Positions 1 to 64,000 of a stretch of DNA of 64,000 nucleotides are shown in pieces; positions within the stretch are counted from its first letter, which is position 1; every line of letters begins with the position of its first letter. Where the stretch lies: contig CM069140.1 of assembly GCA_035221665.1 (NCBI GenBank), forward strand, positions 14,632,001-14,696,000, in the 5' to 3' direction. The position numbers and the translations under genes are program-made. The stretch is from Okamejei kenojei. Its lineage: Eukaryota. The notes under the pieces were generated by a model. The model saw only the letters and a list, made by a program, of their open reading frames with translations. It was not told where the DNA came from and made no database searches.

Positions 1-379
1 TTCCCAATATTTTCAATCTTGATATCTGCACGGCCAATGTTCGCCAACCACTTTAGCTGTCGTTGTCCCTTCAGCTCTCGCTTCTCTCTACCATCATTTC
101 TCCTCACTTTTGGAATTCTGAAGTAGGATAAATGTCTCTCACGCTTACCCCGATTTCCACAATTATTTACAGCGCAAATATTGACCATTTCGGCATTTTT
201 TAACAGGTAAGAAAGTACGCGTTTCGTGTATTAACAGTGTACGCCATCGGCTACCGTGTCCTCACATGGATTGAGCTGTTCATGCGTCATGCCCTTTGAC
301 CCGATGACCTTACATGCAGCCCCCCCTAAAGGGAGAGGTTGAGCAGGCTGGGACTTTATTCCTTGGAGCGCAGGAGGAC

Positions 380-865
380 GAGAGATCTCCCTCTTGCAAA
401 ACACTTTAATTCCCCTTCCCATTCCCACAGTGAACTTTCTGTCCTAGGCCTCCTCCATTGTCAGAGTGTGGCCAAACACAAATTGGAGGAACAGCACTTC
501 ATATTTTGCTTACAGCTCAGTGGTATGAATAGTGATTTCTCTAACTTCAGGTAATCCTTGCATTCCCTCTCTCTCCATTCCTCCCCCACCCAAGTCGTAC
601 CAGCTTCAATGTCGACTGGTTGGGAATCTGTGTCTACTCATACTCACGCAGCACACGGCTAAATGGCCTCTATTCTTTATCGTTGTTACTTTTCTGCATA
701 TGTTTCATTCACTTGTTCTAAATCTCTCCACATCACTGTCTATATCTCTCGTCTAACTTTCTCCAACTCAGTCTGAAGAAGGGCCTCGACCCGAAACATC
801 ACCTATTCCTTTTCTCCAGATATGCTGTTTGACCCGCTGAGTTACTCCAGAATTCTGTCTATCTT
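380..865 (+). mobile_element. Penelope-like element 3' fragment (GIY-YIG tail plus terminal repeat)
   Basis: ORF remnant LAKHFNSPSHSHSELSVLGLLHCQ...KLEEQHFIF followed by the ctgaagaaggg...cccgaaac repeat. Related copies on - at about 20850-21360 and 50880-51400. Confidence 0.7.
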
Positions 866-1442
866 GGGTGATCTTATAGAGGTGTATAAAAAAAATAATG
901 AGAGGAATAGATAGCGTAATTGCACAGAGTAATTGCACAGACTTTTACCTGGGAGGGCCGGTTTCCATTCTGTATGACTCTAAGAGGCGTACGTTTCAGA
1001 GGCATCTTCCCACTGCGACTGTTTCTGTAATAATCTGAGGTAATTATCAGCACTTTCCACGGGATACGAAGACTGGTTGAATTAGACCGATAAAATGTTT
1101 TTCCTCAAACAACTAAACTTACTATGACACTCAAAGTATAAAGTAGAATCATTAATTGTACATTGCTGAACGTCTCCCTGCAAAGGTTTCCACCAGGTGC
1201 TCTTGTTTCCTTGCACTGCCAAAGATGTTGGGTTAAGTGGCTACTGTAAATTGTAGTGGTAGTCACAGATTCACACGGGAAGGTTTCAGTCCTCTAGAGT
1301 AAATAATGTAAAATATTGCAATCCTTAATTCTAACAATGAATATCATTTTGCCTCAAGACAGTTGGTTTGCTCATTATTCTCAGAGATTGCCGATTATAA
1401 ATAATATTTAAATACAGGCTGCCTTTTGTTTGCTGATACCAG

Positions 1443-1582
1443 GTACAGATGCGAGTGTGTACACAGCGGATACACAGGTCTGCACTGTGACATCCATGTC
1501 CCAAGCTGTCTTTCACATCCCTGCCTCAACGCCGCCACCTGCCAGGACATTGCTGGGAATTACATTTGTCACTGCCTGCCAG
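1443..1582 (+). CDS. CRB1: CRB1 internal exon (equivalent to human exon 4), EGF-like repeats
   Basis: ccag|G acceptor and CCAG|gtttgt donor; 140 nt, phase 2 in and 1 out. Encodes YRCECVHSGYTGLHCDIHVPSCLSHPCLNAATCQDIAGNYICHCLP with EGF cysteine spacing. Size matches human exon 4 as recalled. Confidence 0.9.
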
Positions 1583-3692
1583 GTTTGTGTTTTTACATTC
1601 GGTACAAAGCATTCGATGTTACAATGTTAGAAATATCAACAAAGTCGTATTAAACTAATAAACATTTATTACATGTGTATAATCTTAATTTCTCTAATTT
1701 GGGGAAGTTATGGCGATGTATATATTTATATTTTCCACTGTTTTCATATGTCTTATTGTGCATGTTCAATGTATCAATCCGTTGTCTGAATGAAAATATT
1801 AATGAGTGCCATTGATAATTTTTCCTTAGCTTAGACTGTCAAAGAATAGGTGGGATTATGGTTTATTATTGTTATATGTACCAAGATGCAGTGAAAAAGG
1901 TTTGATTGTGTGCTATTCAGTCAGACACAGAGTGCTGGAGTAACTCAGCGGGTCAGGCAGCATCTCTGGAGAACATGGATAGATGCCATTTTGGGTCGAG
2001 ACCCTACTTCAGACTGATTGTAGTGGAAGGGGGAAGGGGAAGAAACTGGAAGAGACACACAATCAAGAAATACACAAACACTACAGGAAGTGCAAAGAGA
2101 AAAACACCAGAGTGTGGAATACAGTGTTACAATTACAGAGAAAACGCAGTTAAAAGTCACAAAGCAACTTGTGTCAGAATAGTGCTTTTGAGTTGAATAA
2201 TTGAAAGGCAGTATCACTGTCACACCATTCTAGTAATGCTGCAATCGTTTAAAAATAAACTTCAAAAATATATTCCACACAAGAAGCTGGAGTAACTCAG
2301 CGGGTCAGGCAGCATCTCTGGAGAAAAGGAATAGGTGATGTTTTTGGTCGAGACACTTCTTCAGAAAAATATATTTCTTCAGTCCAAACTGGACAAAGTA
2401 GCATCATGGACCACAGTTGTCAAAGACCACTGTAGTAACCCAGGACAAGATCAGGTGGTGGTACCTGCCTTCCTCCAATCTGATTGTCAGAGTATCTTGG
2501 AGCTGATTGGGATATTCTGCAATTTGACATGAACAGGGTGGGTGGATCGACAAACTAAGGCGGGGAAGGAAGTAACTACAGATGCTGGCTTGTACCAAAG
2601 AAAGACACAAAGTGTTGGAGTAATTCAGCGGGCCAGTCTGAAGAATGGTCCGTCCCTTATCTCCAGAGATGCTGCCTGACCCGTTGAGTTACTCCAGCAC
2701 TTTGTGTCTATCGTGGGGGGGAGAGGGTAGGGGAAAGGAAAGACTCAAGTACAACTCATGGGGAATCAAAGAATGGTCTTGCAAACTTGAGTTGTAGGGA
2801 GATGATGGCTGGGCTGTGACCTTTTTTCTTTGGAGCATCGGAGGCTGAGGGTGAACTTATTGAAGTGTACAAGATCACGAAGGGCGCGAATAAAGTGAAC
2901 GCTCACCGTCATTTTCCCAGGTTAGAGGATTGTAATACTGGAGGGCATGAGCTTAAGGTGGGAGGGGAGAGATTGAAGAGAGACCTGGGGCAACCTTTTC
3001 AATTAGCAGGAGGTTTGTATCTGGAATAGGCTGCTAGAGGAAGCTGCAGAAGCAGATACTATTCTGTATCCGTTACGATTTCTAAACACATTTGTACAGA
3101 AACAAGGATAGGAAGGGTTTAGAGGGATATGGGCCAAATGCAGGCAAATGGCACTAGCCCAGAACAAGGGACTTTTTCCATGCTGTACAGCCCTAGGTCT
3201 CTAAAATAGGAAAAAACTGGAAAGAAGACAGATGAGAGAATGGATAACGAGTGAATGAATAAAACAGGACCTGAATACGTTCATATGTTAGCCCAATCAT
3301 TCCTGGGATCATTGTCTTAAAACTCCCCTGGACCCTCTCCAACGCCAGCATATTCTTCCTCGGATATGGGGCCCATATCTTCCCCTGTACCTCATTTACT
3401 AATTTCTACTTCAACTAGTTTAGTTCAAGGAATTTAGAAAGAGTAGACTTTAGTTAAAGAGTTTGTCATCTTCTCACCCCTCCCATCACTGTGCTCCCTC
3501 TCCAAGACTCTCCTGGCGAGAGTATTTATCCTGTTAGTTTAGTTTAGTTTATTATTATTATCACAGGTATGGAGGTAGATGGAAAAGCTTTTTTGGTGCG
3601 TGCTATCCAGTCAGCGTAAAGACTATACATGATTACAATTGAACCGTACACTGTGTACAGATACAGATACAGGGAATTAAGGTTTAGTGCAA

Positions 3693-4152
3693 TTTACTTA
3701 CTTACTTACTGTCTGTTATGCCCCCTGGCATGTAGGGCAGCAACAAAGGTCCTCCACTCCTGTCTGCTTCTGGACACTACCCCAGGCCAGTATATTGTTT
3801 TCATTTCCTCCTCTACAGTTCGATGCCTGGTGGTTTTGGGTCTCCCTCTTTTCCTTTTCCCTTCCGGTGTGCAGTGCAGGGCTATTCTTGGGATGCCGTC
3901 TGGTTCACTCATCAGTATATGGCCAATCCAGTTCTTAATGACTTCGACCGTATGCTGTGGGATCCCATACATTTGTCGCACCATCGACATTCATCCCAGC
4001 ATCTGTCGATAGCCCAGGAAGTCCATCACGCCCAGTAGTGTTGACCTGTCCAGCATGGGAGACCCGAACAGGAGACGAATCTCCCGCTGGCATTGCTCTA
4101 GGGGTCACTGAGACACACAAACTCCCCGACAACGACAAGGTTGCAATCCACC
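3693..4152 (-). mobile_element. Internally deleted RTE-clade LINE
   Basis: Minus-strand ORF WIGHIL...PRIALHCTPEGKRKRGRPKTT...RQEWRTFVAAL typical of RTE ORF2 ends. (TAAG)n tail at 3694-3709. Near-perfect 9-bp flanking repeat ttagtgcaa/ttagtgaaa. Confidence 0.7.
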
Positions 4153-4362
4153 TTAGTGAAAGATAAAGTCCAATTACAGACAGTTCATTGGTCTCCAATG
4201 AGGTAGATGGGAAGTCAGGACTGTTCTCTAGTTGGTGACAGGACGGTTCACAGCTGGGTACAAACTGTCCGTGAATCTGGAAGGTTCATTTAATTTTCAT
4301 TTGTGCCATTGTGCTGTCCAGATTGTGAAGGTGGATCTTATCTATGTGAGCATTTCCTCCAG

Positions 4363-4545
4363 GTTTTACGGGGCCACAGTGTGAGACGAATATCCAGGAG
4401 TGCAGCAGCAATCCATGTCTACACGGGGGGCAGTGTGTTGAACTCACCTGGCTGGAGGTGTATGGAAACGCCACCGACTTGCCTGCAGTCTCCAGCTCTG
4501 AGCGTGCTTCCGGCTACATCTGTAAATGCCCGCGTGGATTCACAG
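4363..4545 (+). CDS. CRB1: CRB1 exon 5, EGF-like repeat with the CRB1-typical loop insertion
   Basis: ttcctccag|GT to ACAG|gtaacc; 183 nt, phase 1/1. Translates [62 protein letters not shown], a frame absent from the supplied ORF track. Confidence 0.92.
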
Positions 4546-4764
4546 GTAACCTAAATGTCACCCAATTCTTCCCGCTGCCCCGCTGAGTTACTCCAGCTTT
4601 TTGTGTCTTTAAACCTGCATCTGCAGATCTTTCCTACACATATGGATATTATATATAACTATATGGGAAAATGCAAGGGAGGGAGAGATATGGATCATGT
4701 GCAGGCAGTGATTAGTTTGACTTGGCATTGTGTTCAGCACAGACAGTGTGGGCCTGTTCCTCAT

Positions 4765-5192
4765 CACATAATCTGATTATGGTAATAAATAGCCTTTAAT
4801 CTAAGATGCACTTCTGGAGGAACAACATTTTGAAACCTCTCCAGCAACGTATTTTTACAGCAATTGCAACCCAATATTTATCTGGTTTTTGTCAGTGACT
4901 TTAGCTGGAGTGGTGAGGGGAAGCATTACCAGGGCACAGCAGGGCACCATGTAAGCAAGGAGAGGGCTAATTCTTAAGCTCTGTTTTGCTGACCTGGTTG
5001 GCGAAGAATTGCCTGGTTAAATCGGTAATCATAACAGAGGAAGGAACGAAGTGTACAGTTAGGATACAAGTGAACGAAGACAGATGAACAACACACGGCA
5101 GGGGTTGAGGTGACATAAGCCTGAAGATCATTTAAAGGGCTTTTTTTTATAAAGAGTTCTGGTGCAGACCCTTTTAAATCCCACTTGAAGCA
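4765..5192 (+). promoter_or_regulatory. Putative photoreceptor promoter of the CRB1-B-like isoform
   Basis: Repeat-free stretch with K50-homeodomain (CRX/OTX)-type motifs TAATCT/TGATTA 4769-4779, TAATCT 4797, TAAGCT 4975 and TAAGCC 5116. AT-flanked Maf/NRL half-site TTTTGCTGAC 4984-4993. TATAAA 5148-5153. Motif matches only. Confidence 0.45.
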
Positions 5193-5241
5193 ATGGTGTT
5201 ATCCGTTCTTAAGGCGTCCGTCTTTATGATGGTCATCACAG
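5193..5241 (+). CDS. CRB1: Alternative first coding exon of a CRB1-B-like isoform (signal peptide)
   Basis: gcaATGG (good Kozak) MVLSVLKASVFMMVIT-G|gtaaat. The phase-1 donor joins exon 6 in frame (MMVITGSHCEV). Lies in intron 5, like the mammalian Crb1-B first exon. Confidence 0.75.
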
Positions 5242-7746
5242 GTAAATATTTTTGAGTAGAATATTCTTTAAAGGTAAATGCATTAGCCTGGAGTTTACTT
5301 TAATACTCAGGAGAAAAAGGTGGGCGTGTCATTGTGAATAATTGTAGCATCAGGGAACTGCAGATGCTGGTTAGTATATATATTTTTAAATATGTATAAT
5401 TGGTGTTTTGTTAAATATGCCTCTGATGAGTCGATTGCAATAGTAACATTTTAATGTTGTACGTTAAAGGAACATCCCTTAGTCTTAATGAATTTTGAAT
5501 TTTGCCGTTGCATGATATAATATAATTATCTGAAGAAGGGTTCCGACAACTATTCCTTTTCTCTAGCTGCTGCCTTACCTGCTAAGTAACAACCAGCATA
5601 TCTCCGGTGTCTCTGGTATCAACCAGTGACTATCTCCGGTATCAACCAGCATCTACGGTTCCTTCCTACACATATAATTGTTACCATGTTTTTTATATTT
5701 TTTTAATTGTAACTAGCTTTATGGATTTTTCAAATGTTATCCATGTAAACGATTTTACAGTTCTACTGACCTGGAAATAATTTGCTTTAGTTTTAGACGA
5801 TTTATTTATCAAAAAGGATAGGTTAAGCAGCACTTCCAAAATCAAGAGTCACCAAGATTTTTGTGTTTGGTGCTTTAACCAATACAGAATAATCGCCATA
5901 AGCTACAGAGCAGCTGCTTAGCTTAGTTTAGAGATGCAGCTAGGAAACAGGCCCTCCGGCCCACCAAAAATGGACACAAAATGCTGGAGTAACTCAGCGC
6001 GACAGGCAGCATCTCTGGAGAGAAGGAATGGGTGAAATTTCGGGTCGAGACCCTAAGGTCCGCACCAACCAGCGATCCCCGCACATTAACACTATCCTAC
6101 ATACACTAGGGACAAATTTACACTTATACCAAGCCAATTAACCTACAAACCTGCACATCTTTAGATGTAGGAGGAAACCAAAATTATTTAATATGGAGGG
6201 TTATAAAACAATGTAATGAAATTACTTTTAGGGAACTCAGCACATTTATTTAAACTACTTTCTATTTGTGTATTTATACATTGATCAGTGGAAGACATTT
6301 GTATTGAACAGTACACAGAATCTGAAGAAGGGTCTCGACCCGAAACGTCTCCTATTTCCTTCACTCCATGGATGCTGCCTCGCCCGCCGTGTTTCTCCAG
6401 CATTTTTGTCTACCTTTGATTTTCCAGCATCTACATTTCCTTCTTAAACAGTACATAGAGTGTTATAATCTGAAGAAAAGTAACAACTCTAAAGACTAAA
6501 ACACAAGGTGCTGGAGGAACTCAGTGGGGCAGAGCAGCATCTGTGGAAGGAAGGAATGGGTAGACCACATTTCAGGTTGAGATCCTTCTTCAGACGCTGT
6601 CGTAGGTCCGATGTTCCGACCTGAAACATCGTCTGTCCATTCCCTTCACAGATGCGGCCCGGCTGAGTTCCTCCAGCACTTTGGCTTTGCTCAAGATTCC
6701 AGCATCTGCCGTTCCTTGTGCTCCTCTTCTTATTTCTTATATTCTGATTTGTGCATACTTAGCCAATCATATATGAAAGGGGGAGGGCGAGAGTTAGGAC
6801 AAAGTTTGCCAAGTGATGGGTGGATACAGGTAAGGTGGGTGTCGATTGGAAGATGTGTAGAATAAGTAACAACATTGCATTGAAAAGGAGACAAAGGGGT
6901 GACAGATAAGGAGAGAAGAGGAGGAGTGAAGTAAAGCTGGAGGCAGCCATTGTCCCTGGAGTCTACTCTCTCTCATCATGGCTGATCTAGGCCTCTGCTC
7001 ATCTTTAAGCCTTCACTGCACTCTGGAGGAAAAAATCTCTGTATCTCAGCCTTACCCATTCTCCCTGTACGAATGTGGCTGTTCCTACAAGAGCTTCAAT
7101 TTCCTTTTACATCCCAAAGACACACAGGTTAATTTCCTCTGTAAATCACCCCAAGTGTGTCGGAGAAATCAATGGGTTGGTATAAATGGCCGTTTGATGG
7201 CAGGAATTTGTGGGCTGATTTCATGCTGCAACACTCTTTGACAGCTATCTGACTCTATAAAGTTATACAACACAGAAACGGGCCCTTCGACCCAACTCAT
7301 CCAAGCCGACCTCAATGCCTACATTTGGCCCATATCCTCTAAGCCTTCCCTATCCACGTGCCTGTCCAATTGTATTGTAAACATTACTAAAGGAGACAAA
7401 AGGAAGTAACTTACAGTGTGATGTCACTAATGAATTCAACAAATTTGCGTTTGTACCCACAATGTACAAATGTCTTAGAGACAATCTAAACCTAATCAGT
7501 CTGAAGAAGGGTCCTGAAACGTCACCTATCTACGTTCTCTAGAGTTGCTGCCTGACCCCCTTGAGTTACTCCAGCACTCTGTGTCCTTTTTGTTTAGTAA
7601 ACCAGCTTCTGCAGTTCCTTGTTTCTCCAAAAGTCTTCACTCGTTACCTGTCAGAAGAGCAAACACTACAAAAGCTTTTCACTGTACCTCAGTACATGGG
7701 ACAACAAACTAAAGTAAACTCAACGTATATTCCCTTCCTTTTCAAG

Positions 7747-8706
7747 GTTCCCACTGTGAGGTAGCTGTTGGCGAATGCGACTGGAATCCTTGTCGGAATG
7801 GAGGAACGTGCCAGAATGTGCAGGAGGGTTACATCTGCCTCTGCCCAGCAGGAAGTGGACAAGGTGTGTTCTTCGGAGGCCAGAACTGCACAGATATTCT
7901 GACTGGCTGTGAGAGCCACGAATGCCAGAACAAAGCAACATGCATCCCTCACCTGCTGGGTACACAACACAGGCACCGCTGCCTCTGTGCGAAGGGCTAC
8001 ACTGGCACAAACTGTCAACAATCGACCACCTTCTCTTTTGCGGTCAGCGGCTATCTTCGTTTTAAAACATCACCTGCCAGGAAAAGTGAGTCCGCGGCAA
8101 ACAGACCTCCCTATCGCATATTCCTGAGGTGTAGAACCATGCTGTCCAATGCCGTCATTTTCCACCGGGGGGACAGAGAAACATTCATGAAGTTGGAAGT
8201 ACTCGATGGGCATTTATCAGCCTCGCTGCACGTAAGGAACCAGCCACTTGCAACCCTCGAGATCTTCAAGGACGTGAGCGATGGGGAGTGGCACGCTGTG
8301 GAAGTGACTCTCAGCAGCCATTTTGCTGTCAAACTGCTGGATAGTTCCTGTGCTGGAGAATGCATGGCCCTGAAGCCTCTAGAGATGGCGAGTGGGCACT
8401 TTCCCTCTGCATTTGAAAGCACATCCTTTGGTGGCACGCGGGATGTCCATGGAGATTATCCAGGAGCGACCCAGCCCCAGACTTGGCCCCATTTTATCGG
8501 CTGCCTTCGGGACGTGACAGTGGAATGGAATGTGCTGGGGCTGGACGCTCCCGCGGCTGAGACGGCCCTGAATGTGCAGCCTGGTTGCAGCGAGAGTGAT
8601 CCATGCCAGACGGATCCGTGCCAAAGCAGGGGCCAATGTGTCGATTTGTTGGTAAATCACCGCTGTGATTGTTTCCGCCCATACGTCGGATTGAACTGTT
8701 CTGAAG
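7747..8706 (+). CDS. CRB1: CRB1 exon 6 (EGF repeats, laminin G-like 1, EGF)
   Basis: ttttcaag|GT to GAAG|gtaagt; 960 nt, phase 1/1. Includes ORF 7818-8714 with LamG motifs VSDGEWHAV and FIGCLRDV. Confidence 0.95.
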
Positions 8707-11459
8707 GTAAGTAGATCATAAGGTCATAAGTCACAGGAGTAGAATTAGGCCATTCGGCCCATCAAGTCTACTCTGCCATTCAATCACGGCTGTTCTCCCT
8801 CTCCTAACCCCATTCTCCTGCCTCCTCCCCATAACCTCTGACTCCCGTACTGCAAGGTAGTTCAAATAACTTTTTGAACTTGGGCCAGCTTTGGGCGGGC
8901 ACAGTGATGGAGTTGCTGCCTCGCAGCACCAGAGACTCAGGTTCAATCCTGACTACAGGTGCTGTCTGTACGGACTTTGCACGTTTTCCCTGTGACCGCG
9001 TGGGTGTTCCCCGGGTGCTCCGGTTGCCTCCCACACTCCAAAGATGTGCAGGTTTATAGATTGATTGGCATCTGTAAATTGTAAATTGTCCCTAGTGTGT
9101 AGGATAGAGCCAGTGTACTGGGTGATCGCTGGTCGGCACGGACTCAGTGGGCCGAAGGGCCTGTTTCCGCGCCGAAAGGCAAGAAAAACTCAATGGAAAA
9201 TTAGATGCAGTCGGCCAGAGGTCTGATCTTGGTGCCCTTGCGCTGAAGGTTGAAGATGCGATCTGCATGTTGGCTGCATTGCTGAGAAGCCCAAAGTGAA
9301 TCGGTCCCAACCCTCGAACAGTCTTGGAAGAAAGCACAGCTAGCGTGAATCTCCACTTTGGATTAGGTTTAGGTTTATTATTGTCACGTGTACCGAGATG
9401 CAGATAAAAGGCTTTTGTTGGCATGCTGTCCAGTCAAATCAGATAATACTATACATGAGTGCAATCCAGCCAAATATAGTGTCACTGCATTGGAGGGTAA
9501 CAGTTCCAGAGAAAATGTCCAATGTACACATTGAGGGTGAAGCCATCACTGAATTTAACATGTTTTTTATAATCTAAAATATTTAAAAGCTGTTATCGTT
9601 AACGCAAGTAATCAAAATTGTGAATGAAAAATTAGGCCAATTCATATACACAGTAATAGAACAGTACACATCAGTAGATGATCCTGTGTACCCTACATAT
9701 CCATATGCCTATGCAAAATCCGCTATCACATCTGCCTCAACCACCAACCCTGGCAGCACGTTCCAGGCATCCACCACCCTCTGTGTAAAAAAATAAAGTC
9801 AATTTTTTAATTGAATAAATTAAATTGTCAAAAGTCTCTTCGCATTCCCTTTGCCACCTTACTCCCAGGCTGAGAATGACCACTGAGCTGAATGGACAAC
9901 AGTGAATCAGCTGAAGATAGACACAAAAAGTTGGAGTAACTCAGCGGCTCAGGCAGCATCTCCGGAGAAACGGTACAGGTGACGTTTCGGGTTGAAACCC
10001 TTCTGAAGTTTGACCCAGTCTGAAGAAGGTCTCGACCCGAAATGTTACCTATTCCTTCTCTCCAGAGATGCTGTCCGACCCTCTGAGTTACTCCAGCTTC
10101 TTGTGTCTATCTTCAGGTTAAACCAGCGCCTGCAGTTCCTTCCCTCACAGTGAATCAGCCTCCTGTTTTACACCCTAGCACCAGGCCAGCACAGTGCTGG
10201 GATCTCCCAGCACACTGTTCCACCATTAAACTCCACGTGGAGTTCAACAGCAGAGTGCAGCGACAGAGGTGGGGGGCATCTGACACTCAGTGAGTCTAGA
10301 TGTCTAGTATGTGCACATATATTGGGGACTGACTTCTCATTTCAGCAGTTTTCCTCTGAAACATCAGGGGCAGTGTTGTAAGATTAACCCTGTGTTTCTG
10401 AAGTGCATTAATGACAAAACGTTAACATCAATAGTAGAAACAAAGAACTGCAGATCCGCTGAGTTAATTCAGCATTTTGTGTACTCTAACAAAAACAAAC
10501 CAGGTTACAAGTAACAGCTAGACATGTTTCACATTTTAAAATTTAAATGTATAAATTTTGAATTGAAAACTCCATTTGCCAGTGCAGTCCCTTTACTATA
10601 AGTATATTAGTTTGCAAAACCTTTAGCCATTATTTGCATCTCCATTTTAACATTGATATCTGAATTAAACAGGTGTGATGCAACTCTTGTTTAGTTTGCT
10701 GCATGATATGTTGGAATATGATTCAGCCTTCTGTTGCCGGCCCTGTTTTGTTCTGGCCTTTTCTTGCCTCCAGTTACCCCCATTACCGCCTACCCCCCTC
10801 CGCCCCCCCTCCCCACCTTTCAGTTTGAAGAAGGGTTACGACGTTTGGAGAAACGTCACCTCTTCCTTCTCTCCACAGATGCTGCCTGACCCGCTGAGTT
10901 ACTCCAGCACTTTGTGTCTATCTTCGGTATAAACCAGCATCGGCAGTTCCTTCCTACAGATGATTAAACTATTGACTGTGGGCAAAATGAGCAAGAGTGA
11001 AACATCTGCCTGTCTTAAACCCTTGGCCCAATATTCTCTCCCATTGATCCCAATTACAAGAAAAAAGTCAGACAGAATGCAAAGCAGATGTTGCTATGGT
11101 CTCATTGGTTTTGTTAAACCAGCATCTGTCCCATCGCTTAGTTATTCAGTTGGATTTTACTTAAATTTCTCTAATACAGGAACTCTTTATGTAGATAGAT
11201 ACAAAAAGCTGGAGTAACTCAGCGGGACAGGCAGCATCTCTGGATAGAAGCAATGGGTGATGTTTTGGGTCGAGACCCTTCTTCAGAACTTGATGTATAT
11301 TTTTTCAGCAAGAATGCCAGTCTGATTTGTATTGTGACAGTAATTATTGTTTGACGAGTGTAACTATGTACCAGAGAATGTACATAAGGTCTGTACCTCA
11401 TGCACACAACTCTGTACATGAGGTTGTAATCCAATTTCCCTTTTGTTTTTTTTTAACAG

Positions 11460-12010
11460 AATTAATCCCGGGTAGATTTGGCGCTGAAGATTCCAAAGGC
11501 TACGCTTTGTTTACCATTGATGACGATCCAGGAGAGGAAGTGAACATATCCATGTTTGTTCGCTCCCGCAAACCAAACGGTCTGTTACTGATGCTGAAGA
11601 ATAACGGCGTTCCGTACCTTTGGCTGGAGTTAGACGCTGGACATGTGGTGGCCCAATCTCCCCCGTCTCAACCTCTCGCCAGTAGTCACTCCATTACCAA
11701 CGGCGACTTCTATCTGATAACTGTGGAGATAAAACAAAACCAGATGAAGCTGGTCGAGGCGGGTCGAGTTGTAGGTCATGTTCCAATTCCCCCAGTTAGA
11801 GTGCAGGCTGGTGATGTGGCTTTGATCGGAGGTCTGCCAAATCAGACGGAACTTGCCCAAGACGCAAGTTACTTTGAAGGATGCATCCAGGATATAAAAA
11901 TCAACAACAAGAGACTTGAGTTTTATCCCGTCGGTGTCTCCGGGGAGTCTTACAGTAACAAGAAACTAGTAAATATAACAAGTGGCTGTGCTGGAAACAA
12001 TACCTGTCAG
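11460..12010 (+). CDS. CRB1: CRB1 exon 7 (laminin G-like 2)
   Basis: Poly-pyrimidine tract then aacag|A, ending CAG|gtacag; 551 nt, phase 1/0. Encodes ISMFVRSRKPNGLLL and YFEGCIQDIKIN. Confidence 0.93.
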
Positions 12011-12159
12011 GTACAGTATACAGACTGCAATTCACACCCTTATTACATAGAACAGAGAACAGTACAGCACAGGAATCGGCCCTTCCGTCACAATGTTTAT
12101 GCCAAACTTGATGCCAAGTTAAACTGATCTCATCGACCTGTCCATTTCCCTGCCTCCCT

Positions 12160-12575
12160 TCCATTGACTCCATCTACACTTCACGCTGCCTCGGCAAGGC
12201 CACCAGCATTGTCAAGGACGAGTCTCACCCCGGTCACTCCCTCTCTTCTGCCCTCTCCCATCAGGAAAGAGATGCAGAAGTGTGAAAGCGCACACCACCA
12301 GATTCAGGGACAGTTTCTTCACAGCTGTTATCAGGCAACTGAAGCGGCCCATCACTAACTGGAGAACAGTCCTGACCTACCATCTGTCTCATTGGAGACC
12401 CTTGGACTATATTTAATCGGACTTTACTGGACTTTATCTTGCACTAAACGTTATTCCCTCTATCCTGTACACTGTGGGTGGCTCAATTGTAACCATGTAT
12501 AGTCTTTCCACTGGATAGCACACAACAGAAAGGCTTTTCACTGTACTTCAGTACGCGTGACAATGAACTAAACTA
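12160..12575 (+). mobile_element. Rex1/L2-like LINE 3' fragment
   Basis: Translates SIYTSRCLGKATSIVKDESHPGHSLFCPLPSGKR...TTRFRDSFF. A second copy lies at about 15585-15975. Confidence 0.6.
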
Positions 12576-13274
12576 TAATTAAACTTCCATGTGCCTATCT
12601 AAAAGAATCATTGAATCTTTTTATCTACTTGGATAGAATGACAAACCTATTGTAACTAAAATCTCGGTGCAATACTATAATCTCAGAGTTTACTGGTAGC
12701 TGGCATGAAGATCATCTTAGACACTGAGTGCTGGAGTAACTCGGTGGGTCAGACAGCATCTCTGGAGAACACAGATAGGTGATGTTTTGGGTCTGGACTC
12801 TTCTTCAGACTTTCCCTGTCTAACAGGAAAACCTTTTCTTCATATTGATGCCTGTTCCATAATATACAGATACAATTTTTTTGTTTAGAAGGTAGACATT
12901 GTCGGTAAGGTAAAACATAGCACTTTAGTTTTGGAGAAACAGTTTGGAAGCGGGTCCTCTGGTCTACAGAGTCTGCTACGTCCAGTGATCACCCGTACCT
13001 CTATCCCGCAGATTAGGAACAACTCGCAAACCTGCTTATCTTTCGAATATTTGAGGAAACCAGAGCACCTGGAGAAAATCCACACAGGCACAGCAGGGAG
13101 AACTTACAAACTCCACACTGACAGCACCCGCTGTCAGGATTGAACCTTGGTCTCTGGCGCTGTAAGGCCGCAGTGCAGTGCCACTATTTTTGAACTGTTG
13201 GATGCAGTGTCTTTAAATTGAATCTGTGAGACGTAATTATGAATTTTGTAATCATTTTGTTTCTGCTTACCCAG

Positions 13275-13440
13275 TTCAGCCCTTGTTTGAATGGTGGGGT
13301 CTGCTCGTCCAGCTGGGATGGCTTTGTCTGCTCCTGCCCTCCGAGCACCTCTGGAAAAACCTGCAGCCTGGTGCAGTGGTGTCAGCTCGACCCTTGTCCG
13401 CAGGGTTCACAGTGCCACTGGATTGGAGATGGTTTTGATT
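13275..13440 (+). CDS. CRB1: CRB1 exon 8 (EGF repeats)
   Basis: cccag|TTC to GATT|gtgagt; 166 nt, phase 0/1. [55 protein letters not shown]. Confidence 0.93.
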
Positions 13441-16400
13441 GTGAGTGGGCAGCTTTCCAGTCTTCCCAACCCATGTGTTCTTGGAAAAGCTTCAGTGACA
13501 CTGCCGATCATCATAGAGTGAGGATTAAAGCCACGCTTTGAGAATTCCATCCATGCGGAAATATGATCCGCTAGTAACAAGGGCATCCTCATTGTAGATT
13601 GGATTGCTTGTCAATCTTGTGTGTTCCGCTCAATAACATCTTTTCTTTAGACTTTAGAGATACAGTGCCAATCAGCGATCACCCGGTACACTAGCACTAT
13701 CCTACACACGAGGAACAATTTACAATTTTACCAAACGACATTGACCGACAAACCTGCATGTCTTTGGAATGTGGGAGAAAACCAGAGCACCCGGAGAAAA
13801 CCCTTGCGGTCACGGGGAGAACGTACAGACATCACCCGTAGGGGAGAACTCCATACAGACATCACCCGTAGTCAGGATCGAACCCGGGTCTCTGGCGCTG
13901 TGAGGCAGCAACTCTGTGCCCCTGTGCTGCCCAAACAAGTCGGTGTTTCCACAAGAGGTCTCTGGGCATCCTGCTTCCTGAAATGGGATAGACTTGAAAT
14001 TATTTCAGGCATTTTGAAAAAACTCTTAAGACATGGAGAATGCCTTCAGGCATTGGAAAGCACTGTCAGGCATTGGAGGGCCACCTGGACAAGGGGTTTC
14101 CAGTTGCCACATCTGCCCTGGAACTTGCCCTGGCCCATTGCTTAGCTTTAGAACATGCAACAGTACAGCACAGGGACAGGCCCTCTCGGCCCACAAAGTC
14201 TGATCCGAACATGCTGCCAAGACCAACACCAACTGCACATAATCCATATTCCACCAGATCCACGTGCCGATCTTTTAAACGCCACTATCACATCTGCTTT
14301 CAACACCACCCCCCCCCCCGCAGCGTGTTCCAGGCCCTCACCACCCTCCGGGTAAAACAAAATTAGCCCCGTGCACCTTTAAACTTTAAACTTTACCCCC
14401 CTCAGCTTAAAGCAATGCCGTCTAGTATTTGTGAAGTGTAAAATGTTGGCACAGCAGTGAGCATCATAGTAATTGTACAACACAGTTGTCCACAAAATTA
14501 AACGAGCAGCAAAACACCTCCTCTGGGAGATACTCGTGTAGATCCAAACATGGAGTCTGGACAAGCTCAGATGTGCACACAGTGACTGGGGCATAATTGT
14601 ATCTAAGATGGACACAGAATTCTGGAGTAACTCAGTGAGTCAGGCAGCATCTCTGGAGACAAGGAATGGGTGACGTTTCAGGTTGCAACCCATCTTCAGG
14701 CTGAATGTCACCTATTCCTTTTCTCCAGAGATGCTGCCTGACCCGCTAAGTTACTCCAGCATTTTGTGCGTATCTTTGGTATAAACCAGCATCTGCAGTT
14801 CTTTCCTACGCATAATTGTATCAGTTCCCCTCGTCCCCTCCCAGATGTGTTGTCCAAACCTGCTAACTATTGGAGGATACAAAAGAATTACAAACTTCTG
14901 AATTTTATGAGAGCAGTATTAATAAATAATGATTTAAACCACAAAATCAATGTTGATAAGACACCTAAATATATTTTTAAAAAAATGCAACTTTATGCCC
15001 ACCATTGGGAATTACAGCCTTGAGTACCATATTTCCTCAAAGTGTTGTATCTTGAACAGCCCTATACCATGGGTTGAACAGACTGGTGCAAAGTAACCGT
15101 ATAAAGTTGACAATTGTGGTTTTTGATATATTTGCAGCAAAATCAAAGATGTTAACCAGAATTAGCTTATTTAGGACCTCTATATCTAGTGAATGTTATA
15201 CCTAGTAGATGGACTTAACTGAACAATCCACACAATCTGCAAGGTTAACTTTAAGATAGATTAGCCTTAAAGTTATTCTTGGAGTCAGGCATTCTTATAC
15301 ATCTGTTGCACTACTGTGAAATCAGGATTAATTGATCATTTATATTCCCGGCCAGTAGCCTCTGGCTTATTTGTAGAAAACCTCTAAAATAATAACAATT
15401 AGATTGTTAGAAACCTGCATGTGACAATGATATTTTTGGTTACAGAACTGAAATCGTCCAAAATGTAATGTCGTACATGATATACAGTAGCATGATATTA
15501 GCATATAATGGGATTCATAGTGGTATCACTGTCTTCATTGATAAATAAAATACAGCACGGAAACAGGCCCTTCGGCCCACCTCCCTTCCATCTACACTTC
15601 ATGCTGCCTCAGCAAGGCCAGCAGCATAATCAAGGATGAGTCACACCCGGCCACTCCCTCTTCTCCCCTCTCCCATCGGGCAAGAGGTATAGAAGTGTGA
15701 AAATGCACACTTCCAGAATTAGGGATAGTTTCTTCCCAGCCATTATCAGATAACTGAACCATCCTACCAACAACTAGAGAGCAGTCCTGAACTTGTATCC
15801 ACCTCATTTTGGTGACCCTGTACTGCCGTTATCTTGCACTAAACGTTATTCCCTTATGATGTACCTTGAATCACTATGAATGGCTTGATTGTAATCATGT
15901 ATTGTCTTACCGCTGACTGGATAGCATGGAACAAAAGCTTTTTACTGTACCTCAGTACATGTGACCATAAACCTAACTAAATGAGTCCACGCTGGCCATC
16001 GATCACCCCTCACACTAGGTTAATGTTATCCCATTTCACATCTACTCCCTACACAGTAGGGGCAGAGGCCAATTAACTCTGAATGCTTCTTTGCTGACAA
16101 TATTATGATGTCTTAAGTAAATGCATTTGCTCCAATTAATGATTAACTAATTACTGGAGGGGTTCAACATACTGTACCAGTTTCAAGCTTTGTGAAGTCC
16201 AGATACGCTAGGAGGGGGGTGGCTTCAGAACTCGTTCCATTGAGCAAACAATCGTGCGAGATATGTTTTTAAAGTACATCTGTGCAACTTCACACGTGTC
16301 GATGTTTGTAAAGTAAACTTAAAATTCAGTGCCCTGTAGATGTGCATACTACAGATGCTGGAATTTGGTGAAGAAAGGTTACAAGATACCCTGCAGCAAT

Positions 16401-18217
16401 GACCAACGTAATATTCAGAAAATGATCAGAATTACACATGTATTGAAAAGCTTCCATCTGCATGTACTTACCATTATTTTCTAGTATAATTCTCTTGTGC
16501 ACATTGATAATGGAAAGTGCCTCTACGTGCATCAGGTTGTGAACGTGGTGGCAGTCCACTGCTAGAACCATATAGTTACAAAGTTCATCAGAGTTCATCA
16601 TTATTAGTGCAAAGGGCTAAATTGGTGTGGGCCCAGTGTCTCTGTGGACATTGTTACTCACAGTTGCAGAACAGCCAACACTTACCCTGGGCGAAACAGA
16701 CACAAAGTTCTGGAGTAACTCAGTGGGTCAGGCAGCATCTCTCTAGAACATGGTTAGGTAACGTTTCGGGTCGGGACCCTTGTTCAGGCTATCCACGGAC
16801 GAGGGCATTGATCTCACTGGCCTCTGCAGCTTGGAGTTGTGTAGTGAAGCCCAGATACTAAATAAGCCTCAGATGAATTGCAGAGATAGCCCCACCTTCA
16901 CTGCCCATAGTCGCCAAGGAAATTTAGAAACAATGGTTGAAGATCTCTAAATTTAAAAAAAATAATAAGTAAAAACATTTTTAAATTATTTTAAAACATT
17001 GAACTAAAGTTGTAAAATACAAAAGGACACAAAGTGCTGGAGCAACTCAGCAGGTCAAGCAGCCTATCTGGAGAACATGAACAGGTAATGTTTCGGTTCG
17101 AGACCCTTCTTCAGACTGGGAGAAGCTAACGTTAGTTAACTTTAAAAATAACCAGCCTTCCCTTCTGCCTCCTCATTTATTTGGTAAGAATTTCCACTAA
17201 AGTAAATTCAAATCATAGAATTCAACAATAAATCTATCCATCATCATTTTATCCCAGCCCTTCGGCCCAACTTGCCCATGCTGACCAACATGCCCCATCT
17301 ACACTAGTCCCACCTGCCTAGTGTTTAGCCAACATCCCTCTAAATTTCTCCTATCCATGTACCTGTCTAAACGTTTCTTAAACCTTGTAATTGTACATGC
17401 CTCAACTATCTCCTCTGGCAACTCTTTCCATACACCTATCACCCTCTGTGTACAAAAAGTTGCCCCTCAGGTTTCTATTAAATCTTTTCCCCCCTCAGCT
17501 TAAACCCACGTCCTCTGGTTCTCGATTCCCCTACCCTGGGAAAAAGACCCGATCTTTTCCTTTCATGATTTTGTACACCTACACAAGATCACCCATTTCC
17601 CTCGAAACCTATCCTATCCATGTACCAGTCCAAATGTTTCTAAATTTCCATATCCCCTACAATCAAAATGTGGATTACAGAAATGTCGGAGACACTTCAC
17701 CTGGAACGATTAAGACTTGTCCTAATGGACAGGTTAGATCAATTCAGAGGAATATGGTCTCCATTTATTGAATATTTAAAGGGTTAAGATGGTCCGGTTC
17801 GAGGCCATGACTGAAGCCTGAATGAAGGAATCGATGAAGAATTATATACAATAGATCATGAATATATCTCCAATGAAGAATATCTTGTTTAATACTCCAC
17901 TCATTTTATTTATCTCTTTTTTATTTCTCTTTCTCTTTATTACCTATCTCTATTTCCTACTGTTATAAAATTAAAAAAAAATATAGAAGTATAAATAAGA
18001 TTGACTGTAAATTTTAAAAATATTAAGAATGTATGTGACGATAAGATTTTCTTTTTCTTTGATTTTATATTATTTCTTCTTAATATGTAATTACTTCTAA
18101 TAAAAAATATTTTACAAATGTTTCTTAAACATTCTGAAATATTTTATCCTCGTAAAGAATGCTGAAATTATCAGTGTAAGCCTCGGGTAACATTGCTTCC
18201 TCTTGTGTTAATTGCAG

Positions 18218-19109
18218 GCCTTGTTCGTGCCACATTCAACGGAGAGCAAAGCTTGACATTCAGAGGGAATGGCAAAATTAAGCGGGATCTCACCAACATT
18301 ACTTTCAGCGTTCGAACGAAGGAATCGAACGCTGTCCTGCTCCATGCAGTGAAGGAGCAAGACTTCATCACCATCGGCATCCAGCAGTGCCATCTCATAT
18401 TGATGATAGGTGGCGGCAACCTGAGTCTCCTCAGCTCAAAGCCAATAAGCGATGGTGTCTGGCATGATGTTACTCTGCACATGACCCACCCCTCGCTTCA
18501 GCATTCCACATGGCAGATGGAGGTCGACCAGACGGGCGGGACTGTGACCAGTCACTCCGCCAACGGGAACCTGAACTTCCTGAGAGAGGGAGCAGACATT
18601 AACCTGGGCTCTGGGGGCTCGGAGAAAGCAGGCAGCTTCAGAGGTTGCTTGAACACCATGAGACTGGGTGGGATCTCCTTGCCGTACCTTGCGACCGATA
18701 GCGTGCACATTGCCAGACCGCAGCAGGAACAGTTTATACAACCGTCCTTCACCAGCGTATCGCGGGGCTGCCCCGGGGAGAGTATTTGTGCATCCGATCC
18801 GTGTGCAAACAATGGCCACTGCGAGGACATGGTCAGTTACTACCAGTGCAGGTGCCCGACTGGCTGGACAGGCAACAATTGCGAAGAGGACATTGATGAA
18901 TGCTGGTCGAGTCCTTGCATCCATGGCCGTTGCACGGACCGAGTCTCTGCGTATCGGTGTTCCTGCCTGCCGGGCTACACCGGCACCAATTGTGAAGTGA
19001 ACATCGACAACTGCCCAATGCACAGGTGTGCCAACGGAGCTACCTGTATCGATGCCATAGACGGTTACTCGTGCAGGTGCACAAGTAACTTCACTGGGAG
19101 ATTCTGTGA
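18218..19109 (+). CDS. CRB1: CRB1 exon 9 (laminin G-like 3 and Ca-binding EGF repeats)
   Basis: ttgcag|GC to GA|gtaagt; 892 nt, phase 1/2. Encodes ISDGVWHDV, FRGCL, DIDEC and NIDNC motifs. Confidence 0.95.
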
Positions 19110-20849
19110 GTAAGTAAACTTTAGACTTTATTTAGACTTTAGAGATGCAAGGCTAAAGGAACAGACCCTTCAGCCCACCGAGTCCATGATGACCCACGAT
19201 CACCCCGTACACTGGCACCATCCCACACCCTCGGGATAATTTTACAATTTACAGAAGCCAATTGTAGATTGGATTAGTTGTGAATCTTGTGTGCTCTACT
19301 TAATAAAATATTTTCTTCAGACTTTACGCATACACATTTACGCGGAAACAGGCACTTCTGCCCGTTGAGCGCAGGTGAACCAGCAATCTCCCCTACACTA
19401 GCACCATCCTACACACTAGGGGCAATGTACAGAAACCAATTAAGCTGCAAACCTGCATGTCTTTGGAGTGTGGGGGGAACCGGAGCTCCTGGAGGAAACC
19501 CACGCGGTCGCAGGGAGAAAGCCTTTTCAGGTAGAAAGTAGTGGTGATCTGGAGCTCACTGTCTGTAAGGGCAATAAGCTTTCCAGAGGGAATTTTGAAG
19601 GAAAATAACTTTAAGTGCCAAGGCAAAAAGAGCCAGGCAACGGGACTGAGAAGTCTGCTGTGCTATCGACTCAACGGGCCAAATGGCTGCCGTGTACACC
19701 ATTATTATTGATCCTATGAGTTATTTGTTGATTTAAGAAAAACATGCTCAAACTTGCGAAATACGGTCCCTCTCGTGGGCAGGAAATCTGCTCTTGGAGG
19801 CACATCAGGTCAGTAACAGACTTTTTGATGGAACAAATATTGTGAGATCTTGGGCAGACATCCCAAGTCAATTCCCTGTAAGTCGGGGGTCAAAGCAAAT
19901 GTGAAAATAATTGGGATGTGCACAGTCTTACTGTACCTTGTCCCAGGCACCAATTCTGCCTGCACCTTCACACTGATATTTCATGCCTCATAAAATGACT
20001 GCAAGTGGGTGCAACCCAATTTTACAACCCGCTGGAACACAAAGTGCTGGAAGAACTCAGTGGGTCGGGCAGCATCTGTGGAGGGAATGGACAGATGACG
20101 TTTTGAGTCAGAACCCTTCTTCACACCTGCTCCAAGATGGCACGGAAGCCAGGTGATCCGTGTGTGTGTGGTGGTCCCATAAGTAGATCTGCAATCATTC
20201 ATAACAATCATTCCACTCTTTCAAATCTTTATTTCAACATTACTCATTCCTTACTAACTATGTTCTTCTTAATCTACTGGACTTTATTCCCTTTATCCTG
20301 TATCTACACTCTCGACAGTTTGGTTGTAATCATGTATAGTCTTTGTGCTGACTGGCTTTCACTGTAGCTCGCTACACGTGACTATGATACACTAAACAAA
20401 ACTCTTAATTGGTTGCTATTTCTTTGCATCTTAGTTGACTGGGCTATTAATAATTGATCTCTGGGGATATTAAATAATCTTAAATAAGCTAAAAAACTAT
20501 GTTAAAGATTTTACTATTTTCATGAACATTTAAAAGATTCTTAATATAGTGTAAAATGTTTTTGAGGGAAATGAGTGATGCCTATTTGAAATATAATCAC
20601 AAACCTTTGAATTATTAATAACGTATAGAGAGAGCAAATTAACAGTTATCATATGATTGCTATATAAGCTTGACACTGAAATATTCCAAGCATTGTTTGA
20701 TCTTAGACGCTGAACAGTCTGTTCTAGATATCACAACAATACTTGCATAACAATTCAGGCTTTCTGAAGACTATTTTCTCTTTTAAAATGCCTGACAGTA
20801 GTATCTATAAATGATTCACAACTTGAAACCCATGACGAAATGTGTAGGA

Positions 20850-21360
20850 AGGAACTGCAGATTCTGGTTTAAAGCGAAGATAGACACAAAAAGCTGGAGT
20901 AACTCAACAGGTCAGACAGCATCTCTGGAGAAAAGGGAAAAAGAATAAGTGATGTTCTGGGTCGAGACCCTTTTTCAGACTGAGGGTCAAAGGTGGTATA
21001 GAGAGATATAGAACAAATGAATGAAAGATATGCAAAAAAGTAACGATGATTAAGGAAACAGGCCATTGTTAGCTGTGGGCAATGGAACTCAACAAGACGA
21101 CTATGAAACCAGTACGACTTGGGTGTGGGAGGGATGGAGAGAGAGGGGATGTAAGGGTTACTTGAAGTTAGTGAAATCATTTTCACACCACTGGGTTGTA
21201 AGCTGCCCAAGTGAAATATGAAATGCTGTTTCTCCAATTTACGTTTGGCCTCCCTCTGACAGTGGAAGAGGCCCAAGACAGAAAGGTCAGTGTGGGAATG
21301 GGAAGGGGAATTAAAGTGTTTGGCAACCGTGAGATCAGGTAGGCGCAGGCGGACTGAGCG
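20850..21360 (-). mobile_element. Penelope-like element 3' fragment
   Basis: VAKHFNSPSHSHTDLSVLGLFHCQREAKRKLEKQHFIFHLGSLQPSG followed by the same terminal repeat. Confidence 0.7.
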
Positions 21361-21752
21361 AAGGAAACCCATGACGTTCACTTTTGCATTACACAATGTA
21401 ATCATTGTTTTTGATTTAAAGATACAGCGTGGAAACAGGCCCACCACGTCCACACTTTCCATCGATCACCCGTCCACACTGGTTCCACGTTATCCCACTC
21501 TCGCTCCCGCACCCTACACACAAAGGGCAATTTGCATTTAATTTAGAGACACAGCACGGAAACAGGCCCTTCGGCCCAAGGGGACCCCACCGACCATCGA
21601 TCACCCGTACGCACTAATTTTATGTTTCAACATTCCTTCTGAAAGCAGGAATGCAAAGGGGGTGAAGAGACTTGACATGTAACTGTGCCAAAATGGTTCC
21701 TCTGCCTATAGAGGTCAATAATTAATAGAAAATTAATATCCTGTTGTCATAG

Positions 21753-21878
21753 ATATCTGAGATTATCTATTACTTCCTGCAATGATGTGAAGACAAATTG
21801 GACATGTTACAATGGAGGCAACTGTTCCAAGGAGAGGAACAGCAGCTGTACCTGCCCTGTAGGATTCACTGGAAGCCA
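21753..21878 (+). CDS. CRB1: CRB1 exon 10 (EGF repeat)
   Basis: tcatag|A to CA|gtaagt; 126 nt, phase 2/2. YLRLSITSCNDVKTNWTCYNGGNCSKERNSSCTCPVGFTGS, not in the ORF track. Confidence 0.9.
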
Positions 21879-22797
21879 GTAAGTGAAACACAGATTACAT
21901 GTGGTATATTCTGATTGACTCCGTACCAATGGGGGGTGGTGCTCAGAGATGAAACGTTTTCTTGCAGGTAACAGTGGAAGAACAGACAGACAAACCTTTG
22001 AGTACAATGCATTCCAGACTGTTCTACATATAGTGATTTGAACAAAACCACAATGTATGATGAGCGTTTGACGGCACTAGTCCTGTACTCGCTGGAGTTT
22101 AGAAGGATTGGGGGGGGGGGGGGGGGGGGACACCTCATTGAAACTTACTGAATAGTGAAAGGCCTGGATAGAGTGGAAACGGAGAGGATGTTTCCACTAG
22201 TGGGAGAGTCTAGGACCAGGGGGCGTAGCCTCAGAATTAAACTACCTTTAGAAAGGAGATAAGGAGGAATTCCTTTAGCCAGAGGGTGATGAATTCTGCG
22301 GAATTCATTGCCACAGACGGCTGTGGAGGCCAAGCCAATGGTATTTTCTAAAGTGGGGATTGACAGATTCCTGATTAATAAGTGTGCCAAAGGTTATGGG
22401 GATAAGGCAGGAGAATGGGTTTGAGAGGGAAAGATAGATCAGCCATGATTGAATGGTCATGTAGAATTGACGGCCAAATGGCCTAATTCTGCTCCTATGA
22501 ATTATGAACATGATCCAAATCAAGATCAATATAGACAGGCACCTAGATAAACTATAACAGCACAAGATAGATTTAAACAAATTAAATCAAAACCGATTCG
22601 GGACTTATGACAATAAAACCCTCTCGACAATTAAAGGAAGATCATCACCATATGAAGAGACAGTATAAAATCATGATCATCAATGCTATTTTTTGGTGGA
22701 CAAAAAGTTGCTGGTCTGCATCAATTAAAAAATTATTTTCAATATGTTTTTTTTTTGCATAATTGTATTTGCATCATCCTCCCCACATCCATTCTAA

Positions 22798-23080
22798 AGG
22801 GCCTGTCCCACGATGCGAGTTCACCCAAGAGCTCTCCCGAGTTAAAAAAAAAAATTAAACTCGTGGTAAGTACGTAGAATGTACGTAGCGGGTACGTCGG
22901 AGCTCGTGGATGTCTCGTAGCGGCTCGTAATGCTAACGGCAGGAACTCGGGAAACGCGGAACCGCGTGAAGTTTTTTCAACAGTGTGAAAAATTACTCGT
23001 GATGAGGCACCACGAGTTAATGATTTTTTTTTTTAACTCGGGAGAGCTCTGGGGTGAACCCGCATCGTGGGACAGGCTCT
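22798..23080. mobile_element. Non-autonomous DNA transposon (Harbinger-like MITE)
   Basis: Long imperfect TIRs agggcctgtcccacgatgcgagttcaccc...ctcgtggt and their reverse complement ending gtgggacaggctct. TAA at the left flank. A related left end begins at about 63784 and runs off the window. Confidence 0.7.
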
Positions 23081-24055
23081 GAAGCCTTTCATTATTTGGT
23101 AGGTTTCAGTGAGATCGCCAATCGCCACCACTGTGCTGTTGGCCAAAGGCTTCCTGTAACGGTGATATATTTCCAAGTCTGGGTTGTGCGGAACCTTGAG
23201 TGGAAGCAGTAGGTGGTAAGGACAAGGAGTAAGCCATTTAGAACGGAGACGAGGAAATATAGCGGAGTCAGGGGGTATGGGGAGGAGGCAGGAACGGGGT
23301 ACTGATTGGGGATGATCAGCCATGATCACATTGAATGGCGGTGCTGGCTCGAAGGGCCAAATGGCCTACTCCTGCACCTGTTGTCTACTGTCTATTGTCT
23401 ACTGTGGTGGTGCTCCCATGCACCCGCCAGCTTTCTCATTCTTGGTGGTGGAGGTAGAGCTCATGGGTTTGGGAGATAAGTGAAGCGAGCGACTTCAATG
23501 TGTTTTGTAGGTGGCACCAAAGCTGCAGCCAAGGTGCAGTGCTGGTGAAGGGGTGAACGCTGAGGGCGGTGGAGATGCTGCCGGGCCGACAGGTTGTTGA
23601 TCCCGGATGGCGTTGAGCATCTTCTGTGTTGTCGGAGCTACACCTATCCAGACAGCTACAGAGATCCGCTCAACCTCTGCATGAACAACCAAATCTGTCA
23701 AGTCTTGAAGGTGAACTTGCCACGGAAGGCTGTGGAGGCCAAGTCAATTCATATTTTTAAGGCAGAGATAGATAGATTCTTGATTAGTACAGGAGTCAGA
23801 GGTTGTGGGGAGAAGGCGGGAGAATGGGGTTAGGAGGGAGAGATGGATCGGCCATGATTGAATGCGGAGTAGGCTTGATGGCCTAATTCTGCTATCGCTT
23901 GAGAAAATGATTCCTAAAATTGCAATCAAAAATTTACTGGCACTGTTATCAGTCACATTCCTCAGTCTGATTTAGGACGATGTCTCTTACCGAAGGCCAG
24001 TTGAGAAGAGTTCTTGAAACATTTGTCTGAGGTACTTCTTCCTCACGTCTTGCAG

Positions 24056-24182
24056 ATGCGAAATGAACATTGACGAATGTGCATCGAGCCCTTGTCTTAA
24101 CGGAGGCTTCTGCCAAAACCTGCCCCACCGGTTCCAGTGCATTTGTGACATGAACTTCGCCGGCGACCACTGCGAGTTTGAT
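24056..24182 (+). CDS. CRB1: CRB1 exon 11 (last EGF repeat), spliced form
   Basis: ttgcag|A to GAT|gtaagc; 127 nt, phase 2/0. [42 protein letters not shown]. Confidence 0.93.
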
Positions 24183-24293
24183 GTAAGCGACCTCTCCTTT
24201 TTCATCTCTTTATTACTCTGGCAGAACCTGTTCCAACTTCTTTCCTACCTCGTTCTGCGAATGGATGACGAGCCAGCAGTGGAATGGGCTTGA
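24183..24293 (+). CDS. CRB1: Exon 11 read-through extension: CRB1-B-type transmembrane segment and short tail
   Basis: In-frame continuation [36 protein letters not shown], closely resembling the mammalian CRB1-B C-terminus as recalled. AATAAA at 24541. Confidence 0.85.
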
Positions 24294-24949
24294 AAGTTAT
24301 GGATAACCCAACTAGTTTACCCAAAGAGAATGGCACATCGTACGTGCCTGAATAGATCTCCATGCTGTTGGGAAACAGCTTATTAACAGAAACTTGTATC
24401 AACCCTGGGAAAACTCAGACACACTAAATATGTAACATTTAACATAGATTACCTCCGGGAAATTATTTTCTGTAAACATTTAACATTAGATGTTTCAAAA
24501 TTGATTACAACACACAGCTAAAACCTCTCAATAATTTGGGAATAAAAACATGCAGAGATCATCTCATTATAATTTGTTTGCAGTGGAGATTATGTGAGGC
24601 CATCCATTTTAGCTAGTTTAAAATTATTTCTTTATGCAGAGTAAATGCACTGGGATAATCAACCATCTCAACTCACTTTGGTGTTTAGCTGTTTTAATTA
24701 TCAGCTTCTGCAATTTTCCTTCAGATGAAACTGATAAATAATTAAAGATAATAAACATTGCAACGCTACCATTTTGTCCTATCAATGTATCCTACTGTTT
24801 TCCTCATTTTCACATTCATTTTTCTTTGCAGACATTTACATTACTCACTTTAGTCACTCGAAACAGCAGCGGATTTATTTCTCCTGACTTCCCAGTTGGG
24901 TTTATTAGTTACCATCCTATACTTATGGTCTTAAATTTTGGAAATACCT

Positions 24950-26150
24950 TCATCCTACTTTTAAAGAAAGGCAGGAGAGAGAAACAGGGAATTATAGACC
25001 AGTTAGCCCGACATCTCGATAGCAGTAACAGGATCGGTCCAAGTCAGCATGGATTTACGAAGGGGAAATCTTGCTTGACAAATCTTCTGGAATTTTTTGA
25101 GGGTTTAACTTGGAAAATGGACAAGGGAGAGCCACTAGATGTAGTGCACCTGGTCTTTCAGAAAGGTCCCACATAGGAGATTAGTGGGAAAAATTAGGGC
25201 ACATGGTATTGGGGGTAGAATGCTGACATGGATAGAAAATTGGTTGGCAGACAGGAATCAGAGAGTGGGGATTAACGGGATCCTTTCAGAATGGCAGGCA
25301 TTGAATAGTGGGGTACCGCAAGGCTCGGTGCCGGGACCGAAGCTATTTACAATATACATCAATGGTTAGATGAAGGGATTCAAAGTAACATTAGCAAATT
25401 TGCAGCTGACACAAAGCTGGGTGCCAGTTTGAACTGTGAGGAGGATGCTACGAGAATGCAGGGTGACTTCGACAGATTGGGTGAGTGGGCAGATGCATGG
25501 CAGATGCAGTTTAATGTGGATAAATGTGAGGTTATCCACTTTGGTAGCAAAAACAGGAAGGCAGATTATTATCTAAATGGTGTCAAGTTGGAAAAAGGGA
25601 AAGTACAACGGGATCTGGGGGTCCTTGTTCATCCGTCAATAAAAGTAAGCATGCAGGTACAGCAGGCAGTGAAGAAAGCGAATGGCATGTTGGCATTCAT
25701 GACAAGAGGAGTTGAGTATAGGAGCAAAGAGGTCCTTCTGCAGTTGTATAGGGCCCTAGTGAAACGACACCTGGAGTATCGTGTGCAGTTTTGGTCCCCT
25801 AATTTGAGGAAGGACATTCTTGCTATTGAGGAAGTGCAGCGTAGGTTCAAAAGGTATGGCGGGACTGTCATATGGTGAGAGAATGGAGCGGCTGGGCTTG
25901 TATACTCTGGAGTTTAGAAGGATGAGAGGGCATCTTATTGAAACATATAAGATTATTAAGGGTTTGGACACGCTAGAGGCAGGAAACATGTTCCCGATAT
26001 TGGGGGAGTCCAGAGCCAGGGGCCACAGTTTAAGAATAAGGGGTAAGCCATTTAGAACGGTGACGAGGAAACACATTTTCACACAGGGAGTTGTGAGTGT
26101 GTGGAATTCTCTGCCTCAGAGGGCGGTGGAGGCCGGTTCTTTGGCTACAT
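24950..26150 (+). mobile_element. CR1-clade LINE, degenerate RT region
   Basis: QHGFTKGKSCLTNLLEFFE, SGVPQGSV, WQMQFNVDKCEVIHFG and LYRALVKRHLEY motifs, with frameshifts and stops. Confidence 0.92.
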
Positions 26151-29100
26151 TTGGCTTCACCTTCAGTGCTGTAGCATAAACCGGTCTGTGATGATAAAGT
26201 GAAGGTCCCATCAAAATAAAGAGAAATGTACCATTAAATGGAACGGTTGCTGAGCAACCACAATATTCTCTACTTCCTTAAAACAAATAGTAAAGCATTA
26301 GATCTAAGCACAAAGTGCTGGAAATTCGCCTGCCCTTTCTCTTCACCTGCTGCATGAACCCCTGAGTTCCTCCAACACTGTGTGTTTTGCCCAAGATTCC
26401 AGCATGTGCATTTCCTTGCATCTCCAACCAATAGATCCAGGTTAGACACAAAATACTGGAGTAACTCAACGGTTCAGGCAGCATCTCTGGAGAGAAGGAA
26501 TGGGTGACGTTTCGGGTCGAGACCCTTCTTCTGAAACGTCACCCATTCCTTCTATTCAGAGATGCTGCCTGTCCCGCTCAGTTACTCCAGCATTTTGTGT
26601 CTGTCTTTGGTGTAAACCAGTACCTGCAGTTCCTTCCTGCACAACAGAGCCAGGAGTTCTGCAACTAATGACATTTCTCTTGGCTCAGATCACCCCATCA
26701 CTGATGCTTTTTTAAGCCTTTAAAACATGCTTTGCCTTAGTGATGGGGTGATAATTGGGCCCCGTTTACTTAAACATGTAATTCAGCAACAAATCACTCC
26801 CTTGAGTGGTTCATTCTCTCTGAGAAGACAGACGGATTTCCCCAAGGTTCAACTGAATCACACATTGTAAGCAGTGCTAAACATTTTATGGTTTTTAGGG
26901 AAATCCACAAGAGGTTACATTTGATTCTGAAACATGCTGAGTAAATTCTGCTTCAAAATGTATTTACACTAAGTTTAGCATTAATGCAGAGAGGCCTCAC
27001 TCTCACATGATGTTAAGCTTGTGATGTTTGGACGGGTACATGAGTAGGAAAGGATTAGAGGCATATGGGCCAAATGCAGGCAGGTAGGACAATGGGGCAT
27101 TTTGGTTGGTAAGGTTAAATTGGGCCGAAGGGCCTGTATCCATGTTGTATGCCTTTATGTGCAAATTAAGAATACCAAACCAAATCCGGGATTAAATGCT
27201 GTGAGTGTAGGTGAAACTGCAGATGCTGGTTTACACCGAAGATGGACACAAAATGCTGGAGCAACTCAACAGATCAGGCAGCATCTCTGGAGAGAAGGAA
27301 TAAGTGACGTTTCAGGTCAGAACAGTTCTTCATCTGCTGTGAGATTCTTTTCTAACAAAATCCCACTCATAATTTAGTAATTATCAAATTCAGACTACGT
27401 TTACGCTATTACTCCACCAAAATACAAAGTGCTGGGGGAGGTCAGTGGGTCAGGCAGCATCCGTGGAGGGAATGGACTGACAGTGTTTTGGCTCGGACCC
27501 TATCTAAACATGTCTGGAGAAGGGTACCGACCCAAAATGGTGTCTGTCCATTCCCACCACAGATGCTGCAGCCTGACTCGCTGAGTTCCTCCAGCACTTT
27601 TGTGTTTTCCTCAAGATTCTGGCATCTGCAGTTCCTTTGTGTCTCATTAACTCAAACTTAAGTCAGTGGAAAAATTAGATGGTTGCTCAGAGAGTCTACT
27701 CCAAATACCCCACACAACATATTAATAAACATATTAATAAAGATTTACATTCCTTTGATGGTAGTTGCAGTAAGTATCTAATATATCTCTCTGGCCAAAA
27801 AAATCCCTGATCTCCAAGTCAGTATTTCGCTAGTGGGTTAAGACTGATCATTAAGAAATCGTGTTAATTAAGTGCTATTTCTTATTGCTGCTTTTAACTT
27901 GAACAAAATTGTAATAATCATAAGTAGAACAACTGAGCACATTTTTTATTTTCTAATTCTATAAGTATTTATATTGAAGGCTCTGGTTGTTTATTTTATA
28001 TATGCCCATTTATAAATATTGTCTATTTTTCCTGTTGTATGAAATTATATTTTTGACTGGAAGTGAGACGGCCTGAATAAAGCATGATGTTAGCGCATTG
28101 TCAGGTAGCCACATGGGGTTGGATCGGCAAGCTTGCTACTATTTATGATGTTATTATAAATAATGGAGTTGCCCTGGTCAGAGGAAGCACAGACCAAGTG
28201 GAAATATAAAATGCACACAAAATAAAGTCTGAACACTGGTTTATTGAAAGAGTGGAAAAAAATATAGCCAAGGCAATACCTGGGTTGTTTAAGTCAATGC
28301 CTTGCCTTTTCCTTGCTTGTACGTAGAATTCCTGTATCTTCACTGTCGTGGGACTATAAAATTCCTCAATATTCATAAAATTTATAAAATAGAATGTGTG
28401 TGAACTAGATTTCCGATATTTCTCATTTATATTCTTTATTACTAACTTCACCAACCATGACTGCCATTCTGTGTCTCATCTCTGTGTCTGCGTTCATTTG
28501 GTTAAACCATTCATCATTTGGCTTATGGGAATGGCCAGTATTGTTTTTGCCTCTCGCTGCATGTATGGGAATCCACACTTTTGGGGTGGGCGCCCAGTGT
28601 TATCATTTGAAACCTTAATAAATGCACCATCATTGTTGTATCTGTGTGTCTCCATTTCTTGCGCTCTGTTTAATGTTGAACACGTGCACTGATAAAATAC
28701 ACACTGGAGTGAAATACCCTCTGTGTATAGGTGCTTGTATAATTCGTTGCGATCATTCTGGTCGCGTTATTGTACAACGCTCCCGATCCGTATTTGCCTG
28801 CGTCTCCAAATTCTTCCTGGACTACACCACTTTATTTTGTATTAATAGTTCTAACTTAATTTCGGTTACAAAGAAAGGACAGACGAATAGAGTTCAATGC
28901 TTCCCTGTGTGGAATCACATCAGTACGGGCACAAATTGTCTTTGTATTCAATCTCTATTAAACCAGCAGTACTATTTGCTTTGTATGGTGAAAGGGATGT
29001 TGAATATCAGAATAGAAGTAGTTAAACAGACATGGAAACACATGGGTAAATTACTGGCCATGTATTCAGAGACCAACAATATTTTAGATAAAAAAACGAG

Positions 29101-32099
29101 GTGCGGGGGGAGCTCAGTGAGTTATCTAGTGAGAGAGTCTAGGACTAGAGGTCATAACCTCAGAATTAAAGGACGTTCCTTTAGGAAGAAGATGAGGAGG
29201 AATTTATTTCGTCAGAGGGCGGTGAATCTGTGGAATTCATTGCCACAGAAGGCTGTGGAGGCCAAGTCAATGGATATTTTTAAGACAGAGATAGATAGAT
29301 TCTTGATTAGTAGGGATGTCAGGGATTATGGGGAGAAGGCAAGAGAATAGGGTTAGGATGGAGAGATGGATCAATGGCGGAGTAGACTTGATGGGCCGAA
29401 TGGCCTAATTCTGCTCCTATCACAAGAACTTATCTGTCTATTCTGTCCACAGATACCACCAGACCAACTGAGATACTCCAGCGCTTTGTGTTTTGTTCAA
29501 GATTCCAGCATGTGCAGTTTCTTGTGCCTCTATTTAAAATAAATCTTCCATCAACAGCTAGGAAACGAAAACTACCACACTGTCATTGAAACCCAAAGTT
29601 AGACACAAAGTGCTGGAGTAGCTCAGAGGGTCAGGCAGCATCTTTGGAGAATATGGATAGGTGATTTTTCGGGTCATGACCCCCCCCCCTTCAGACGAGT
29701 AACAAGACAAGGGATCCGTAAATTCTACACAAAATGCCGGTGGGAATTTTTTTTAGAGATATGCACCTTTGCTTTGTTCAGTTGTGGAATGTTTCCTGAT
29801 ATTCAACAGATGGAGATACTTTTCATCAGTATCCACACAATCTGTGTGATCACCAACAACTGGTGCATGTGAATGCAGTCACCCCCTGCCTTAATGGCCT
29901 CGTGTGGAAATCATATCCGGGCGGTGTCTGTCTTAATGATTTCAGAGATAGGGATTATCCACTGTAAAGGTATCTGTGATCAAACTGCTATGCAATTTCA
30001 CACAGACCTCAGTGAAAGCAGGACACAACGTGCTTGAGTAACTCAGTGGGTCAGGCACCATCCCTGGAGAACATGGATAGGTGACGTTGTGGGTGGGGAC
30101 CCTTCTTCAGTCCTCCGCAAACTTCATGCCTTGAAACATATTTGAGAACCAGCCATATCAGGCACATCCCGGGCGGCACGGTGGCGCAGCGGAGAGTTGC
30201 TGCCTTCCAGCGTCGGGGACCCGGGTTCAGTCCCGACTATGGGTGCTGTCTGTACGACTTTTGGATATTTTCCTGTGGCCCCGTGGGATTTCTCCCGTGC
30301 TCCAGTTCGCTCTCCCAAACCACAGACGAGTAGGTTATTGTAGGTTCATTGGCCTCTGTAAATTGTCCCTAGTATGTAGGGAGTGGATGCGGCGATACAG
30401 TTTTGAACGCTATTTAGGTTTAGTTTATTGTCACAGGTACAGGATAAAGGGAATAATGTTAAGTGCAAGATAAAGCCCAGTAAAGTCAGATTAAAGATAG
30501 TCTGAGGGTCTCCAGAGAGGTAGATGGTAGGTCAGGACCACTCTCTAATAGAAACATAGAATCATAGAAAATAGGTGCAGGAGGAGGCCATTCGGCCCTT
30601 CGAGTCAGCTCCGCCATTCAATGTGATCATGCCTGCCTTCTCCCCATATCCCTTGATTCCACTAGCCCCTAGAGCTCTATCAACTCTCTTAAATCCATCC
30701 AGTGATTTGGCCTCCGCTGCCCTCTGTGGCAGGGAATTCCACAAATCCACAACCCTCTGGGTGAAAACGTTTTTTTTTCTCACCTCAGTCTTAAATGGCC
30801 TCCCCTTTATTCTAAGACTGTGGCCCCTGGTTCTGGACTCGCCCAACATTGGGAGCATTTTTTCCTGCATCTAGCTTGTCCAGTCCTTTTATAATTTTAT
30901 ATGTTTCTATAAGATCTCCCCTCATTCCTTCTAAACTCCAGTGAGTCTAGTTGCAGTTGCCTGATAACAGCTGGGAAGAAACCGTCCCTGAATCTGGAGG
31001 TGTGTGTTTTCCCACTTCTGTTCCGATGCATTGATGTTCATCCAGATGCCGTGGTGATCAGCGGTTGATGGAAGAGTGGATGGGAATGGTCAGGCAATGG
31101 GGAGTTAATGTTCCATTCACTGAAAACCGTCTTGGACCTTGCCACGAGCACGGGCAAACTCTGGTACAAATGTACACCTGTACTTAGATCACCATTATTG
31201 GCACTAAAAACAGATGTACCAGGACTGAATTTTACATTGTAGGGCAGCATAGTGGAGGAAAGGGCGGCGCCTCACAGCACCAGAGACCCGGGTTTGATCC
31301 TGACTACAGGTGCTGTCTGTATGGAATTTGTCTGTTCTCTCTGTGACCGCATAGGTTTTCACCGGGTGCCCTGGTTTCCACCCGCATTCCAAAGACGGAC
31401 AGGCTTGCAGGCTAATTGGCTTGGGAGAATTGTAAGTTGTCCCGAGTGTGTAGAATAGTGCTCGTGTGCAGGGATCGATCGCTGGTTGGCGCAGTCTCGG
31501 TGTGGCCGAAGGGTCTCTTTCCACGCTGTGTCTCTCAACTAAACTAAAATGATAGACACAAGATGCCAGAGTAACTCAGCGAGTCAGGCAGCAACTCTGG
31601 AGAAAAAGAATAGGTGTCGTTTGTGGTTGGAATTCCTCCTCGGACCGGAATTCTAAACTTCTGAATTTTACAATCTCCACGTATGCTCAGTAACACTACA
31701 TTGAAGCATTAACGTTCAATACCGTGCAATGGTGGAGAGAAGTTTATTCCTGGATTTCCACCTAGATTTTAATTTCATTTTCACGTGCTGGAGGAACTCA
31801 GCGGGTCAGGCAACATCTGTGGAGGGAATGGGCATGCGATGTTTCATTTCCGGACCATTCTTCAGATTGTAAAATGATTCGGACCCGAAACATCACTAGG
31901 CCATTCCCTCCGGCAATGCTGCCTGACCCTCAGAGTTCCTGCAGCCATCTTGTTCAAGACTGCACCATCGATTGTTCCTCGTGTCTCTTCAGAGATTCAG
32001 TCAGAGTAAGGCTTCACGAATCTTCGCTATGTGAGTGATCAACACTACACTGGTTTTACAAAGGTCAGGTCCTCATGGTTTGAAATATGACTCACTTCA

Positions 32100-32530
32100 C
32101 AGAGAGAGGTGTGTGTGTGTGCGTACACGTGTGTGTGTGTGTGTGAGGGAGAGAGAGGGAGGGAGAGTGTGGGTGTGTGGTGTGAGTGAGTGTGTGAGAA
32201 TGTGCAAGTGTACATGAGAGAGTGTGAGAGAGGGAATGCATGTGTGCATGAGAGTAAGTGTGAAAGAATGTGAGAGTGGGTGAATGTGTGAGAGGGAGTG
32301 AGTGAGTGTGTGTGTGTGTGGTGTGTGAGAGCGCACAGCATTTGTGTGTCTATGAGTGTGGATAAGTGTGCGTGAGAGTGCAAGTGTGTAAAAGAGTGTA
32401 AATGGGGTGAGAATGTGTGAGAGTGCGTGTGTAAAAGAGTGTGCATGTGTGTGTGTGTGAGAGAGAGTGGGTCTGTGTGTGGCGTGTGAGAGAGAGTGCA
32501 TGTAAGTGTGTTTGTGCGCATGTTTGTGAG
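32100..32530. repeat. Degenerate (GT/GA)n microsatellite tract
   Basis: Long run of gtgt/gaga dinucleotides, producing spurious His/Thr-rich ORFs. Confidence 0.9.
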
Positions 32531-34744
32531 TGCCGGTCGTAAATAAAACATAACACAGCTTCCTGGCGAATGGGCCGTCAATGTTACATTAAAAGGAACA
32601 ACGTAACCTGGTGAACAATGAATAGGAATAAGGTAAAAATGATGATCAGTCAGTGAGAGAGTTGGGCAAGAAGGGAGAGTGGGACTTTGCAATGAATGGA
32701 ATGTGTAACCAAAGCGAAGATGAAAGGCAGGGAGAGAAAGGAAGGATTGGGCAGAGATATGTTGAATAAAAGGCATTAGCTAACGTGCCTGTCAGGAGAA
32801 GTCTCCATGTCTGAGGTCTTTGGCATTTTCTGGAGATTAAAATGATAATGCTTTGATTCATCACACACAGAGACTGGCTGCCAGCCCTCAGCTCGTTAAG
32901 CATCCCTGTGAGCAGGCACATTGGTGGGAGAGAGAGAGCAGTTTCAAACCTCGAGAACTATAAAATCTGCACGCAGATTTTATAGTTCTCGATTTGAATT
33001 GTGAAGAATTGAATTGTGTTGAATTCTCAGATTTGAATTGTGAAGAATTATGAACTATCAAAAGCCACACTACAAACACCAATTACATTTCAAACTACAA
33101 ACTGTCTTGTTGGACAAAGAACTTCAGGCTTTAGTGTTAAAGAAGGAACTGCAGATGCTGGAGAATCGAGGGTACACAAAAGGCTGGAGAAACTCAGCGG
33201 GTGCAGCAGCATCTAAGGAGCGAAGGAGAAGGAGGGTCTCGACCCGAAACGTCGCCTATCTCCTTCGCTCCTTAGATGCTGCTGCACCCGCTGAGTTTCT
33301 CCTGCCTTTTGTGTACCCTCAGGCTTTAGTTTTATGTTGCAGAATATTTAGACATTAGTTTGGAGATATAGCTCAGAAACAGGAGCTGCGGCCCATCAAG
33401 TCCACATCAACCAGCGATCACCTCATACACTATCCTGCCCACTGGGGCCAATTCACAATTTACAGAAGCCAATTAACCTTCAATCCCGCACATTATTGGA
33501 ATGTAGGAGGAAACCGGAGCAGCTGGAAAAAACCCACGCGGTCACAGTGAGAATGTGCACACTGCGTACAGACAGCACCCGTAGTCAGGATCGAACCCGG
33601 GTCCCTGGCACTGTTTTTCTGCGTTTTCATTTCATTTTGTTATCTATGACTAATGTGTTTTTAGACCTGTTGTGCTGCCGCAAGTAAGAACTTCATCGTT
33701 CTGTTTCGGTCCATGTGACAATAAACCACTCCTGACTCTTGACCAGGGAACATAAAGATTACTGGCCATAGACACAAAAAGCTGGAGTGACTCAGCGGGA
33801 CAGGCAGCGTAGCCTGGTGAACGATGAATAGGAATAAGGTGAAAATGATGATCAGCCAGTGAGAGAGTTGGGCAAGAAGGGAGAGTGGGACTTTGCAATG
33901 AATGGAATGTGTAAATGGAATTAAGGGACTGGAGAGAAGGAATGGGTGACGTATCGGGTCGAGACCCTTCTTCTCCACCCGAAACGTCACCCATACCTTC
34001 TTTCGAGAGATGCTGCCTGTCTCCAGCTTTTTGTGTCTATCTTTGGTTTAAACCAGCATCTGCAGATCCTTCCCACACATAGAGATTACTGGCAATGCAC
34101 TGTGAATGATTTGATGGTGTTACTTAATAAGCGGGTGGTTTTAATATACCAGGGAGAGTGAGGGGCTGAATGTGGGATTTGTTCACTGAATGCCTGCAAT
34201 GTGGGCAAGTTTTGATCTGCTAGTTACATATATATTTTATATCTGCTATGTAAAGCACTTTGACAATAATTTGAGTTTTATCTTGAAGGCATGTCTAGGT
34301 CATCCGTCATCTGCTCTAACAGAACATTTCATTTGGAAGAATTTTTGATATTTCATAGAAATGAAATTAATTTAATGTTCCTCCCATTCTCCCCTTCCTA
34401 ACTGTTGTAAATGTACGGGTGTGTAGAAATAGGAGTGGAGCGAAGGGCCTGTTCCCAAGCTGTATCTCTAATCTGATCCACTTGTACATTCACCCACGAG
34501 TTCATGAATTGCGCCACTTCTCAAAATACCTTGAGAAAACCCACTGAGCAACAATGATCAGATTTAATCAAACAATCAATTTACTGCCACCTTCACAAGC
34601 ATCTTGATGACAAGATTCAGGGCAAAGCATTAACACAAAGCTCGCTGCTCTATGCTCTTGAAAAGAAAGTAGCTCTTAATTTTTTTTTTGGATTAAAGTT
34701 TAAGATTGTTTTTTAAGGCAGGCCCAAGCCAGCAAAGGGGGGGG

Positions 34745-35136
34745 CCTTGCAGTCGGTGACGCCACAGGTTTCAGCCCTGCCTCTGCTCAGGTGTGGCAGT
34801 AACTTGACACCTGAGCCAGGTATCGGGTGGGTTCTGACAGAAATCGCTGGTTTTCAAAACTCACAGACAGAAACTAGCAGTCAAACCGGAAGCAGGGCTC
34901 AACGCAGAGAGGAGGAATATGTTCAAAAGAAGATCCAATGTCTTATGATTCTGAATAATCAACCACGCAGCTAAAGAACCAGGCATTAGTACGCTGCTGG
35001 CGTGCAGGTAACTCGTCACGCTGAACTGCAAGGTTCCTGTTGAAGGGTTTTAAGTTCCCCAGGACCGATCCCTTCAGAAATATTGCTCTAAACTTTGTGG
35101 ACTGGATTTTGAGCTGTGTAGCTATGGACTCGTAGG
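34745..35136 (+). promoter_or_regulatory. Putative promoter/5'UTR of the nested CRB3-like unit
   Basis: Repeat-free, locally GC/CpG-richer segment upstream of ATG 35137. TGACGC 34757; GRHL-like ACAGGTTT 34764; E/Z-boxes CAGGTG 34788, CACCTG 34808, CAGGTA 34817 and 35005; GGGTGGG 34825; ETS ACCGGAAG 34885. Confidence 0.45.
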
Positions 35137-35218
35137 ATGGAAGAACGATTTCTCCCTGGTTGTGGTTGGCTACTGGCCACATTACTTCTGCTGAAGGAAG
35201 GAGTTTTGCTCACACAAG
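35137..35218 (+). CDS. Nested CRB3-like unit, coding exon 1 (signal peptide)
   Basis: aggATGG strong Kozak. MEERFLPGCGWLLATLLLLKEGVLLTQ plus G|gtaatg; 82 nt, phase 1. Hydrophobic core typical of a signal peptide. Confidence 0.72.
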
Positions 35219-37079
35219 GTAATGAAACGTTTGCGAAAAGTAAAGGAAGTTACAGAAGTGGAAATGTACTTTTCCAGACCGTGCTGGATCGGATCATGGC
35301 AGAGGAAGTTAGTCTTAAAGTGTTAAGGAAGGAACTGCAGATGCTGGAGAATCGAGGGTACACAAAAGGCTGGAGAAACTCAGCGGGTGCAGCAGAATCT
35401 AAGGAGCGAAGGAGATAGGCGACGTTTCGGGTCGAGACCCTTCTTCAGGAAGTTAGTCAATGCTCGATATCACATTGAGAGAGTCATGCAACGTGGAAAC
35501 ACACCTTTCAACCCACTATGTCCAGTGCTGGCCATTAATGTTAATCTATCCCATATTCCACCATTTGGCATAATGTTCTACTGCATGGTTTAGCTTTAGT
35601 TCAGAGATACAGCATGAAAACAGGCCCTTCAGCCTACCCGAGGCCACGCAGACCACTAATCACCCATTCACACTAGTTCTAGTTCTATGTCCCTCTTTCT
35701 CATCCACTCCTTACACACTGGGGGCAATTTACAGAGGACCAATTAACCTACAAGCCTGCAAGTCTTGGGGTGTGGGTGGAATGCGGAGCACCCGGAGGAA
35801 CCCCACGCTGTCACAGGGAGAACATGCAAACTCCACACAGACAGGACCCAAGGTCAGGGTCGAACCTGTGTCCTTTGGCGATGTGAGGCAGCAGCTCTAC
35901 CACTCTGCTGGTGAATATATTTTTATTGGTGCATTTTGATCGAGTCTGTACCAAAAGCGAAGGTAGCTTGTGAGCAGCAAGGAAATCGTTTTAGGATGCA
36001 CAGTTTTTGAATAGAAATGTTGCCTTTGGTATCCCGATATAATCAAATTATTATATATTTCCACAAAGAAGTTTGTGCTAACTTGTCAATGTAGCGCTAA
36101 AAATAATTTTCATTTTGTATTTTAATAGTTGGCACCACTCTCTGGGAAAATATAATAATTGTAATATTTAATGTGGGATTAATTAAAGAAACAATAATTA
36201 CACATGAGATTAGCTGTGGGGAAAGATATTCCAAACATGTCAGCTCCATGCATTATCTCTTTTCCTCTTGTAGTAATGGAGATTAATCCTTGTGGTTAGA
36301 GTGGTGTACACATTCGCATCATAGCCATCGGGGTGACACAGTGGTAGAGTTGCTGCCTCACAGCACCAAACACCTTGGGTTCAATCCTAACTTTGGGTGC
36401 TGTGTTGTACATTCTCCCTACAGGGGTTTCCACCTCGAGTTCCTTCCTACACTCCAAAGACGTGCAGGTCTGTTGGTTAATTGGTTTTGGCAGTGTCCCT
36501 AGTGTGTAGGACAGTGCGCGTGTACGGTGAACGCTGGCCGGTGTGGACTCAGTGAGCCGAAGGCCTTGTATTTCTAAAGTTTCAAGATCATTTCACTGTG
36601 CACTCGGACCAAAATATTCAGCCCTGTTCCGTTCCAAGTAAGTTACTGTTCCAATTCCCGATCTGAACATATGTTTTGAGTGCATAGTGAAATGACTCGA
36701 GGGCTTGAGCTATACGGAGAGGCTAGGGCAATCCCTTGGCACGCTGGAGGCTGGGGGCTGATCTTATGGAGGTGTATCAACTCATGAGGGGAAGGCACAG
36801 AGCCTTTTACCCAGGGTAGGGGAATCAAGAACCAGAGGACATAGGTTTAAACTTTCTTTGGAGAATTGTTGGACTGAATTATTTCTACATTTTTGTAAAA
36901 ATACATTTGAACGAGTAACTATTCTAATTCACAAAGCAAATGAGTAACAAGCCCAATTAAGCCCATTCTGAGTCCAAATAGCTCACAGTTCTCAGTTCTC
37001 ACACAACAATGTACAGGGAAAAGCTTTGTTTTGCGAGCTGTGCAATCAGATAATAGTGCACGTGTTGTGGACAATAGTG

Positions 37080-37400
37080 GGCGGCACGGTGGCCCAGCAG
37101 TAGAGCTGCTGCCTTACAGCCCTTGCAGGACCGGAGACCCGGGTTCGATCCTGACTACGGGCACTGTCTGTACGGAGTTTGCACGTTCTCTCCAAGACCT
37201 GCATGCTTTTTCTCTGAAATCTTCGGTTGCCTCCCCCACTCCAAAGACGTACAGGCTTGTAGGTTAATTGGCATTGTAAACGTAAAAATTGTCCCTAGTG
37301 TGTGTAGGGTAGTGTTAATGTGCGGGGATCGCTGGTCGGCGCGGACCCGGTGGGCTGAAGGGCCTGTTTCCGCGCTGTATCTCTAAACTCAACTAAACTT
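37080..37400 (+). mobile_element. tRNA-derived SINE (HE1/V-SINE-like), representative copy
   Basis: A-box-like ggcacggtggcccagcagtag and B-box gggttcgatcc, conserved core, CR1-like tail ccgaagggcctgtttcc and (aaact)n. Other copies at about 8895, 30170, 31250, 36330, 45245, 52775 (+) and 13000, 13700, 19400, 33450, 35700, 53600 (-). Confidence 0.8.
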
Positions 37401-38959
37401 GACTAAATAGTGAAGCTGAATGTGCAACTATATTACCTCTTCATCAAAATACATGTGGTCAAATTGCAAAATCTCAAAGGTTAAAATTCAAAAAATAGCA
37501 TAAGGTTTTAGGATAGTGATTTACACAACAGTGCTTACTCATACAACATACAAGTTACTCGTTTGGGCTGCATTCCATTTGTTAGAATCAAGAATCTGAA
37601 CATCAACCACAACGACCCAGCTGCAAACAACATCATTTTTCACATCACAATTTAATACATCCAGTTGTTCTTACTCAGATCTCCAAATTCACCTTGTAAC
37701 CACAACCCAGGGTACTAAATGCCAAGGAATCTATGCAACACAAAGTGACCTGTTCAAAAGATACCCCACTGGTCACAGGTTTCCAGTCACAAAAGCAACC
37801 CTCCACCATCACCTTCTCCCTCCAGTCACCAAAACAATTCCCGATCTACTTTGCCCAAGACCCCATGGGTTCTTACCTTTAGGACCAGTCCTCCACCTGT
37901 GATCTGCTTTGTTGGAGTCCATGTAGACAACACAAAAGGACACATTCCATGTTCTCCAGAGATGGCCAGTCCCCACTCTGCCCGACCCGCTGAGTTACTC
38001 CAGCACTTTGTGTCCTTTTGTGTACTAACAAGCTTCTGTAGTTCCTTGTCTCTCCATGTAGACTACTTTAACTGCACTGTTATAGTTGGCCACCTATTCC
38101 AAAAATGCAATCAAATTAGTAGTTAATGTCATCATCAACATACGTTTATGTTGATGATGACATTATCATTATCATTATCAAGATTTATTTTTTAAATCTT
38201 AAAAAATAATTTAATGCTACATTATTGATCAAAGTGCACATTGGGAAGTCATAATTAAAGGTGATCATGGAAATACCAGAGCATCGGTGAATCTTTGCCT
38301 GATCCCAGTCCACACGCGATTCCAGGCATAGCAAAGGGGGTCTGAAGAAGGATCCTGACTCGAAAAGTCGTTTGCCCATTCCCTCCACAGATGCTGCCTG
38401 ACCTGGTCCTCTTTTGTGTTTTGTTCAAGATTCCAGCATCCGCAGTTCCTTGTCTCTAATAAGCAAGGGGATTAACTCTTTCCTGCCCTCTGTGGTGGTC
38501 TGCCGGGATTCTAATGGGGCTTTTCATCTCTGACCTTTGTCCTATCACCTGCCTCTCAACCCCCCTCCACCTATTACTCACCAGACTTTGACCTCCTTCT
38601 CCCACTCCCGCCCCCGCCCCCCCCCCCCTACAATCAGTCTGCAGAAGGGTCCCAACCTGCAACGTCACCTATTCATGTTCTCCAGAGATGCTGCCTGACC
38701 CGCTGAGTTATTCCAGCACTTTGTGGCTTCTTCTGTCTGCATTTTGGGTTGTTAATCTTGTTGGCAAAATCCACAACTTGGGAATAAATTAAAATGTTGA
38801 AAAAAGGAACTGCAGATGCTCGATTACAAAACAAAAACACACAAAGGACTGGAGTAACTGAGCAAGTCAGGCAGCATCCCTGAAGATAAAGGAAAAAAGA
38901 CAATTCAGGTCGAAAAATCTCCTCGATTAAAATATTGAGTCATTATGCCAGCTGATAAT

Positions 38960-40330
38960 AGACAATAGGTGCAGGAGTAGTCCATTCTGCCCTTCGAACC
39001 AGCACCACCATTCACTGTGCTCATGGCTGATCATCCACATTCAGTACCCTGTTCCTGCTTTCTCCCCATATCCCTTGACTCCGCTATCTTTAAGAGCTAT
39101 CTAACTCTCTCTTGAAAGCATCCAGAGAATTGGCCACCACTGCCTTCTGAGGCAGAGAATGCCACAGATTCACAACTCTCTGGGTGAAAACGTTTTTCCT
39201 CATCTCCGTTCTAAACGGCCTACCCCTTATTCTTAAACTGTGGCCCCTGGTTCTGGACTCCCCCAACATCGGGAACATGTTTCCTGCCTCCAAGTGTGTC
39301 CAATCCCTTAATAATCTTATATGTTTCAATAAGATCCCCTCTCATCCTTCTAAACTCCAGAGTATACAAGCCCAGCAGCTCCATTCTATCAAAATATTAC
39401 AGTCCCGCCATCCCGGGAATTAACCTTGTGAGCCTACGCTGCACTCCCTCAATAGCAAGAATGTTCTTCCTCAAATTTGGAGACCAAAACTGCACACAAT
39501 ACTCCAGGTGTGGTCTCACTAGGGCCCAGTACAACTGCAGAAGGACCTCTTTGCTCCTATACTCCACTCCTCTTGTTATGAAGGCCAACATGCCATTAGC
39601 TTTCTTCACTGCCTGCTGTACCTGCATGCTTACTTTCAGTGACTGATGAACAAGGACCCCCAGAAGTTGTTGTAGTACATCCCCTTTTCCCAACTAATCT
39701 GCCTTCCTGTTTTTGCTACCAAAGTGGATAACCTCACATTTAACCACATTAAACTGCATCTGCCCACTCACCCAGCTTTGTGTCATCTGCAAATTTGCTA
39801 ATGTTACTTTGAATCCCTTCAGCTAAATCATTAATGTATATTGTAAATAGCAGCGGTCCCAGCACCGAGCCTTACGGTACCCCACCAGTCACTGCCTGCC
39901 ATTCTGAAAGGGACCCGTTAATCCCTACTCTTTGCTTCCTGTCTGCCAACCAATTTTCCATCCATGTCAGTACCCTACCCCCAATACCATGTGCTCTAAT
40001 TTTGCCCATTAATCTCCTATGTAGTACCTTATCAAATGCTTTCTGAAAGTCCAGGTACACTGAATCCACTGGCTCTCCCTTGTCCATTTTCCTAGTTACA
40101 TCCTTAAAAAAATCCAGAAGATTAGTCAAGGATGATTTCCCCTTCGTAAATCCATGCTGACTCGGACCGATCCTGTTTACTGCTATCCAAATGTGCCGCT
40201 ATTTCATCTTTTATAATTGACTCCAGCATCTTCCCCATCACTGGTGTCAGGCTAACTGGTCCATAACTCCCTGTTTTCTCTCTCCCACCTTTCTTAAAAG
40301 AGGGATAACATTAGCTACCCTGTAATCCAC
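38960..40330 (-). mobile_element. CR1-clade LINE, 5'-truncated and degenerate
   Basis: YLDFQKAFDKV, LVRPHLEYCVQFWSP and ESRTRGHSLRIRG, with 3' tail near 38960. Confidence 0.92.
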
Positions 40331-41317
40331 AGGATTGATACATTCCCCAAAATCTTCACAATGTTTTTATCCAGTTTGTCTTAGATTTAATAGTTTGCTC
40401 TCTAATTCATAGCCAAATACACGACTTAAAATAATGTCTTGGTGGCCAAGAATATCTGGAGATCTATAACATAAAGCAGGACTGGAGTGGGCAAATGGGA
40501 CCAGCATAGTTGGGGCATCTTGGTCGATATGGTCAAATTGGGCCGAAGGGCCTGTTGCCGTGTTGTATGCTCTATGACTGTGAGTACTACATTAGAGGGT
40601 AATACCAAGGAATTGGTTGAGGCAGGTACTACAAGGGCATCTAAAAGACCCTTGGGATATGGGCCAAACACGGGCAAATGGGACTGGCTTAGATCGGGCA
40701 TGTTGGTCAACGTGGAGGGATTGGGCTGAAGGGCCTGCTTCAGCCAAGCTAAACTAATCTCTACATGTTCAAGATCCATATTCCCCCATTCCCCGTATAT
40801 CCCATGTGAATATCTAAAAGCCTCAAATGCCACTTTTGTATCTGTTCCCACCATTAGGCTCCACATTTTCAGGGGGACTTCCCGGGGGGGGGGTGGATTT
40901 TTAATCCAGATTACAATGGTGGGTGGGAGGATCCACCAGTTGCCAGAAAATTGCTGGTGAGCCTGCACTTCCATCAGGTCTCTTCAGCAACTCCAGCGTT
41001 TCAGAGAAAACTATCCAAGGAGCAGCCGCACCTGTCTGGACAACAGTGTCAACAGTGTCAGTGGTTCTGCCAACAACCTCTGGTCCCCGCACTTCCACTT
41101 CCAGAACACGTTCCTGCAACAATGGCAACATTCACCAAACAAGTTCTCCACTCCATTATTCATCCACTCGTCAAAGAAAGCCTGCAATATAAGTACATTC
41201 TGCACAACGAGTTCGTCAGGGACAGTTTGGTGATTGCCGTTTAAAGCTCGGTAGCTTGTAGATGTAAACCTTCAACGTTCCAGTACTGTCTTCATGTTAG
41301 TGTTGGTTCCTTTACAG

Positions 41318-41370
41318 CAGTGAATGTAACAGACTCTACACCTACAACGAATGCTGCTAACACATCAACA
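41318..41370 (+). CDS. Nested CRB3-like unit, coding exon 2 (short Ser/Thr-rich glycosylated stalk)
   Basis: ttcctttacag|CA to ACA|gtaagt (consensus donor); 53 nt, phase 1/0. (A)VNVTDSTPTTNAANTST with NVT and NTS sequons. Bridges the flanking exons in frame. Confidence 0.75.
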
Positions 41371-41482
41371 GTAAGTTGATAGATTTCAATTGACCTAATC
41401 TTAATATGGACGGTGGGTTCAGCCTAAGTCTGCTTCTAAGGAACACTCTGCAGAGGATTGAGTTAAAAACTGTTTCGGGTTA

Positions 41483-42303
41483 TGTCCCCTGTCCCACTTA
41501 GGAAATCTGAACGGAAACCTCTGGAGACCTTGCCAAAGGTTTCCGTGAGGTTCCCGGAGGTTCCGGTCACTCTCCGTAATGGCGGAAAGTGGTTTCCGCG
41601 TAGTCGAGGCTTCTTCTATGTTTCTGCGATTATTTAAAAAAAAACGAAGCCAGCCTCGACTAAAAATAGGTTGCCGTTTGGCCGAAGCCAGTGGAGTGGG
41701 GTTGCTATTTACTTACAGGCAGTCGAAGGCAGTCTCCTTCGCTGATCGGCCATTTTGATAGGTTCATTGGATTTTTCGGCAAATGTCGGCTCTTTGGTTT
41801 TCAGGACCTAGAAAATCCGCCGGAAGATAAAATGCCCGTTAACTTTATTAAACTTCTTAAAACTGTCTCCGCTCCTTCTCCCCCCCCCCCCCATTCTCTC
41901 CCCTTCTCTCTCCCCTTCTCCCCCTTTCTCTCTCCCCTTCTCTCTCTCTTTCCCTGTCCTTCTCTCCCCTTCTCTCCCTCCCTCTCTCTAAGGGACTTAC
42001 CGTGCTCTGTGGCAGCCGTTTACCTTCCTCTTCATCGCGCAGACAGCGCTCCTCCGCTGTCCCTGGCCCCCACCTTCGCGATGTGTTTGTTTGTGTGCGT
42101 GTGCGGCCGGTAGCAAAGATCCTGTAGGATCTTTGATCAGTAGATGCAGCTCACACTTCGGTCGAGGCTTTCCAGACAAGTGACCAAAACCTCTGGTGAC
42201 TCCTGGAGAGTGGCCGGAACCTCCAGGAACTTCACGGAAACCTTTGGTGGGGCGCAAGGTCTCCAGAGGTGTCTGATCAGGTTTCCTAAGTGGGACAGGG
42301 ACA
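41483..42303. mobile_element. Non-autonomous DNA transposon with ~90-bp imperfect TIRs
   Basis: tgtcccctgtcccacttaggaaa...cactctcc at left and ggagagtg...tttcctaagtgggacagggaca at right. Flanked by (t)ta and ta(a). Confidence 0.75.
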
Positions 42304-44334
42304 TAACAATGCAGGTTTCAGTCCAACTCTGCTTTTACGGAACAGTTCGTAAAGGACTGAGATAAAAACTGTTTGGGTATGCCAACTGATCTTCCAATTG
42401 TCAGTCAGAAGATACCATAAGATTAATGCAGTTTAAGAAGCTTTATGAATTGAAATGAAGGCAAATTAATGCAATGAAATGCAGCACCCAGCTACTGTGT
42501 GCATGCGTGCATGCCATTTAAGAGGAACTCCATTTCAGTTTTGAAGCCTTCCTTGCTTTTGTTGTGGAAATACTTCTGATATAGAAGGGCACCATGTTCA
42601 TAACAAGTCTTGAATTAGATAACAAAAATATTACTTTGTTTTGCATGAAGTATTACAACAGGATTTAATGTGGAACAATGTTTGGGTCAATGTTTCGAAC
42701 ATTTGGCCTATCAGGTCTACTCTGCCATTCAATGATGGCTGGTCTATCTTTCACTCTCATTCTCCCCGTAACCCCTGACACCGGTGCTAATCAAATGCTT
42801 CAAATCAGACGCATAAAGATAAGGGAGTTAAACAGGCATGATGTAAACTGCAGCACATTTGTAACTCTATTGCTACTGGTCAGGACTCAACTTGCAGCTT
42901 CAGTTCATCCTTAATCTTCAGTTACGCCCGAATATACAGTTCCATGGAAAGTGTCTGAAATTGTGCCTTCAGCAGGCAATGTGCGGCGGCTGGAGTTCGG
43001 ACAGATCCACGTGAGATCACAGTCTCCCTGAGGTGACAACACTGGCCACATTTAGAGTATTGCGTGCAGGGCTGATCTTAAAGTCTTAAGTCTGGTTGCC
43101 CCATCATAGGAAGGATGTGGCAGCTTTGCAAAGGGTGCAGAACAGATTTATCAGAATGATGAAACAAAGAAATGCAGATGCTGGTTTATACCAAAGATAG
43201 GCACAAAGTGCTGGAGTAACTCAATGGGCCGGGCAGCATCTCTGGAGATAAAGGTTAATGTTTCGGGACGGGACTTTTATTCAAACCCTTCTTCTGTCTG
43301 AAGAGAGGTCCTGACCCGAAGCGTCTCCAGCACTTGTGTCTATCTATGGTATTTACCAGAATGATGCGAGGATTAGAGGGTGTTAGTTATAAGGAGAGGT
43401 TGGATTGTTTTCTCTGGAACACTGAAGGTTGAGGGGAGACCTGATAGAAATATATAAAATTATGAGAGGCATAGACAGGGTAGACACTCAGAACCTTTTT
43501 GTCAAAGGCCAAGGAACATAGCTTTAAGGTGAGAGGAGCAAAGTTGAAAGGAGATGTGTGGGGAAAGTGTATTTTTACACAGGGGGTGATGGGTGCCTGG
43601 TACATGCTGCCATGGGTGGTGGTGGAGGCAGGTACAATAGTGGCAGATAAGAAACGTTTGGACAGGAACAAGGATATGCAGGGAATGGAAGCGTCTGGAT
43701 CACGTGCAGCCAGATGAAATTAGTTTAACTTGGTATCACGATCGGCACATATATTATGGGGTGAAAAGCCTGCTCCTGTGCTGAAAAGATGTAAAAAGAT
43801 TATATAGGTTTAGGTTTATTATTGTCACATGCACCTTTGTACAGTGAAAAGCTTTGTTTTGCTTGCTATCCAAATAGGTCAGATAATACTATCTATAAAT
43901 ACAATCAAATCAAACTCGAGTATAATAAATAGAGCGAAGAGGAAGACGTGTTTTAATGTGCGGGGAAGTTGATTGTATCTCTAAAAGTTCTTAAGTTTCT
44001 AAAAGTAAATATGTATCCAAATAATAAGTGGAACATTTGAGCTAATAGGATTCAGCATTGAAGACAGTTTTTTAGCTCATCGAATATGTGCTCCATGTCC
44101 AAAAGAGCATTCCTATTAGTCCTAATTCCCCATATCCTTGCAAATATTTCCTTTTCAAGCATATAGCAATTTTCTTTTTGAAAATTATTTCTGAATCTGC
44201 TTCCACCACTCTTCAATGTAGCGCAATCCAGAACACGAATATGTTTTTGAATTAGAGAAACCAGTTTGGGCTTTTGGTACACAAAATGTTTGTGAGGGGC
44301 TCTCTAATTGTAAAAATGTGGATTGTTTTCACAG

Positions 44335-44559
44335 GCAACCCCCCCGCCAGCTAGCAGAGTTAACATTGCAGCCATAGTGGCTCCCTGTGTCATTGGTGGG
44401 GTGATCGTTTTAGCTATCATTCTGACTGTTCTAATCTTGAAGCTACGCGAGAAGCGTCAGACTGAAGGGAACTACAGCCCAAGCAACCAGGAGCAGACTG
44501 GATCCCGGATGGAGATGAACAACGCCCTAAAACTCCCACCCGAGGAACGTCTGATCTGA
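44335..44559 (+). CDS. CRB3/CRB2-type transmembrane and cytoplasmic terminal exon (FERM-binding motif, ERLI PDZ motif)
   Basis: Branch point ctctaat then gttttcacag|GCA, phase 0. [74 protein letters not shown]. Confidence 0.9.
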
Positions 44560-44746
44560 TGTGTTCAACTTAGGGGTCAATGTTGGAAGAAGTCAACAGA
44601 CCCCAGGTATTCCTTGTGCTACCCAACAATTTGGGATTAAAGAAAAACTGTGAAGCTCTGTGCATTTCTTTAAACCAAGGCAACTTCCAAAACGAACCCC
44701 CAACGCGGGTCGTCCATAAATGTGTAACTGTTTTGACTCTTAGCAG

Positions 44747-44962
44747 GATGTTGGTGCTTGGAGCTCAGAGATTGTGCCCTACACAGGGCTGGTCGTCGCC
44801 ATGCTGTCGCTGACCCTGTTTCTCGTCCTCGCCGCCACCGTCCTCGCCCTGAGCAGGAGAGCAACGCACGGAGCCTACAGTCCGAGCCGGCAGGAGAAAG
44901 AAGGGTCACGTGCGGAGATGTGGAACTTGGTGCCACCACCACAGGTGGAAAGGCTTATCTGA
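44747..44962 (+). CDS. CRB1: CRB1 canonical terminal exon 12 (TM and cytoplasmic tail, ERLI)
   Basis: tagcag|GAT, phase 0 (alternative AG at 44743). DVGAWSSEIVPYTGLVVAMLSLTLFLVLAATVLALSRRATHGAYSPSRQEKEGSRAEMWNLVPPPQVERLI*. The SRQEKEGSRxEMWNL string is diagnostic of CRB1. Confidence 0.93.
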   Translation, partial: DVGAWSSEIVPYTGLVVAMLSLTLFLVLAATVLALSRRATHGAYSPSRQEKEGSRAEMWNLVPPPQVERLI

Positions 44963-46724
44963 GGGGGCCTTGGCCAACACGTCCCACGGTTTGTTGGCAC
45001 ATCACTGCCCATGCCTAGGCTGAGCACCATCCCTTGCTGCGTCCCACAAATACTGCTTTAACAGGTATTGAACACTTGCCTTGCATTCACTCAAGTGGGT
45101 CACACCAGCCAAGCCCACCTTTATTACTAATATCCAACAGCCCCTTAGATGGTGCTGGTGAACTGTCTTCTTAAACCCTGAGCAGTCAACACAGTGATAA
45201 TACCCTCACAGTGCAGTTAAATGGGAGGTTAAATGGGGCAAAACTGTGGCGTGGAGTTCGAGCTGCTGCCTCACAATGCCAGAGCCCTGGGTTTGATCTT
45301 AACTCTGGGATGCTGCCTGTATGGAGTTTGTACATTCTCCCTGTGACCTTATGGGTTTCCTCCAATGCTCTGGTTTCCTCCCACATCTCAAAGCCATACA
45401 GGTTTGCAAGTTAATTGGCTACTGTTCCAGCTTCGATCAAATTTAATCTGTCTATTGCCCAAATACTTAAGAACACTCAGAGCTATAGTAACTCAGCAGG
45501 TCAGGCAGCATCTCTAGAGAACATGGATCAGCGATTTTTCAGGCCGGGACCCTTCTTAGCTATGCTTGAAGAAATGTCCTGACCCAAAATGTTATCTATG
45601 TGTGTGTTTTGTTGTAAACCAGCATCTGCAAATCCTTGTGTCTACTTAAAAATACTATTAATAATTGCTCTTCCTTTCCACAAAGCTGTCGACAGAAATT
45701 AGATCACAATGCTAATATGTAAGTTATGTGAATACAGAATGTACACAAATACAGGAATAAGCTATGAAATTGGACGGTTCAGCCAAGGCAAAATGTTTGC
45801 GTACCGATAACTCGTAACTTAGGGGTGCCTCTAAGTTATGAAAGAGCAAATCGCAAACTGCTGGAGGAACTTGCTGGGTCTGGCAACATCTGTCAATGGA
45901 ATGAACGGGCGACATTTCAGGTCGGGACCCTTCCTCTAACCAATGAAGTTGGATTCCAACCCAAAAAGTCGTCAGTCTATTCCCTGCACAGATTACCTCC
46001 ACAGATACTGCCTGACCTGCTGAGTTCCTCCAGCACATTGCATTTTTCTCAAGATTCCAGCATCTGCAGTACCTTGTGGCTCAGCTGTTAAGAAGGAATA
46101 AGATGGTCAGAAATGGAGCTTCCAATTCCTCCATGTGGAGTAGAATTGAATCTAAGGCATTTAAGCTGGGGAAGATGCTAAAACTGTTAGCATTTCTGTG
46201 GTTACAGAAACTTGGAGGTTTTGTGCTACAGCAGAGATTTTCAGTGTAACTTGCCCAAGACCAGTCAAACCAGAGGCAAACTATGACAGAATTATGTTAT
46301 GGTTAGTGCAATTTGTTCCTGTGATTTTTTAAATTGTTTTAAAATTAAGATGGAAGATGGGAGATTATAGTTCTGCCAACAAGCATTAACTTGAGTGTAA
46401 ACATGAGAAAGTTAAAATCTCAATCCTGTTACTATACAATACAATACCGTTTATTGTCATTTGAACCTCATTGAGGTTCAAACGAAATTTGGTTTCTGCA
46501 GTCGTACAAACAAGAAAAGAACCAAGACACAACGCAATTGACACAAACATCCACCACAGTGAATCTCCTCCTCACTGTATTTCAGCTGGACAGGGTGGTC
46601 ACTTTTCTGTGTTTTTTGTCATTGTTCCAGGTTCAGATTCTTTCCAGAGTCTCTCTCAGTGCCCAGTCACAGTTCTGGGTGCTTTCAACACCAGCAGCAG
46701 ACACCTCAGCCCTCTGGAAGAGAG

Positions 46725-46834
46725 AGTGTGTGCATGTGTGCTTGCAAACCTGTGTGTGCAGCGCCTGACTGTGTCTGTGTTTGTGAGTCTGTGTCTAAGT
46801 GTGAGTCTATGAGTGTGAGATGTGGTGCTGTGTG

Positions 46835-46867
<33 letters not shown>

Positions 46868-46915
46868 CTGAATGCGTGTGTCTGTGCCTGAGTGTGTGAG
46901 TGTGTGTCTGTGTAC
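46725..46915. repeat. Degenerate (GT)n microsatellite
   Basis: tgtgtg tracts. Confidence 0.85.
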
Positions 46916-49561
46916 CTGTAAAGCTGGGTGCAGGCTGAAATGTGGATGGATGTTGAAGCTACCACTTTTCCTGCCAAGTGGTTCTGAATTAAAATTAGTT
47001 ATAAAATCAGTAGAAACATTGGCTAAATGTTTGTATAACTACTACAAGTGTCGCAAAGCACAGACATATATAACATTTTTGGATCTGATGACACGAGCCA
47101 TTGTCCCAGATATATAAATGAGCCACTAGTTTCAAATGAATTCCATGATGGAATCAAGCTGAGTAGTAGCTCAACCTCACGGCCACACTAACAGAATGGT
47201 CACCCCATCACATGTCCCTCTTTTCAAGCACTCGTGAGAAACTGAAATTTGTTTTCACGTATTGGGACAGGTCATTAGAATTGTTGAATGGAATGAGATT
47301 TCGGCCCGAAACGTTGCCTATTTCCTTCGCTCCATAGATGCTGGTGCACCCGCTGAGTTTCTCCAGCACTTTTGTCTACCTGAAATTAATAGTCGCAGGT
47401 TAACCCTCTGATCTCCTTCTTCGCTGTACAAATATTTCAAATCGAATGCAAGTTCAAAGTAGCACAATGAATTAATGCACAATCAATTGATTATTTTGTA
47501 AGGCTCAACAAGTAAAGTATTATGTGGCAGAATTGCAAAAACAAAAAGCATCTAAACCGTGGTTATCATTCTTCAATATTTTCTGAATTTTGATTTGTTA
47601 CGATGCACAGCATGGGAAAAGTTACTGTCAGAGTTAAACGTCAAGTCCCCACAGAGATTCTGTCACCAGCAATGGTCACTGGGAGTAAATAGCAGAAGTG
47701 TAAGAAAGATCTGCAGCTGCTGGTTTATACTGAAGATAGCCGGCTCAATATGCATACACTTAGAATGTCAATGGACTTGTTTTTAGTTGGGATTAATTCC
47801 AAATGTACATGTTTGTTTAAGATGATTGAGAAGGCTTTGGTGCGGATGGTATAATTAAAAATTAAGATAAATTATATACAGGGTTTCTAGCAGTTAACTA
47901 GACACAGAACAGACAATTCAATCCAACAGATCTACACTCCCTCATTGGTCTTACCCTCACAACATGCCTCTTTTATTTCTCCATACATCAATGTGCCTCA
48001 TTTCAATCTGGCCGCAAATTCCACAGTCTCACTTTTAAAATAAAGACATTTCCCTTGAATTAGAGTCCTAGAGTGATACAGCATGGTAACAAGCCCTTTG
48101 GCCCAACTTGTCCATCTTGACCAACATGCCCCATCTCCACAAGTCCCACCTTCCTGCGTTTGGCACATATCCCTCTAATCCTATCCTATCGATGTACCTG
48201 TCTAAATATTTCTGAAAGGTTGCGATAGTACCTGCCTCAACTACCTCCTCCAGCACCTTGTTCCATACACCCACCATCCTCTGTGTAAAAAGGTTACCCC
48301 TCAGGTTCCCATTAAATCTCCCCCCCCCCCCACCTTAAATCCTCTGGTTCCCGATTCCCCAACTCTGGGGAAGAAACTGTGCATTTATCCGATCTATTCC
48401 TCATTCTTATTCCTCAGTAAATTCTTAGGTGAATGTGTTACAGTATGTTAAGTTCCACAGGTTTTGGACTGGTCAGAAATTGAAATACCATTATACTGAA
48501 GACTATTATATTTTTTAAATGCACTCTCTGTGCACTTGTCTCCCACTTTTCCCTTTTCACAACAAGTATGTCCTCTCTGTTCATCCCTTCTGGTAGCGAC
48601 ATCCTCCAATATTTTAGGTCAACCTGATGAAGCCCGCTTGTAGGGACAGGCTGAAGAAGACACAGAGTGCTGGTGTAACTCTGTGGGTCAGGCAGCATCT
48701 GTGGAGAACATGGATAGGTGGCGTTTCGGATCAGGACATTTCTTCAGACTGAAGAAGGGTCTCGACACAAAACATTGCCGATCCATGTACTCCAGGCATG
48801 CTGCCTGACCCACTGAGGTCCTCCAGAACTCTGTGTCTTTTTTTGTAAACCACCATCTGCAGTTCCTTGTTTCTACAAAAGGACGAGCTGTCAGGTTATC
48901 AGGGCAAAATAATTTGAAAGTTCAAGACCTCAATGTACATTGTGATCATAGAAACATAGAAAATAGGTGCAGGAGTAGGCCATTCGGCCCTTCGAGCCAG
49001 CACCACCATTTAATATGATCATGGCTGATCATCCAAAATCAGTACCCCGTTTGTGCTTTCTCCCCATATCCCTTGATTCCCTTAACCCTGAGCTCTATCG
49101 AACTCTTTCTTGAAAACGTCCAGTGAATTGGTCTCCACTGCCTTCTGTGGCAGAGAATTCCACAGATGCACAACTCACTGGGTGAAAACGTTTTTCCTCA
49201 TCTCAGTCTTAAATGGCCTGCCCCTTATTCTTAAACTGTGACTCCTGGTTCTGGACTCCCCCAACATCGGGAACATTTTTCCTGCATCTAGCCTGTCCAA
49301 TCTCTTAAGAATTTTATATGTGATAATCAATTTTGTATCAATTGACACCAGAAGGAAATCCAGATGTTCAGCTTCACTGAGTGCCAATTGTCTTGAGAGT
49401 TTTGTTTGTAATATGTCTGCAACAAATGTGCCGAAACGATACTGTACATTACATATTTTAGAAAGCTGTTTCAACTTTGGATTTGATTTGATTTTTAAAA
49501 CAAAATGTAGAGCATTTTTGGATGTAGATATTTGATGTTTAGAGCAATTTAAATGACTGTA

Positions 49562-49615
49562 AATAAATTGTGAATCAGAATAAACTGTTTCTCCAGTGAA
49601 TGTTTTTCGTTGCTC
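49562..49615 (+). terminator. Candidate polyadenylation signals for CRB1/CRB3-like transcripts
   Basis: Two AATAAA hexamers (about 49562 and 49578) followed by a GT/T-rich tract, at the end of an AT-rich non-repeat stretch. Confidence 0.35.
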
Positions 49616-50879
49616 ACTGCCTTATTTTCCAATGCTTTAAGAGAACTGTTTGAACAAACTGACTCACACTTTAACAGCTTATTGCTACAAGTAATTAAAT
49701 GCCTAAATCACAGCTGACTTGTCACAAAAATATTAACGTGCAACTATTTCATTGGGTGGTGTGCTCCTGTTTTAGTTTGTGAAGATTTGTTTGGTGATAT
49801 TAACTGTATCTTTAACCGATGGCTTGGTGTGTTTTGTTTCCAAGGCTTGGGAGGTGATACAAGCTGAAGACCAAATGCAGGTTCCTATTCACACAGAACT
49901 TGTTTGACAGCTAAGTCATCGAGCTCCAGATAAATAAATATGGTTGTGTTTCTTATTTTTATATAATTGCATCTTTATTCTAAAGCACTCCACCCACCTG
50001 ATTAAAGAGTTCTCCGCGTGTGCTCTGTGACTTGCTGCTGTACAAAGGCAATACAGTGTAGATACATTTGCTCATTCAATTGTGTGCACGCATTAGGCTG
50101 TTCCCGTCCTGCATGGGGATACTTGAGTCCTGCAGAGAACAGTGAACATAGAAAGTAGCACCTAGGAACAGGCCCTTCAGCCCACAATGTCCCTGCTGCC
50201 AGGTTAAACTCATCTCCTCCGCCTGCATCTGATCCATAAGCCTCCAAGGCAGTTGCTGTAGGTACTAAAACACATTTAAAAGACATTCGGACAGGTACAT
50301 GGATAGGAAAGGTTTAGAGGGATAAACCAAATACAGACAAATGCGATGAGCTTAGATTGGTCATCATGGTAGGCATGGATGAGTTGGGCTGAAGGGCCTG
50401 TTTCCGTGCTGTAACTCCAATAAGCAAAGTGAAATTACTTCATAGGTGAACAACCACCTACGCATTTAAATTATATATCACCTGCACAGTTTGCAGCTTA
50501 AAGCTGCAATACACTTTTCCTTTAACTGGACTTTATTTGGAATTTACAGGATCTTGCACGAGGTATCCTCTATCCTGTATCTGTACACTGTGGGCAGCTC
50601 GATTGTAAACAAATATAGTATTTTCGCTAAGATAGACACAAAAAGCTGAAGAAGGGTCTCGACCCAAAACGTCACCTATTCCTTCGCTCCATAGATGCTG
50701 CCTCACCCGCTGCGTTTCTCCAGCATTTTTGTCTACCTTCACAAAAAGCTCAGTGGGTCAGGCAGCATCTCTGGAGAAAAGGAATCGGCGTGAATGAATC
50801 TCTGTAGTTGAGAAGTATAGCTGCTACATTTATCGACAGCCATCACTCTGGCTGAACACATGCCTCAGCAACAGTAGAC

Positions 50880-51400
50880 AGACACAAAATGCTGGAGTAA
50901 CTGCGGGACAGGCAGCATCTCTGGAGGGAAGGAATGGGGGACGTTTCGGGTCAAGACCCTTCTTTAGACTGAGAGTCAGGGAAGATGGGAGATTAGAGAT
51001 ATGGAAGGGTAAGGTGTGAAAATGACCGATCAAAGCAGATGTTGATCCAATAAAATGTAGAACGGTTCATTGTTGGCTGAGGTGAAGGTGACAACGAGGC
51101 TTACAAACAGTAAAATTAATCAGGAGGACAATGAAGCTAGTTGGAGAATTAGCATGGGGGTGGGGGGTGGGGAGTGAAAACCAAGGGTTACTTGAAGATA
51201 GAGAAATCAAGATCATACCACTGGGGTGTAAGCTGCCCAACCAAAATATGAGGTGCTGTTCCTCCAATTTGCGCTGGGCCTCACTCTGGCAGTGGAGGAG
51301 GCCCAGGACAGAAAGGCCAGTATATGGGAGGGGGAGTTAAAGTGTTTAGCAACCAGGAGATCATGTAAGTCTGGACATACTGAGTGGAGGTGTTCAGCAA
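50880..51400 (-). mobile_element. Penelope-like element 3' fragment
   Basis: RFAEHLHSV...VAKHFNSPSH and EEQHLIFWLGSLHPSGM (frameshifted) plus terminal repeat. Confidence 0.65.
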
Positions 51401-53930
51401 AACGATCGTGTTTGCAAAACTGTGTATGCAAAATATTGTGAATCTTTACTGCAAGTAATTGCTTGGAGCTTTGGAAGTGAAAGTCGCCCAATCCTGATTG
51501 CACCAAGCTGAAGGCCAGACTTGGAGCAGCACCTTACGTGAGCTGTCTTGGCTGGTGCCTTTGCATGGGACTGTCACCATGATTCTGTTCCCTTCACTGT
51601 TCCGAATCCCCTGTCACAGGCTGGGGCAGTTTCACTAGATGCCAAGGTTGTTGCTACAAATGCCAGGTCTTGCAGATATTCACACTGGAACATTCGTGCC
51701 AATTGCTCCACAAAGAGACTTTGTTTCATCTGAATTCAAGAGTACATTTACCACCTAACAGCTAATTAACAAGTGTGAGAATCAACAAAATAACACAAAT
51801 ATGCTTTGTTGACTTATTTTATGTAAGGAATGCTTGAGGCTGATTTGGATAGGCTTTTTTACAGTGTGGAAACAGGCCTTCGACCCACCGAGTCCACGTC
51901 GACCAGCGATCCCCGTACCACAAGCAGTGTCCGACGCACTAGGGGCAATTTACAACGTTTCAAATGACCAGCTGTCGTGGCATTCAAAAACTATGGATGT
52001 CACTGACATTGAGAAGCACTCAGAACATATTTAATAATATTCAAGCCATAAACGTATTTGTATAAGAGCAGAAACCACTTGAAGCAATAACATATTTATG
52101 CAAAAACATAAAGTACTTATTTTAAATACATATTTATAAAACTAAAATAATTCAAACGTACGTAAATTAATCAAAACATAATCATAAATGCAAAGGACAT
52201 GTGCAGGGAATGGACATGACATTTTGAGACTGGACCCTTATTCAGTCAGGAGAAGGGTCAAGACCCAAAAAGCCCCCCGTCCATTCCCTCCACAGATGCT
52301 GCCTGACCCACGGAGTTACTCCAGCACTTGGCGTTTTGCTCAAGGTTCCAGCACCTGCAGTTGCCTGTGTATCTGCAGGAAAAGCCGTGTTGTTCCTGCC
52401 TGGTTCTGGGACTAAACTGGTGCAGCGAGTTGCGCAGACTCCTCACCTCAACGTTGCAGCATTGTCGCAGTTTGCATTGGACCCCATGTAGAGTGAATCA
52501 TCAGAGTGCAGTCAGACGTGCCATGTTGTACAGCGGTCAGGCAGTTCTCAACTTCTGCAGGAATGCATGCAAAAGAATGCACAATGCATTGGGAAATAGT
52601 CATAGCATCTCTCAGCATGGAAACAGGCCCTTCAGCCCAACTTGCCCACACTGGCCAACATGTCCTATCTATACAAATCCTACCTGCTGGTGTTTGGCCC
52701 ATTTTCCTCTAAACCTATTGTATCCTTGTACACGTCCAAATGTTTTTACAAACGAATTTCTACAGCAAATGCAACGCCGGAGAACCGGGTTCGATCCCGA
52801 CTACGGGTGCTGTCTATACAGAGTTTGTCCGTTCAACCCATGACCTGCGTGGGTTTTCTCCACGATCTTCGGTTTCCTCCCACATTTCAAAGATGTACAG
52901 GTTTGTAGGTTAATGGGCTTGGTAAATGTGAAGATTGTCTCCAGTGTGTGTAGCAGACTGTTAATATGTGGGAATCGCTGGTCAGCGCCGTACCCGGTGG
53001 CCCGAAGGACCTGTTTCCGCGCTGTTTCTCTAAACAAAACTAAAAACTAAATGTTGCGATAGTACCTGCCGCAACGACCTCCTCCGGCAGCTCGTTCCAT
53101 ACTCCACTTTGTGTACAACTTTGTGAAAAAAGTTATCGCTCAGGTTCCTATTAATTCTTGCTCCCTCGCCGTAAACCTATGTCCCATCGATCCCCCCTTG
53201 TCTGGGTAAGAGACTCTGTGCTTTCACCCAATCTATTCCTCTCACGATTTGGTACACCTCTATAAGATCACACCTCATCCTCCTGTGCTCCAAAGATTAG
53301 TCCTGTCATGCTCAACCTCTCCCTCTAGCTCACGCCCCAGAGTCCTGGCAACATCCTTGAAAATCGAGAAATATGCAGGGAATTGCCAGAGTTCCCTTTT
53401 AAATCTGGGCAAACAGATTCTGCAAGGTAACTAACTTCATATTGATCACAATATGCAGAATAATACATTTTGCATATTCATATCTTTCATGATAGGTTGT
53501 GATGACAGCCTTTTTTTTGTTTAGTTCAATGACATACGGTGGAAAACAGGCCCTTCAGCCCACCGAGTCCACACCATCGATCAACCGTTCACACGAGTTC
53601 TATGTCATCCCACTTTCTGAGCCACTCCCTGCACATTAAAGGCAATTTACAGGGGGCCAATTAACCTGCAAACCCGCACGTCTTTGGGATGTAGAAGGAA
53701 CCCGGAGGAATCTCACACGGTCACAAGGAGAACGTGCAAACTCCACGCACAGACAGCACCCGAGGTCAGGATCAAACCCGGGTCTCTGGCGCTGTGAGGC
53801 AGCTGCTCTACCCTATCCTCAGGACAATTCAACTTCCTCCTTCTGCGTTTCCATCAAGATGAGCTCAACCAGACAGAATAGTTTATTGTCAATTAGATGG
53901 CAATTGTCATGTCTGTTTACGTCCTTTCCA

Positions 53931-54956
53931 TAGCGATGTTACAACACTCACCTTCAGCGGCGCTGCAGTTCTGCCACTGGCCGTGTGCGCGACTTTGGCG
54001 CCTTTGGGAGGGGGGGGGGGGCGGGATTAAAATGCCGTTTTCTCCTGTCTGTCGGAGTCAAACTTTCTCAGGCTGTTCAGCTGCTGCAGAAAAATTGTTC
54101 CGACTACCGTTCTCGGAAGTTTATTTAAAAAAATCGCGGGACAATTTAATCCCTGGAGTAAAATAAAAAGTTACTTTGAATGCCGTCAACGCCTACAACG
54201 GGACGGATCTCAGGTAGGGGACAAAACATAAGGTAAGTCGTTTATTTTACACATAAACTTGCTTCTTAGGATGACTAATCAAAATTTCATTGGCGAAAAT
54301 GTGATTTTGGTCCAATACGAACTGGCAGTGTTTTTCCTGCCGATATGGGGTTAAAAGTCACTGCAACTGCAACGTTCCAATCAATCGCGTTCCACAAAAA
54401 CCCACTCGCAAGATGATTTAAATTCCCATTAAATTTACAGCAATTAAACATTAAATTCCTTCCATTTGGCCTATAAATTCATGACAAAATCATGTTATAT
54501 TGTGAATTCTTGTGTGAATGTTATTTGGACACAGCCTATTTAAAAATGTACTTAAGAAATGGATAGATGTTTAGATCTAGTAATTAAATTTTGTAATTAG
54601 CTACAATTAGGTAACTAACTAATTATATGCTTTAATTTCAGGTCATCCAAGTAAGATTGTTTCATATTTGTTTCAGAATGCTTCAATCTATAAAAAATGA
54701 AAATTTCATTCAGTTCTCTTAATTTTTAAGAAAGTTATGGTATTTTGACTGTCCTCGATCATAGCTTTTGAGTTAAGTCAATGGAAAAGCAATAGGGAAC
54801 AAGATGCTAATATCAGGAAATGAAAATGGCCATAACTTTTTTAGTACTGAAGATATGAAAGTGAATTAGGTGTCAAATTAAACTGCTTTTTATGCGTTAT
54901 CTGATGAGATAAATTGCAGACGATTTTTTAAATCTCAAAATGTTGTAACATTGCTA
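53931..54956. mobile_element. Non-autonomous DNA transposon, 16-bp TIR and 7-bp TSD
   Basis: tagcgatgttacaaca / tgttgtaacattgcta (15/16 inverted match). Direct repeat ctttcca on both sides. No ORF. Confidence 0.8.
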
Positions 54957-56569
54957 CTTTCCAGGCATAATCAATGGAGGTTTTTCTTCAGCTGAAATAA
55001 AAGTATATTTGGAAAATACTGAGCAAAGCCCTGTCTCCTATAGAGATAGAATGTCAGAATACATAATTCTGTGAAAGTCAGTTTTCAAACTGATTTGTAC
55101 TGGAAAACAACATACGGAGCTGCAAATGCTAGAATCTTGAGCAAAAAAACACTGGGGGAACTCAGCGATACAACCAGCATCCATGAAGGGAATGAACAGG
55201 CGACATTCCTGGTTGGGACCTTTCTTCAGACTGAAACGACTCACTGCATTAGGATAGAGCGTTGCCCTGCATTGCAAGGACGTGCAGCTCGGTTGGATCC
55301 CCTGTGTATTGCTGTAGGTGAGTAGATGAGTGGGACAATCTGGGGGAAGTTAATGGGGATGTGGAGAGAATAGGTTACAGGACAAAAGTGTTCAGGGAAT
55401 GGAATCATTGGGTAAACCAGAATGAACTTGGGCCAAAATCGTTCCTTTCATGTACGAAGGTAGTTAGTCTCATGTATGGGGGGACATCATAACACACATA
55501 CCAGGAAATATATTCAGAACAAACTGCAGGTATATACAAGTCTGCAGGCCACGGGGGAATAACGGTAACATACATAAAACATTTTAACCATTAAATACAA
55601 AGAGCTCACTAACCTGCAAGTGTCAGACACTGTAAACTTGCAGATCTTGCACTTCTGAAGATCTTCTTGTGCGTTCTGAATCCAGATAGTTTGATCCATT
55701 TGCATAATGACTGTGCACACCTGATATTTGTTGAGGATACTGTGGATTCTGGTTTACAAATGAAGACACAGAGTGCTGGAGTAACTCAGCGGGTCAGGCA
55801 GCATCTCTGAAGAACATGGATAGGTAAGGTTTTAGGCCAGGGCCCTTCTTCAGATTGGACACACCGGCAGTTGGAAATATAAGGGTCCAGAGAGGGTGGA
55901 AGGCTGGCGGGGGGGGGGGGGGGGGGGAGTCCGTGAGGAGGGGGATTGTTGGAGACGGGAGAGAGGATTGTCACTGATATTTGTCCTTCTGACTGGAACG
56001 CAGGATCTGATTTTTAAGATGGGCGTTTCTGTTTTCAACATTAAAATAACAAGGTGTAATATAACAACAAAGGACTGCAGATGCTGGTTGATACCAAAGA
56101 TAGACACAAAATGCTGGGGTAACTCAGCAAGTCAGGCAGCATCTCTGGAGACAACGGTATAGGTAGATTTTGGGTTGGGACCCTTTCTCAGTCCATTTCT
56201 GTAAAGATGAGTGAATGGGGGCCTAGAAACTGGAGGTTAAAGAGCTGAAGGGTACACGAGGTGTCTTGGACGTATGTTGGAAGGGATTGGACAAGGGGGG
56301 GGGGGGGGGGGGAGGAGGGGGGGGAATGGGATAGAATCATGCTGTCTGAAGATGACAATAACACTAACATTTAAAAAAATAAAAAATAAAAATAAATTTA
56401 AATAAAACAAAAATTAACATGGCTTTGAGAGAATGTGTAGGAAGGAACTGCAGATGCTGGTTTATACCGAAGATAGACACAGAGCTGGAGCAACGTAGCC
56501 GGTCAGACGGCATCTCTGGCGAAATGGAACAGGTGACGTTTCGGGTCGGCACCCTTCTTCAGACTTTGG

Positions 56570-57140
56570 AAACAAAAATAAGGACGTAATGTTGAGGCTC
56601 TGTAAGGCACTGGTAAGGCCACATTTGGAATATTGTGAGCAATTTTGGGCACCATATCTGAGGAAGGATGCACTGGCTCTGGAGAGGGTCCAGTGGAGGT
56701 TCACAAGAATGATCCCAGGAATTAGTAGGTTAACCTATGTTGAGCGTTTGTTGGCAGTGCGTCTGTTCTCACTGGAGTTTAGAAGATTGAGGGGGGGCCT
56801 AATTGAAAGACAGAATAGTTAACGCTTAGATACAGTGGATGCGGAGAGGATGTTTCCACTAATGGGAGAGTGTAGGACTAGAATTCAGAATTAAAGGATG
56901 TTCTTTTAGGTTAAGAAGGTTCTTGAATCTGTAGAATTCTTTGCCACAGAAGGCTATGGAGGCCAAGTCAGTGAATATTTTTAAGGTAGAGATAGATAGA
57001 TTCTTGAACAGTACAGGTGTCAGGGGTTATGGGGAAAAGACAGGAGAATGGGGTTAGGAGGGAGAGATAGATCAGCTATGATTGAATGGTGGAGTAGACT
57101 TGATGGACCAAATGGCTTAATTCTACTCCTATTCCTTCTG
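56570..57140 (+). mobile_element. CR1 LINE 3' fragment (one of many)
   Basis: LVRPHLEYCEQFWAPYLRKD. Similar CR1 3' ends at about 2810-3200(+), 22060-22500(+), 29125-29420(+), 30545-30945(-), 43040-43780(+), 48070-48410(-), 48945-49320(-) and 63150-63450(-). Confidence 0.8.
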
Positions 57141-57179
57141 ACCTGATGAGAGAAGCAGGTTGAAGAAAACATCGCAAAC

Positions 57180-60100
57180 AGCGTAAAATTGAAACTTTAT
57201 TGTTTGGCGACGGCAAAGCACAGCTCTGCAAAGTCTCAAGAATAACGTCATTCAGCCAACTCTGCATCATTCCCCTTAACATTATACAGCAGCTTGGACA
57301 AACTTTGAACAAACAGATCACCCACAGACAACCAGCTGCCACAGCAGTATCACTGTGCAGACTGGCTCTGATGATTTGGTTCCTGGGAGACATTTACACA
57401 CCTTGTCTGAATCGGAAGTTGAATGCATATAAATATCCAGATAAATTAAGGTAATTATTAATCTCTTGGAACATCAGGACCATTTTGAACATGACCTTGG
57501 ACCACATGGATGGAAAACGTAATTCTCTTGCAGTTTTATATTTGAATCACATCATTGACACCGACAGTAAGAGAATGTGAAAAACAGCTTCCACGTTGTT
57601 ACTCTGGATCAGAATGGGTAGCCTGTACAAATATGCTCCTTAAGGAACAACAATGAGGAAAAAATGGCACTAACAGCAGTTCAACAGATGATTAGCCCAT
57701 AACAATGATTCAAAGGTTTACGAGCCACATGGCTGGATTTTGAACATGAGACTGCTGTACAACCTCGCAGAGTTGTTTGATCAGGCACAGTCTCAGCTGA
57801 ACTGCACAATTAAATAGCACGACTGTGCAAAAGAGCCCTAGCAACAAGCCCGGCGGTATTTTACAATGCGTTAATAGAACCAAAACATTTTAGTTCACAG
57901 TTGGATCGTTTACAGTGATTCACGAACAACGATGTTTTTAGCTCAATGAGCAATCAGATAAACAATTGTATAATTTACACATGCAACCAATGTACGTAAT
58001 GAAAGTCACGTGCACATTCGGGATTGGACAGGCATGACCATGGAGAAGGTTTACTTTAAAAGATGAACAGATAAACACGACAAATGAGTCACAACCTGTT
58101 CTAGCAGTTGAACAAAATATTGCATATTAAAAAAGTTCGCTCCAATTTATGCATAGGGTGTGAACTCTACAGTTCGGAGAATGTGACGGCTTATTGATCT
58201 GATAAGATATTCAAGACTTTGGTAGGAAATGAAAAATAGCAATTAGAGAAAGATGATTTAACAGTTATTCACAAACAACCTATTCCGTGACTCGTAGTTA
58301 ACAGTGGAGCAAGTTTCAAAGTCAACTCACTATGCATGCAAATTAGCTACGTCTCTACATTAAATTTTATTAAAACATTGTTGTGCAAAAATTGAACTTA
58401 CGAGCCACATCTGACACACAAACCATTGGTAAATAAGGATTCATATTGCACAAAAAATTGTTATAAAAAAGAGCATGCCGTCCGGAGTGAGAAATAGGTG
58501 GCATTTAAATTACTTTCAATATATAAACTCAAGATAACAGTGGCATTTTCGATTACAAGAGCATTTAAAACAGAAACTCATATTGATTTGAGCTTTGGGG
58601 AAGTCTGAGGTATATCAAATAGGATTATCCCATTGGCTTTCTGCTTTGATATACAGCCTATGTGAAGAGGTGGTGGAAGTGACGACATACTGCCGCCATA
58701 TATTACACTTTAATTTCGTTCCAGTTCCCACAATAAAATTCAGTACCATCATTCAAATGTTCCATTAAGGCACCTATTGTAGCCTATGCTGCAGTGATGT
58801 ATCAAGTATTTATATTTTTAAAAAGTTATATCTGTATCTCTGCCAAATTTACAATTGTTGTCCTTTAGCAAGATCCAGCTAAAAGGAAAAAAAGATACAG
58901 AATTGAGCAAATAGAACCATAATTTACCTCTTGACCCCAGTAACAAAGTGGGCAAGGCAACATTTTATTTATGGCAATAAACTAACCAAATGTTCTTTGA
59001 AGATTTAAAAGTATTAAATATTAGTTATTAGATTTAATATGCTGCCATCTGTCCTAATACTTATCTTGCCAGTTTGTAACCCATGGAAGTACCATCGTGA
59101 ACTGGATAATAATAGGGCCCCCTTTTCCCTTACAGATGTAGGTTGCTGTTCAAACAACCCTGCTCGCTCACTTCGCATTCTAAAAACACAACAATATTTA
59201 ACTATTAACTCCTAAAGCATTTGTGCACAATTGTTCAATATACCAAAGAAGTACTTTACACCCAGACAATGTAAAGCAAATTGGTAGCACTCAAAAATCC
59301 TTATTGAAGTGATTCTTACCACAGACCTGAAACTCTTAAACGAGGTCCCGTGATTACCAATTAACTTTCCTGAAAAAAATTATTTTCTTGTGAAAATATC
59401 GCTCAGAGGGTCAAATGAGCCAGCATTCATGATGCTGGGGAGGATGAAAACTATTCAACTTATTTCAGGAAGGCGTGGACTTGAAACTCATCGGTAGAAA
59501 GCAAACCGATTACTAATGTTATAAAATGTTATATAAATCTCCACAGGAGTATTTTTTTTTAAATCTTCGCCCTTTACGTACCACAGTTTCCATTGTCATT
59601 CCCAGTAATTATTGCTTAATGGATTGACTTCAAGCCTATTCAGGGTTACACCATTTAAGTACCATATGGCTTGAGGAAGTTGCTACATGAAGACTTACGA
59701 TCGAGGATAACTGTAACATTTAAGGCAGAACCTTGGACCATTTGGCTTTAATTTACTGCATATTTCATTCATTGGCAAGGTAAAGCATAGATAATGGCAG
59801 AACACAGATGAAATATAATGGACAGTTTGAGCAGCGCACCTGACTTAAAGAGATTTATTAAAATGAATAGAATGGACTGTGGAGGGTTTAGGTGTAAGCA
59901 GTAGAAACAAGAAACTACAGATGTTGGTTTGCAAAACAAAGACACAAAGTGCTGGGGTAACTGCAAGTCAGGCAGCATCTCTGGAGAACTTGATTAGGTG
60001 ACGTTTTGGGTAAATGTGACAATTGAATAATCTTGACTACCCGTGGCTGTAGCTTATTGGACAATGTATTCTAAAACTCAGTGTGAAGAAGGATCTCGAC

Positions 60101-61705
60101 CCAAAACGTCACCTATCCACGTTCTTCAGAGATGCTGCCTGACCCACCGAGTTACTCCAGCACTTTGTTTTTCTTTGTTCGATGTAAGCAGTGCATTTTG
60201 TGTCAACAAGAAGTTGCCAGTACACATGTGAGATCAGCCATGATCGAATGGCAGAGTAGACTACATGCGCTGAATGGCTTAATTTTGCTCCTATGTGTTA
60301 GGATCTTATTAGTAAATATGTGTCATGTGGCCAGAAGATGAAAGAATGAAAGTGTGACTTTTATAAAGACGTGCTGCACTGGTGTGTACCAACACTAAGA
60401 AGCTCTGGGTGTAAGGAATTGCAGTGAACAGTGCTCATTATTCCCAACTCAATTGCTGATAAGCTTTGACAAAGCTACTGCGAATGCTCTTCCATTCCCT
60501 GTTGTACAAGGATTTATCGATATTTTATTTAGCCCATGTAAAAATTCGAAGTTCACCATAACCCTCTGAAGCTTTCTTATCCTTGTATCCGCCTCTACCA
60601 CCTCCTCTGGAAGCTCATTGCTCATACCCACCACCCTCTGTGTGACAAAGATGATGCCCAGAACCACAAGGGAGATGGTAGAGGCAGGGACAATGGCAAC
60701 ATTTAAAAGACATCTGGATATGGGATACATGGAGAGGAAAGGTACAAGGAGATGTGGGCCAACGCAGGTAAATGGGATTAGCGTAGATAGCCGTCTTGAG
60801 CGGCATGGCAGCGAAGGGCTGAAGGGTCTGTTTTGGTGCTGTGTAACCGTGAATCGATGACATTTGAAAGACCAGCATGATTTGATTGGAATAACATGAA
60901 GATTTATCACTAGCTCTGAATGTAGATCACTGATTCCTACGGCCGAGGAGAAAGACACGTTTGCATTTGTTGTTGACGTTTACCATTTTCACTGCCCTCA
61001 GTGACATGGCAACTCCTGTGTACAGGAATACTGGATTGCTGATTGACAGATGTACACACACTCCCCGAATTTTCTAAGGGTTATGTCCCCTGGACAATTG
61101 TGTAAGTCAGATGTTACACAAGTCGGAAACGGAAGTGCTACTACACACACGTAAGTTTATGAAACGATGCAGAGACCATTGGGGAATTCCAACGCCAAGA
61201 CTACTGGGGGGGGGGGGGAGCTCCGACACGGAGACCACGGAAGGAGTTCCGACGTGGAGACCACTGGGGAGCTCCAACGTGGAGACCACAAGAAGAGCTG
61301 ACTGGCTTACAGAAATGGCTGCATGCGAAGTCAGTAGTGCACTATGACCAAGACAAGCAACTCAGAAATAACAAATTGCTTATGCAAGTGCGAGTTTACG
61401 TAAATCACCGATTATATAAGCAGGGAAGTGAATGTACTGAGAAATGATGTGTCGTCAAGTGTTTAGCCCAAGTCTATAAATCAGGTGAACTTAACAGTCA
61501 TTTGAGAAATACATATTAAAAATTCAAACCTACAAGAAAATCTGTATTTCACTTTGCATAATTCAGTAAAGCAGTGGATTTTTAACATTCTGCACTTAAA
61601 AAGTTCAATGACTTTGTCCCTTACTGCAGTCCAATACACACTCTTTCATTTTCTTAAATAGCTACTCTATTCTAGCCCGGTTTAAACCATGGTTCCGCCT
61701 CCACA
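57180..61705 (-). other. DENND1B: Probable long 3'UTR of DENND1B
   Basis: Mostly repeat-poor, AT-rich sequence downstream of the stop. Minus-strand AATAAA at 57196-57201 followed by a GT-rich element. Further AATAAA near 58366 and 58964. Confidence 0.5.
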
Positions 61706-62212
61706 CTAGCTGTGGGTAGTGGAAGCCCCGACACTGGAAATGGTGTGGCCAGTTGTCATTCGGGAACACAAGCAGTCAATCTCTTGGAGAAGGTCTGTCT
61801 CACTGGCGGGCTCCACCAGTTCAACCTCGCCATCGTCTTTCTCCCAAGGGACGAGAACAGATGGGTTTTTGGGAACATCCTGACACTGCTCTTGATCTTC
61901 ACTGGTTAGTGTTCGTGCTGGTAGCTGCCCGGTCGAACCTTCCTCCTCCGGGCTCATTTCTGCGTGCGAGGCGCGAGTTGGCGGCGAGTTTTTAAACGAC
62001 GAGTCACTGTTGGGTTTTGGGAAATCCATCAACTTTTCAATTAACTCGGGTGAGAGGGGGTTGTCGGAATAGTCAAAAAATGATTTCCGTGGCGATGGAG
62101 GAAGGGGCTTTCTGTGGATTGTGGTGTCGTCCTGCCCCAGGTGCCAGCTCAGATTGTTACACTGCCCGCTGAGCTCAGACAGGTTGCCCTCACTCGGTGT
62201 ATTGGACTTGTT
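61706..62212 (-). CDS. DENND1B: DENND1B last coding exon
   Basis: ttttcactttcccag|AAC, phase 0. NKSNTPSEGNL...WHLGQDDTTIHRKPLPPSPRK...LVPWEKD...DLLQEIDCLC ending at TAG 61706-61708. Confidence 0.9.
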   Translation of the reverse strand, partial: NKSNTPSEGNLSELSGQCNNLSWHLGQDDTTIHRKPLPPSPRKSFFDYSDNPLSPELIEKLMDFPKPNSDSSFKNSPPTRASHAEMSPEEEGSTGQLPARTLTSEDQEQCQDVPKNPSVLVPWEKDDGEVELVEPASETDLLQEIDCLCSRMTTGHTISSVGASTTHS

Positions 62213-63540
62213 CTGGGAAAGTGAAAATAAACACATCAGGTCCAAGAGAGACAAAACCCTTCATGCCAAAATAAAACAAATAGCTGTCCATAAGGTCATA
62301 AGGAATAGGAGTAGAATGAGGCCATTTGGCCCATCAAGTCTACGCCGCCATTCAATCATGGCTGATCTATCTCTCCCTCCTAGCCCCATTCTCCTGTCTT
62401 CTCCCCATAACTTCTGACACCCGTACTAATCAAGAATATATCTCTGTCGTAAATCTACCTCTCTCTGTCCAGTATGGAAACCCAACACCAATCTTTTACA
62501 CTAAATTACTTTGAATTTAGTTTATTGTCACGTGCACCAATGTACTGTGAAAAGTTTTTAGAAGAGATATGCAGAGCAAGGTTTTTTACACCGAAGATAG
62601 TCTGAAGCAGAGCTTCAACCCAAAACGTCACCCATTCCTGCTATCCAGAGATGCTGCCTGTCCCGTTGAGTTACTCTAGCATTTTGCGTCTATCTTTGGC
62701 ATAAACCAGCATCTGCAGTTCCTTCCTACTCAAGTATTTTTACACAGTGGGTGCCTGTAACGCGCTGCCAGGAGTGGTCGTGGAGCCAGATATGATGGAG
62801 ACTTAGGGATGCTATAATGTAACAACAAGGAACTGCAGATGTTGGTTTATACCAAAGATGGACACAAAGTGATGGAGTATCTCAGAGGGTCAGCCTGCAT
62901 CTCTGGAGAACATGGATAGGTGACGTTTCGGGCCAGGACCCTTCTTCAGACTTAGCGATGCTGCCTGCCCCGCTGAGTTACTCTGCCTTTGTGATATAGC
63001 ATCTGCAGTTCCTGGTTCCTACATTTTAACTTATTTTTTTTAACGCCTTTAGATATTTAACATTTCGAATATTATATTTTAAAGAAAGCAATGTTAATTT
63101 TTCCTCATATTTTCTTTCCGAATTAAATCTCAATAGCATTGTGTGAACATAAAACAGTACAGCACAGGATTAGGCAACTTTGGCCCACATTGTCTATGCC
63201 AAACATGATGCTAAGTTAACATTAAACTCCTCTGTCTGTACAGGATCCATATCCCTCCATTCCCTACATATCTAAATGTCTATCTAAAAGCCTCTTAAGC
63301 ACCACTATCGTACCTGCCTCCGCCACCACCCCAGGGAGCACGTTCCAGGCATCCACCAGCCTCAGCGTATATAAAACTTGCCGCGCACATCTCTTCAAAA
63401 TGTTGCCCCTTCGTGCCCCGTGCCCTCCAGTGCTTGACATTTCCACCCTGTACTGTTCTATGTTCAATGTTTCTGTGTGTACTCTTCTATGTTCTGTGTC
63501 GTACAGCTGTGGGCTTGCTATTGGAAGGCAATGCACTCAC

Positions 63541-63757
63541 CCTGGTTTTATAGCTGACATCGTCCATGGATTTGAAGAAGTCCAGACTCTTTGCCGCACA
63601 CAGCTTCCCTTGGTCTGAACTGTGGGTGCTGAGCGTGTCCAGGATCTCCCCCAACAGGTCCATCTGCCCCGGAGACTGTGACTCCAATTCCATCTGTTCA
63701 GACTCATCGCTGTCATCAATGTAAGCGTATGTATCCCCGCTGTCTTCAGACGACAAC
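63541..63757 (-). CDS. DENND1B: DENND1B penultimate coding exon
   Basis: Minus-strand cccaag|G to AGG|gtgagt, phase 2/0. LSSEDSGDTYAYIDDSDE...MDLLGEILDTLSTHSSDQGKLCAAKSLDFFKSMDDVSYKTR matches the DENND1B C-terminal region as recalled. CRB1-DENND1B synteny. Confidence 0.9.
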
Positions 63758-64000
63758 CTTGGGAACACAAACGTGGTAAGTAAAGGCCCTGGCCCACTTT
63801 CCCGAGTTACTCACAAATTCTCCTGAGTTTTCCCATTGATTCAAACTCGGAGAATGTCTATAGCGAGTCTGTAGGAGACCGTAGGATATTTCATAGCGGC
63901 TCGTAATGCCGGCCGTAGGTACTCAGGGCATCAGGTAAGTCGGGACGTTTTTTCAGCATGTTGAAAAATGTCCATGAGTAAAAACTATAGCCCCGAGTAC

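What the first reader, a model, noticed from the sequence alone, without database searches (positions are those of the whole stretch)
24056..63757. Possible relic of the ancestral vertebrate crumbs locus, explaining the origin of CRB3
Known: CRB1-DENND1B, CRB2-DENND1A and CRB3-DENND1C are paralogous gene pairs, and CRB3 oddly lacks the large ectodomain. Seen: here the DENND1B-linked locus contains both the long gene and a CRB3-shaped internal unit. Its tail mixes CRB3 ([10 protein letters not shown]) and CRB2-like (YSPSxQE..G.R.EM..LK.PPEERLI) residues. Inference: the pre-duplication locus had an internal short-isoform promoter and two terminal exons. Mammalian CRB3 kept only the short unit, CRB2 kept the long form with the RQxEG tail, and CRB1 kept the RATxG tail.
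Basis: inference. Interest (0 to 1): 0.8.

Follow-up and report, generated by a model that had tools for sequence, protein, structure and literature searches.

The report
Ray keeps ancestral Crumbs gene layout
In this ray the retinal gene CRB1 still contains a small CRB3-like gene and two alternative tail exons, a layout that appears to be the ancestral vertebrate one from which CRB1, CRB2 and CRB3 arose by genome duplication and loss of different parts.

Summary
Confirmed. The last intron of a batoid CRB1 holds a three-exon CRB3-shaped unit (signal 35137-35218, stalk 41318/41321-41370, RQTEG 'Q' exon 44335-44559), 187 nt upstream of the RATxG 'A' exon (44747-44962). A contig of another species joins signal and Q exons. 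The protein is conserved across sharks, rays and chimaera; true CRB3 and CRB2 lie elsewhere. New support: CRB2 models of frog, newt, alligators, a turtle and a shark also carry both Q and A tails; this ray's CRB2 has a decayed A exon behind Q; trees group tails by type (A 99/96, Q 100/94) and reject grouping by locus (p<0.003). Tarpon and eel models place a Q-like unit before CRB1's A exon; hagfish has a short Q-type Crumbs. DENND1B and DENND1C are published 2R sisters, so CRB3 is best read as the unit's ohnolog stripped of its ectodomain exons. Not shown: a short unit before 1R (none at ray CRB2), long+Q splicing in this ray; the tail tree alone does not exclude a chondrichthyan copy (p=0.23). 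The models are already in public annotation, and this scan noted the unit in another ray (e1-7942591); seven literature searches found no paper on it.

The parts
1444..21879 (+). Upstream CRB1 ectodomain exons in the window (EGF and laminin-G; approximate tblastn bounds 1444-1587, 4359-4547, 7740-8705, 11459-12013, 13272-13442, 18220-19110, 21760-21879)
   Evidence: tblastn of basking-shark CRB1 P0088, 59-69% identity
24056..24182 (+). Last EGF exon of CRB1, phase-0 donor; can in principle splice to either terminal acceptor
   Evidence: shark models join the orthologous exon to Q or to A
24183..24293 (+). Read-through into the intron giving the CRB1-B type transmembrane tail
   Evidence: ends [15 protein letters not shown]; mouse CRB1-B's last 16 residues given in PMC7335077; Mustelus model P0085 ends the same way
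34788..35010 (+). Four CAGGTR/YACCTG E-boxes at the putative internal promoter and 5' UTR
   Evidence: 4 observed against 0.55 expected, 8 of 2000 dinucleotide shuffles reach 4; region and motif chosen after looking
34799..35218 (+). First exon of the short unit: 5' UTR from at least 34799, ATG 35137, 82 nt coding a signal-peptide-like stretch, phase-1 donor
   Evidence: contigs of X6 and X1 begin at 34799 and 34840; single copy in the genome; 14-20 of 27 residues shared with 7 orthologs
41318..41370 (+). Stalk exon, 53 nt (or 50 nt from 41321), Ser/Thr-rich with two N-glycosylation sequons, phase 1 to 0
   Evidence: 82% to Narcine P0003; Mobula 118/117-aa isoforms reflect the tandem acceptor; 60-letter gap in X6 contig fits 50 nt
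44335..44559 (+). Q terminal exon (74 aa): juxtamembrane linker, TM helix, RQTEG-NY FERM-binding motif, ERLI; its 3' UTR runs through the A exon to at least 45340
   Evidence: X4 contig 22 covers 44336-45340 unbroken
44747..44962 (+). A terminal exon (71 aa), canonical CRB1-A type tail, RATHG-AY ... VEMW-type, ERLI
   Evidence: CRB1-A clade 100/100
61706..62212 (-). Last coding exon of DENND1B (tail to tail with CRB1)
63541..63757 (-). Penultimate exon of DENND1B
   Evidence: 59% match to the DENND1 gene beside CRB3 on C36

Best explanation
How it works now: the locus has at least two promoters and three 3' ends. The long CRB1 mRNA ends by read-through (B tail), or splices its last EGF exon to one of two phase-0 acceptors 412 nt apart in one terminal block: the proximal one gives the Q tail and turns the A exon into 3' UTR, the distal one gives the A tail (anatomy shown; long+Q inferred from shark models). 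An internal promoter near 34.8 kb makes a three-exon mRNA for a 117-118 aa type I glycoprotein (signal, short glycosylated stalk, TM, FERM-binding motif, ERLI) (spliced form shown in a relative). It most likely acts as CRB3 does, recruiting PALS1/PATJ and Par6 at apical junctions of non-neural epithelia under ZEB/Snail-sensitive control (inferred). How it arose: in the vertebrate stem the single RATxG tail exon was duplicated in tandem into Q and A before 1R. The short unit was present in the CRB1/CRB3 progenitor before the jawed-vertebrate 2R. After 2R the microchromosomal copy lost ectodomain exons and A, becoming CRB3; the CRB1 copy kept everything in cartilaginous fishes and a diverged unit in some teleosts; CRB2 kept Q and A and has lost A repeatedly, here visibly in progress.
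For: Three Crumbs loci only, each tail to tail with a DENND1 gene, on contigs of 84, 32 and 21 Mb; only two carry the laminin-G exon. Ray CRB3 has the same coding phases (70 nt phase 1; 53 nt to phase 0). 12 of 73 CRB2-cluster proteins end in an A tail, and six species have both Q and A models; the newt A-tailed ectodomain is 48-59% like CRB2s and 37-38% like shark CRB1. Ray CRB2 has a collinear, frameshifted, repeat-interrupted A exon 1.9-2.4 kb behind Q. Trees: A clade 99/96 and 97/93, Q clade 100/94 and 99/93; grouping by locus rejected (CRB1 Q+A p=0.00094; CRB2 Q+A p=0.0026; CD-only duplication p=0.006). Invertebrate tails are RATxG-like. Tarpon, eel and mudskipper models fuse a Q-like piece to a CRB1 A tail. 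Hagfish 'crumbs homolog 3' is short and Q-type (placing it outside all jawed tails is rejected, p=0.018). The nested Q exon is 74 aa like CRB2's (73), not CRB3's (64). DENND1B and DENND1C are quads C and D, DENND1A quad A, in PMC8040251 Table S1.
Against: The 65-column tail tree does not reject nested-Q plus chondrichthyan CRB3 as a clade (p=0.23), nor nested-Q plus CRB2-Q (p=0.27). Signal and stalk exons of the nested unit and of ray CRB3 are not significantly alike as DNA (28 and 38 of 500 shuffles reach the score); shared phases 1/0 are common after signal-peptide exons (general knowledge). Cyclostome stalks are Cys-rich and unlike jawed ones, and their position in the Q clade is unresolved (p=0.15-0.20). 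Short Crumbs also exist in C. elegans (PMC4359734) and Varroa, so short forms can arise more than once. The teleost evidence is three chimeric ab initio or projected models; distance and transcription untested. Long+Q has no read support here and no batoid model among those seen. No run laid is on record as RNA.
Confidence: 0.75

Rival explanations
1. Tandem Q and A tails are ancestral, but the short unit is not shared by descent: CRB3 became short on its own after 2R, and the CRB1 locus separately recruited an internal promoter with signal and stalk exons in front of its Q exon (or received them from the homeologous CRB3 locus by exchange) in the jawed-vertebrate stem.
For: No significant DNA likeness of signal or stalk exons between the two ray units; short Crumbs arose in nematodes and mites; internal promoters recur in this family (CRB1-B; zebrafish crb2b-sf, PMC11129452).
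Against: Same exon number and phases and the same 53-nt stalk length; the two loci are 2R sisters; a short Q-type form already exists in hagfish, before 2R, so one origin is simpler than two or three.
Confidence: 0.16
2. The unit is a copy of CRB3 transposed into CRB1's last intron in the chondrichthyan stem; long+Q models are incidental splicing.
For: Close annotated relatives are all chondrichthyan; AU test does not reject a clade with shark CRB3 (p=0.23); residues [10 protein letters not shown] and IAAIVAPC resemble CRB3.
Against: It sits exactly where CRB2 has its Q exon, upstream of A on the same strand; its exon length follows CRB2, not CRB3; free trees place it outside CRB3 (89/90, 87/90); Q-like pieces precede CRB1's A tail in tarpon and eel models.
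Confidence: 0.06
3. Recent batoid duplication or assembly artefact.
For: The CRB3 locus on C36 does show an 86%-identical repeat across an N gap.
Against: Ray nested-Q plus ray CRB3 rejected (p=0.00036); orthologs in chimaera and many sharks; first exon single-copy; spliced contig in another species.
Confidence: 0.01

Closest known systems
CRB3 (CRB3A, ERLI form) of vertebrates; in this genome G000:C36:4254784-4250098
   Same: Short ectodomain without EGF or laminin-G, three coding exons of phases 1/0, Q-type tail ending [10 protein letters not shown], tail-to-tail DENND1 neighbour
   Different: Lies inside CRB1 next to DENND1B, shares its terminal exon and 3' end with the long gene, 57% identical to ray CRB3 over the tail exon, longer Q exon; an ohnolog, not the ortholog
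CRB1-B isoform (PMC7335077; passages read)
   Same: Internal promoter with own signal exon and an alternative 3' end at CRB1; the B tail itself is present at 24183-24293
   Different: CRB1-B keeps much of the ectodomain and lacks the FERM and PDZ motifs; the unit here has no ectodomain domains and keeps both motifs
Zebrafish crb2b-sf (PMC11129452 review; passages read)
   Same: Second transcription start giving a shorter Crumbs
   Different: Lacks only the first 11 EGF repeats; start is not in the last intron
Public RefSeq/Ensembl models 'protein crumbs homolog 3-like' and 'crumbs homolog 1 isoform X1' of chondrichthyans
   Same: The same proteins (84-91% over the Q exon)
   Different: Automatic names treat them as a CRB3-like gene or a CRB1 isoform, with no evolutionary reading
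C. elegans CRB-3 (PMC4359734; passages read)
   Same: Short Crumbs with conserved tail
   Different: Lacks a signal peptide by that paper; separate gene; probably an independent origin (inferred)

Membership tests
CRB1 (host gene) | Ectodomain closer to CRB1 than CRB2 | tested here: met
   59-69% to shark CRB1 exons, while the C33 gene gives 32-38%
CRB1 (host gene) | CRB1-A type terminal exon | tested here: met
   within CRB1-A clade 100/100
CRB1 (host gene) | CRB1-B read-through tail | tested here: met
CRB1 (host gene) | Tail-to-tail with DENND1B | tested here: inconclusive
   DENND1 gene present; one exon favours 1B, one equivocal
CRB3 (nested unit) | Short ectodomain, signal peptide, one TM helix | tested here: met
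   read from sequence and orthologs; no signal-peptide predictor was run
CRB3 (nested unit) | GxY FERM-binding motif and C-terminal ERLI | tested here: met
CRB3 (nested unit) | Coding intron phases 1 and 0 as in CRB3 | tested here: met
   against ray CRB3; human exon boundaries were not available in any call
CRB3 (nested unit) | Orthology: stand-alone gene beside DENND1C, inside the CRB3 clade | tested here: not met
   that position is held by the C36 gene; free trees put the unit outside CRB3, though one AU test is inconclusive
CRB3 (nested unit) | Apical localisation, PALS1/Par6 binding, epithelial expression | not testable with these tools
   needs experiments; E-box cluster is only a hint
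CRB3 (nested unit) | Alternative CLPI-ending CRB3B form | not tested
   not looked for
Retroposed or transposed CRB3 copy | Intron loss or grouping with same-lineage CRB3 | tested here: not met
   introns of 6.1 and 3.0 kb present; recent copy rejected p=0.00036, chondrichthyan-stem copy not rejected p=0.23

The most novel reading that the evidence does not exclude
The single pre-1R vertebrate Crumbs gene already made all forms from one locus (long-A, long-Q, long-B and short-Q), so CRB1, CRB2 and CRB3 are an exon-level partition of one multi-isoform ancestor; the CRB1-nested unit survives in teleosts, where some genes named crb3b are this 2R ohnolog inside crb1 and not a teleost duplicate of crb3a, and most non-mammalian vertebrates switch Crumbs tails by acceptor choice.
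Probability: 0.3. Interest if true: 0.78.

Novelty: new variant of a known kind. Interest (0 to 1): 0.62.

Why it matters
It gives a concrete, testable origin for CRB3's missing ectodomain and for the different tails of CRB1 and CRB2: not divergence of one tail but differential loss from a locus that had two. It is a clear case of isoforms being split among ohnologs after whole-genome duplication, with one loss caught in progress. It predicts an unrecognised CRB1-type tail isoform of CRB2 in Xenopus and reptiles and a CRB3-like product of crb1 in fishes, which bears on how knockdowns, antibodies to Crumbs tails and redundancy between CRB1 and CRB2 in retinal disease models are read.

Tried and rejected
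No RNA holder listed for the tail region; 4 of 17 runs were laid, all contigs, repeats swamped the joint tables, the last EGF exon lay outside the stretch, so long+Q and long+A joins were not tested. Signal or stalk remnants in ray CRB2's 3.4-kb last intron: none (28, 207, 46 and 385 of 500 shuffles reach the scores; translations); after 500 My a lost unit would leave no trace, so this is weak. A-exon remnant within 5 kb behind ray CRB3: none (108 of 500). An EGF-like string upstream of CRB3 at C36:4266771-4266679 has no splice context or tblastn support and was dropped. A profile of nested N-termini scored above shuffles for most CRB3 N-termini, but shuffling does not control for any signal-then-stalk order, so it is not used. 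tblastx among DENND1 regions was swamped by repeats; no DENND1 tree was built, the 2R pairing rests on PMC8040251. ESM Atlas: P0420 gave CRB3-named clusters at 0.90; P0381's first hit is a 164-member 'Crumbs homolog 3b' cluster that may be its own; leads only. The tarpon Q piece is a long branch with no resolved place and was among 21 of 59 rows dropped for the AU tests. Cyclostome long-form tails and bony-vertebrate long CRB1+Q models were not among the 120 of 343 hits listed, a ranking dominated by EGF repeats, so absence is uninformative. Literature searches (listings only) showed no paper on a nested unit or on two Crumbs tail exons; subscription papers such as Omori and Malicki 2006 were not searchable, and supplements of the Crumbs papers were not opened. 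No structure or complex prediction was run.
Full report
OBSERVATION. The window is G000:C10:14632001-14696000 of a 2.76-Gb genome, a batoid by inference (its signal exon is closest to Narcine, Hypanus and Mobula, 18-20 of 27 residues, against 14-17 for sharks). A long Crumbs gene runs on the plus strand; its exons match basking-shark CRB1 at 59-69%. Its last EGF exon (24056-24182) reads through into a tail ending [11 protein letters not shown], which matches the CRB1-B C-terminus given in PMC7335077 (passages read). Twenty kilobases downstream lie two transmembrane-plus-tail exons with phase-0 acceptors 412 nt apart: Q (44335-44559, RQTEG) and A (44747-44962, RATHG). Between them and the EGF exon lie a signal exon (ATG 35137, 82 nt, phase 1) and a 53/50-nt stalk exon (41318/41321-41370). 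DENND1 ends tail to tail on the minus strand.

IS THE SHORT UNIT REAL? Of 69 hits among 70 short candidates, the best five are 118-121 aa chondrichthyan proteins at 84-91% (Mustelus, Carcharodon, Narcine, Mobula, Callorhinchus); a separate set of 'crb3a' proteins follows at 61-66%. Four of 17 public runs were laid; none is on record as RNA. One 897-nt contig of X6 lies on 34799-35216 and 44343-44757 with 60 letters between, the count expected for the 50-nt stalk; the letters themselves were not shown. In X1 the same depth (24.7) on both regions suggests one contig. An X4 contig covers 44336-45340 unbroken, so the Q transcript's 3' UTR contains the A exon: Q against A is an acceptor choice within one terminal block. 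The contigs start at 34799-34840 with no upstream exon attached, consistent with an internal promoter. Four E-boxes lie there (0.55 expected; 8 of 2000 shuffles; chosen post hoc); ZEB1 and Snail repress CRB3 per PMC4278252 (passages read).

IS Q ALSO A CRB1 EXON? Among 37 proteins printed from ten clusters, long CRB1 models end in Q in seven shark species and chimaera, in A in five shark species and chimaera, in B in Mustelus; basking shark, small-spotted catshark and both Chiloscyllium species have both Q and A. These are annotation models. No batoid long+Q model was seen and no read tested it.

THE OTHER LOCI. This genome has three Crumbs loci, each convergent with a DENND1 gene, and two laminin-G-bearing genes. 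CRB3 on C36 (21 Mb) has a 70-nt phase-1 signal exon, a 53-nt stalk and a phase-0 Q exon. CRB2 on C33 ends in Q; 1.9-2.4 kb further on the same strand three collinear pieces match shark CRB2-A, broken by frameshifts and a repeat with 85 hits in the DNA held (best E 2e-5). It also has a decayed B read-through (0 of 500 shuffles reach the score). No signal or stalk remnant was found in its last intron.

BOTH TAILS ARE OLD. Of 115 new long proteins (best 120 of 343 listed), 38 invertebrate or unnamed invertebrate-like ones have RAT/RAS/RRS motifs and none RQxEG; the Drosophila tail in PDB 4wsi is RATRG. One vertebrate entry, newt CRB2 isoform X2, has an A tail on a CRB2 ectodomain (48-59% to CRB2s, 37-38% to CRB1). 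In ten CRB2 clusters 12 of 73 proteins end in A; Xenopus tropicalis, Lissotriton, Heterodontus, both alligators and Dermochelys have both tails; none of nine stingray or devil-ray models has A. A 59-row, 65-column tree gives an A clade (99/96) and a Q clade (100/94) across loci (bootstrap not fully settled); a 38-row tree, 21 rows dropped, gives 97/93 and 99/93. AU tests reject Q+A of CRB1 (p=0.00094), Q+A of CRB2 (p=0.0026) and a duplication confined to the CRB1/CRB3 side (p=0.006). The tail duplication therefore preceded the CRB1/CRB2 split. CRB3 labels for bony fishes rest on names, not synteny.

AGE OF THE SHORT UNIT. An HMM search (471 hits, best 150 seen) and look-up of ten gave a tarpon model with signal-like start, stalk and diverged Q fused to a CRB1 A tail, an eel model with a Q remnant before A, a mudskipper 'crb3b' model joining a Q transmembrane exon to a CRB1 A end, and a 125-aa hagfish 'crumbs homolog 3' with an unnamed 131-aa sister. 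Cyclostome forms belong with Q (outside placement rejected, p=0.018) but their place within Q is open (p=0.15-0.20). Cyclostomes split after 1R and before the jawed 2R (PMC10972751, PMC8302630; passages read). PMC8040251 Table S1 row 508 puts DENND1A in quad A and DENND1B/DENND1C in quads C/D (supplement row read), so CRB1 and CRB3 are 2R sisters; in the larger tree nested Q is in an open fork, in the smaller it joins CRB3 and cyclostomes at 94/89. PMC8302630 describes biased loss on the microchromosomal 2R copy, which fits CRB3's 21-Mb contig against CRB1's 84 Mb. A recent batoid copy is rejected (p=0.00036); a chondrichthyan-stem copy is not (p=0.23), and is argued against by position, by exon length (74 aa against CRB2 73 and CRB3 64) and by the teleost models.

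MECHANISM. Shown: exon anatomy, spliced short form in a relative, shared terminal block, both tails at CRB2, decay of A at ray CRB2. Inferred: promoter position, epithelial expression, CRB3-like action through PALS1/PATJ and Par6 (motif roles from PMC4278252), long+Q use in this ray, single origin of the signal and stalk exons. Speculative (about 0.25): Q and A differ at the FERM-binding, aPKC-phosphorylated stretch (recalled, not from a call), so acceptor choice may tune FERM-protein binding.

NOVELTY. Seven searches (listings only) showed no paper on the nested unit, on two Crumbs tail exons, or on this origin of CRB3; PMC5676222 (passages read) treats zebrafish crb3a/b as a duplication of crb3. 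CRB1/CRB2 locus paralogy was noted long ago (recalled). PMC7269912 was searched for chromosome labels and added nothing. Verdict: a real, conserved feature; the two-tail ancestry is well supported, CRB3 as stripped ohnolog of the nested unit is likely (0.75), the pre-1R short unit is unproven (about 0.3).

Noticed in passing
G000:C33:10088126-10087575 (-), locus L020: Decayed CRB2 A-type terminal exon in three collinear pieces with frameshifts and a repeat insertion; intact in shark CRB2 models.
   Followed up: yes
G000:C33:10093587-10093480 (-), locus L021: Decayed counterpart of the CRB1-B read-through tail at CRB2, suggesting that the B tail also predates the CRB1/CRB2 split.
   Followed up: partly
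G000:C36:4251085-4263897, loci L011-L012: The CRB3 signal and upstream region occurs twice at about 86% identity across a 500-N gap; probably an assembly or haplotype duplicate.
   Followed up: partly
Protein P0381 (mudskipper): A model named crb3b ends in a CRB1-type A tail; teleost crb3b may in some species be the crb1-nested unit.
   Followed up: partly
Proteins P0440 and P0420: Hagfish short Crumbs and an unnamed sister have a small cysteine-rich stalk absent from jawed-vertebrate short forms.
   Followed up: no
Proteins P0426, P0435, P0411: Short Crumbs in Varroa, an unnamed short form with a RKTEG motif and an unnamed long form with RQTRG: Q-like changes and short forms also occur outside vertebrates.
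   Followed up: no
window 35125-35136 and 34938-34950: Upstream ATGs, including a three-codon uORF just before the start codon, in the short unit's 5' UTR.
   Followed up: no
window 24742-26176 (+) and 39093-40400 (-): Fragments of CR1/L2-like retrotransposon reverse transcriptase in the host intron (family name recalled, not tested).
   Followed up: no
Shark proteins P0146, P0174, P0293: Several shark CRB2 proteins are labelled 'crumbs homolog 1-like' in public annotation.
   Followed up: partly

Follow-up and report, generated by a model that had tools for sequence, protein, structure and literature searches.

A conserved short Crumbs unit within the CRB1 locus of cartilaginous fish, a probable relic of the ancestral vertebrate Crumbs gene

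Results

The CRB1 locus of the skate Okamejei kenojei comprises, within its intron 11, a short unit of three exons that encodes a small Crumbs protein of its own. With a probability of roughly three in four, we regard this unit as a conserved, spliced internal-promoter transcript of the chondrichthyan CRB1 locus and, most probably, a remnant of the Crumbs gene of the vertebrate ancestor. It was found in a window of 64,000 nt (contig CM069140.1, positions 14,632,001 to 14,696,000, forward strand), to which all coordinates refer (Table 1). The hosting intron spans 20,564 nt, and the unit is located between CRB1 exon 11 and the canonical last exon on the same strand.

Table 1. Features of the short unit and of the 3' part of CRB1 in the window.
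Feature	Position	Strand	Description
Likely internal promoter region (inferred)	34700..34798	+	upstream of 5'-most contig end
Short-unit exon S1	34799..35218	+	at least 34799-35136 5' UTR; 82 coding nt, ATG 35137, signal peptide, phase 1
Short-unit exon S2	41318..41370	+	53 nt, phase 1/0; Ser/Thr-rich stalk, two N-glycosylation sequons
Last exon type A (short-unit exon 3)	44335..44559	+	225 nt, phase 0; TM helix and 37-aa Crumbs tail
3' UTR	44560..45341	+	single contigs read exon A through exon B (X1, X2, X4)
CRB1 exon 11 (last EGF)	24056..24182	+	ends phase 0
Exon 11 read-through into intron	24183..24293	+	third hydrophobic C-terminus, read as CRB1-B type
Last exon type B (canonical CRB1 TM and tail)	44747..44962	+	phase 0; 187 nt after exon A stop

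The coordinates, sizes, phases and canonical splice sites given for the three exons in an initial annotation of this DNA proved exact on re-examination, and its 119-aa translation was reproduced from 360 coding nt with zero internal stops. On sequence inspection, S1 ends with the donor AAG/GTAATG, S2 is bordered by the acceptor TTTACAG and the donor GTAAGT, and exon A follows the acceptor TTCACAG and ends with a TGA stop. S2 possesses a tandem acceptor with a second AG three bases downstream (41321), and a 117-aa Mobula isoform lacks exactly one residue, the first of S2.

The proposed succession of signal peptide, two-sequon stalk, TM helix and Crumbs tail agrees with hydropathy (N-terminal peak of 2.28 at residue 9 in an 11-aa window; main peak of 2.93 at residue 62 in a 19-aa window), with sequons at N30 and N42, and with one TM followed by a 37-aa cytoplasmic tail, as in the Crumbs family. 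The tail carries a FERM-binding motif with Tyr10 and Glu16 (numbering after the excerpt of PMC4359734) and ends with the PDZ-binding motif ERLI. It matches Drosophila Crumbs (PDB 4WSI/4YL8), with an E value of 8.3e-10 for 4WSI; against Pfam, exon A gave no match above the cut-off. With EGF and LamG domains absent, a hydropathy-based signal peptide, a short stalk with sequons and three coding exons in phases 1, 1/0 and 0, both protein architecture and exon layout are of the CRB3 type, as had been claimed for the unit. Its exon phases are the same as in this genome's separate CRB3.

Among cartilaginous fish, the unit is conserved. Against the RefSeq proteins from seven species of sharks and rays, identity amounts to 14-20/27 in exon 1, 9-14/18 in exon 2 and 63-68/74 in exon 3, while the chimaera model, which has exons 2-3 in common, gave 6/27, 8/18 and 62/74. 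The frame of the exons at 35137 and 41318, whose disruption would have spoken against the unit, is intact across the seven shark and ray species. RefSeq models named 'protein crumbs homolog 3-like' already hold the same gene in 8 chondrichthyan species (XP_078074271.1, XP_041064320.1, XP_069793962.1, XP_062919932.1, XP_059840686.1, XP_060686160.1, XP_048458202.1, XP_007893872.1), yet these names are silent on its place in CRB1, the common exon and its origin. For Mustelus and Hemiscyllium, the source sequences of the short record and of the CRB1 record are equal in size. The whale shark RefSeq record bears the name '3a', which is also that of the other paralog.

Transcript data were contigs from related species, presumed to be RNA, with two runs flagged as 'probably DNA' and neither strand nor tissue labels; tabulations of contig joints and loose ends were dominated by repeats. 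An 897-nt contig (X6 record 25) links 34799-35216 to 44343-44757 with 60 letters between, a gap whose size fits S2, while the S2 letters themselves are not displayed. In a second organism (X1), pieces stop at 35217 and resume at 44335 at one depth, and contig pieces begin at 44335-44336, matching the start of exon A. Thus of the predicted junctions 35218-41318 and 41370-44335, the joining of S1 to A was recovered, whereas S2 is represented by the 60-letter gap only. The claim that the CRB1 locus encodes its own short Crumbs nevertheless held: the product is real, conserved and, in contigs of related species, spliced.

The 5'-most contig starts are at 34799 (X6) and about 34839 (X1). Hexamers of the E-box pattern at 34788 and 34808 flank this end, a weak hint given 41 such hexamers in the window; no TATA box was found in the putative promoter region, which has a CpG o/e of 0.49. 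At the 3' side, X4 record 22 spans 44336-45340 and separate contigs carry on to 46470, beyond 45341. An ATTAAA at 44636 was rejected as main 3' end, since the contigs seen read past it.

The frame of CRB1 exon 11 is compatible with exon A and exon B and incompatible with S2. Among the 29 long shark CRB1 records listed, a set that was seeded with exon A, 11 from 7 species splice exon 11 directly to exon A. According to such RefSeq models, full-length CRB1 of other sharks can use exon A as an alternative last exon; the long form thus has three possible ends, namely A, B and exon 11 read-through. The contigs were aligned to a stretch that excludes exon 11. The RefSeq Mustelus CRB1 (P0090) terminates in the latter manner. 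We take this read-through to be the end of CRB1-B, a form that retains much of the ectodomain. The unit had been described as a complete gene nested in the last intron: it does yield a short product from intron 11 and starts there, but exon A also joins long CRB1, and the canonical last exon is transcribed as part of the 3' UTR of the short RNA. Consequently, the short unit is not a wholly enclosed gene but an internal-promoter unit that shares its 3' end. Elsewhere in the window, a minus-strand ORF (62260-61709) is present for which no name was found.

A separate CRB3 near a DENND1 gene, for which a search had been recommended, is present in the skate genome on contig C36. Its exons of 70, 53 and 195 nt have the same phases as the short unit, the middle one being the only candidate found by scan. 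Next to each of CRB1, CRB2 and CRB3 there is a DENND1 exon in tail-to-tail orientation; on C10 (CRB1) and C36 (CRB3), the exon tested identifies this neighbour at the level of the DENND1 family. The position of the CRB3 ortholog (stand-alone, DENND1C-side) is held by the C36 gene, and the short unit lies in CRB1 on C10. Compared to jawed-vertebrate CRB3 (C36; RefSeq 'crumbs homolog 3a'), the short unit is alike in its length of about 100-120 aa, signal peptide, glycosylated stalk, single TM, 37-aa ERLI tail, phases and 53-nt middle exon. It differs in its location within CRB1, in sharing its last exon with long CRB1, in only 44-48/74 identical residues between its exon 3 and shark CRB3, and, in the trees, in its place outside the CRB3 clade, although AU tests do not reject its grouping with shark CRB3.

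The same pair of tail exons was found in CRB2. In Heterodontus (horn shark), CRB2 isoforms X1 and X2 have an A-type and a B-type end, respectively. In the skate genome, exon A of CRB2 is followed at a distance of 1.8-2.4 kb by a broken B-type relic, whose score of 115 exceeds the best of 364 control tiles (71) and of 300 shuffles (69). Only local tblastn and the chain score detected it; a genome search with the query P0216 did not report it. We conclude that shark CRB2 has the same A-then-B pair, with B as a decayed relic in this genome. A scan of CRB2 intron 11 for a signal-peptide exon turned up five candidates at three ATGs, all of them weak, and we accepted none.

Trees were built on 66 columns with proteins taken as invertebrate Crumbs as outgroup rows; a second tree omitted three long-branch rows (tarpon unit, hagfish and one unnamed). 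A types grouped at 98/95 and 98/92, B types at 99/92 and 97/88, and nested exons with CRB3 at only 90/86 and 91/87, both unstarred. Within-gene duplication, i.e., A and B in one clade, was narrowly rejected for CRB2 (p-AU 0.045). Going by these sequence comparisons, Crumbs tails sort by exon type and not by gene.

Discussion

In the mechanism we propose, transcription begins in intron 11 near 34800, S1 with its signal peptide is spliced to S2 with its glycosylated stalk and then to exon A, and the RNA continues through exon B as 3' UTR, a course visible in the contigs except for the S2 letters. The product would be a type I membrane Crumbs without EGF and LamG domains. The Crumbs tail and PALS1 are a textbook pair, and judging by its motifs and by family knowledge the 37-aa tail should bind PALS1/Par6 via ERLI and FERM proteins via Tyr10/Glu16. 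The short protein would then do CRB3's job (apical identity, junction organisation) without extracellular adhesion.

As to its origin, a tandem duplication of the last exon (A then B) would predate the first genome duplication, and the unit S1-S2-A would have existed before the second. CRB2 would have retained A as its main end, with B still annotated in the horn shark, and the CRB1 locus of cartilaginous fish would have retained everything, while mammalian CRB1, judging by described isoforms, would have retained B. The sister copy of the CRB1 locus would have shed the long part and exon B and become CRB3. Lamb (2021) assigns DENND1A to quadruplicate A, DENND1B to C and DENND1C to D; the branching given there is ((A,B),(C,D)). 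Since the second genome duplication produced DENND1B and DENND1C as sister genes, CRB3 probably is the stripped-down sister of the short unit. The available part of Simakov (2020) does not name these loci. A placement of the CRB3 region on chicken chromosome 28 was not borne out, the row in Lamb (2021) having DENND1C on gar LG6. On balance, we lean toward an ancestral vertebrate Crumbs that was a single locus, coding for a long ectodomain, with two tail exons in tandem and a short unit inside it; CRB1, CRB2 and CRB3 would be different prunings of this locus.

Three other explanations have to be weighed. The short unit might be a later copy of CRB3, brought into CRB1 intron 11 of early cartilaginous or jawed fish by segmental transposition or by conversion between paralogous regions. 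We consider this unlikely, although the TM starts are nearly identical, the 53-nt middle exon occurs in both, and a clade made up only of nested exons and shark CRB3 is not rejected by AU tests (p-AU 0.238 and 0.358). However, the jawed-vertebrate CRB3 clade, shark and bony members together, excludes the nested exons (91/91 in the first tree, 97/95 in the second), and teleost segments preceding the CRB1 tail score best against nested exon A. Furthermore, exon A stands at the place of an ancestral exon because CRB2 has the same A-then-B order, and an insertion at exactly the paralogous spot would be improbable.

That exon A is merely an alternative last exon of long CRB1, accompanied by a minor or unproductive short transcript, seems very improbable to us. 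The direct joining of exon 11 to exon A in 11 of the 29 listed records fits this idea, as do the four short upstream ORFs in the 5' UTR of S1 and the fact that the short product is known at the nucleotide and gene-model level. Yet in sharks and rays S1 and S2 have preserved their reading frame, the signal peptide and the sequons, and since S2 does not fit the frame of exon 11, its conservation cannot be due to long CRB1; moreover, the X6 contig through exon A runs into S1, not exon 11. We give equally little credence to exon A as a local tandem duplicate of the CRB1 last exon, grown similar to CRB3 by convergence and later joined to new 5' exons. While A and B are close neighbours in the same phase, a clade of both was rejected for CRB1 (p-AU 0.030), exon A is 40% identical to exon B versus 58-63% to CRB3 proteins, and the exon phases match CRB3.

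The conserved internal-promoter unit resembles several described Crumbs products, as far as the consulted excerpts of the respective papers go. CRB1-B (Ray et al., 2020, PMC7335077) likewise has a second start site, its own signal peptide and a shorter product; it possesses its own conserved C-terminus that lacks FERM and PDZ motifs, whereas the short unit has both motifs in a full Crumbs tail. Zebrafish Crb2b-sf (PMC5676222, PMC11129452) also uses a second start site with its own signal peptide, but lacks only the first 11 EGF repeats, while the short unit has zero EGF or LamG domains. C. elegans CRB-3 (PMC4359734), a short Crumbs of 100 aa, likewise has Tyr10 and Glu16, yet it lacks a signal peptide and ends with EGLI. 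The parts, i.e., a CRB3-like protein, an alternative promoter and an alternative last exon, are already known; new are their arrangement and its history.

With this arrangement, the origin of the tiny CRB3 from a large Crumbs has an explanation that can be tested, and the CRB1 tail would be so unlike those of CRB2 and CRB3 because they are different ancient exons. Three genes would give cartilaginous fish four full-tail Crumbs products, with splicing switching long CRB1 between two tails. CRB1 is an eye-disease gene, and in fish, a knock-out of crb1 or a probe close to its 3' end could also affect a second, short product. If the single-locus ancestry is true, the human CRB1 and CRB2 tails come from different exons older than those genes, CRB3 is the half that survives of the sister copy of CRB1, and some teleosts still carry, in the last crb1 intron, a short Crumbs that has gone unrecognised or been mislabelled.

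Our literature search found no paper on a short unit inside CRB1. The initial annotation knew of no description in bony vertebrates, which agrees with this search, but the unit itself may occur there. Tarpon and mudskipper gene models have a CRB3-like segment directly before the CRB1 tail and suggest, at the level of sequence, relics of the short unit in bony fish; this teleost evidence comprises two chimeric gene models and one unnamed ORF, all at the protein level. A search for relatives of the tarpon unit returned only itself (1 of 73 candidates), and as a lead only, Atlas names it 'Protein crumbs 3' at 0.94. Zebrafish crb3b was refuted as a nested unit: it lies at chr1:55.51 Mb, and crb1 at chr22:23.47-23.52 Mb beside dennd1b (PMC5690287 supplement). 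The table of that study, which covers expressed genes only, has no other gene start or end in chr22:23.45-23.49 Mb. Hagfish has a 125-aa 'crumbs homolog 3'.

The nested unit and its host gene

Three CRB3-like exons lie in the window exactly where the initial annotation had placed them, with AG/GT ends, compatible phases and 119 codons without internal stop. Their host gene is CRB1, since identities of its two large exons amount to 59% and 65% with a RefSeq CRB1 as against 34% and 43% with shark CRB2. The last intron of CRB1 comprises 20,564 nt and contains the whole unit, while the stop codon of exon A is found 187 nt 5' of the exon B acceptor. The window corresponds to C10:14632001-14696000. 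Its proteins are nearest to those of cartilaginous fish, exons 1-2 being nearest to rays.

Positions of the nested unit, its bounding CRB1 exons and the DENND1 neighbours
Feature	Position	Strand	Remark
CRB1 exon 11	window 24056-24182	+	bounds last intron with exon B
S1 (signal peptide, coding part)	window 35137-35218	+	nested unit
S2 (stalk)	window 41318-41370	+	nested unit
A (transmembrane segment and tail)	window 44335-44559	+	nested unit
B (canonical CRB1 last exon)	window 44747-44962	+	bounds last intron with exon 11
DENND1 exon	C10:14786322		tail-to-tail with CRB1 locus
DENND1 exon	C33:9852767		tail-to-tail with CRB2 locus
DENND1 exon	C36:4231092		tail-to-tail with CRB3 locus

Intron 11 further carries many short interspersed repeats and, at about 25100-26200 and 39050-39700, retroelement fragments (frames, depth) which we take to be LINE-type. 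Four upstream ORFs of 3-9 codons occupy positions 34919-35135 (+) of the short-unit 5' UTR. An open frame of 184 codons with Ser/Pro/acidic character (62260-61709, minus strand) may represent a 3' exon of the adjacent DENND1 gene.

Transcript extent and conservation

The short product is almost certainly real. Splicing was examined in contigs of related species, none recorded as RNA and all unlabelled for tissue, strand and level; four of the 17 runs listed were aligned to window positions 33000-46500, exon 11 being outside that stretch, and repeats filled the table of junctions. In set X6, a single 897-letter contig comprises 34799-35216 and 44343-44757 with 60 letters in between. This gap equals S2 plus unaligned edges, either as 2+53+5 if that species lacks the extra codon of the present genome or as 2+50+8 if the acceptor at 41321 is used. 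In set X1, pieces of single depth (24.7) stop at 35217 and start at 44335, which are both splice sites, and extend to 45341, while record 22 of set X4 covers 44336-45340 plus 56 further letters; both sets are flagged 'probably DNA'. Based on this contig layout in X6, X1 and X4, transcription starts within the intron, the RNA is spliced, and exon B is read through as part of the 3' UTR, in two organisms from two studies. S1 and A are joined in one contig, and S2 between them is deduced from the gap size. The X6 contig runs from S1 to A, which speaks against splicing of exon 44335-44559 from CRB1 exon 11 alone.

Exon A used alone as query returned 69 out of 70 candidates. The best five matches (84-91% identity) are 118-121-aa proteins named 'crumbs homolog 3(-like)', followed by a distinct shark '3a' group with 61-66% identity. 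With its cluster members, the first group comprises eight species (Mustelus, Carcharodon, Narcine, Mobula hypostoma, Hypanus, Hemiscyllium, Rhincodon and Callorhinchus), and a gene model of the short unit is consequently already public in RefSeq for eight chondrichthyan species. The whale shark nested unit bears the misleading label 'crumbs homolog 3a'. Frame disruption in related species had been named as a point of refutation; S1, S2 and A are all kept in seven sharks and rays (14-20/27, 9-14/18 and 63-68/74 identical residues), while the chimaera model starts differently (6/27, 8/18 and 62/74). In Mustelus and Hemiscyllium, the short-unit and CRB1 records sit on contigs of equal size.

Exon A in long CRB1 proteins

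Among longer proteins, some CRB1 records have exon A as their end. Among 29 long records listed, from a set seeded with exon A and with four members of one cluster left unlisted, 14 end in A, 6 in B, 1 in exon 11 read-through and 8 otherwise. A clean join of exon 11 to A is present in 11 of the 14 (7 species). Four of the eight others end in RRI or QRM, which, judged from the S2 peptides, agrees with an out-of-frame splice from exon 11 to S2 (24182 to 41318), and such an isoform would be tail-less, that is secreted or decayed. In this genome, a stop codon follows that join at once.

The exon 11 read-through (24183-24293, +) has a hydrophobic C-terminus, and a RefSeq Mustelus CRB1 ends alike. 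If this is the CRB1-B end, as we presume, isoforms of that type would date back to sharks. The CRB2 counterpart exon possesses a similar, shorter read-through (C33 ~10093583-10093505, minus strand), and there is a hint that a CRB1-B-type end predates the CRB1/CRB2 split.

Related loci

Of the four tail exons in the genome (2.76 Gb), A and B lie on C10, one in CRB2 (C33) and one in CRB3 (C36). The separate CRB3 that the initial annotation had asked for is thus present, facing a DENND1 exon; its coding exons of 70, 53 and 195 nt share the phases of S1, S2 and A. Its first coding exon occurs twice (C36:4254784 and 4263104, minus strand), 8.3 kb apart with an identical run of ~270 nt; either the exon was duplicated recently or this is an artefact of the assembly.

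Human CRB3 adjoins DENND1C. The C33 DENND1 exon is identical (33/33) to the DENND1A chain of PDB 6EKK, while the exon compared does not separate paralogs B and C (C10, C36). In zebrafish, crb1 is described to adjoin dennd1b (PMC5690287). According to the quadruplicate scheme of Lamb 2021 (PMC8040251), DENND1A belongs to A, DENND1B to C and DENND1C to D, the first duplication having separated (A,B) from (C,D); consequently, the CRB1 and CRB3 regions are second-duplication sisters.

CRB2 possesses the same A-then-B pair. Of the Heterodontus CRB2 isoforms, X1 has the ordinary CRB2 end and X2 an intact CRB1-type last exon, and the protein is CRB2 (57-64% identity to C33 vs 34-43% to the window). 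Misleadingly, the CRB2 records of horn shark and Heptranchias go under the name 'crumbs homolog 1-like'. In the skate, a broken copy of this CRB1-type second last exon lies behind the first (C33:10088135-10087573, minus strand), interrupted by two repeats; its gapped protein-to-DNA score of 115 exceeds the highest values among 364 control tiles (71) and 300 query shuffles (69).

Among 266 proteins, an A-type motif ahead of a B-type tail occurs in three. Tarpon KAG7487592.1 joins signal peptide, stalk, transmembrane segment and a degenerate tail to the last exon of CRB1, and an unnamed ORF is similar to it; the third is mudskipper A0A3B3ZAZ1, named 'Crumbs homolog 3b'. With the tarpon segment, nested exons score 109-116 and the other tails no more than 89; with the mudskipper segment, the values are 98-100 for nested exons and 97 for coelacanth CRB3. 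These chimeric models imply that an A-type segment may adjoin the CRB1 tail in bony fish.

Origin and possible function

By position, the short unit is not the CRB3 ortholog. Zebrafish crb3b as the nested unit was ruled out as well, crb3b being placed on chromosome 1 (PMC5690287). Trees were calculated from transmembrane segment and tail (66 columns), with 63 rows or without three long-branch rows (tarpon unit, hagfish, one unnamed protein); the outgroup, like two B-type CRB2 rows, consists of unnamed proteins assigned by similarity. A types (CRB2 usual end, nested exons, CRB3, hagfish) group with 98/95 support (98/92 without the long rows), B types (CRB1 usual end, CRB2 second end) with 99/92 (97/88), and nested exons plus CRB3 with 90/86 (91/87). 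In the reduced tree, jawed-vertebrate CRB3 forms a group (97/95) with the nested exons outside. One clade of A and B of CRB1 was rejected (p-AU 0.030), the corresponding CRB2 clade narrowly so (p-AU 0.045), while the AU test does not reject a grouping of nested exons with shark CRB3 (p 0.238 and 0.358) or with the tarpon unit (p 0.235). Since hagfish possess a 125-aa 'crumbs homolog 3' and the second duplication is described as confined to jawed vertebrates (PMC7269912), a short form probably predates that duplication. The hagfish stalk is cysteine-rich, unlike jawed-vertebrate short forms.

The short unit is best read as a relic that shows how pruning of a single locus gave rise to the Crumbs genes of vertebrates, and its history may have run from tandem exon duplication through two genome duplications to differing losses. 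We give this whole account, comprising product, mechanism and history, a probability of about 0.75. In the literature searched, subscription papers being outside the search, we found no account of a short Crumbs inside CRB1 or of tandem Crumbs tail exons.

The exon A tail matches Drosophila Crumbs and carries Tyr10, Glu16 and ERLI, motifs whose role is described in PMC4359734. The short protein would work like CRB3, with apical location and binding of PALS1/Par6 and FERM proteins, and would be expressed from an internal promoter near 34800. Repression of human CRB3 by SNAIL is reported to act through E-boxes (PMC8624420); two E-boxes lie near 34800, while 41 such hexamers occur across the window.

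Follow-up and report, generated by a model that had tools for sequence, protein, structure and literature searches.

The 64,000-nucleotide stretch of DNA analysed here (the window) contains the 3' portion of the CRB1 gene from a cartilaginous fish, Okamejei kenojei, on C10 (14632001-14696000). What had been proposed as a short alternative ectodomain is a complete unit inside CRB1 intron 11, resembling CRB3 and made of a signal exon, a stalk exon and a last exon, T1, that codes for a transmembrane segment (TM) and a tail ending in ERLI. Directly behind it stands a second exon of this kind, T2, which is CRB1's own exon 12. The feature is real, conserved and expressed, and it is of interest mainly for what it suggests about Crumbs evolution. 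The best explanation overall, which we hold to be fairly probable, is a single locus where promoters of two kinds feed into a composite 3' end, a layout that would have an ancestral origin. The features are as follows.

1438..21879, + strand: upstream CRB1 ectodomain exons (EGF, laminin-G), found by tblastn with shark and chimaera CRB1 proteins at 56-67% identity
1438-1587, 4359-4553, 7740-8705, 11459-12013, 13272-13487, 18220-19110 and 21751-21879, + strand: approximate tblastn bounds of these ectodomain exons
24056..24182, + strand: CRB1 exon 11, last EGF repeat, phase-0 donor after 24182
24183..24293, + strand: exon-11 read-through, a TM and tail of CRB1-B type, from the sequence, the mouse B tail end and a Mustelus RefSeq model
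34799..35218, + strand: first exon of the nested unit, 5'UTR and signal peptide, from contigs of three studies
41318..41370, + strand: stalk exon, 53 nt, rich in S/T/N, phase 1 in and phase 0 out, matching ray short proteins at 48-82%
44335..44559, + strand: T1, CRB3-type TM and 37-aa tail (GNY, ERLI), proximal acceptor, phase 0, open
44560..44746, + strand: spacer of 187 nt with ATTAAA at 44636, spanned by a contig in all four runs
44747..44962, + strand: T2, CRB1 exon 12, TM and tail (GAY, ERLI), distal acceptor, phase 0, open
44963..49600, + strand: probable shared long 3'UTR, with patchy contig tiling and AATAAA at 49562 and 49579

The host gene has the hallmarks of CRB1: EGF and laminin-G exons that match CRB1, a RAT-type ERLI tail and the CRB1-B read-through tail. 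The shark CRB1 orthologue likewise carries Pfam EGF and Laminin_G domains. DENN exons lie 110-130 kb downstream of the window CRB1 on the opposite strand; they may belong to DENND1B, the neighbour of CRB1 in human synteny. The end of the read-through tail matches the mouse CRB1-B end, quoted as RMNDEPVVEWGAQENY in the accessible part of PMC7335077, and the Mustelus RefSeq model P0085 has the B tail as well. Between two CRB1 exons, at window 5193-5241, there is an ATG-initiated hydrophobic ORF of 16 codons with a phase-1 GTAAAT donor. No other candidate of this kind lies in 4560-7735, and the ORF may represent the first exon of CRB1-B.

T1 begins at 44335, behind the acceptor ttttcacag, and its frame is open to the stop at 44557-44559. 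T2 has a NAGNAG acceptor, giving a start at 44744 or 44747, and is open to the stop at 44960-44962, ending in PPPQVERLI; among the long models with T2 the distal AG is chosen in five cases out of six and the proximal AG in one. The original prediction of two intact TM and ERLI exons less than 200 bp apart, one of CRB2/3 type and one of CRB1 type, both with phase-0 acceptors, is borne out in full. The distance between T1 and T2 is 187 nt, T1 is of CRB3 type while T2 is CRB1 exon 12, and with the donors of exon 11 (after 24182) and of the stalk (after 41370) also in phase 0, all four donor-tail joins are in frame. The exon pair is not due to chance, because both members are conserved across chondrichthyans: over its last 37 residues T1 is identical at 33-36 of 37 positions to each of the 14 proteins compared from sharks, rays and chimaera, and T2 at 28-34 of 37 to each of seven. 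The four coding differences in the read table (among 40 listed of 1083 differences) are synonymous. In Crumbs tails the GxY and ERLI motifs recruit FERM and PALS1/Par6 partners; since T1 and T2 both keep these motifs, both should do so. Pfam returned no Crumbs tail family, all matches lying below its cut-off.

The signal exon of the nested unit has its ATG at 35137, 82 coding nt and a phase-1 donor after 35218. It is covered by contigs from three studies, which start at 34799, 34839 or 34840 and reach 35216-35218. This points to an internal promoter just upstream of ~34800, where 34799 is the 5' limit of the contigs rather than a mapped start site. The contigs are Logan contigs from four of the 17 listed runs, three studies in all, mapped to 34200-50300, so that exon 11 falls outside and none of these contigs shows a junction from it. 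The runs are taken as RNA by guess, no listed run being recorded as RNA and two of them (X1 and X4) being flagged as probably DNA; the contigs themselves are paths through a graph, not single molecules, and rare variants are dropped from them. Their joint table, with a span limit of 20 kb that the distance from exon 11 to T2 exceeds, lists 15 of 4313 joints and, like the loose-end table, is filled by repeats.

One X1 contig, 1438 nt long, aligns to 34840-35216, continues with 56 unplaced nt and then aligns to 44336-45340. The 56 nt equal 2+53+1, the stalk plus unaligned edges, a match by length and not by letters, and a contig from X6 joins the signal exon to T1 with 60 nt between them where 63 are expected. 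Because the X1 contig skips 9.1 kb between canonical splice sites, it is best read as spliced cDNA. In a protein search T1 finds 'crumbs homolog 3-like' proteins of 118-121 aa at 84-91% identity, and proteins with the short ectodomain and T1 are annotated in eight chondrichthyan species; in Mustelus and Hemiscyllium the contig with the short model has the same length as the contig with the long one. The signal and stalk exons of the window are closest to their ray counterparts. That the short form with T1 is expressed we regard as practically certain. A candidate donor at 35008 within the signal exon was rejected, as it is unused in all three contigs that cover it.

The unit has the features of a CRB3-type protein, namely a signal peptide and a short ectodomain (the ray orthologue P0004 has no EGF or LamG), followed by a TM and a 37-aa tail with GxY and a C-terminal ERLI. 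Its exon layout, with a signal exon (phase 1), a stalk (phase 0) and a TM-tail exon, is also that of CRB3, the comparison being with a stalk candidate from the CRB3 gene on C36 that is not transcript-checked. Going by sequence, the product is predicted to localise apically and to bind PALS1, Par6 and FERM partners.

The original prediction had offered the ATTAAA at 44636 as a terminator for T1, with the fallback that the T1 3'UTR would otherwise contain CRB1 exon 12. The contigs speak against the terminator and in favour of the fallback. A contig crosses the ATTAAA in all four runs, so the two tail exons do not have a separate poly(A) site each, and in three of the four runs the contigs continue through all of T2, X4 and X5 being among the runs that cross it, while that of X6 ends at 44757. 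The 3'UTR of the short transcript therefore appears to contain CRB1 exon 12, a conclusion that we consider very likely to hold, and this makes T1 and T2 the proximal and distal acceptors of one terminal block. The spacer is then 3'UTR in T1 transcripts and the end of an intron in T2 transcripts. The ATTAAA may still be used in part, which is compatible with contigs that drop rare forms. Further downstream, 45340-48671 is largely tiled by contig pieces of 370-660 nt, with discontinuous coverage and with repeats present, and one X5 contig ends at 49593, a single end that points weakly to a poly(A) position near 49600.

Searching the genome with T1 yields two further Crumbs loci, C33 and C36. C33 holds a long CRB2 with a T1-like tail. 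On C36 there is a short stand-alone CRB3 that has a DENN gene of its own as a neighbour, and the 100 kb around this CRB3 contain no EGF exon. Because a separate short CRB3 gene thus exists on C36, the nested unit on C10 is a paralogue of CRB3 and not its orthologue. In the CRB3 on C36 the signal exon is of phase 1, and the best of five stalk candidates from the scan is 53 nt long and of phase 0. Its signal exon is found twice, at 4263104 and 4254784 (minus strand), 8.3 kb apart; the copies are identical over the exon and near-identical upstream, and either a duplication in place or an error in the assembly may account for them. All three Crumbs loci have a DENN exon opposite them in tail-to-tail orientation, and linkage of Crb2 and Dennd1a is documented in the accessible part of PMC3100342.

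Behind the equivalent donor of CRB2 on C33 lies a frameshifted B-tail remnant (10093586-10093474, minus strand), which scores 56, whereas 2000 shuffles averaged 22 and peaked at 51. This remnant suggests that the B isoform is older than the split between CRB1 and CRB2. In the 100 kb around CRB2 there is no T2-type exon or short-unit remnant, and no T2 remnant was found near CRB3. The last intron of CRB2 contains one weak signal-like ORF.

A profile search across vertebrates extends the comparison. The best 150 of its 441 matches include a 'crumbs homolog 2-like' model from Petromyzon, which is long, and a pair of unnamed proteins of 131 aa with signal peptides. The last 76 residues of the long model match those of the two short proteins at 74 of 76 positions, as for a terminal exon that they share. 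A hagfish 'crumbs homolog 3' has a cysteine-containing stalk similar to that of the two short proteins. Placement of the lamprey ectodomain gives no decision between CRB1 and CRB2. In teleosts, the Megalops model P0145 consists of an N-terminal hydrophobic stretch, a stalk-like part, a T1-like part and then T2, and the Periophthalmus 'crumbs homolog 3b' model P0232 has a T1-like start and a T2 end; both of these, which are gene models and not genomic DNA, we read as probable mis-joined models of the same tandem layout. In the accessible part of PMC5676222, crb3a and crb3b are treated as subfunctionalised duplicates, crb3b being strong in the digestive system. The fused models hint that the teleost crb3b may be the nested unit and need not have arisen from crb3a by duplication in teleosts. 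The Sarcophilus 'crumbs homolog 3-like' protein P0157 is a second, divergent CRB3-like protein in a marsupial; it resembles marsupial CRB3 and was not accepted as an orthologue of the nested unit.

Tail trees were built from 52 and from 50 rows over 67 columns, the second without two long rows (the T1 part of P0145, and P0193). With support of 98/95 and 99/95, they separate T1, CRB2, CRB3 and the cyclostome tails from T2 and ten long Crumbs proteins that are unnamed, where the ten are taken as invertebrate from their length. With the root placed among these ten proteins, the split between T1 and T2 predates the duplications that gave CRB1, CRB2 and CRB3. Within the first group T1 is sister to the CRB3 and cyclostome tails, on the same 67 columns: the joint clade stands at 93/93, with the CRB3 plus cyclostome branch at 91/89, and reaches 98/94 in the 50-row tree. 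An unnamed Logan protein, P0212, has a T2-type tail at the base of all T2 rows (99/94) and could show T2 outside jawed vertebrates.

A natural reading is that the CRB1 layout in the window would be the remainder of a pre-duplication vertebrate Crumbs locus, from which CRB2 would have kept the long form with a T1-type tail, CRB3 the short form with a T1-type tail, and mammalian CRB1 the long form with T2 and B. It draws on the DENN exons opposite all three loci, the exon phases of the CRB3 on C36, the B-tail remnant of CRB2, the last exon shared by the long lamprey model and the two short proteins, the fused teleost models and the tail trees. We favour this ancestral-layout origin over other origins and put its chances a little above even, which is short of demonstration. 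The competing view takes the nested unit, or just T1, for a duplicate that arose later and in one lineage, whether by local copying of T2 or by translocation of CRB3. An AU test does not reject a clade of T1 with T2 (p 0.064 for 52 rows, p 0.13 with the two long rows removed), and a later duplicate would also sit well with 100 kb around CRB2 that lack a T2 or short-unit remnant and 100 kb around CRB3 that lack an EGF exon. However, T1 and T2 have just 20 of 37 tail residues in common, the tree branches place T1 with the CRB3 and cyclostome tails (98/94), and the lamprey and teleost models have the same neighbourhoods. A later duplicate thus seems unlikely to us.

The ancestral-layout reading is one part of the single-locus explanation, and the other part concerns how long transcripts choose their tails. 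A search for long proteins returned ten matches from 138 candidates; five of them are long CRB1 models ending in T1, all from sharks or a chimaera, with no batoid long model ending in T1 among the ten. The clusters of these long T1 models list 41 members, 30 of them long. Exon 11 is joined directly to T1 in 11 of these 30 annotated models, from seven shark species, and the remaining long models end in T2 (6), in the B tail (1), in QRM or RRI followed by a stop (4), in T1 reached by odd routes (3) or in other ways (5). Four species, namely Scyliorhinus canicula, Cetorhinus maximus, Chiloscyllium plagiosum and C. punctatum, are annotated with a T1 form as well as a T2 form, and the catshark long models with T1 carry several different N-termini (isoforms X1, X3, X4 and X5). 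This evidence is shark annotation, not reads and not Okamejei kenojei, and given the likeness of T1 to the CRB2 tail, the models that join exon 11 to T1 could have been guided by homology.

The ends in QRM or RRI and a stop, from four shark RefSeq models in four species, correspond to the stalk exon entered in phase 0, and thus out of frame. For each stalk start 16 of 8000 tripeptides fit, and two of the four comparisons used the stalk of another species. Because such joins have no protein template, they suggest that long transcripts splice into the nested exons. In the window, the join of 24182 to 41318 adds a single residue and then meets a stop, which lies 47 nt upstream of the last junction. 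A stop about this close to the last junction is near the usual boundary for decay, and splicing from 24182 to 41318 might possibly give a secreted full ectodomain. Taken together, we think that long transcripts ending in T1 are probably real in sharks, and lean towards their being real in Okamejei kenojei.

A plainer account would treat the unit simply as a nested gene, a CRB3 paralogue in intron 11 for which only the uncrossed junctions matter, with the long T1 models being driven by homology or reflecting splicing noise. Such an account agrees with annotation in several species, where the short unit is a gene apart under the name 'crumbs homolog 3-like', with the X1 contig running unbroken past the T1 and T2 acceptors, and with the lack of a batoid long T1 model among the matches. 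It fits poorly with long T1 models that use the exact acceptor in seven species and have several N-termini in the catshark, or with the out-of-frame joins of exon 11 to the stalk in four species, which point to transcript support; moreover, contigs drop rare variants. We consider it rather unlikely that the plain nested gene is the whole account.

Under the single-locus explanation that we prefer, an internal promoter near 34800 in intron 11 would give a short CRB3-like mRNA of signal exon, stalk and T1, with a 3'UTR that runs through T2 and probably to ~49.6 kb, as contigs from relatives indicate for all but the 3' end. Long CRB1 pre-mRNAs would leave exon 11 in phase 0 by four routes, which are present in shark annotation and are extended here to Okamejei kenojei. 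Without a splice they would end in the B tail; with the distal acceptor, T2, they would give canonical CRB1-A; with the proximal acceptor, T1, they would combine the CRB1 ectodomain with a CRB2/3-type tail; and with the stalk acceptor, out of frame, they would give a truncated and probably secreted ectodomain. The short unit would take the first acceptor that it meets, T1, and rarely or never T2, to judge from the absence of such forms.

The original prediction of three cytoplasmic domains (T1, T2 and B) from one locus is thus supported by sequence and by shark annotation, whereas the four spliced products that were also foreseen fare unequally. The short form with T1 and the long form with T2 are supported, the long form with T1 is found in 11 of 30 long shark models, which is annotation only, and the short form with T2 was never found. 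In the search for this last form the five matches among eight candidates are all single-exon fragments and it is absent from all 41 cluster members listed, but the sensitivity is low, since short isoforms can sit under long cluster representatives (e.g. P0097). It is quite improbable that the short form with T2 is made in appreciable amounts. A full combinatorial system, in which the long or the short ectodomain takes either tail, with B in addition, could appeal to all joins being in frame and to three of the four having some support. Given that the short form with T2 appears in none of the five matches and none of the 41 cluster members, weak as that search is, and that the spliced contigs go to T1, such a system is very improbable. 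The original prediction is partly supported, with a picture of tail use that is asymmetric rather than a free two-by-two choice. A retrocopy origin of the nested unit is ruled out by its introns.

The nested unit resembles vertebrate CRB3, as represented by the shark 'crumbs homolog 3a' and by the gene on C36, in coding for ~120 aa with a signal peptide, a short S/T-rich stalk, a TM and an ERLI tail, in its intron phases, in the 53-nt length of the stalk candidate and in the grouping of the tails in trees. It differs from CRB3 in lying inside CRB1, in having a 3'UTR that includes CRB1 exon 12 and in a last exon that is apparently usable by long transcripts. The chondrichthyan RefSeq models ('protein crumbs homolog 3-like', 118 aa, and 'crumbs homolog 1 isoform X1/X2') are orthologous products, but they are automatic and come without interpretation, with the short form as a separate gene in some species and T1 as the main CRB1 tail in others. 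Human CRB3A and CRB3B differ in their tails by isoform choice. This pair and zebrafish crb2b each vary one end only, and neither is known to have two tandem TM and ERLI exons. In zebrafish crb2b, with its long and short forms (PMC7044448), it is ectodomain length that varies by isoform choice, as it does in the window locus. The CRB1-A, -B and -C isoforms (PMC7335077) are similar in that one locus with alternative promoters and 3' ends gives different intracellular domains, and the B tail is found here too; in the accessible part of that paper B lacks polarity motifs, and no second ERLI tail or CRB3-like short unit is described.

It is therefore already known that the products exist in public automatic annotation and that Crumbs genes switch promoters and tails (CRB1-A/B/C, PMC7335077). 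A nested CRB3-like unit, tandem ERLI exons or such an origin of CRB3 are not described in the literature searched, which included the accessible part of the review PMC11129452 and had subscription papers and supplements outside its scope. The broad reading is that a pre-duplication vertebrate Crumbs gene is preserved in the chondrichthyan CRB1 locus with its long ectodomain, B read-through, internal short promoter and tandem ERLI tails, that CRB1, CRB2 and CRB3 are three subsets of its isoforms, that CRB3 began as the short isoform, that crb3b may be the nested unit, and that sharks swap CRB1-type and CRB2/3-type tails on a single ectodomain through their choice of 3' splice site and make a secreted ectodomain via the stalk exon; as a whole we see it as evenly balanced between right and wrong.

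If the layout is ancestral, it would show concretely how CRB3, the Crumbs protein of vertebrate epithelia that lacks the ectodomain, came about by partition of isoforms after duplication. It would also explain why the CRB2 tail is nearer to that of CRB3 than to that of CRB1, and would date the CRB1-B tail before the split of CRB1 and CRB2. Should the nested unit be what is called crb3b in teleosts, this gene and crb1 would share a locus, and 3' probes or lesions of crb1 in fish could affect both. For a gene involved in human retinal disease, the CRB1 locus would furthermore amount to a tail swap carried out by nature.

The introns of the window (24742-26176, 39093-39693 and others) are rich in short repeats and in decayed fragments of LINE-like reverse transcriptases, which is ordinary for this lineage.
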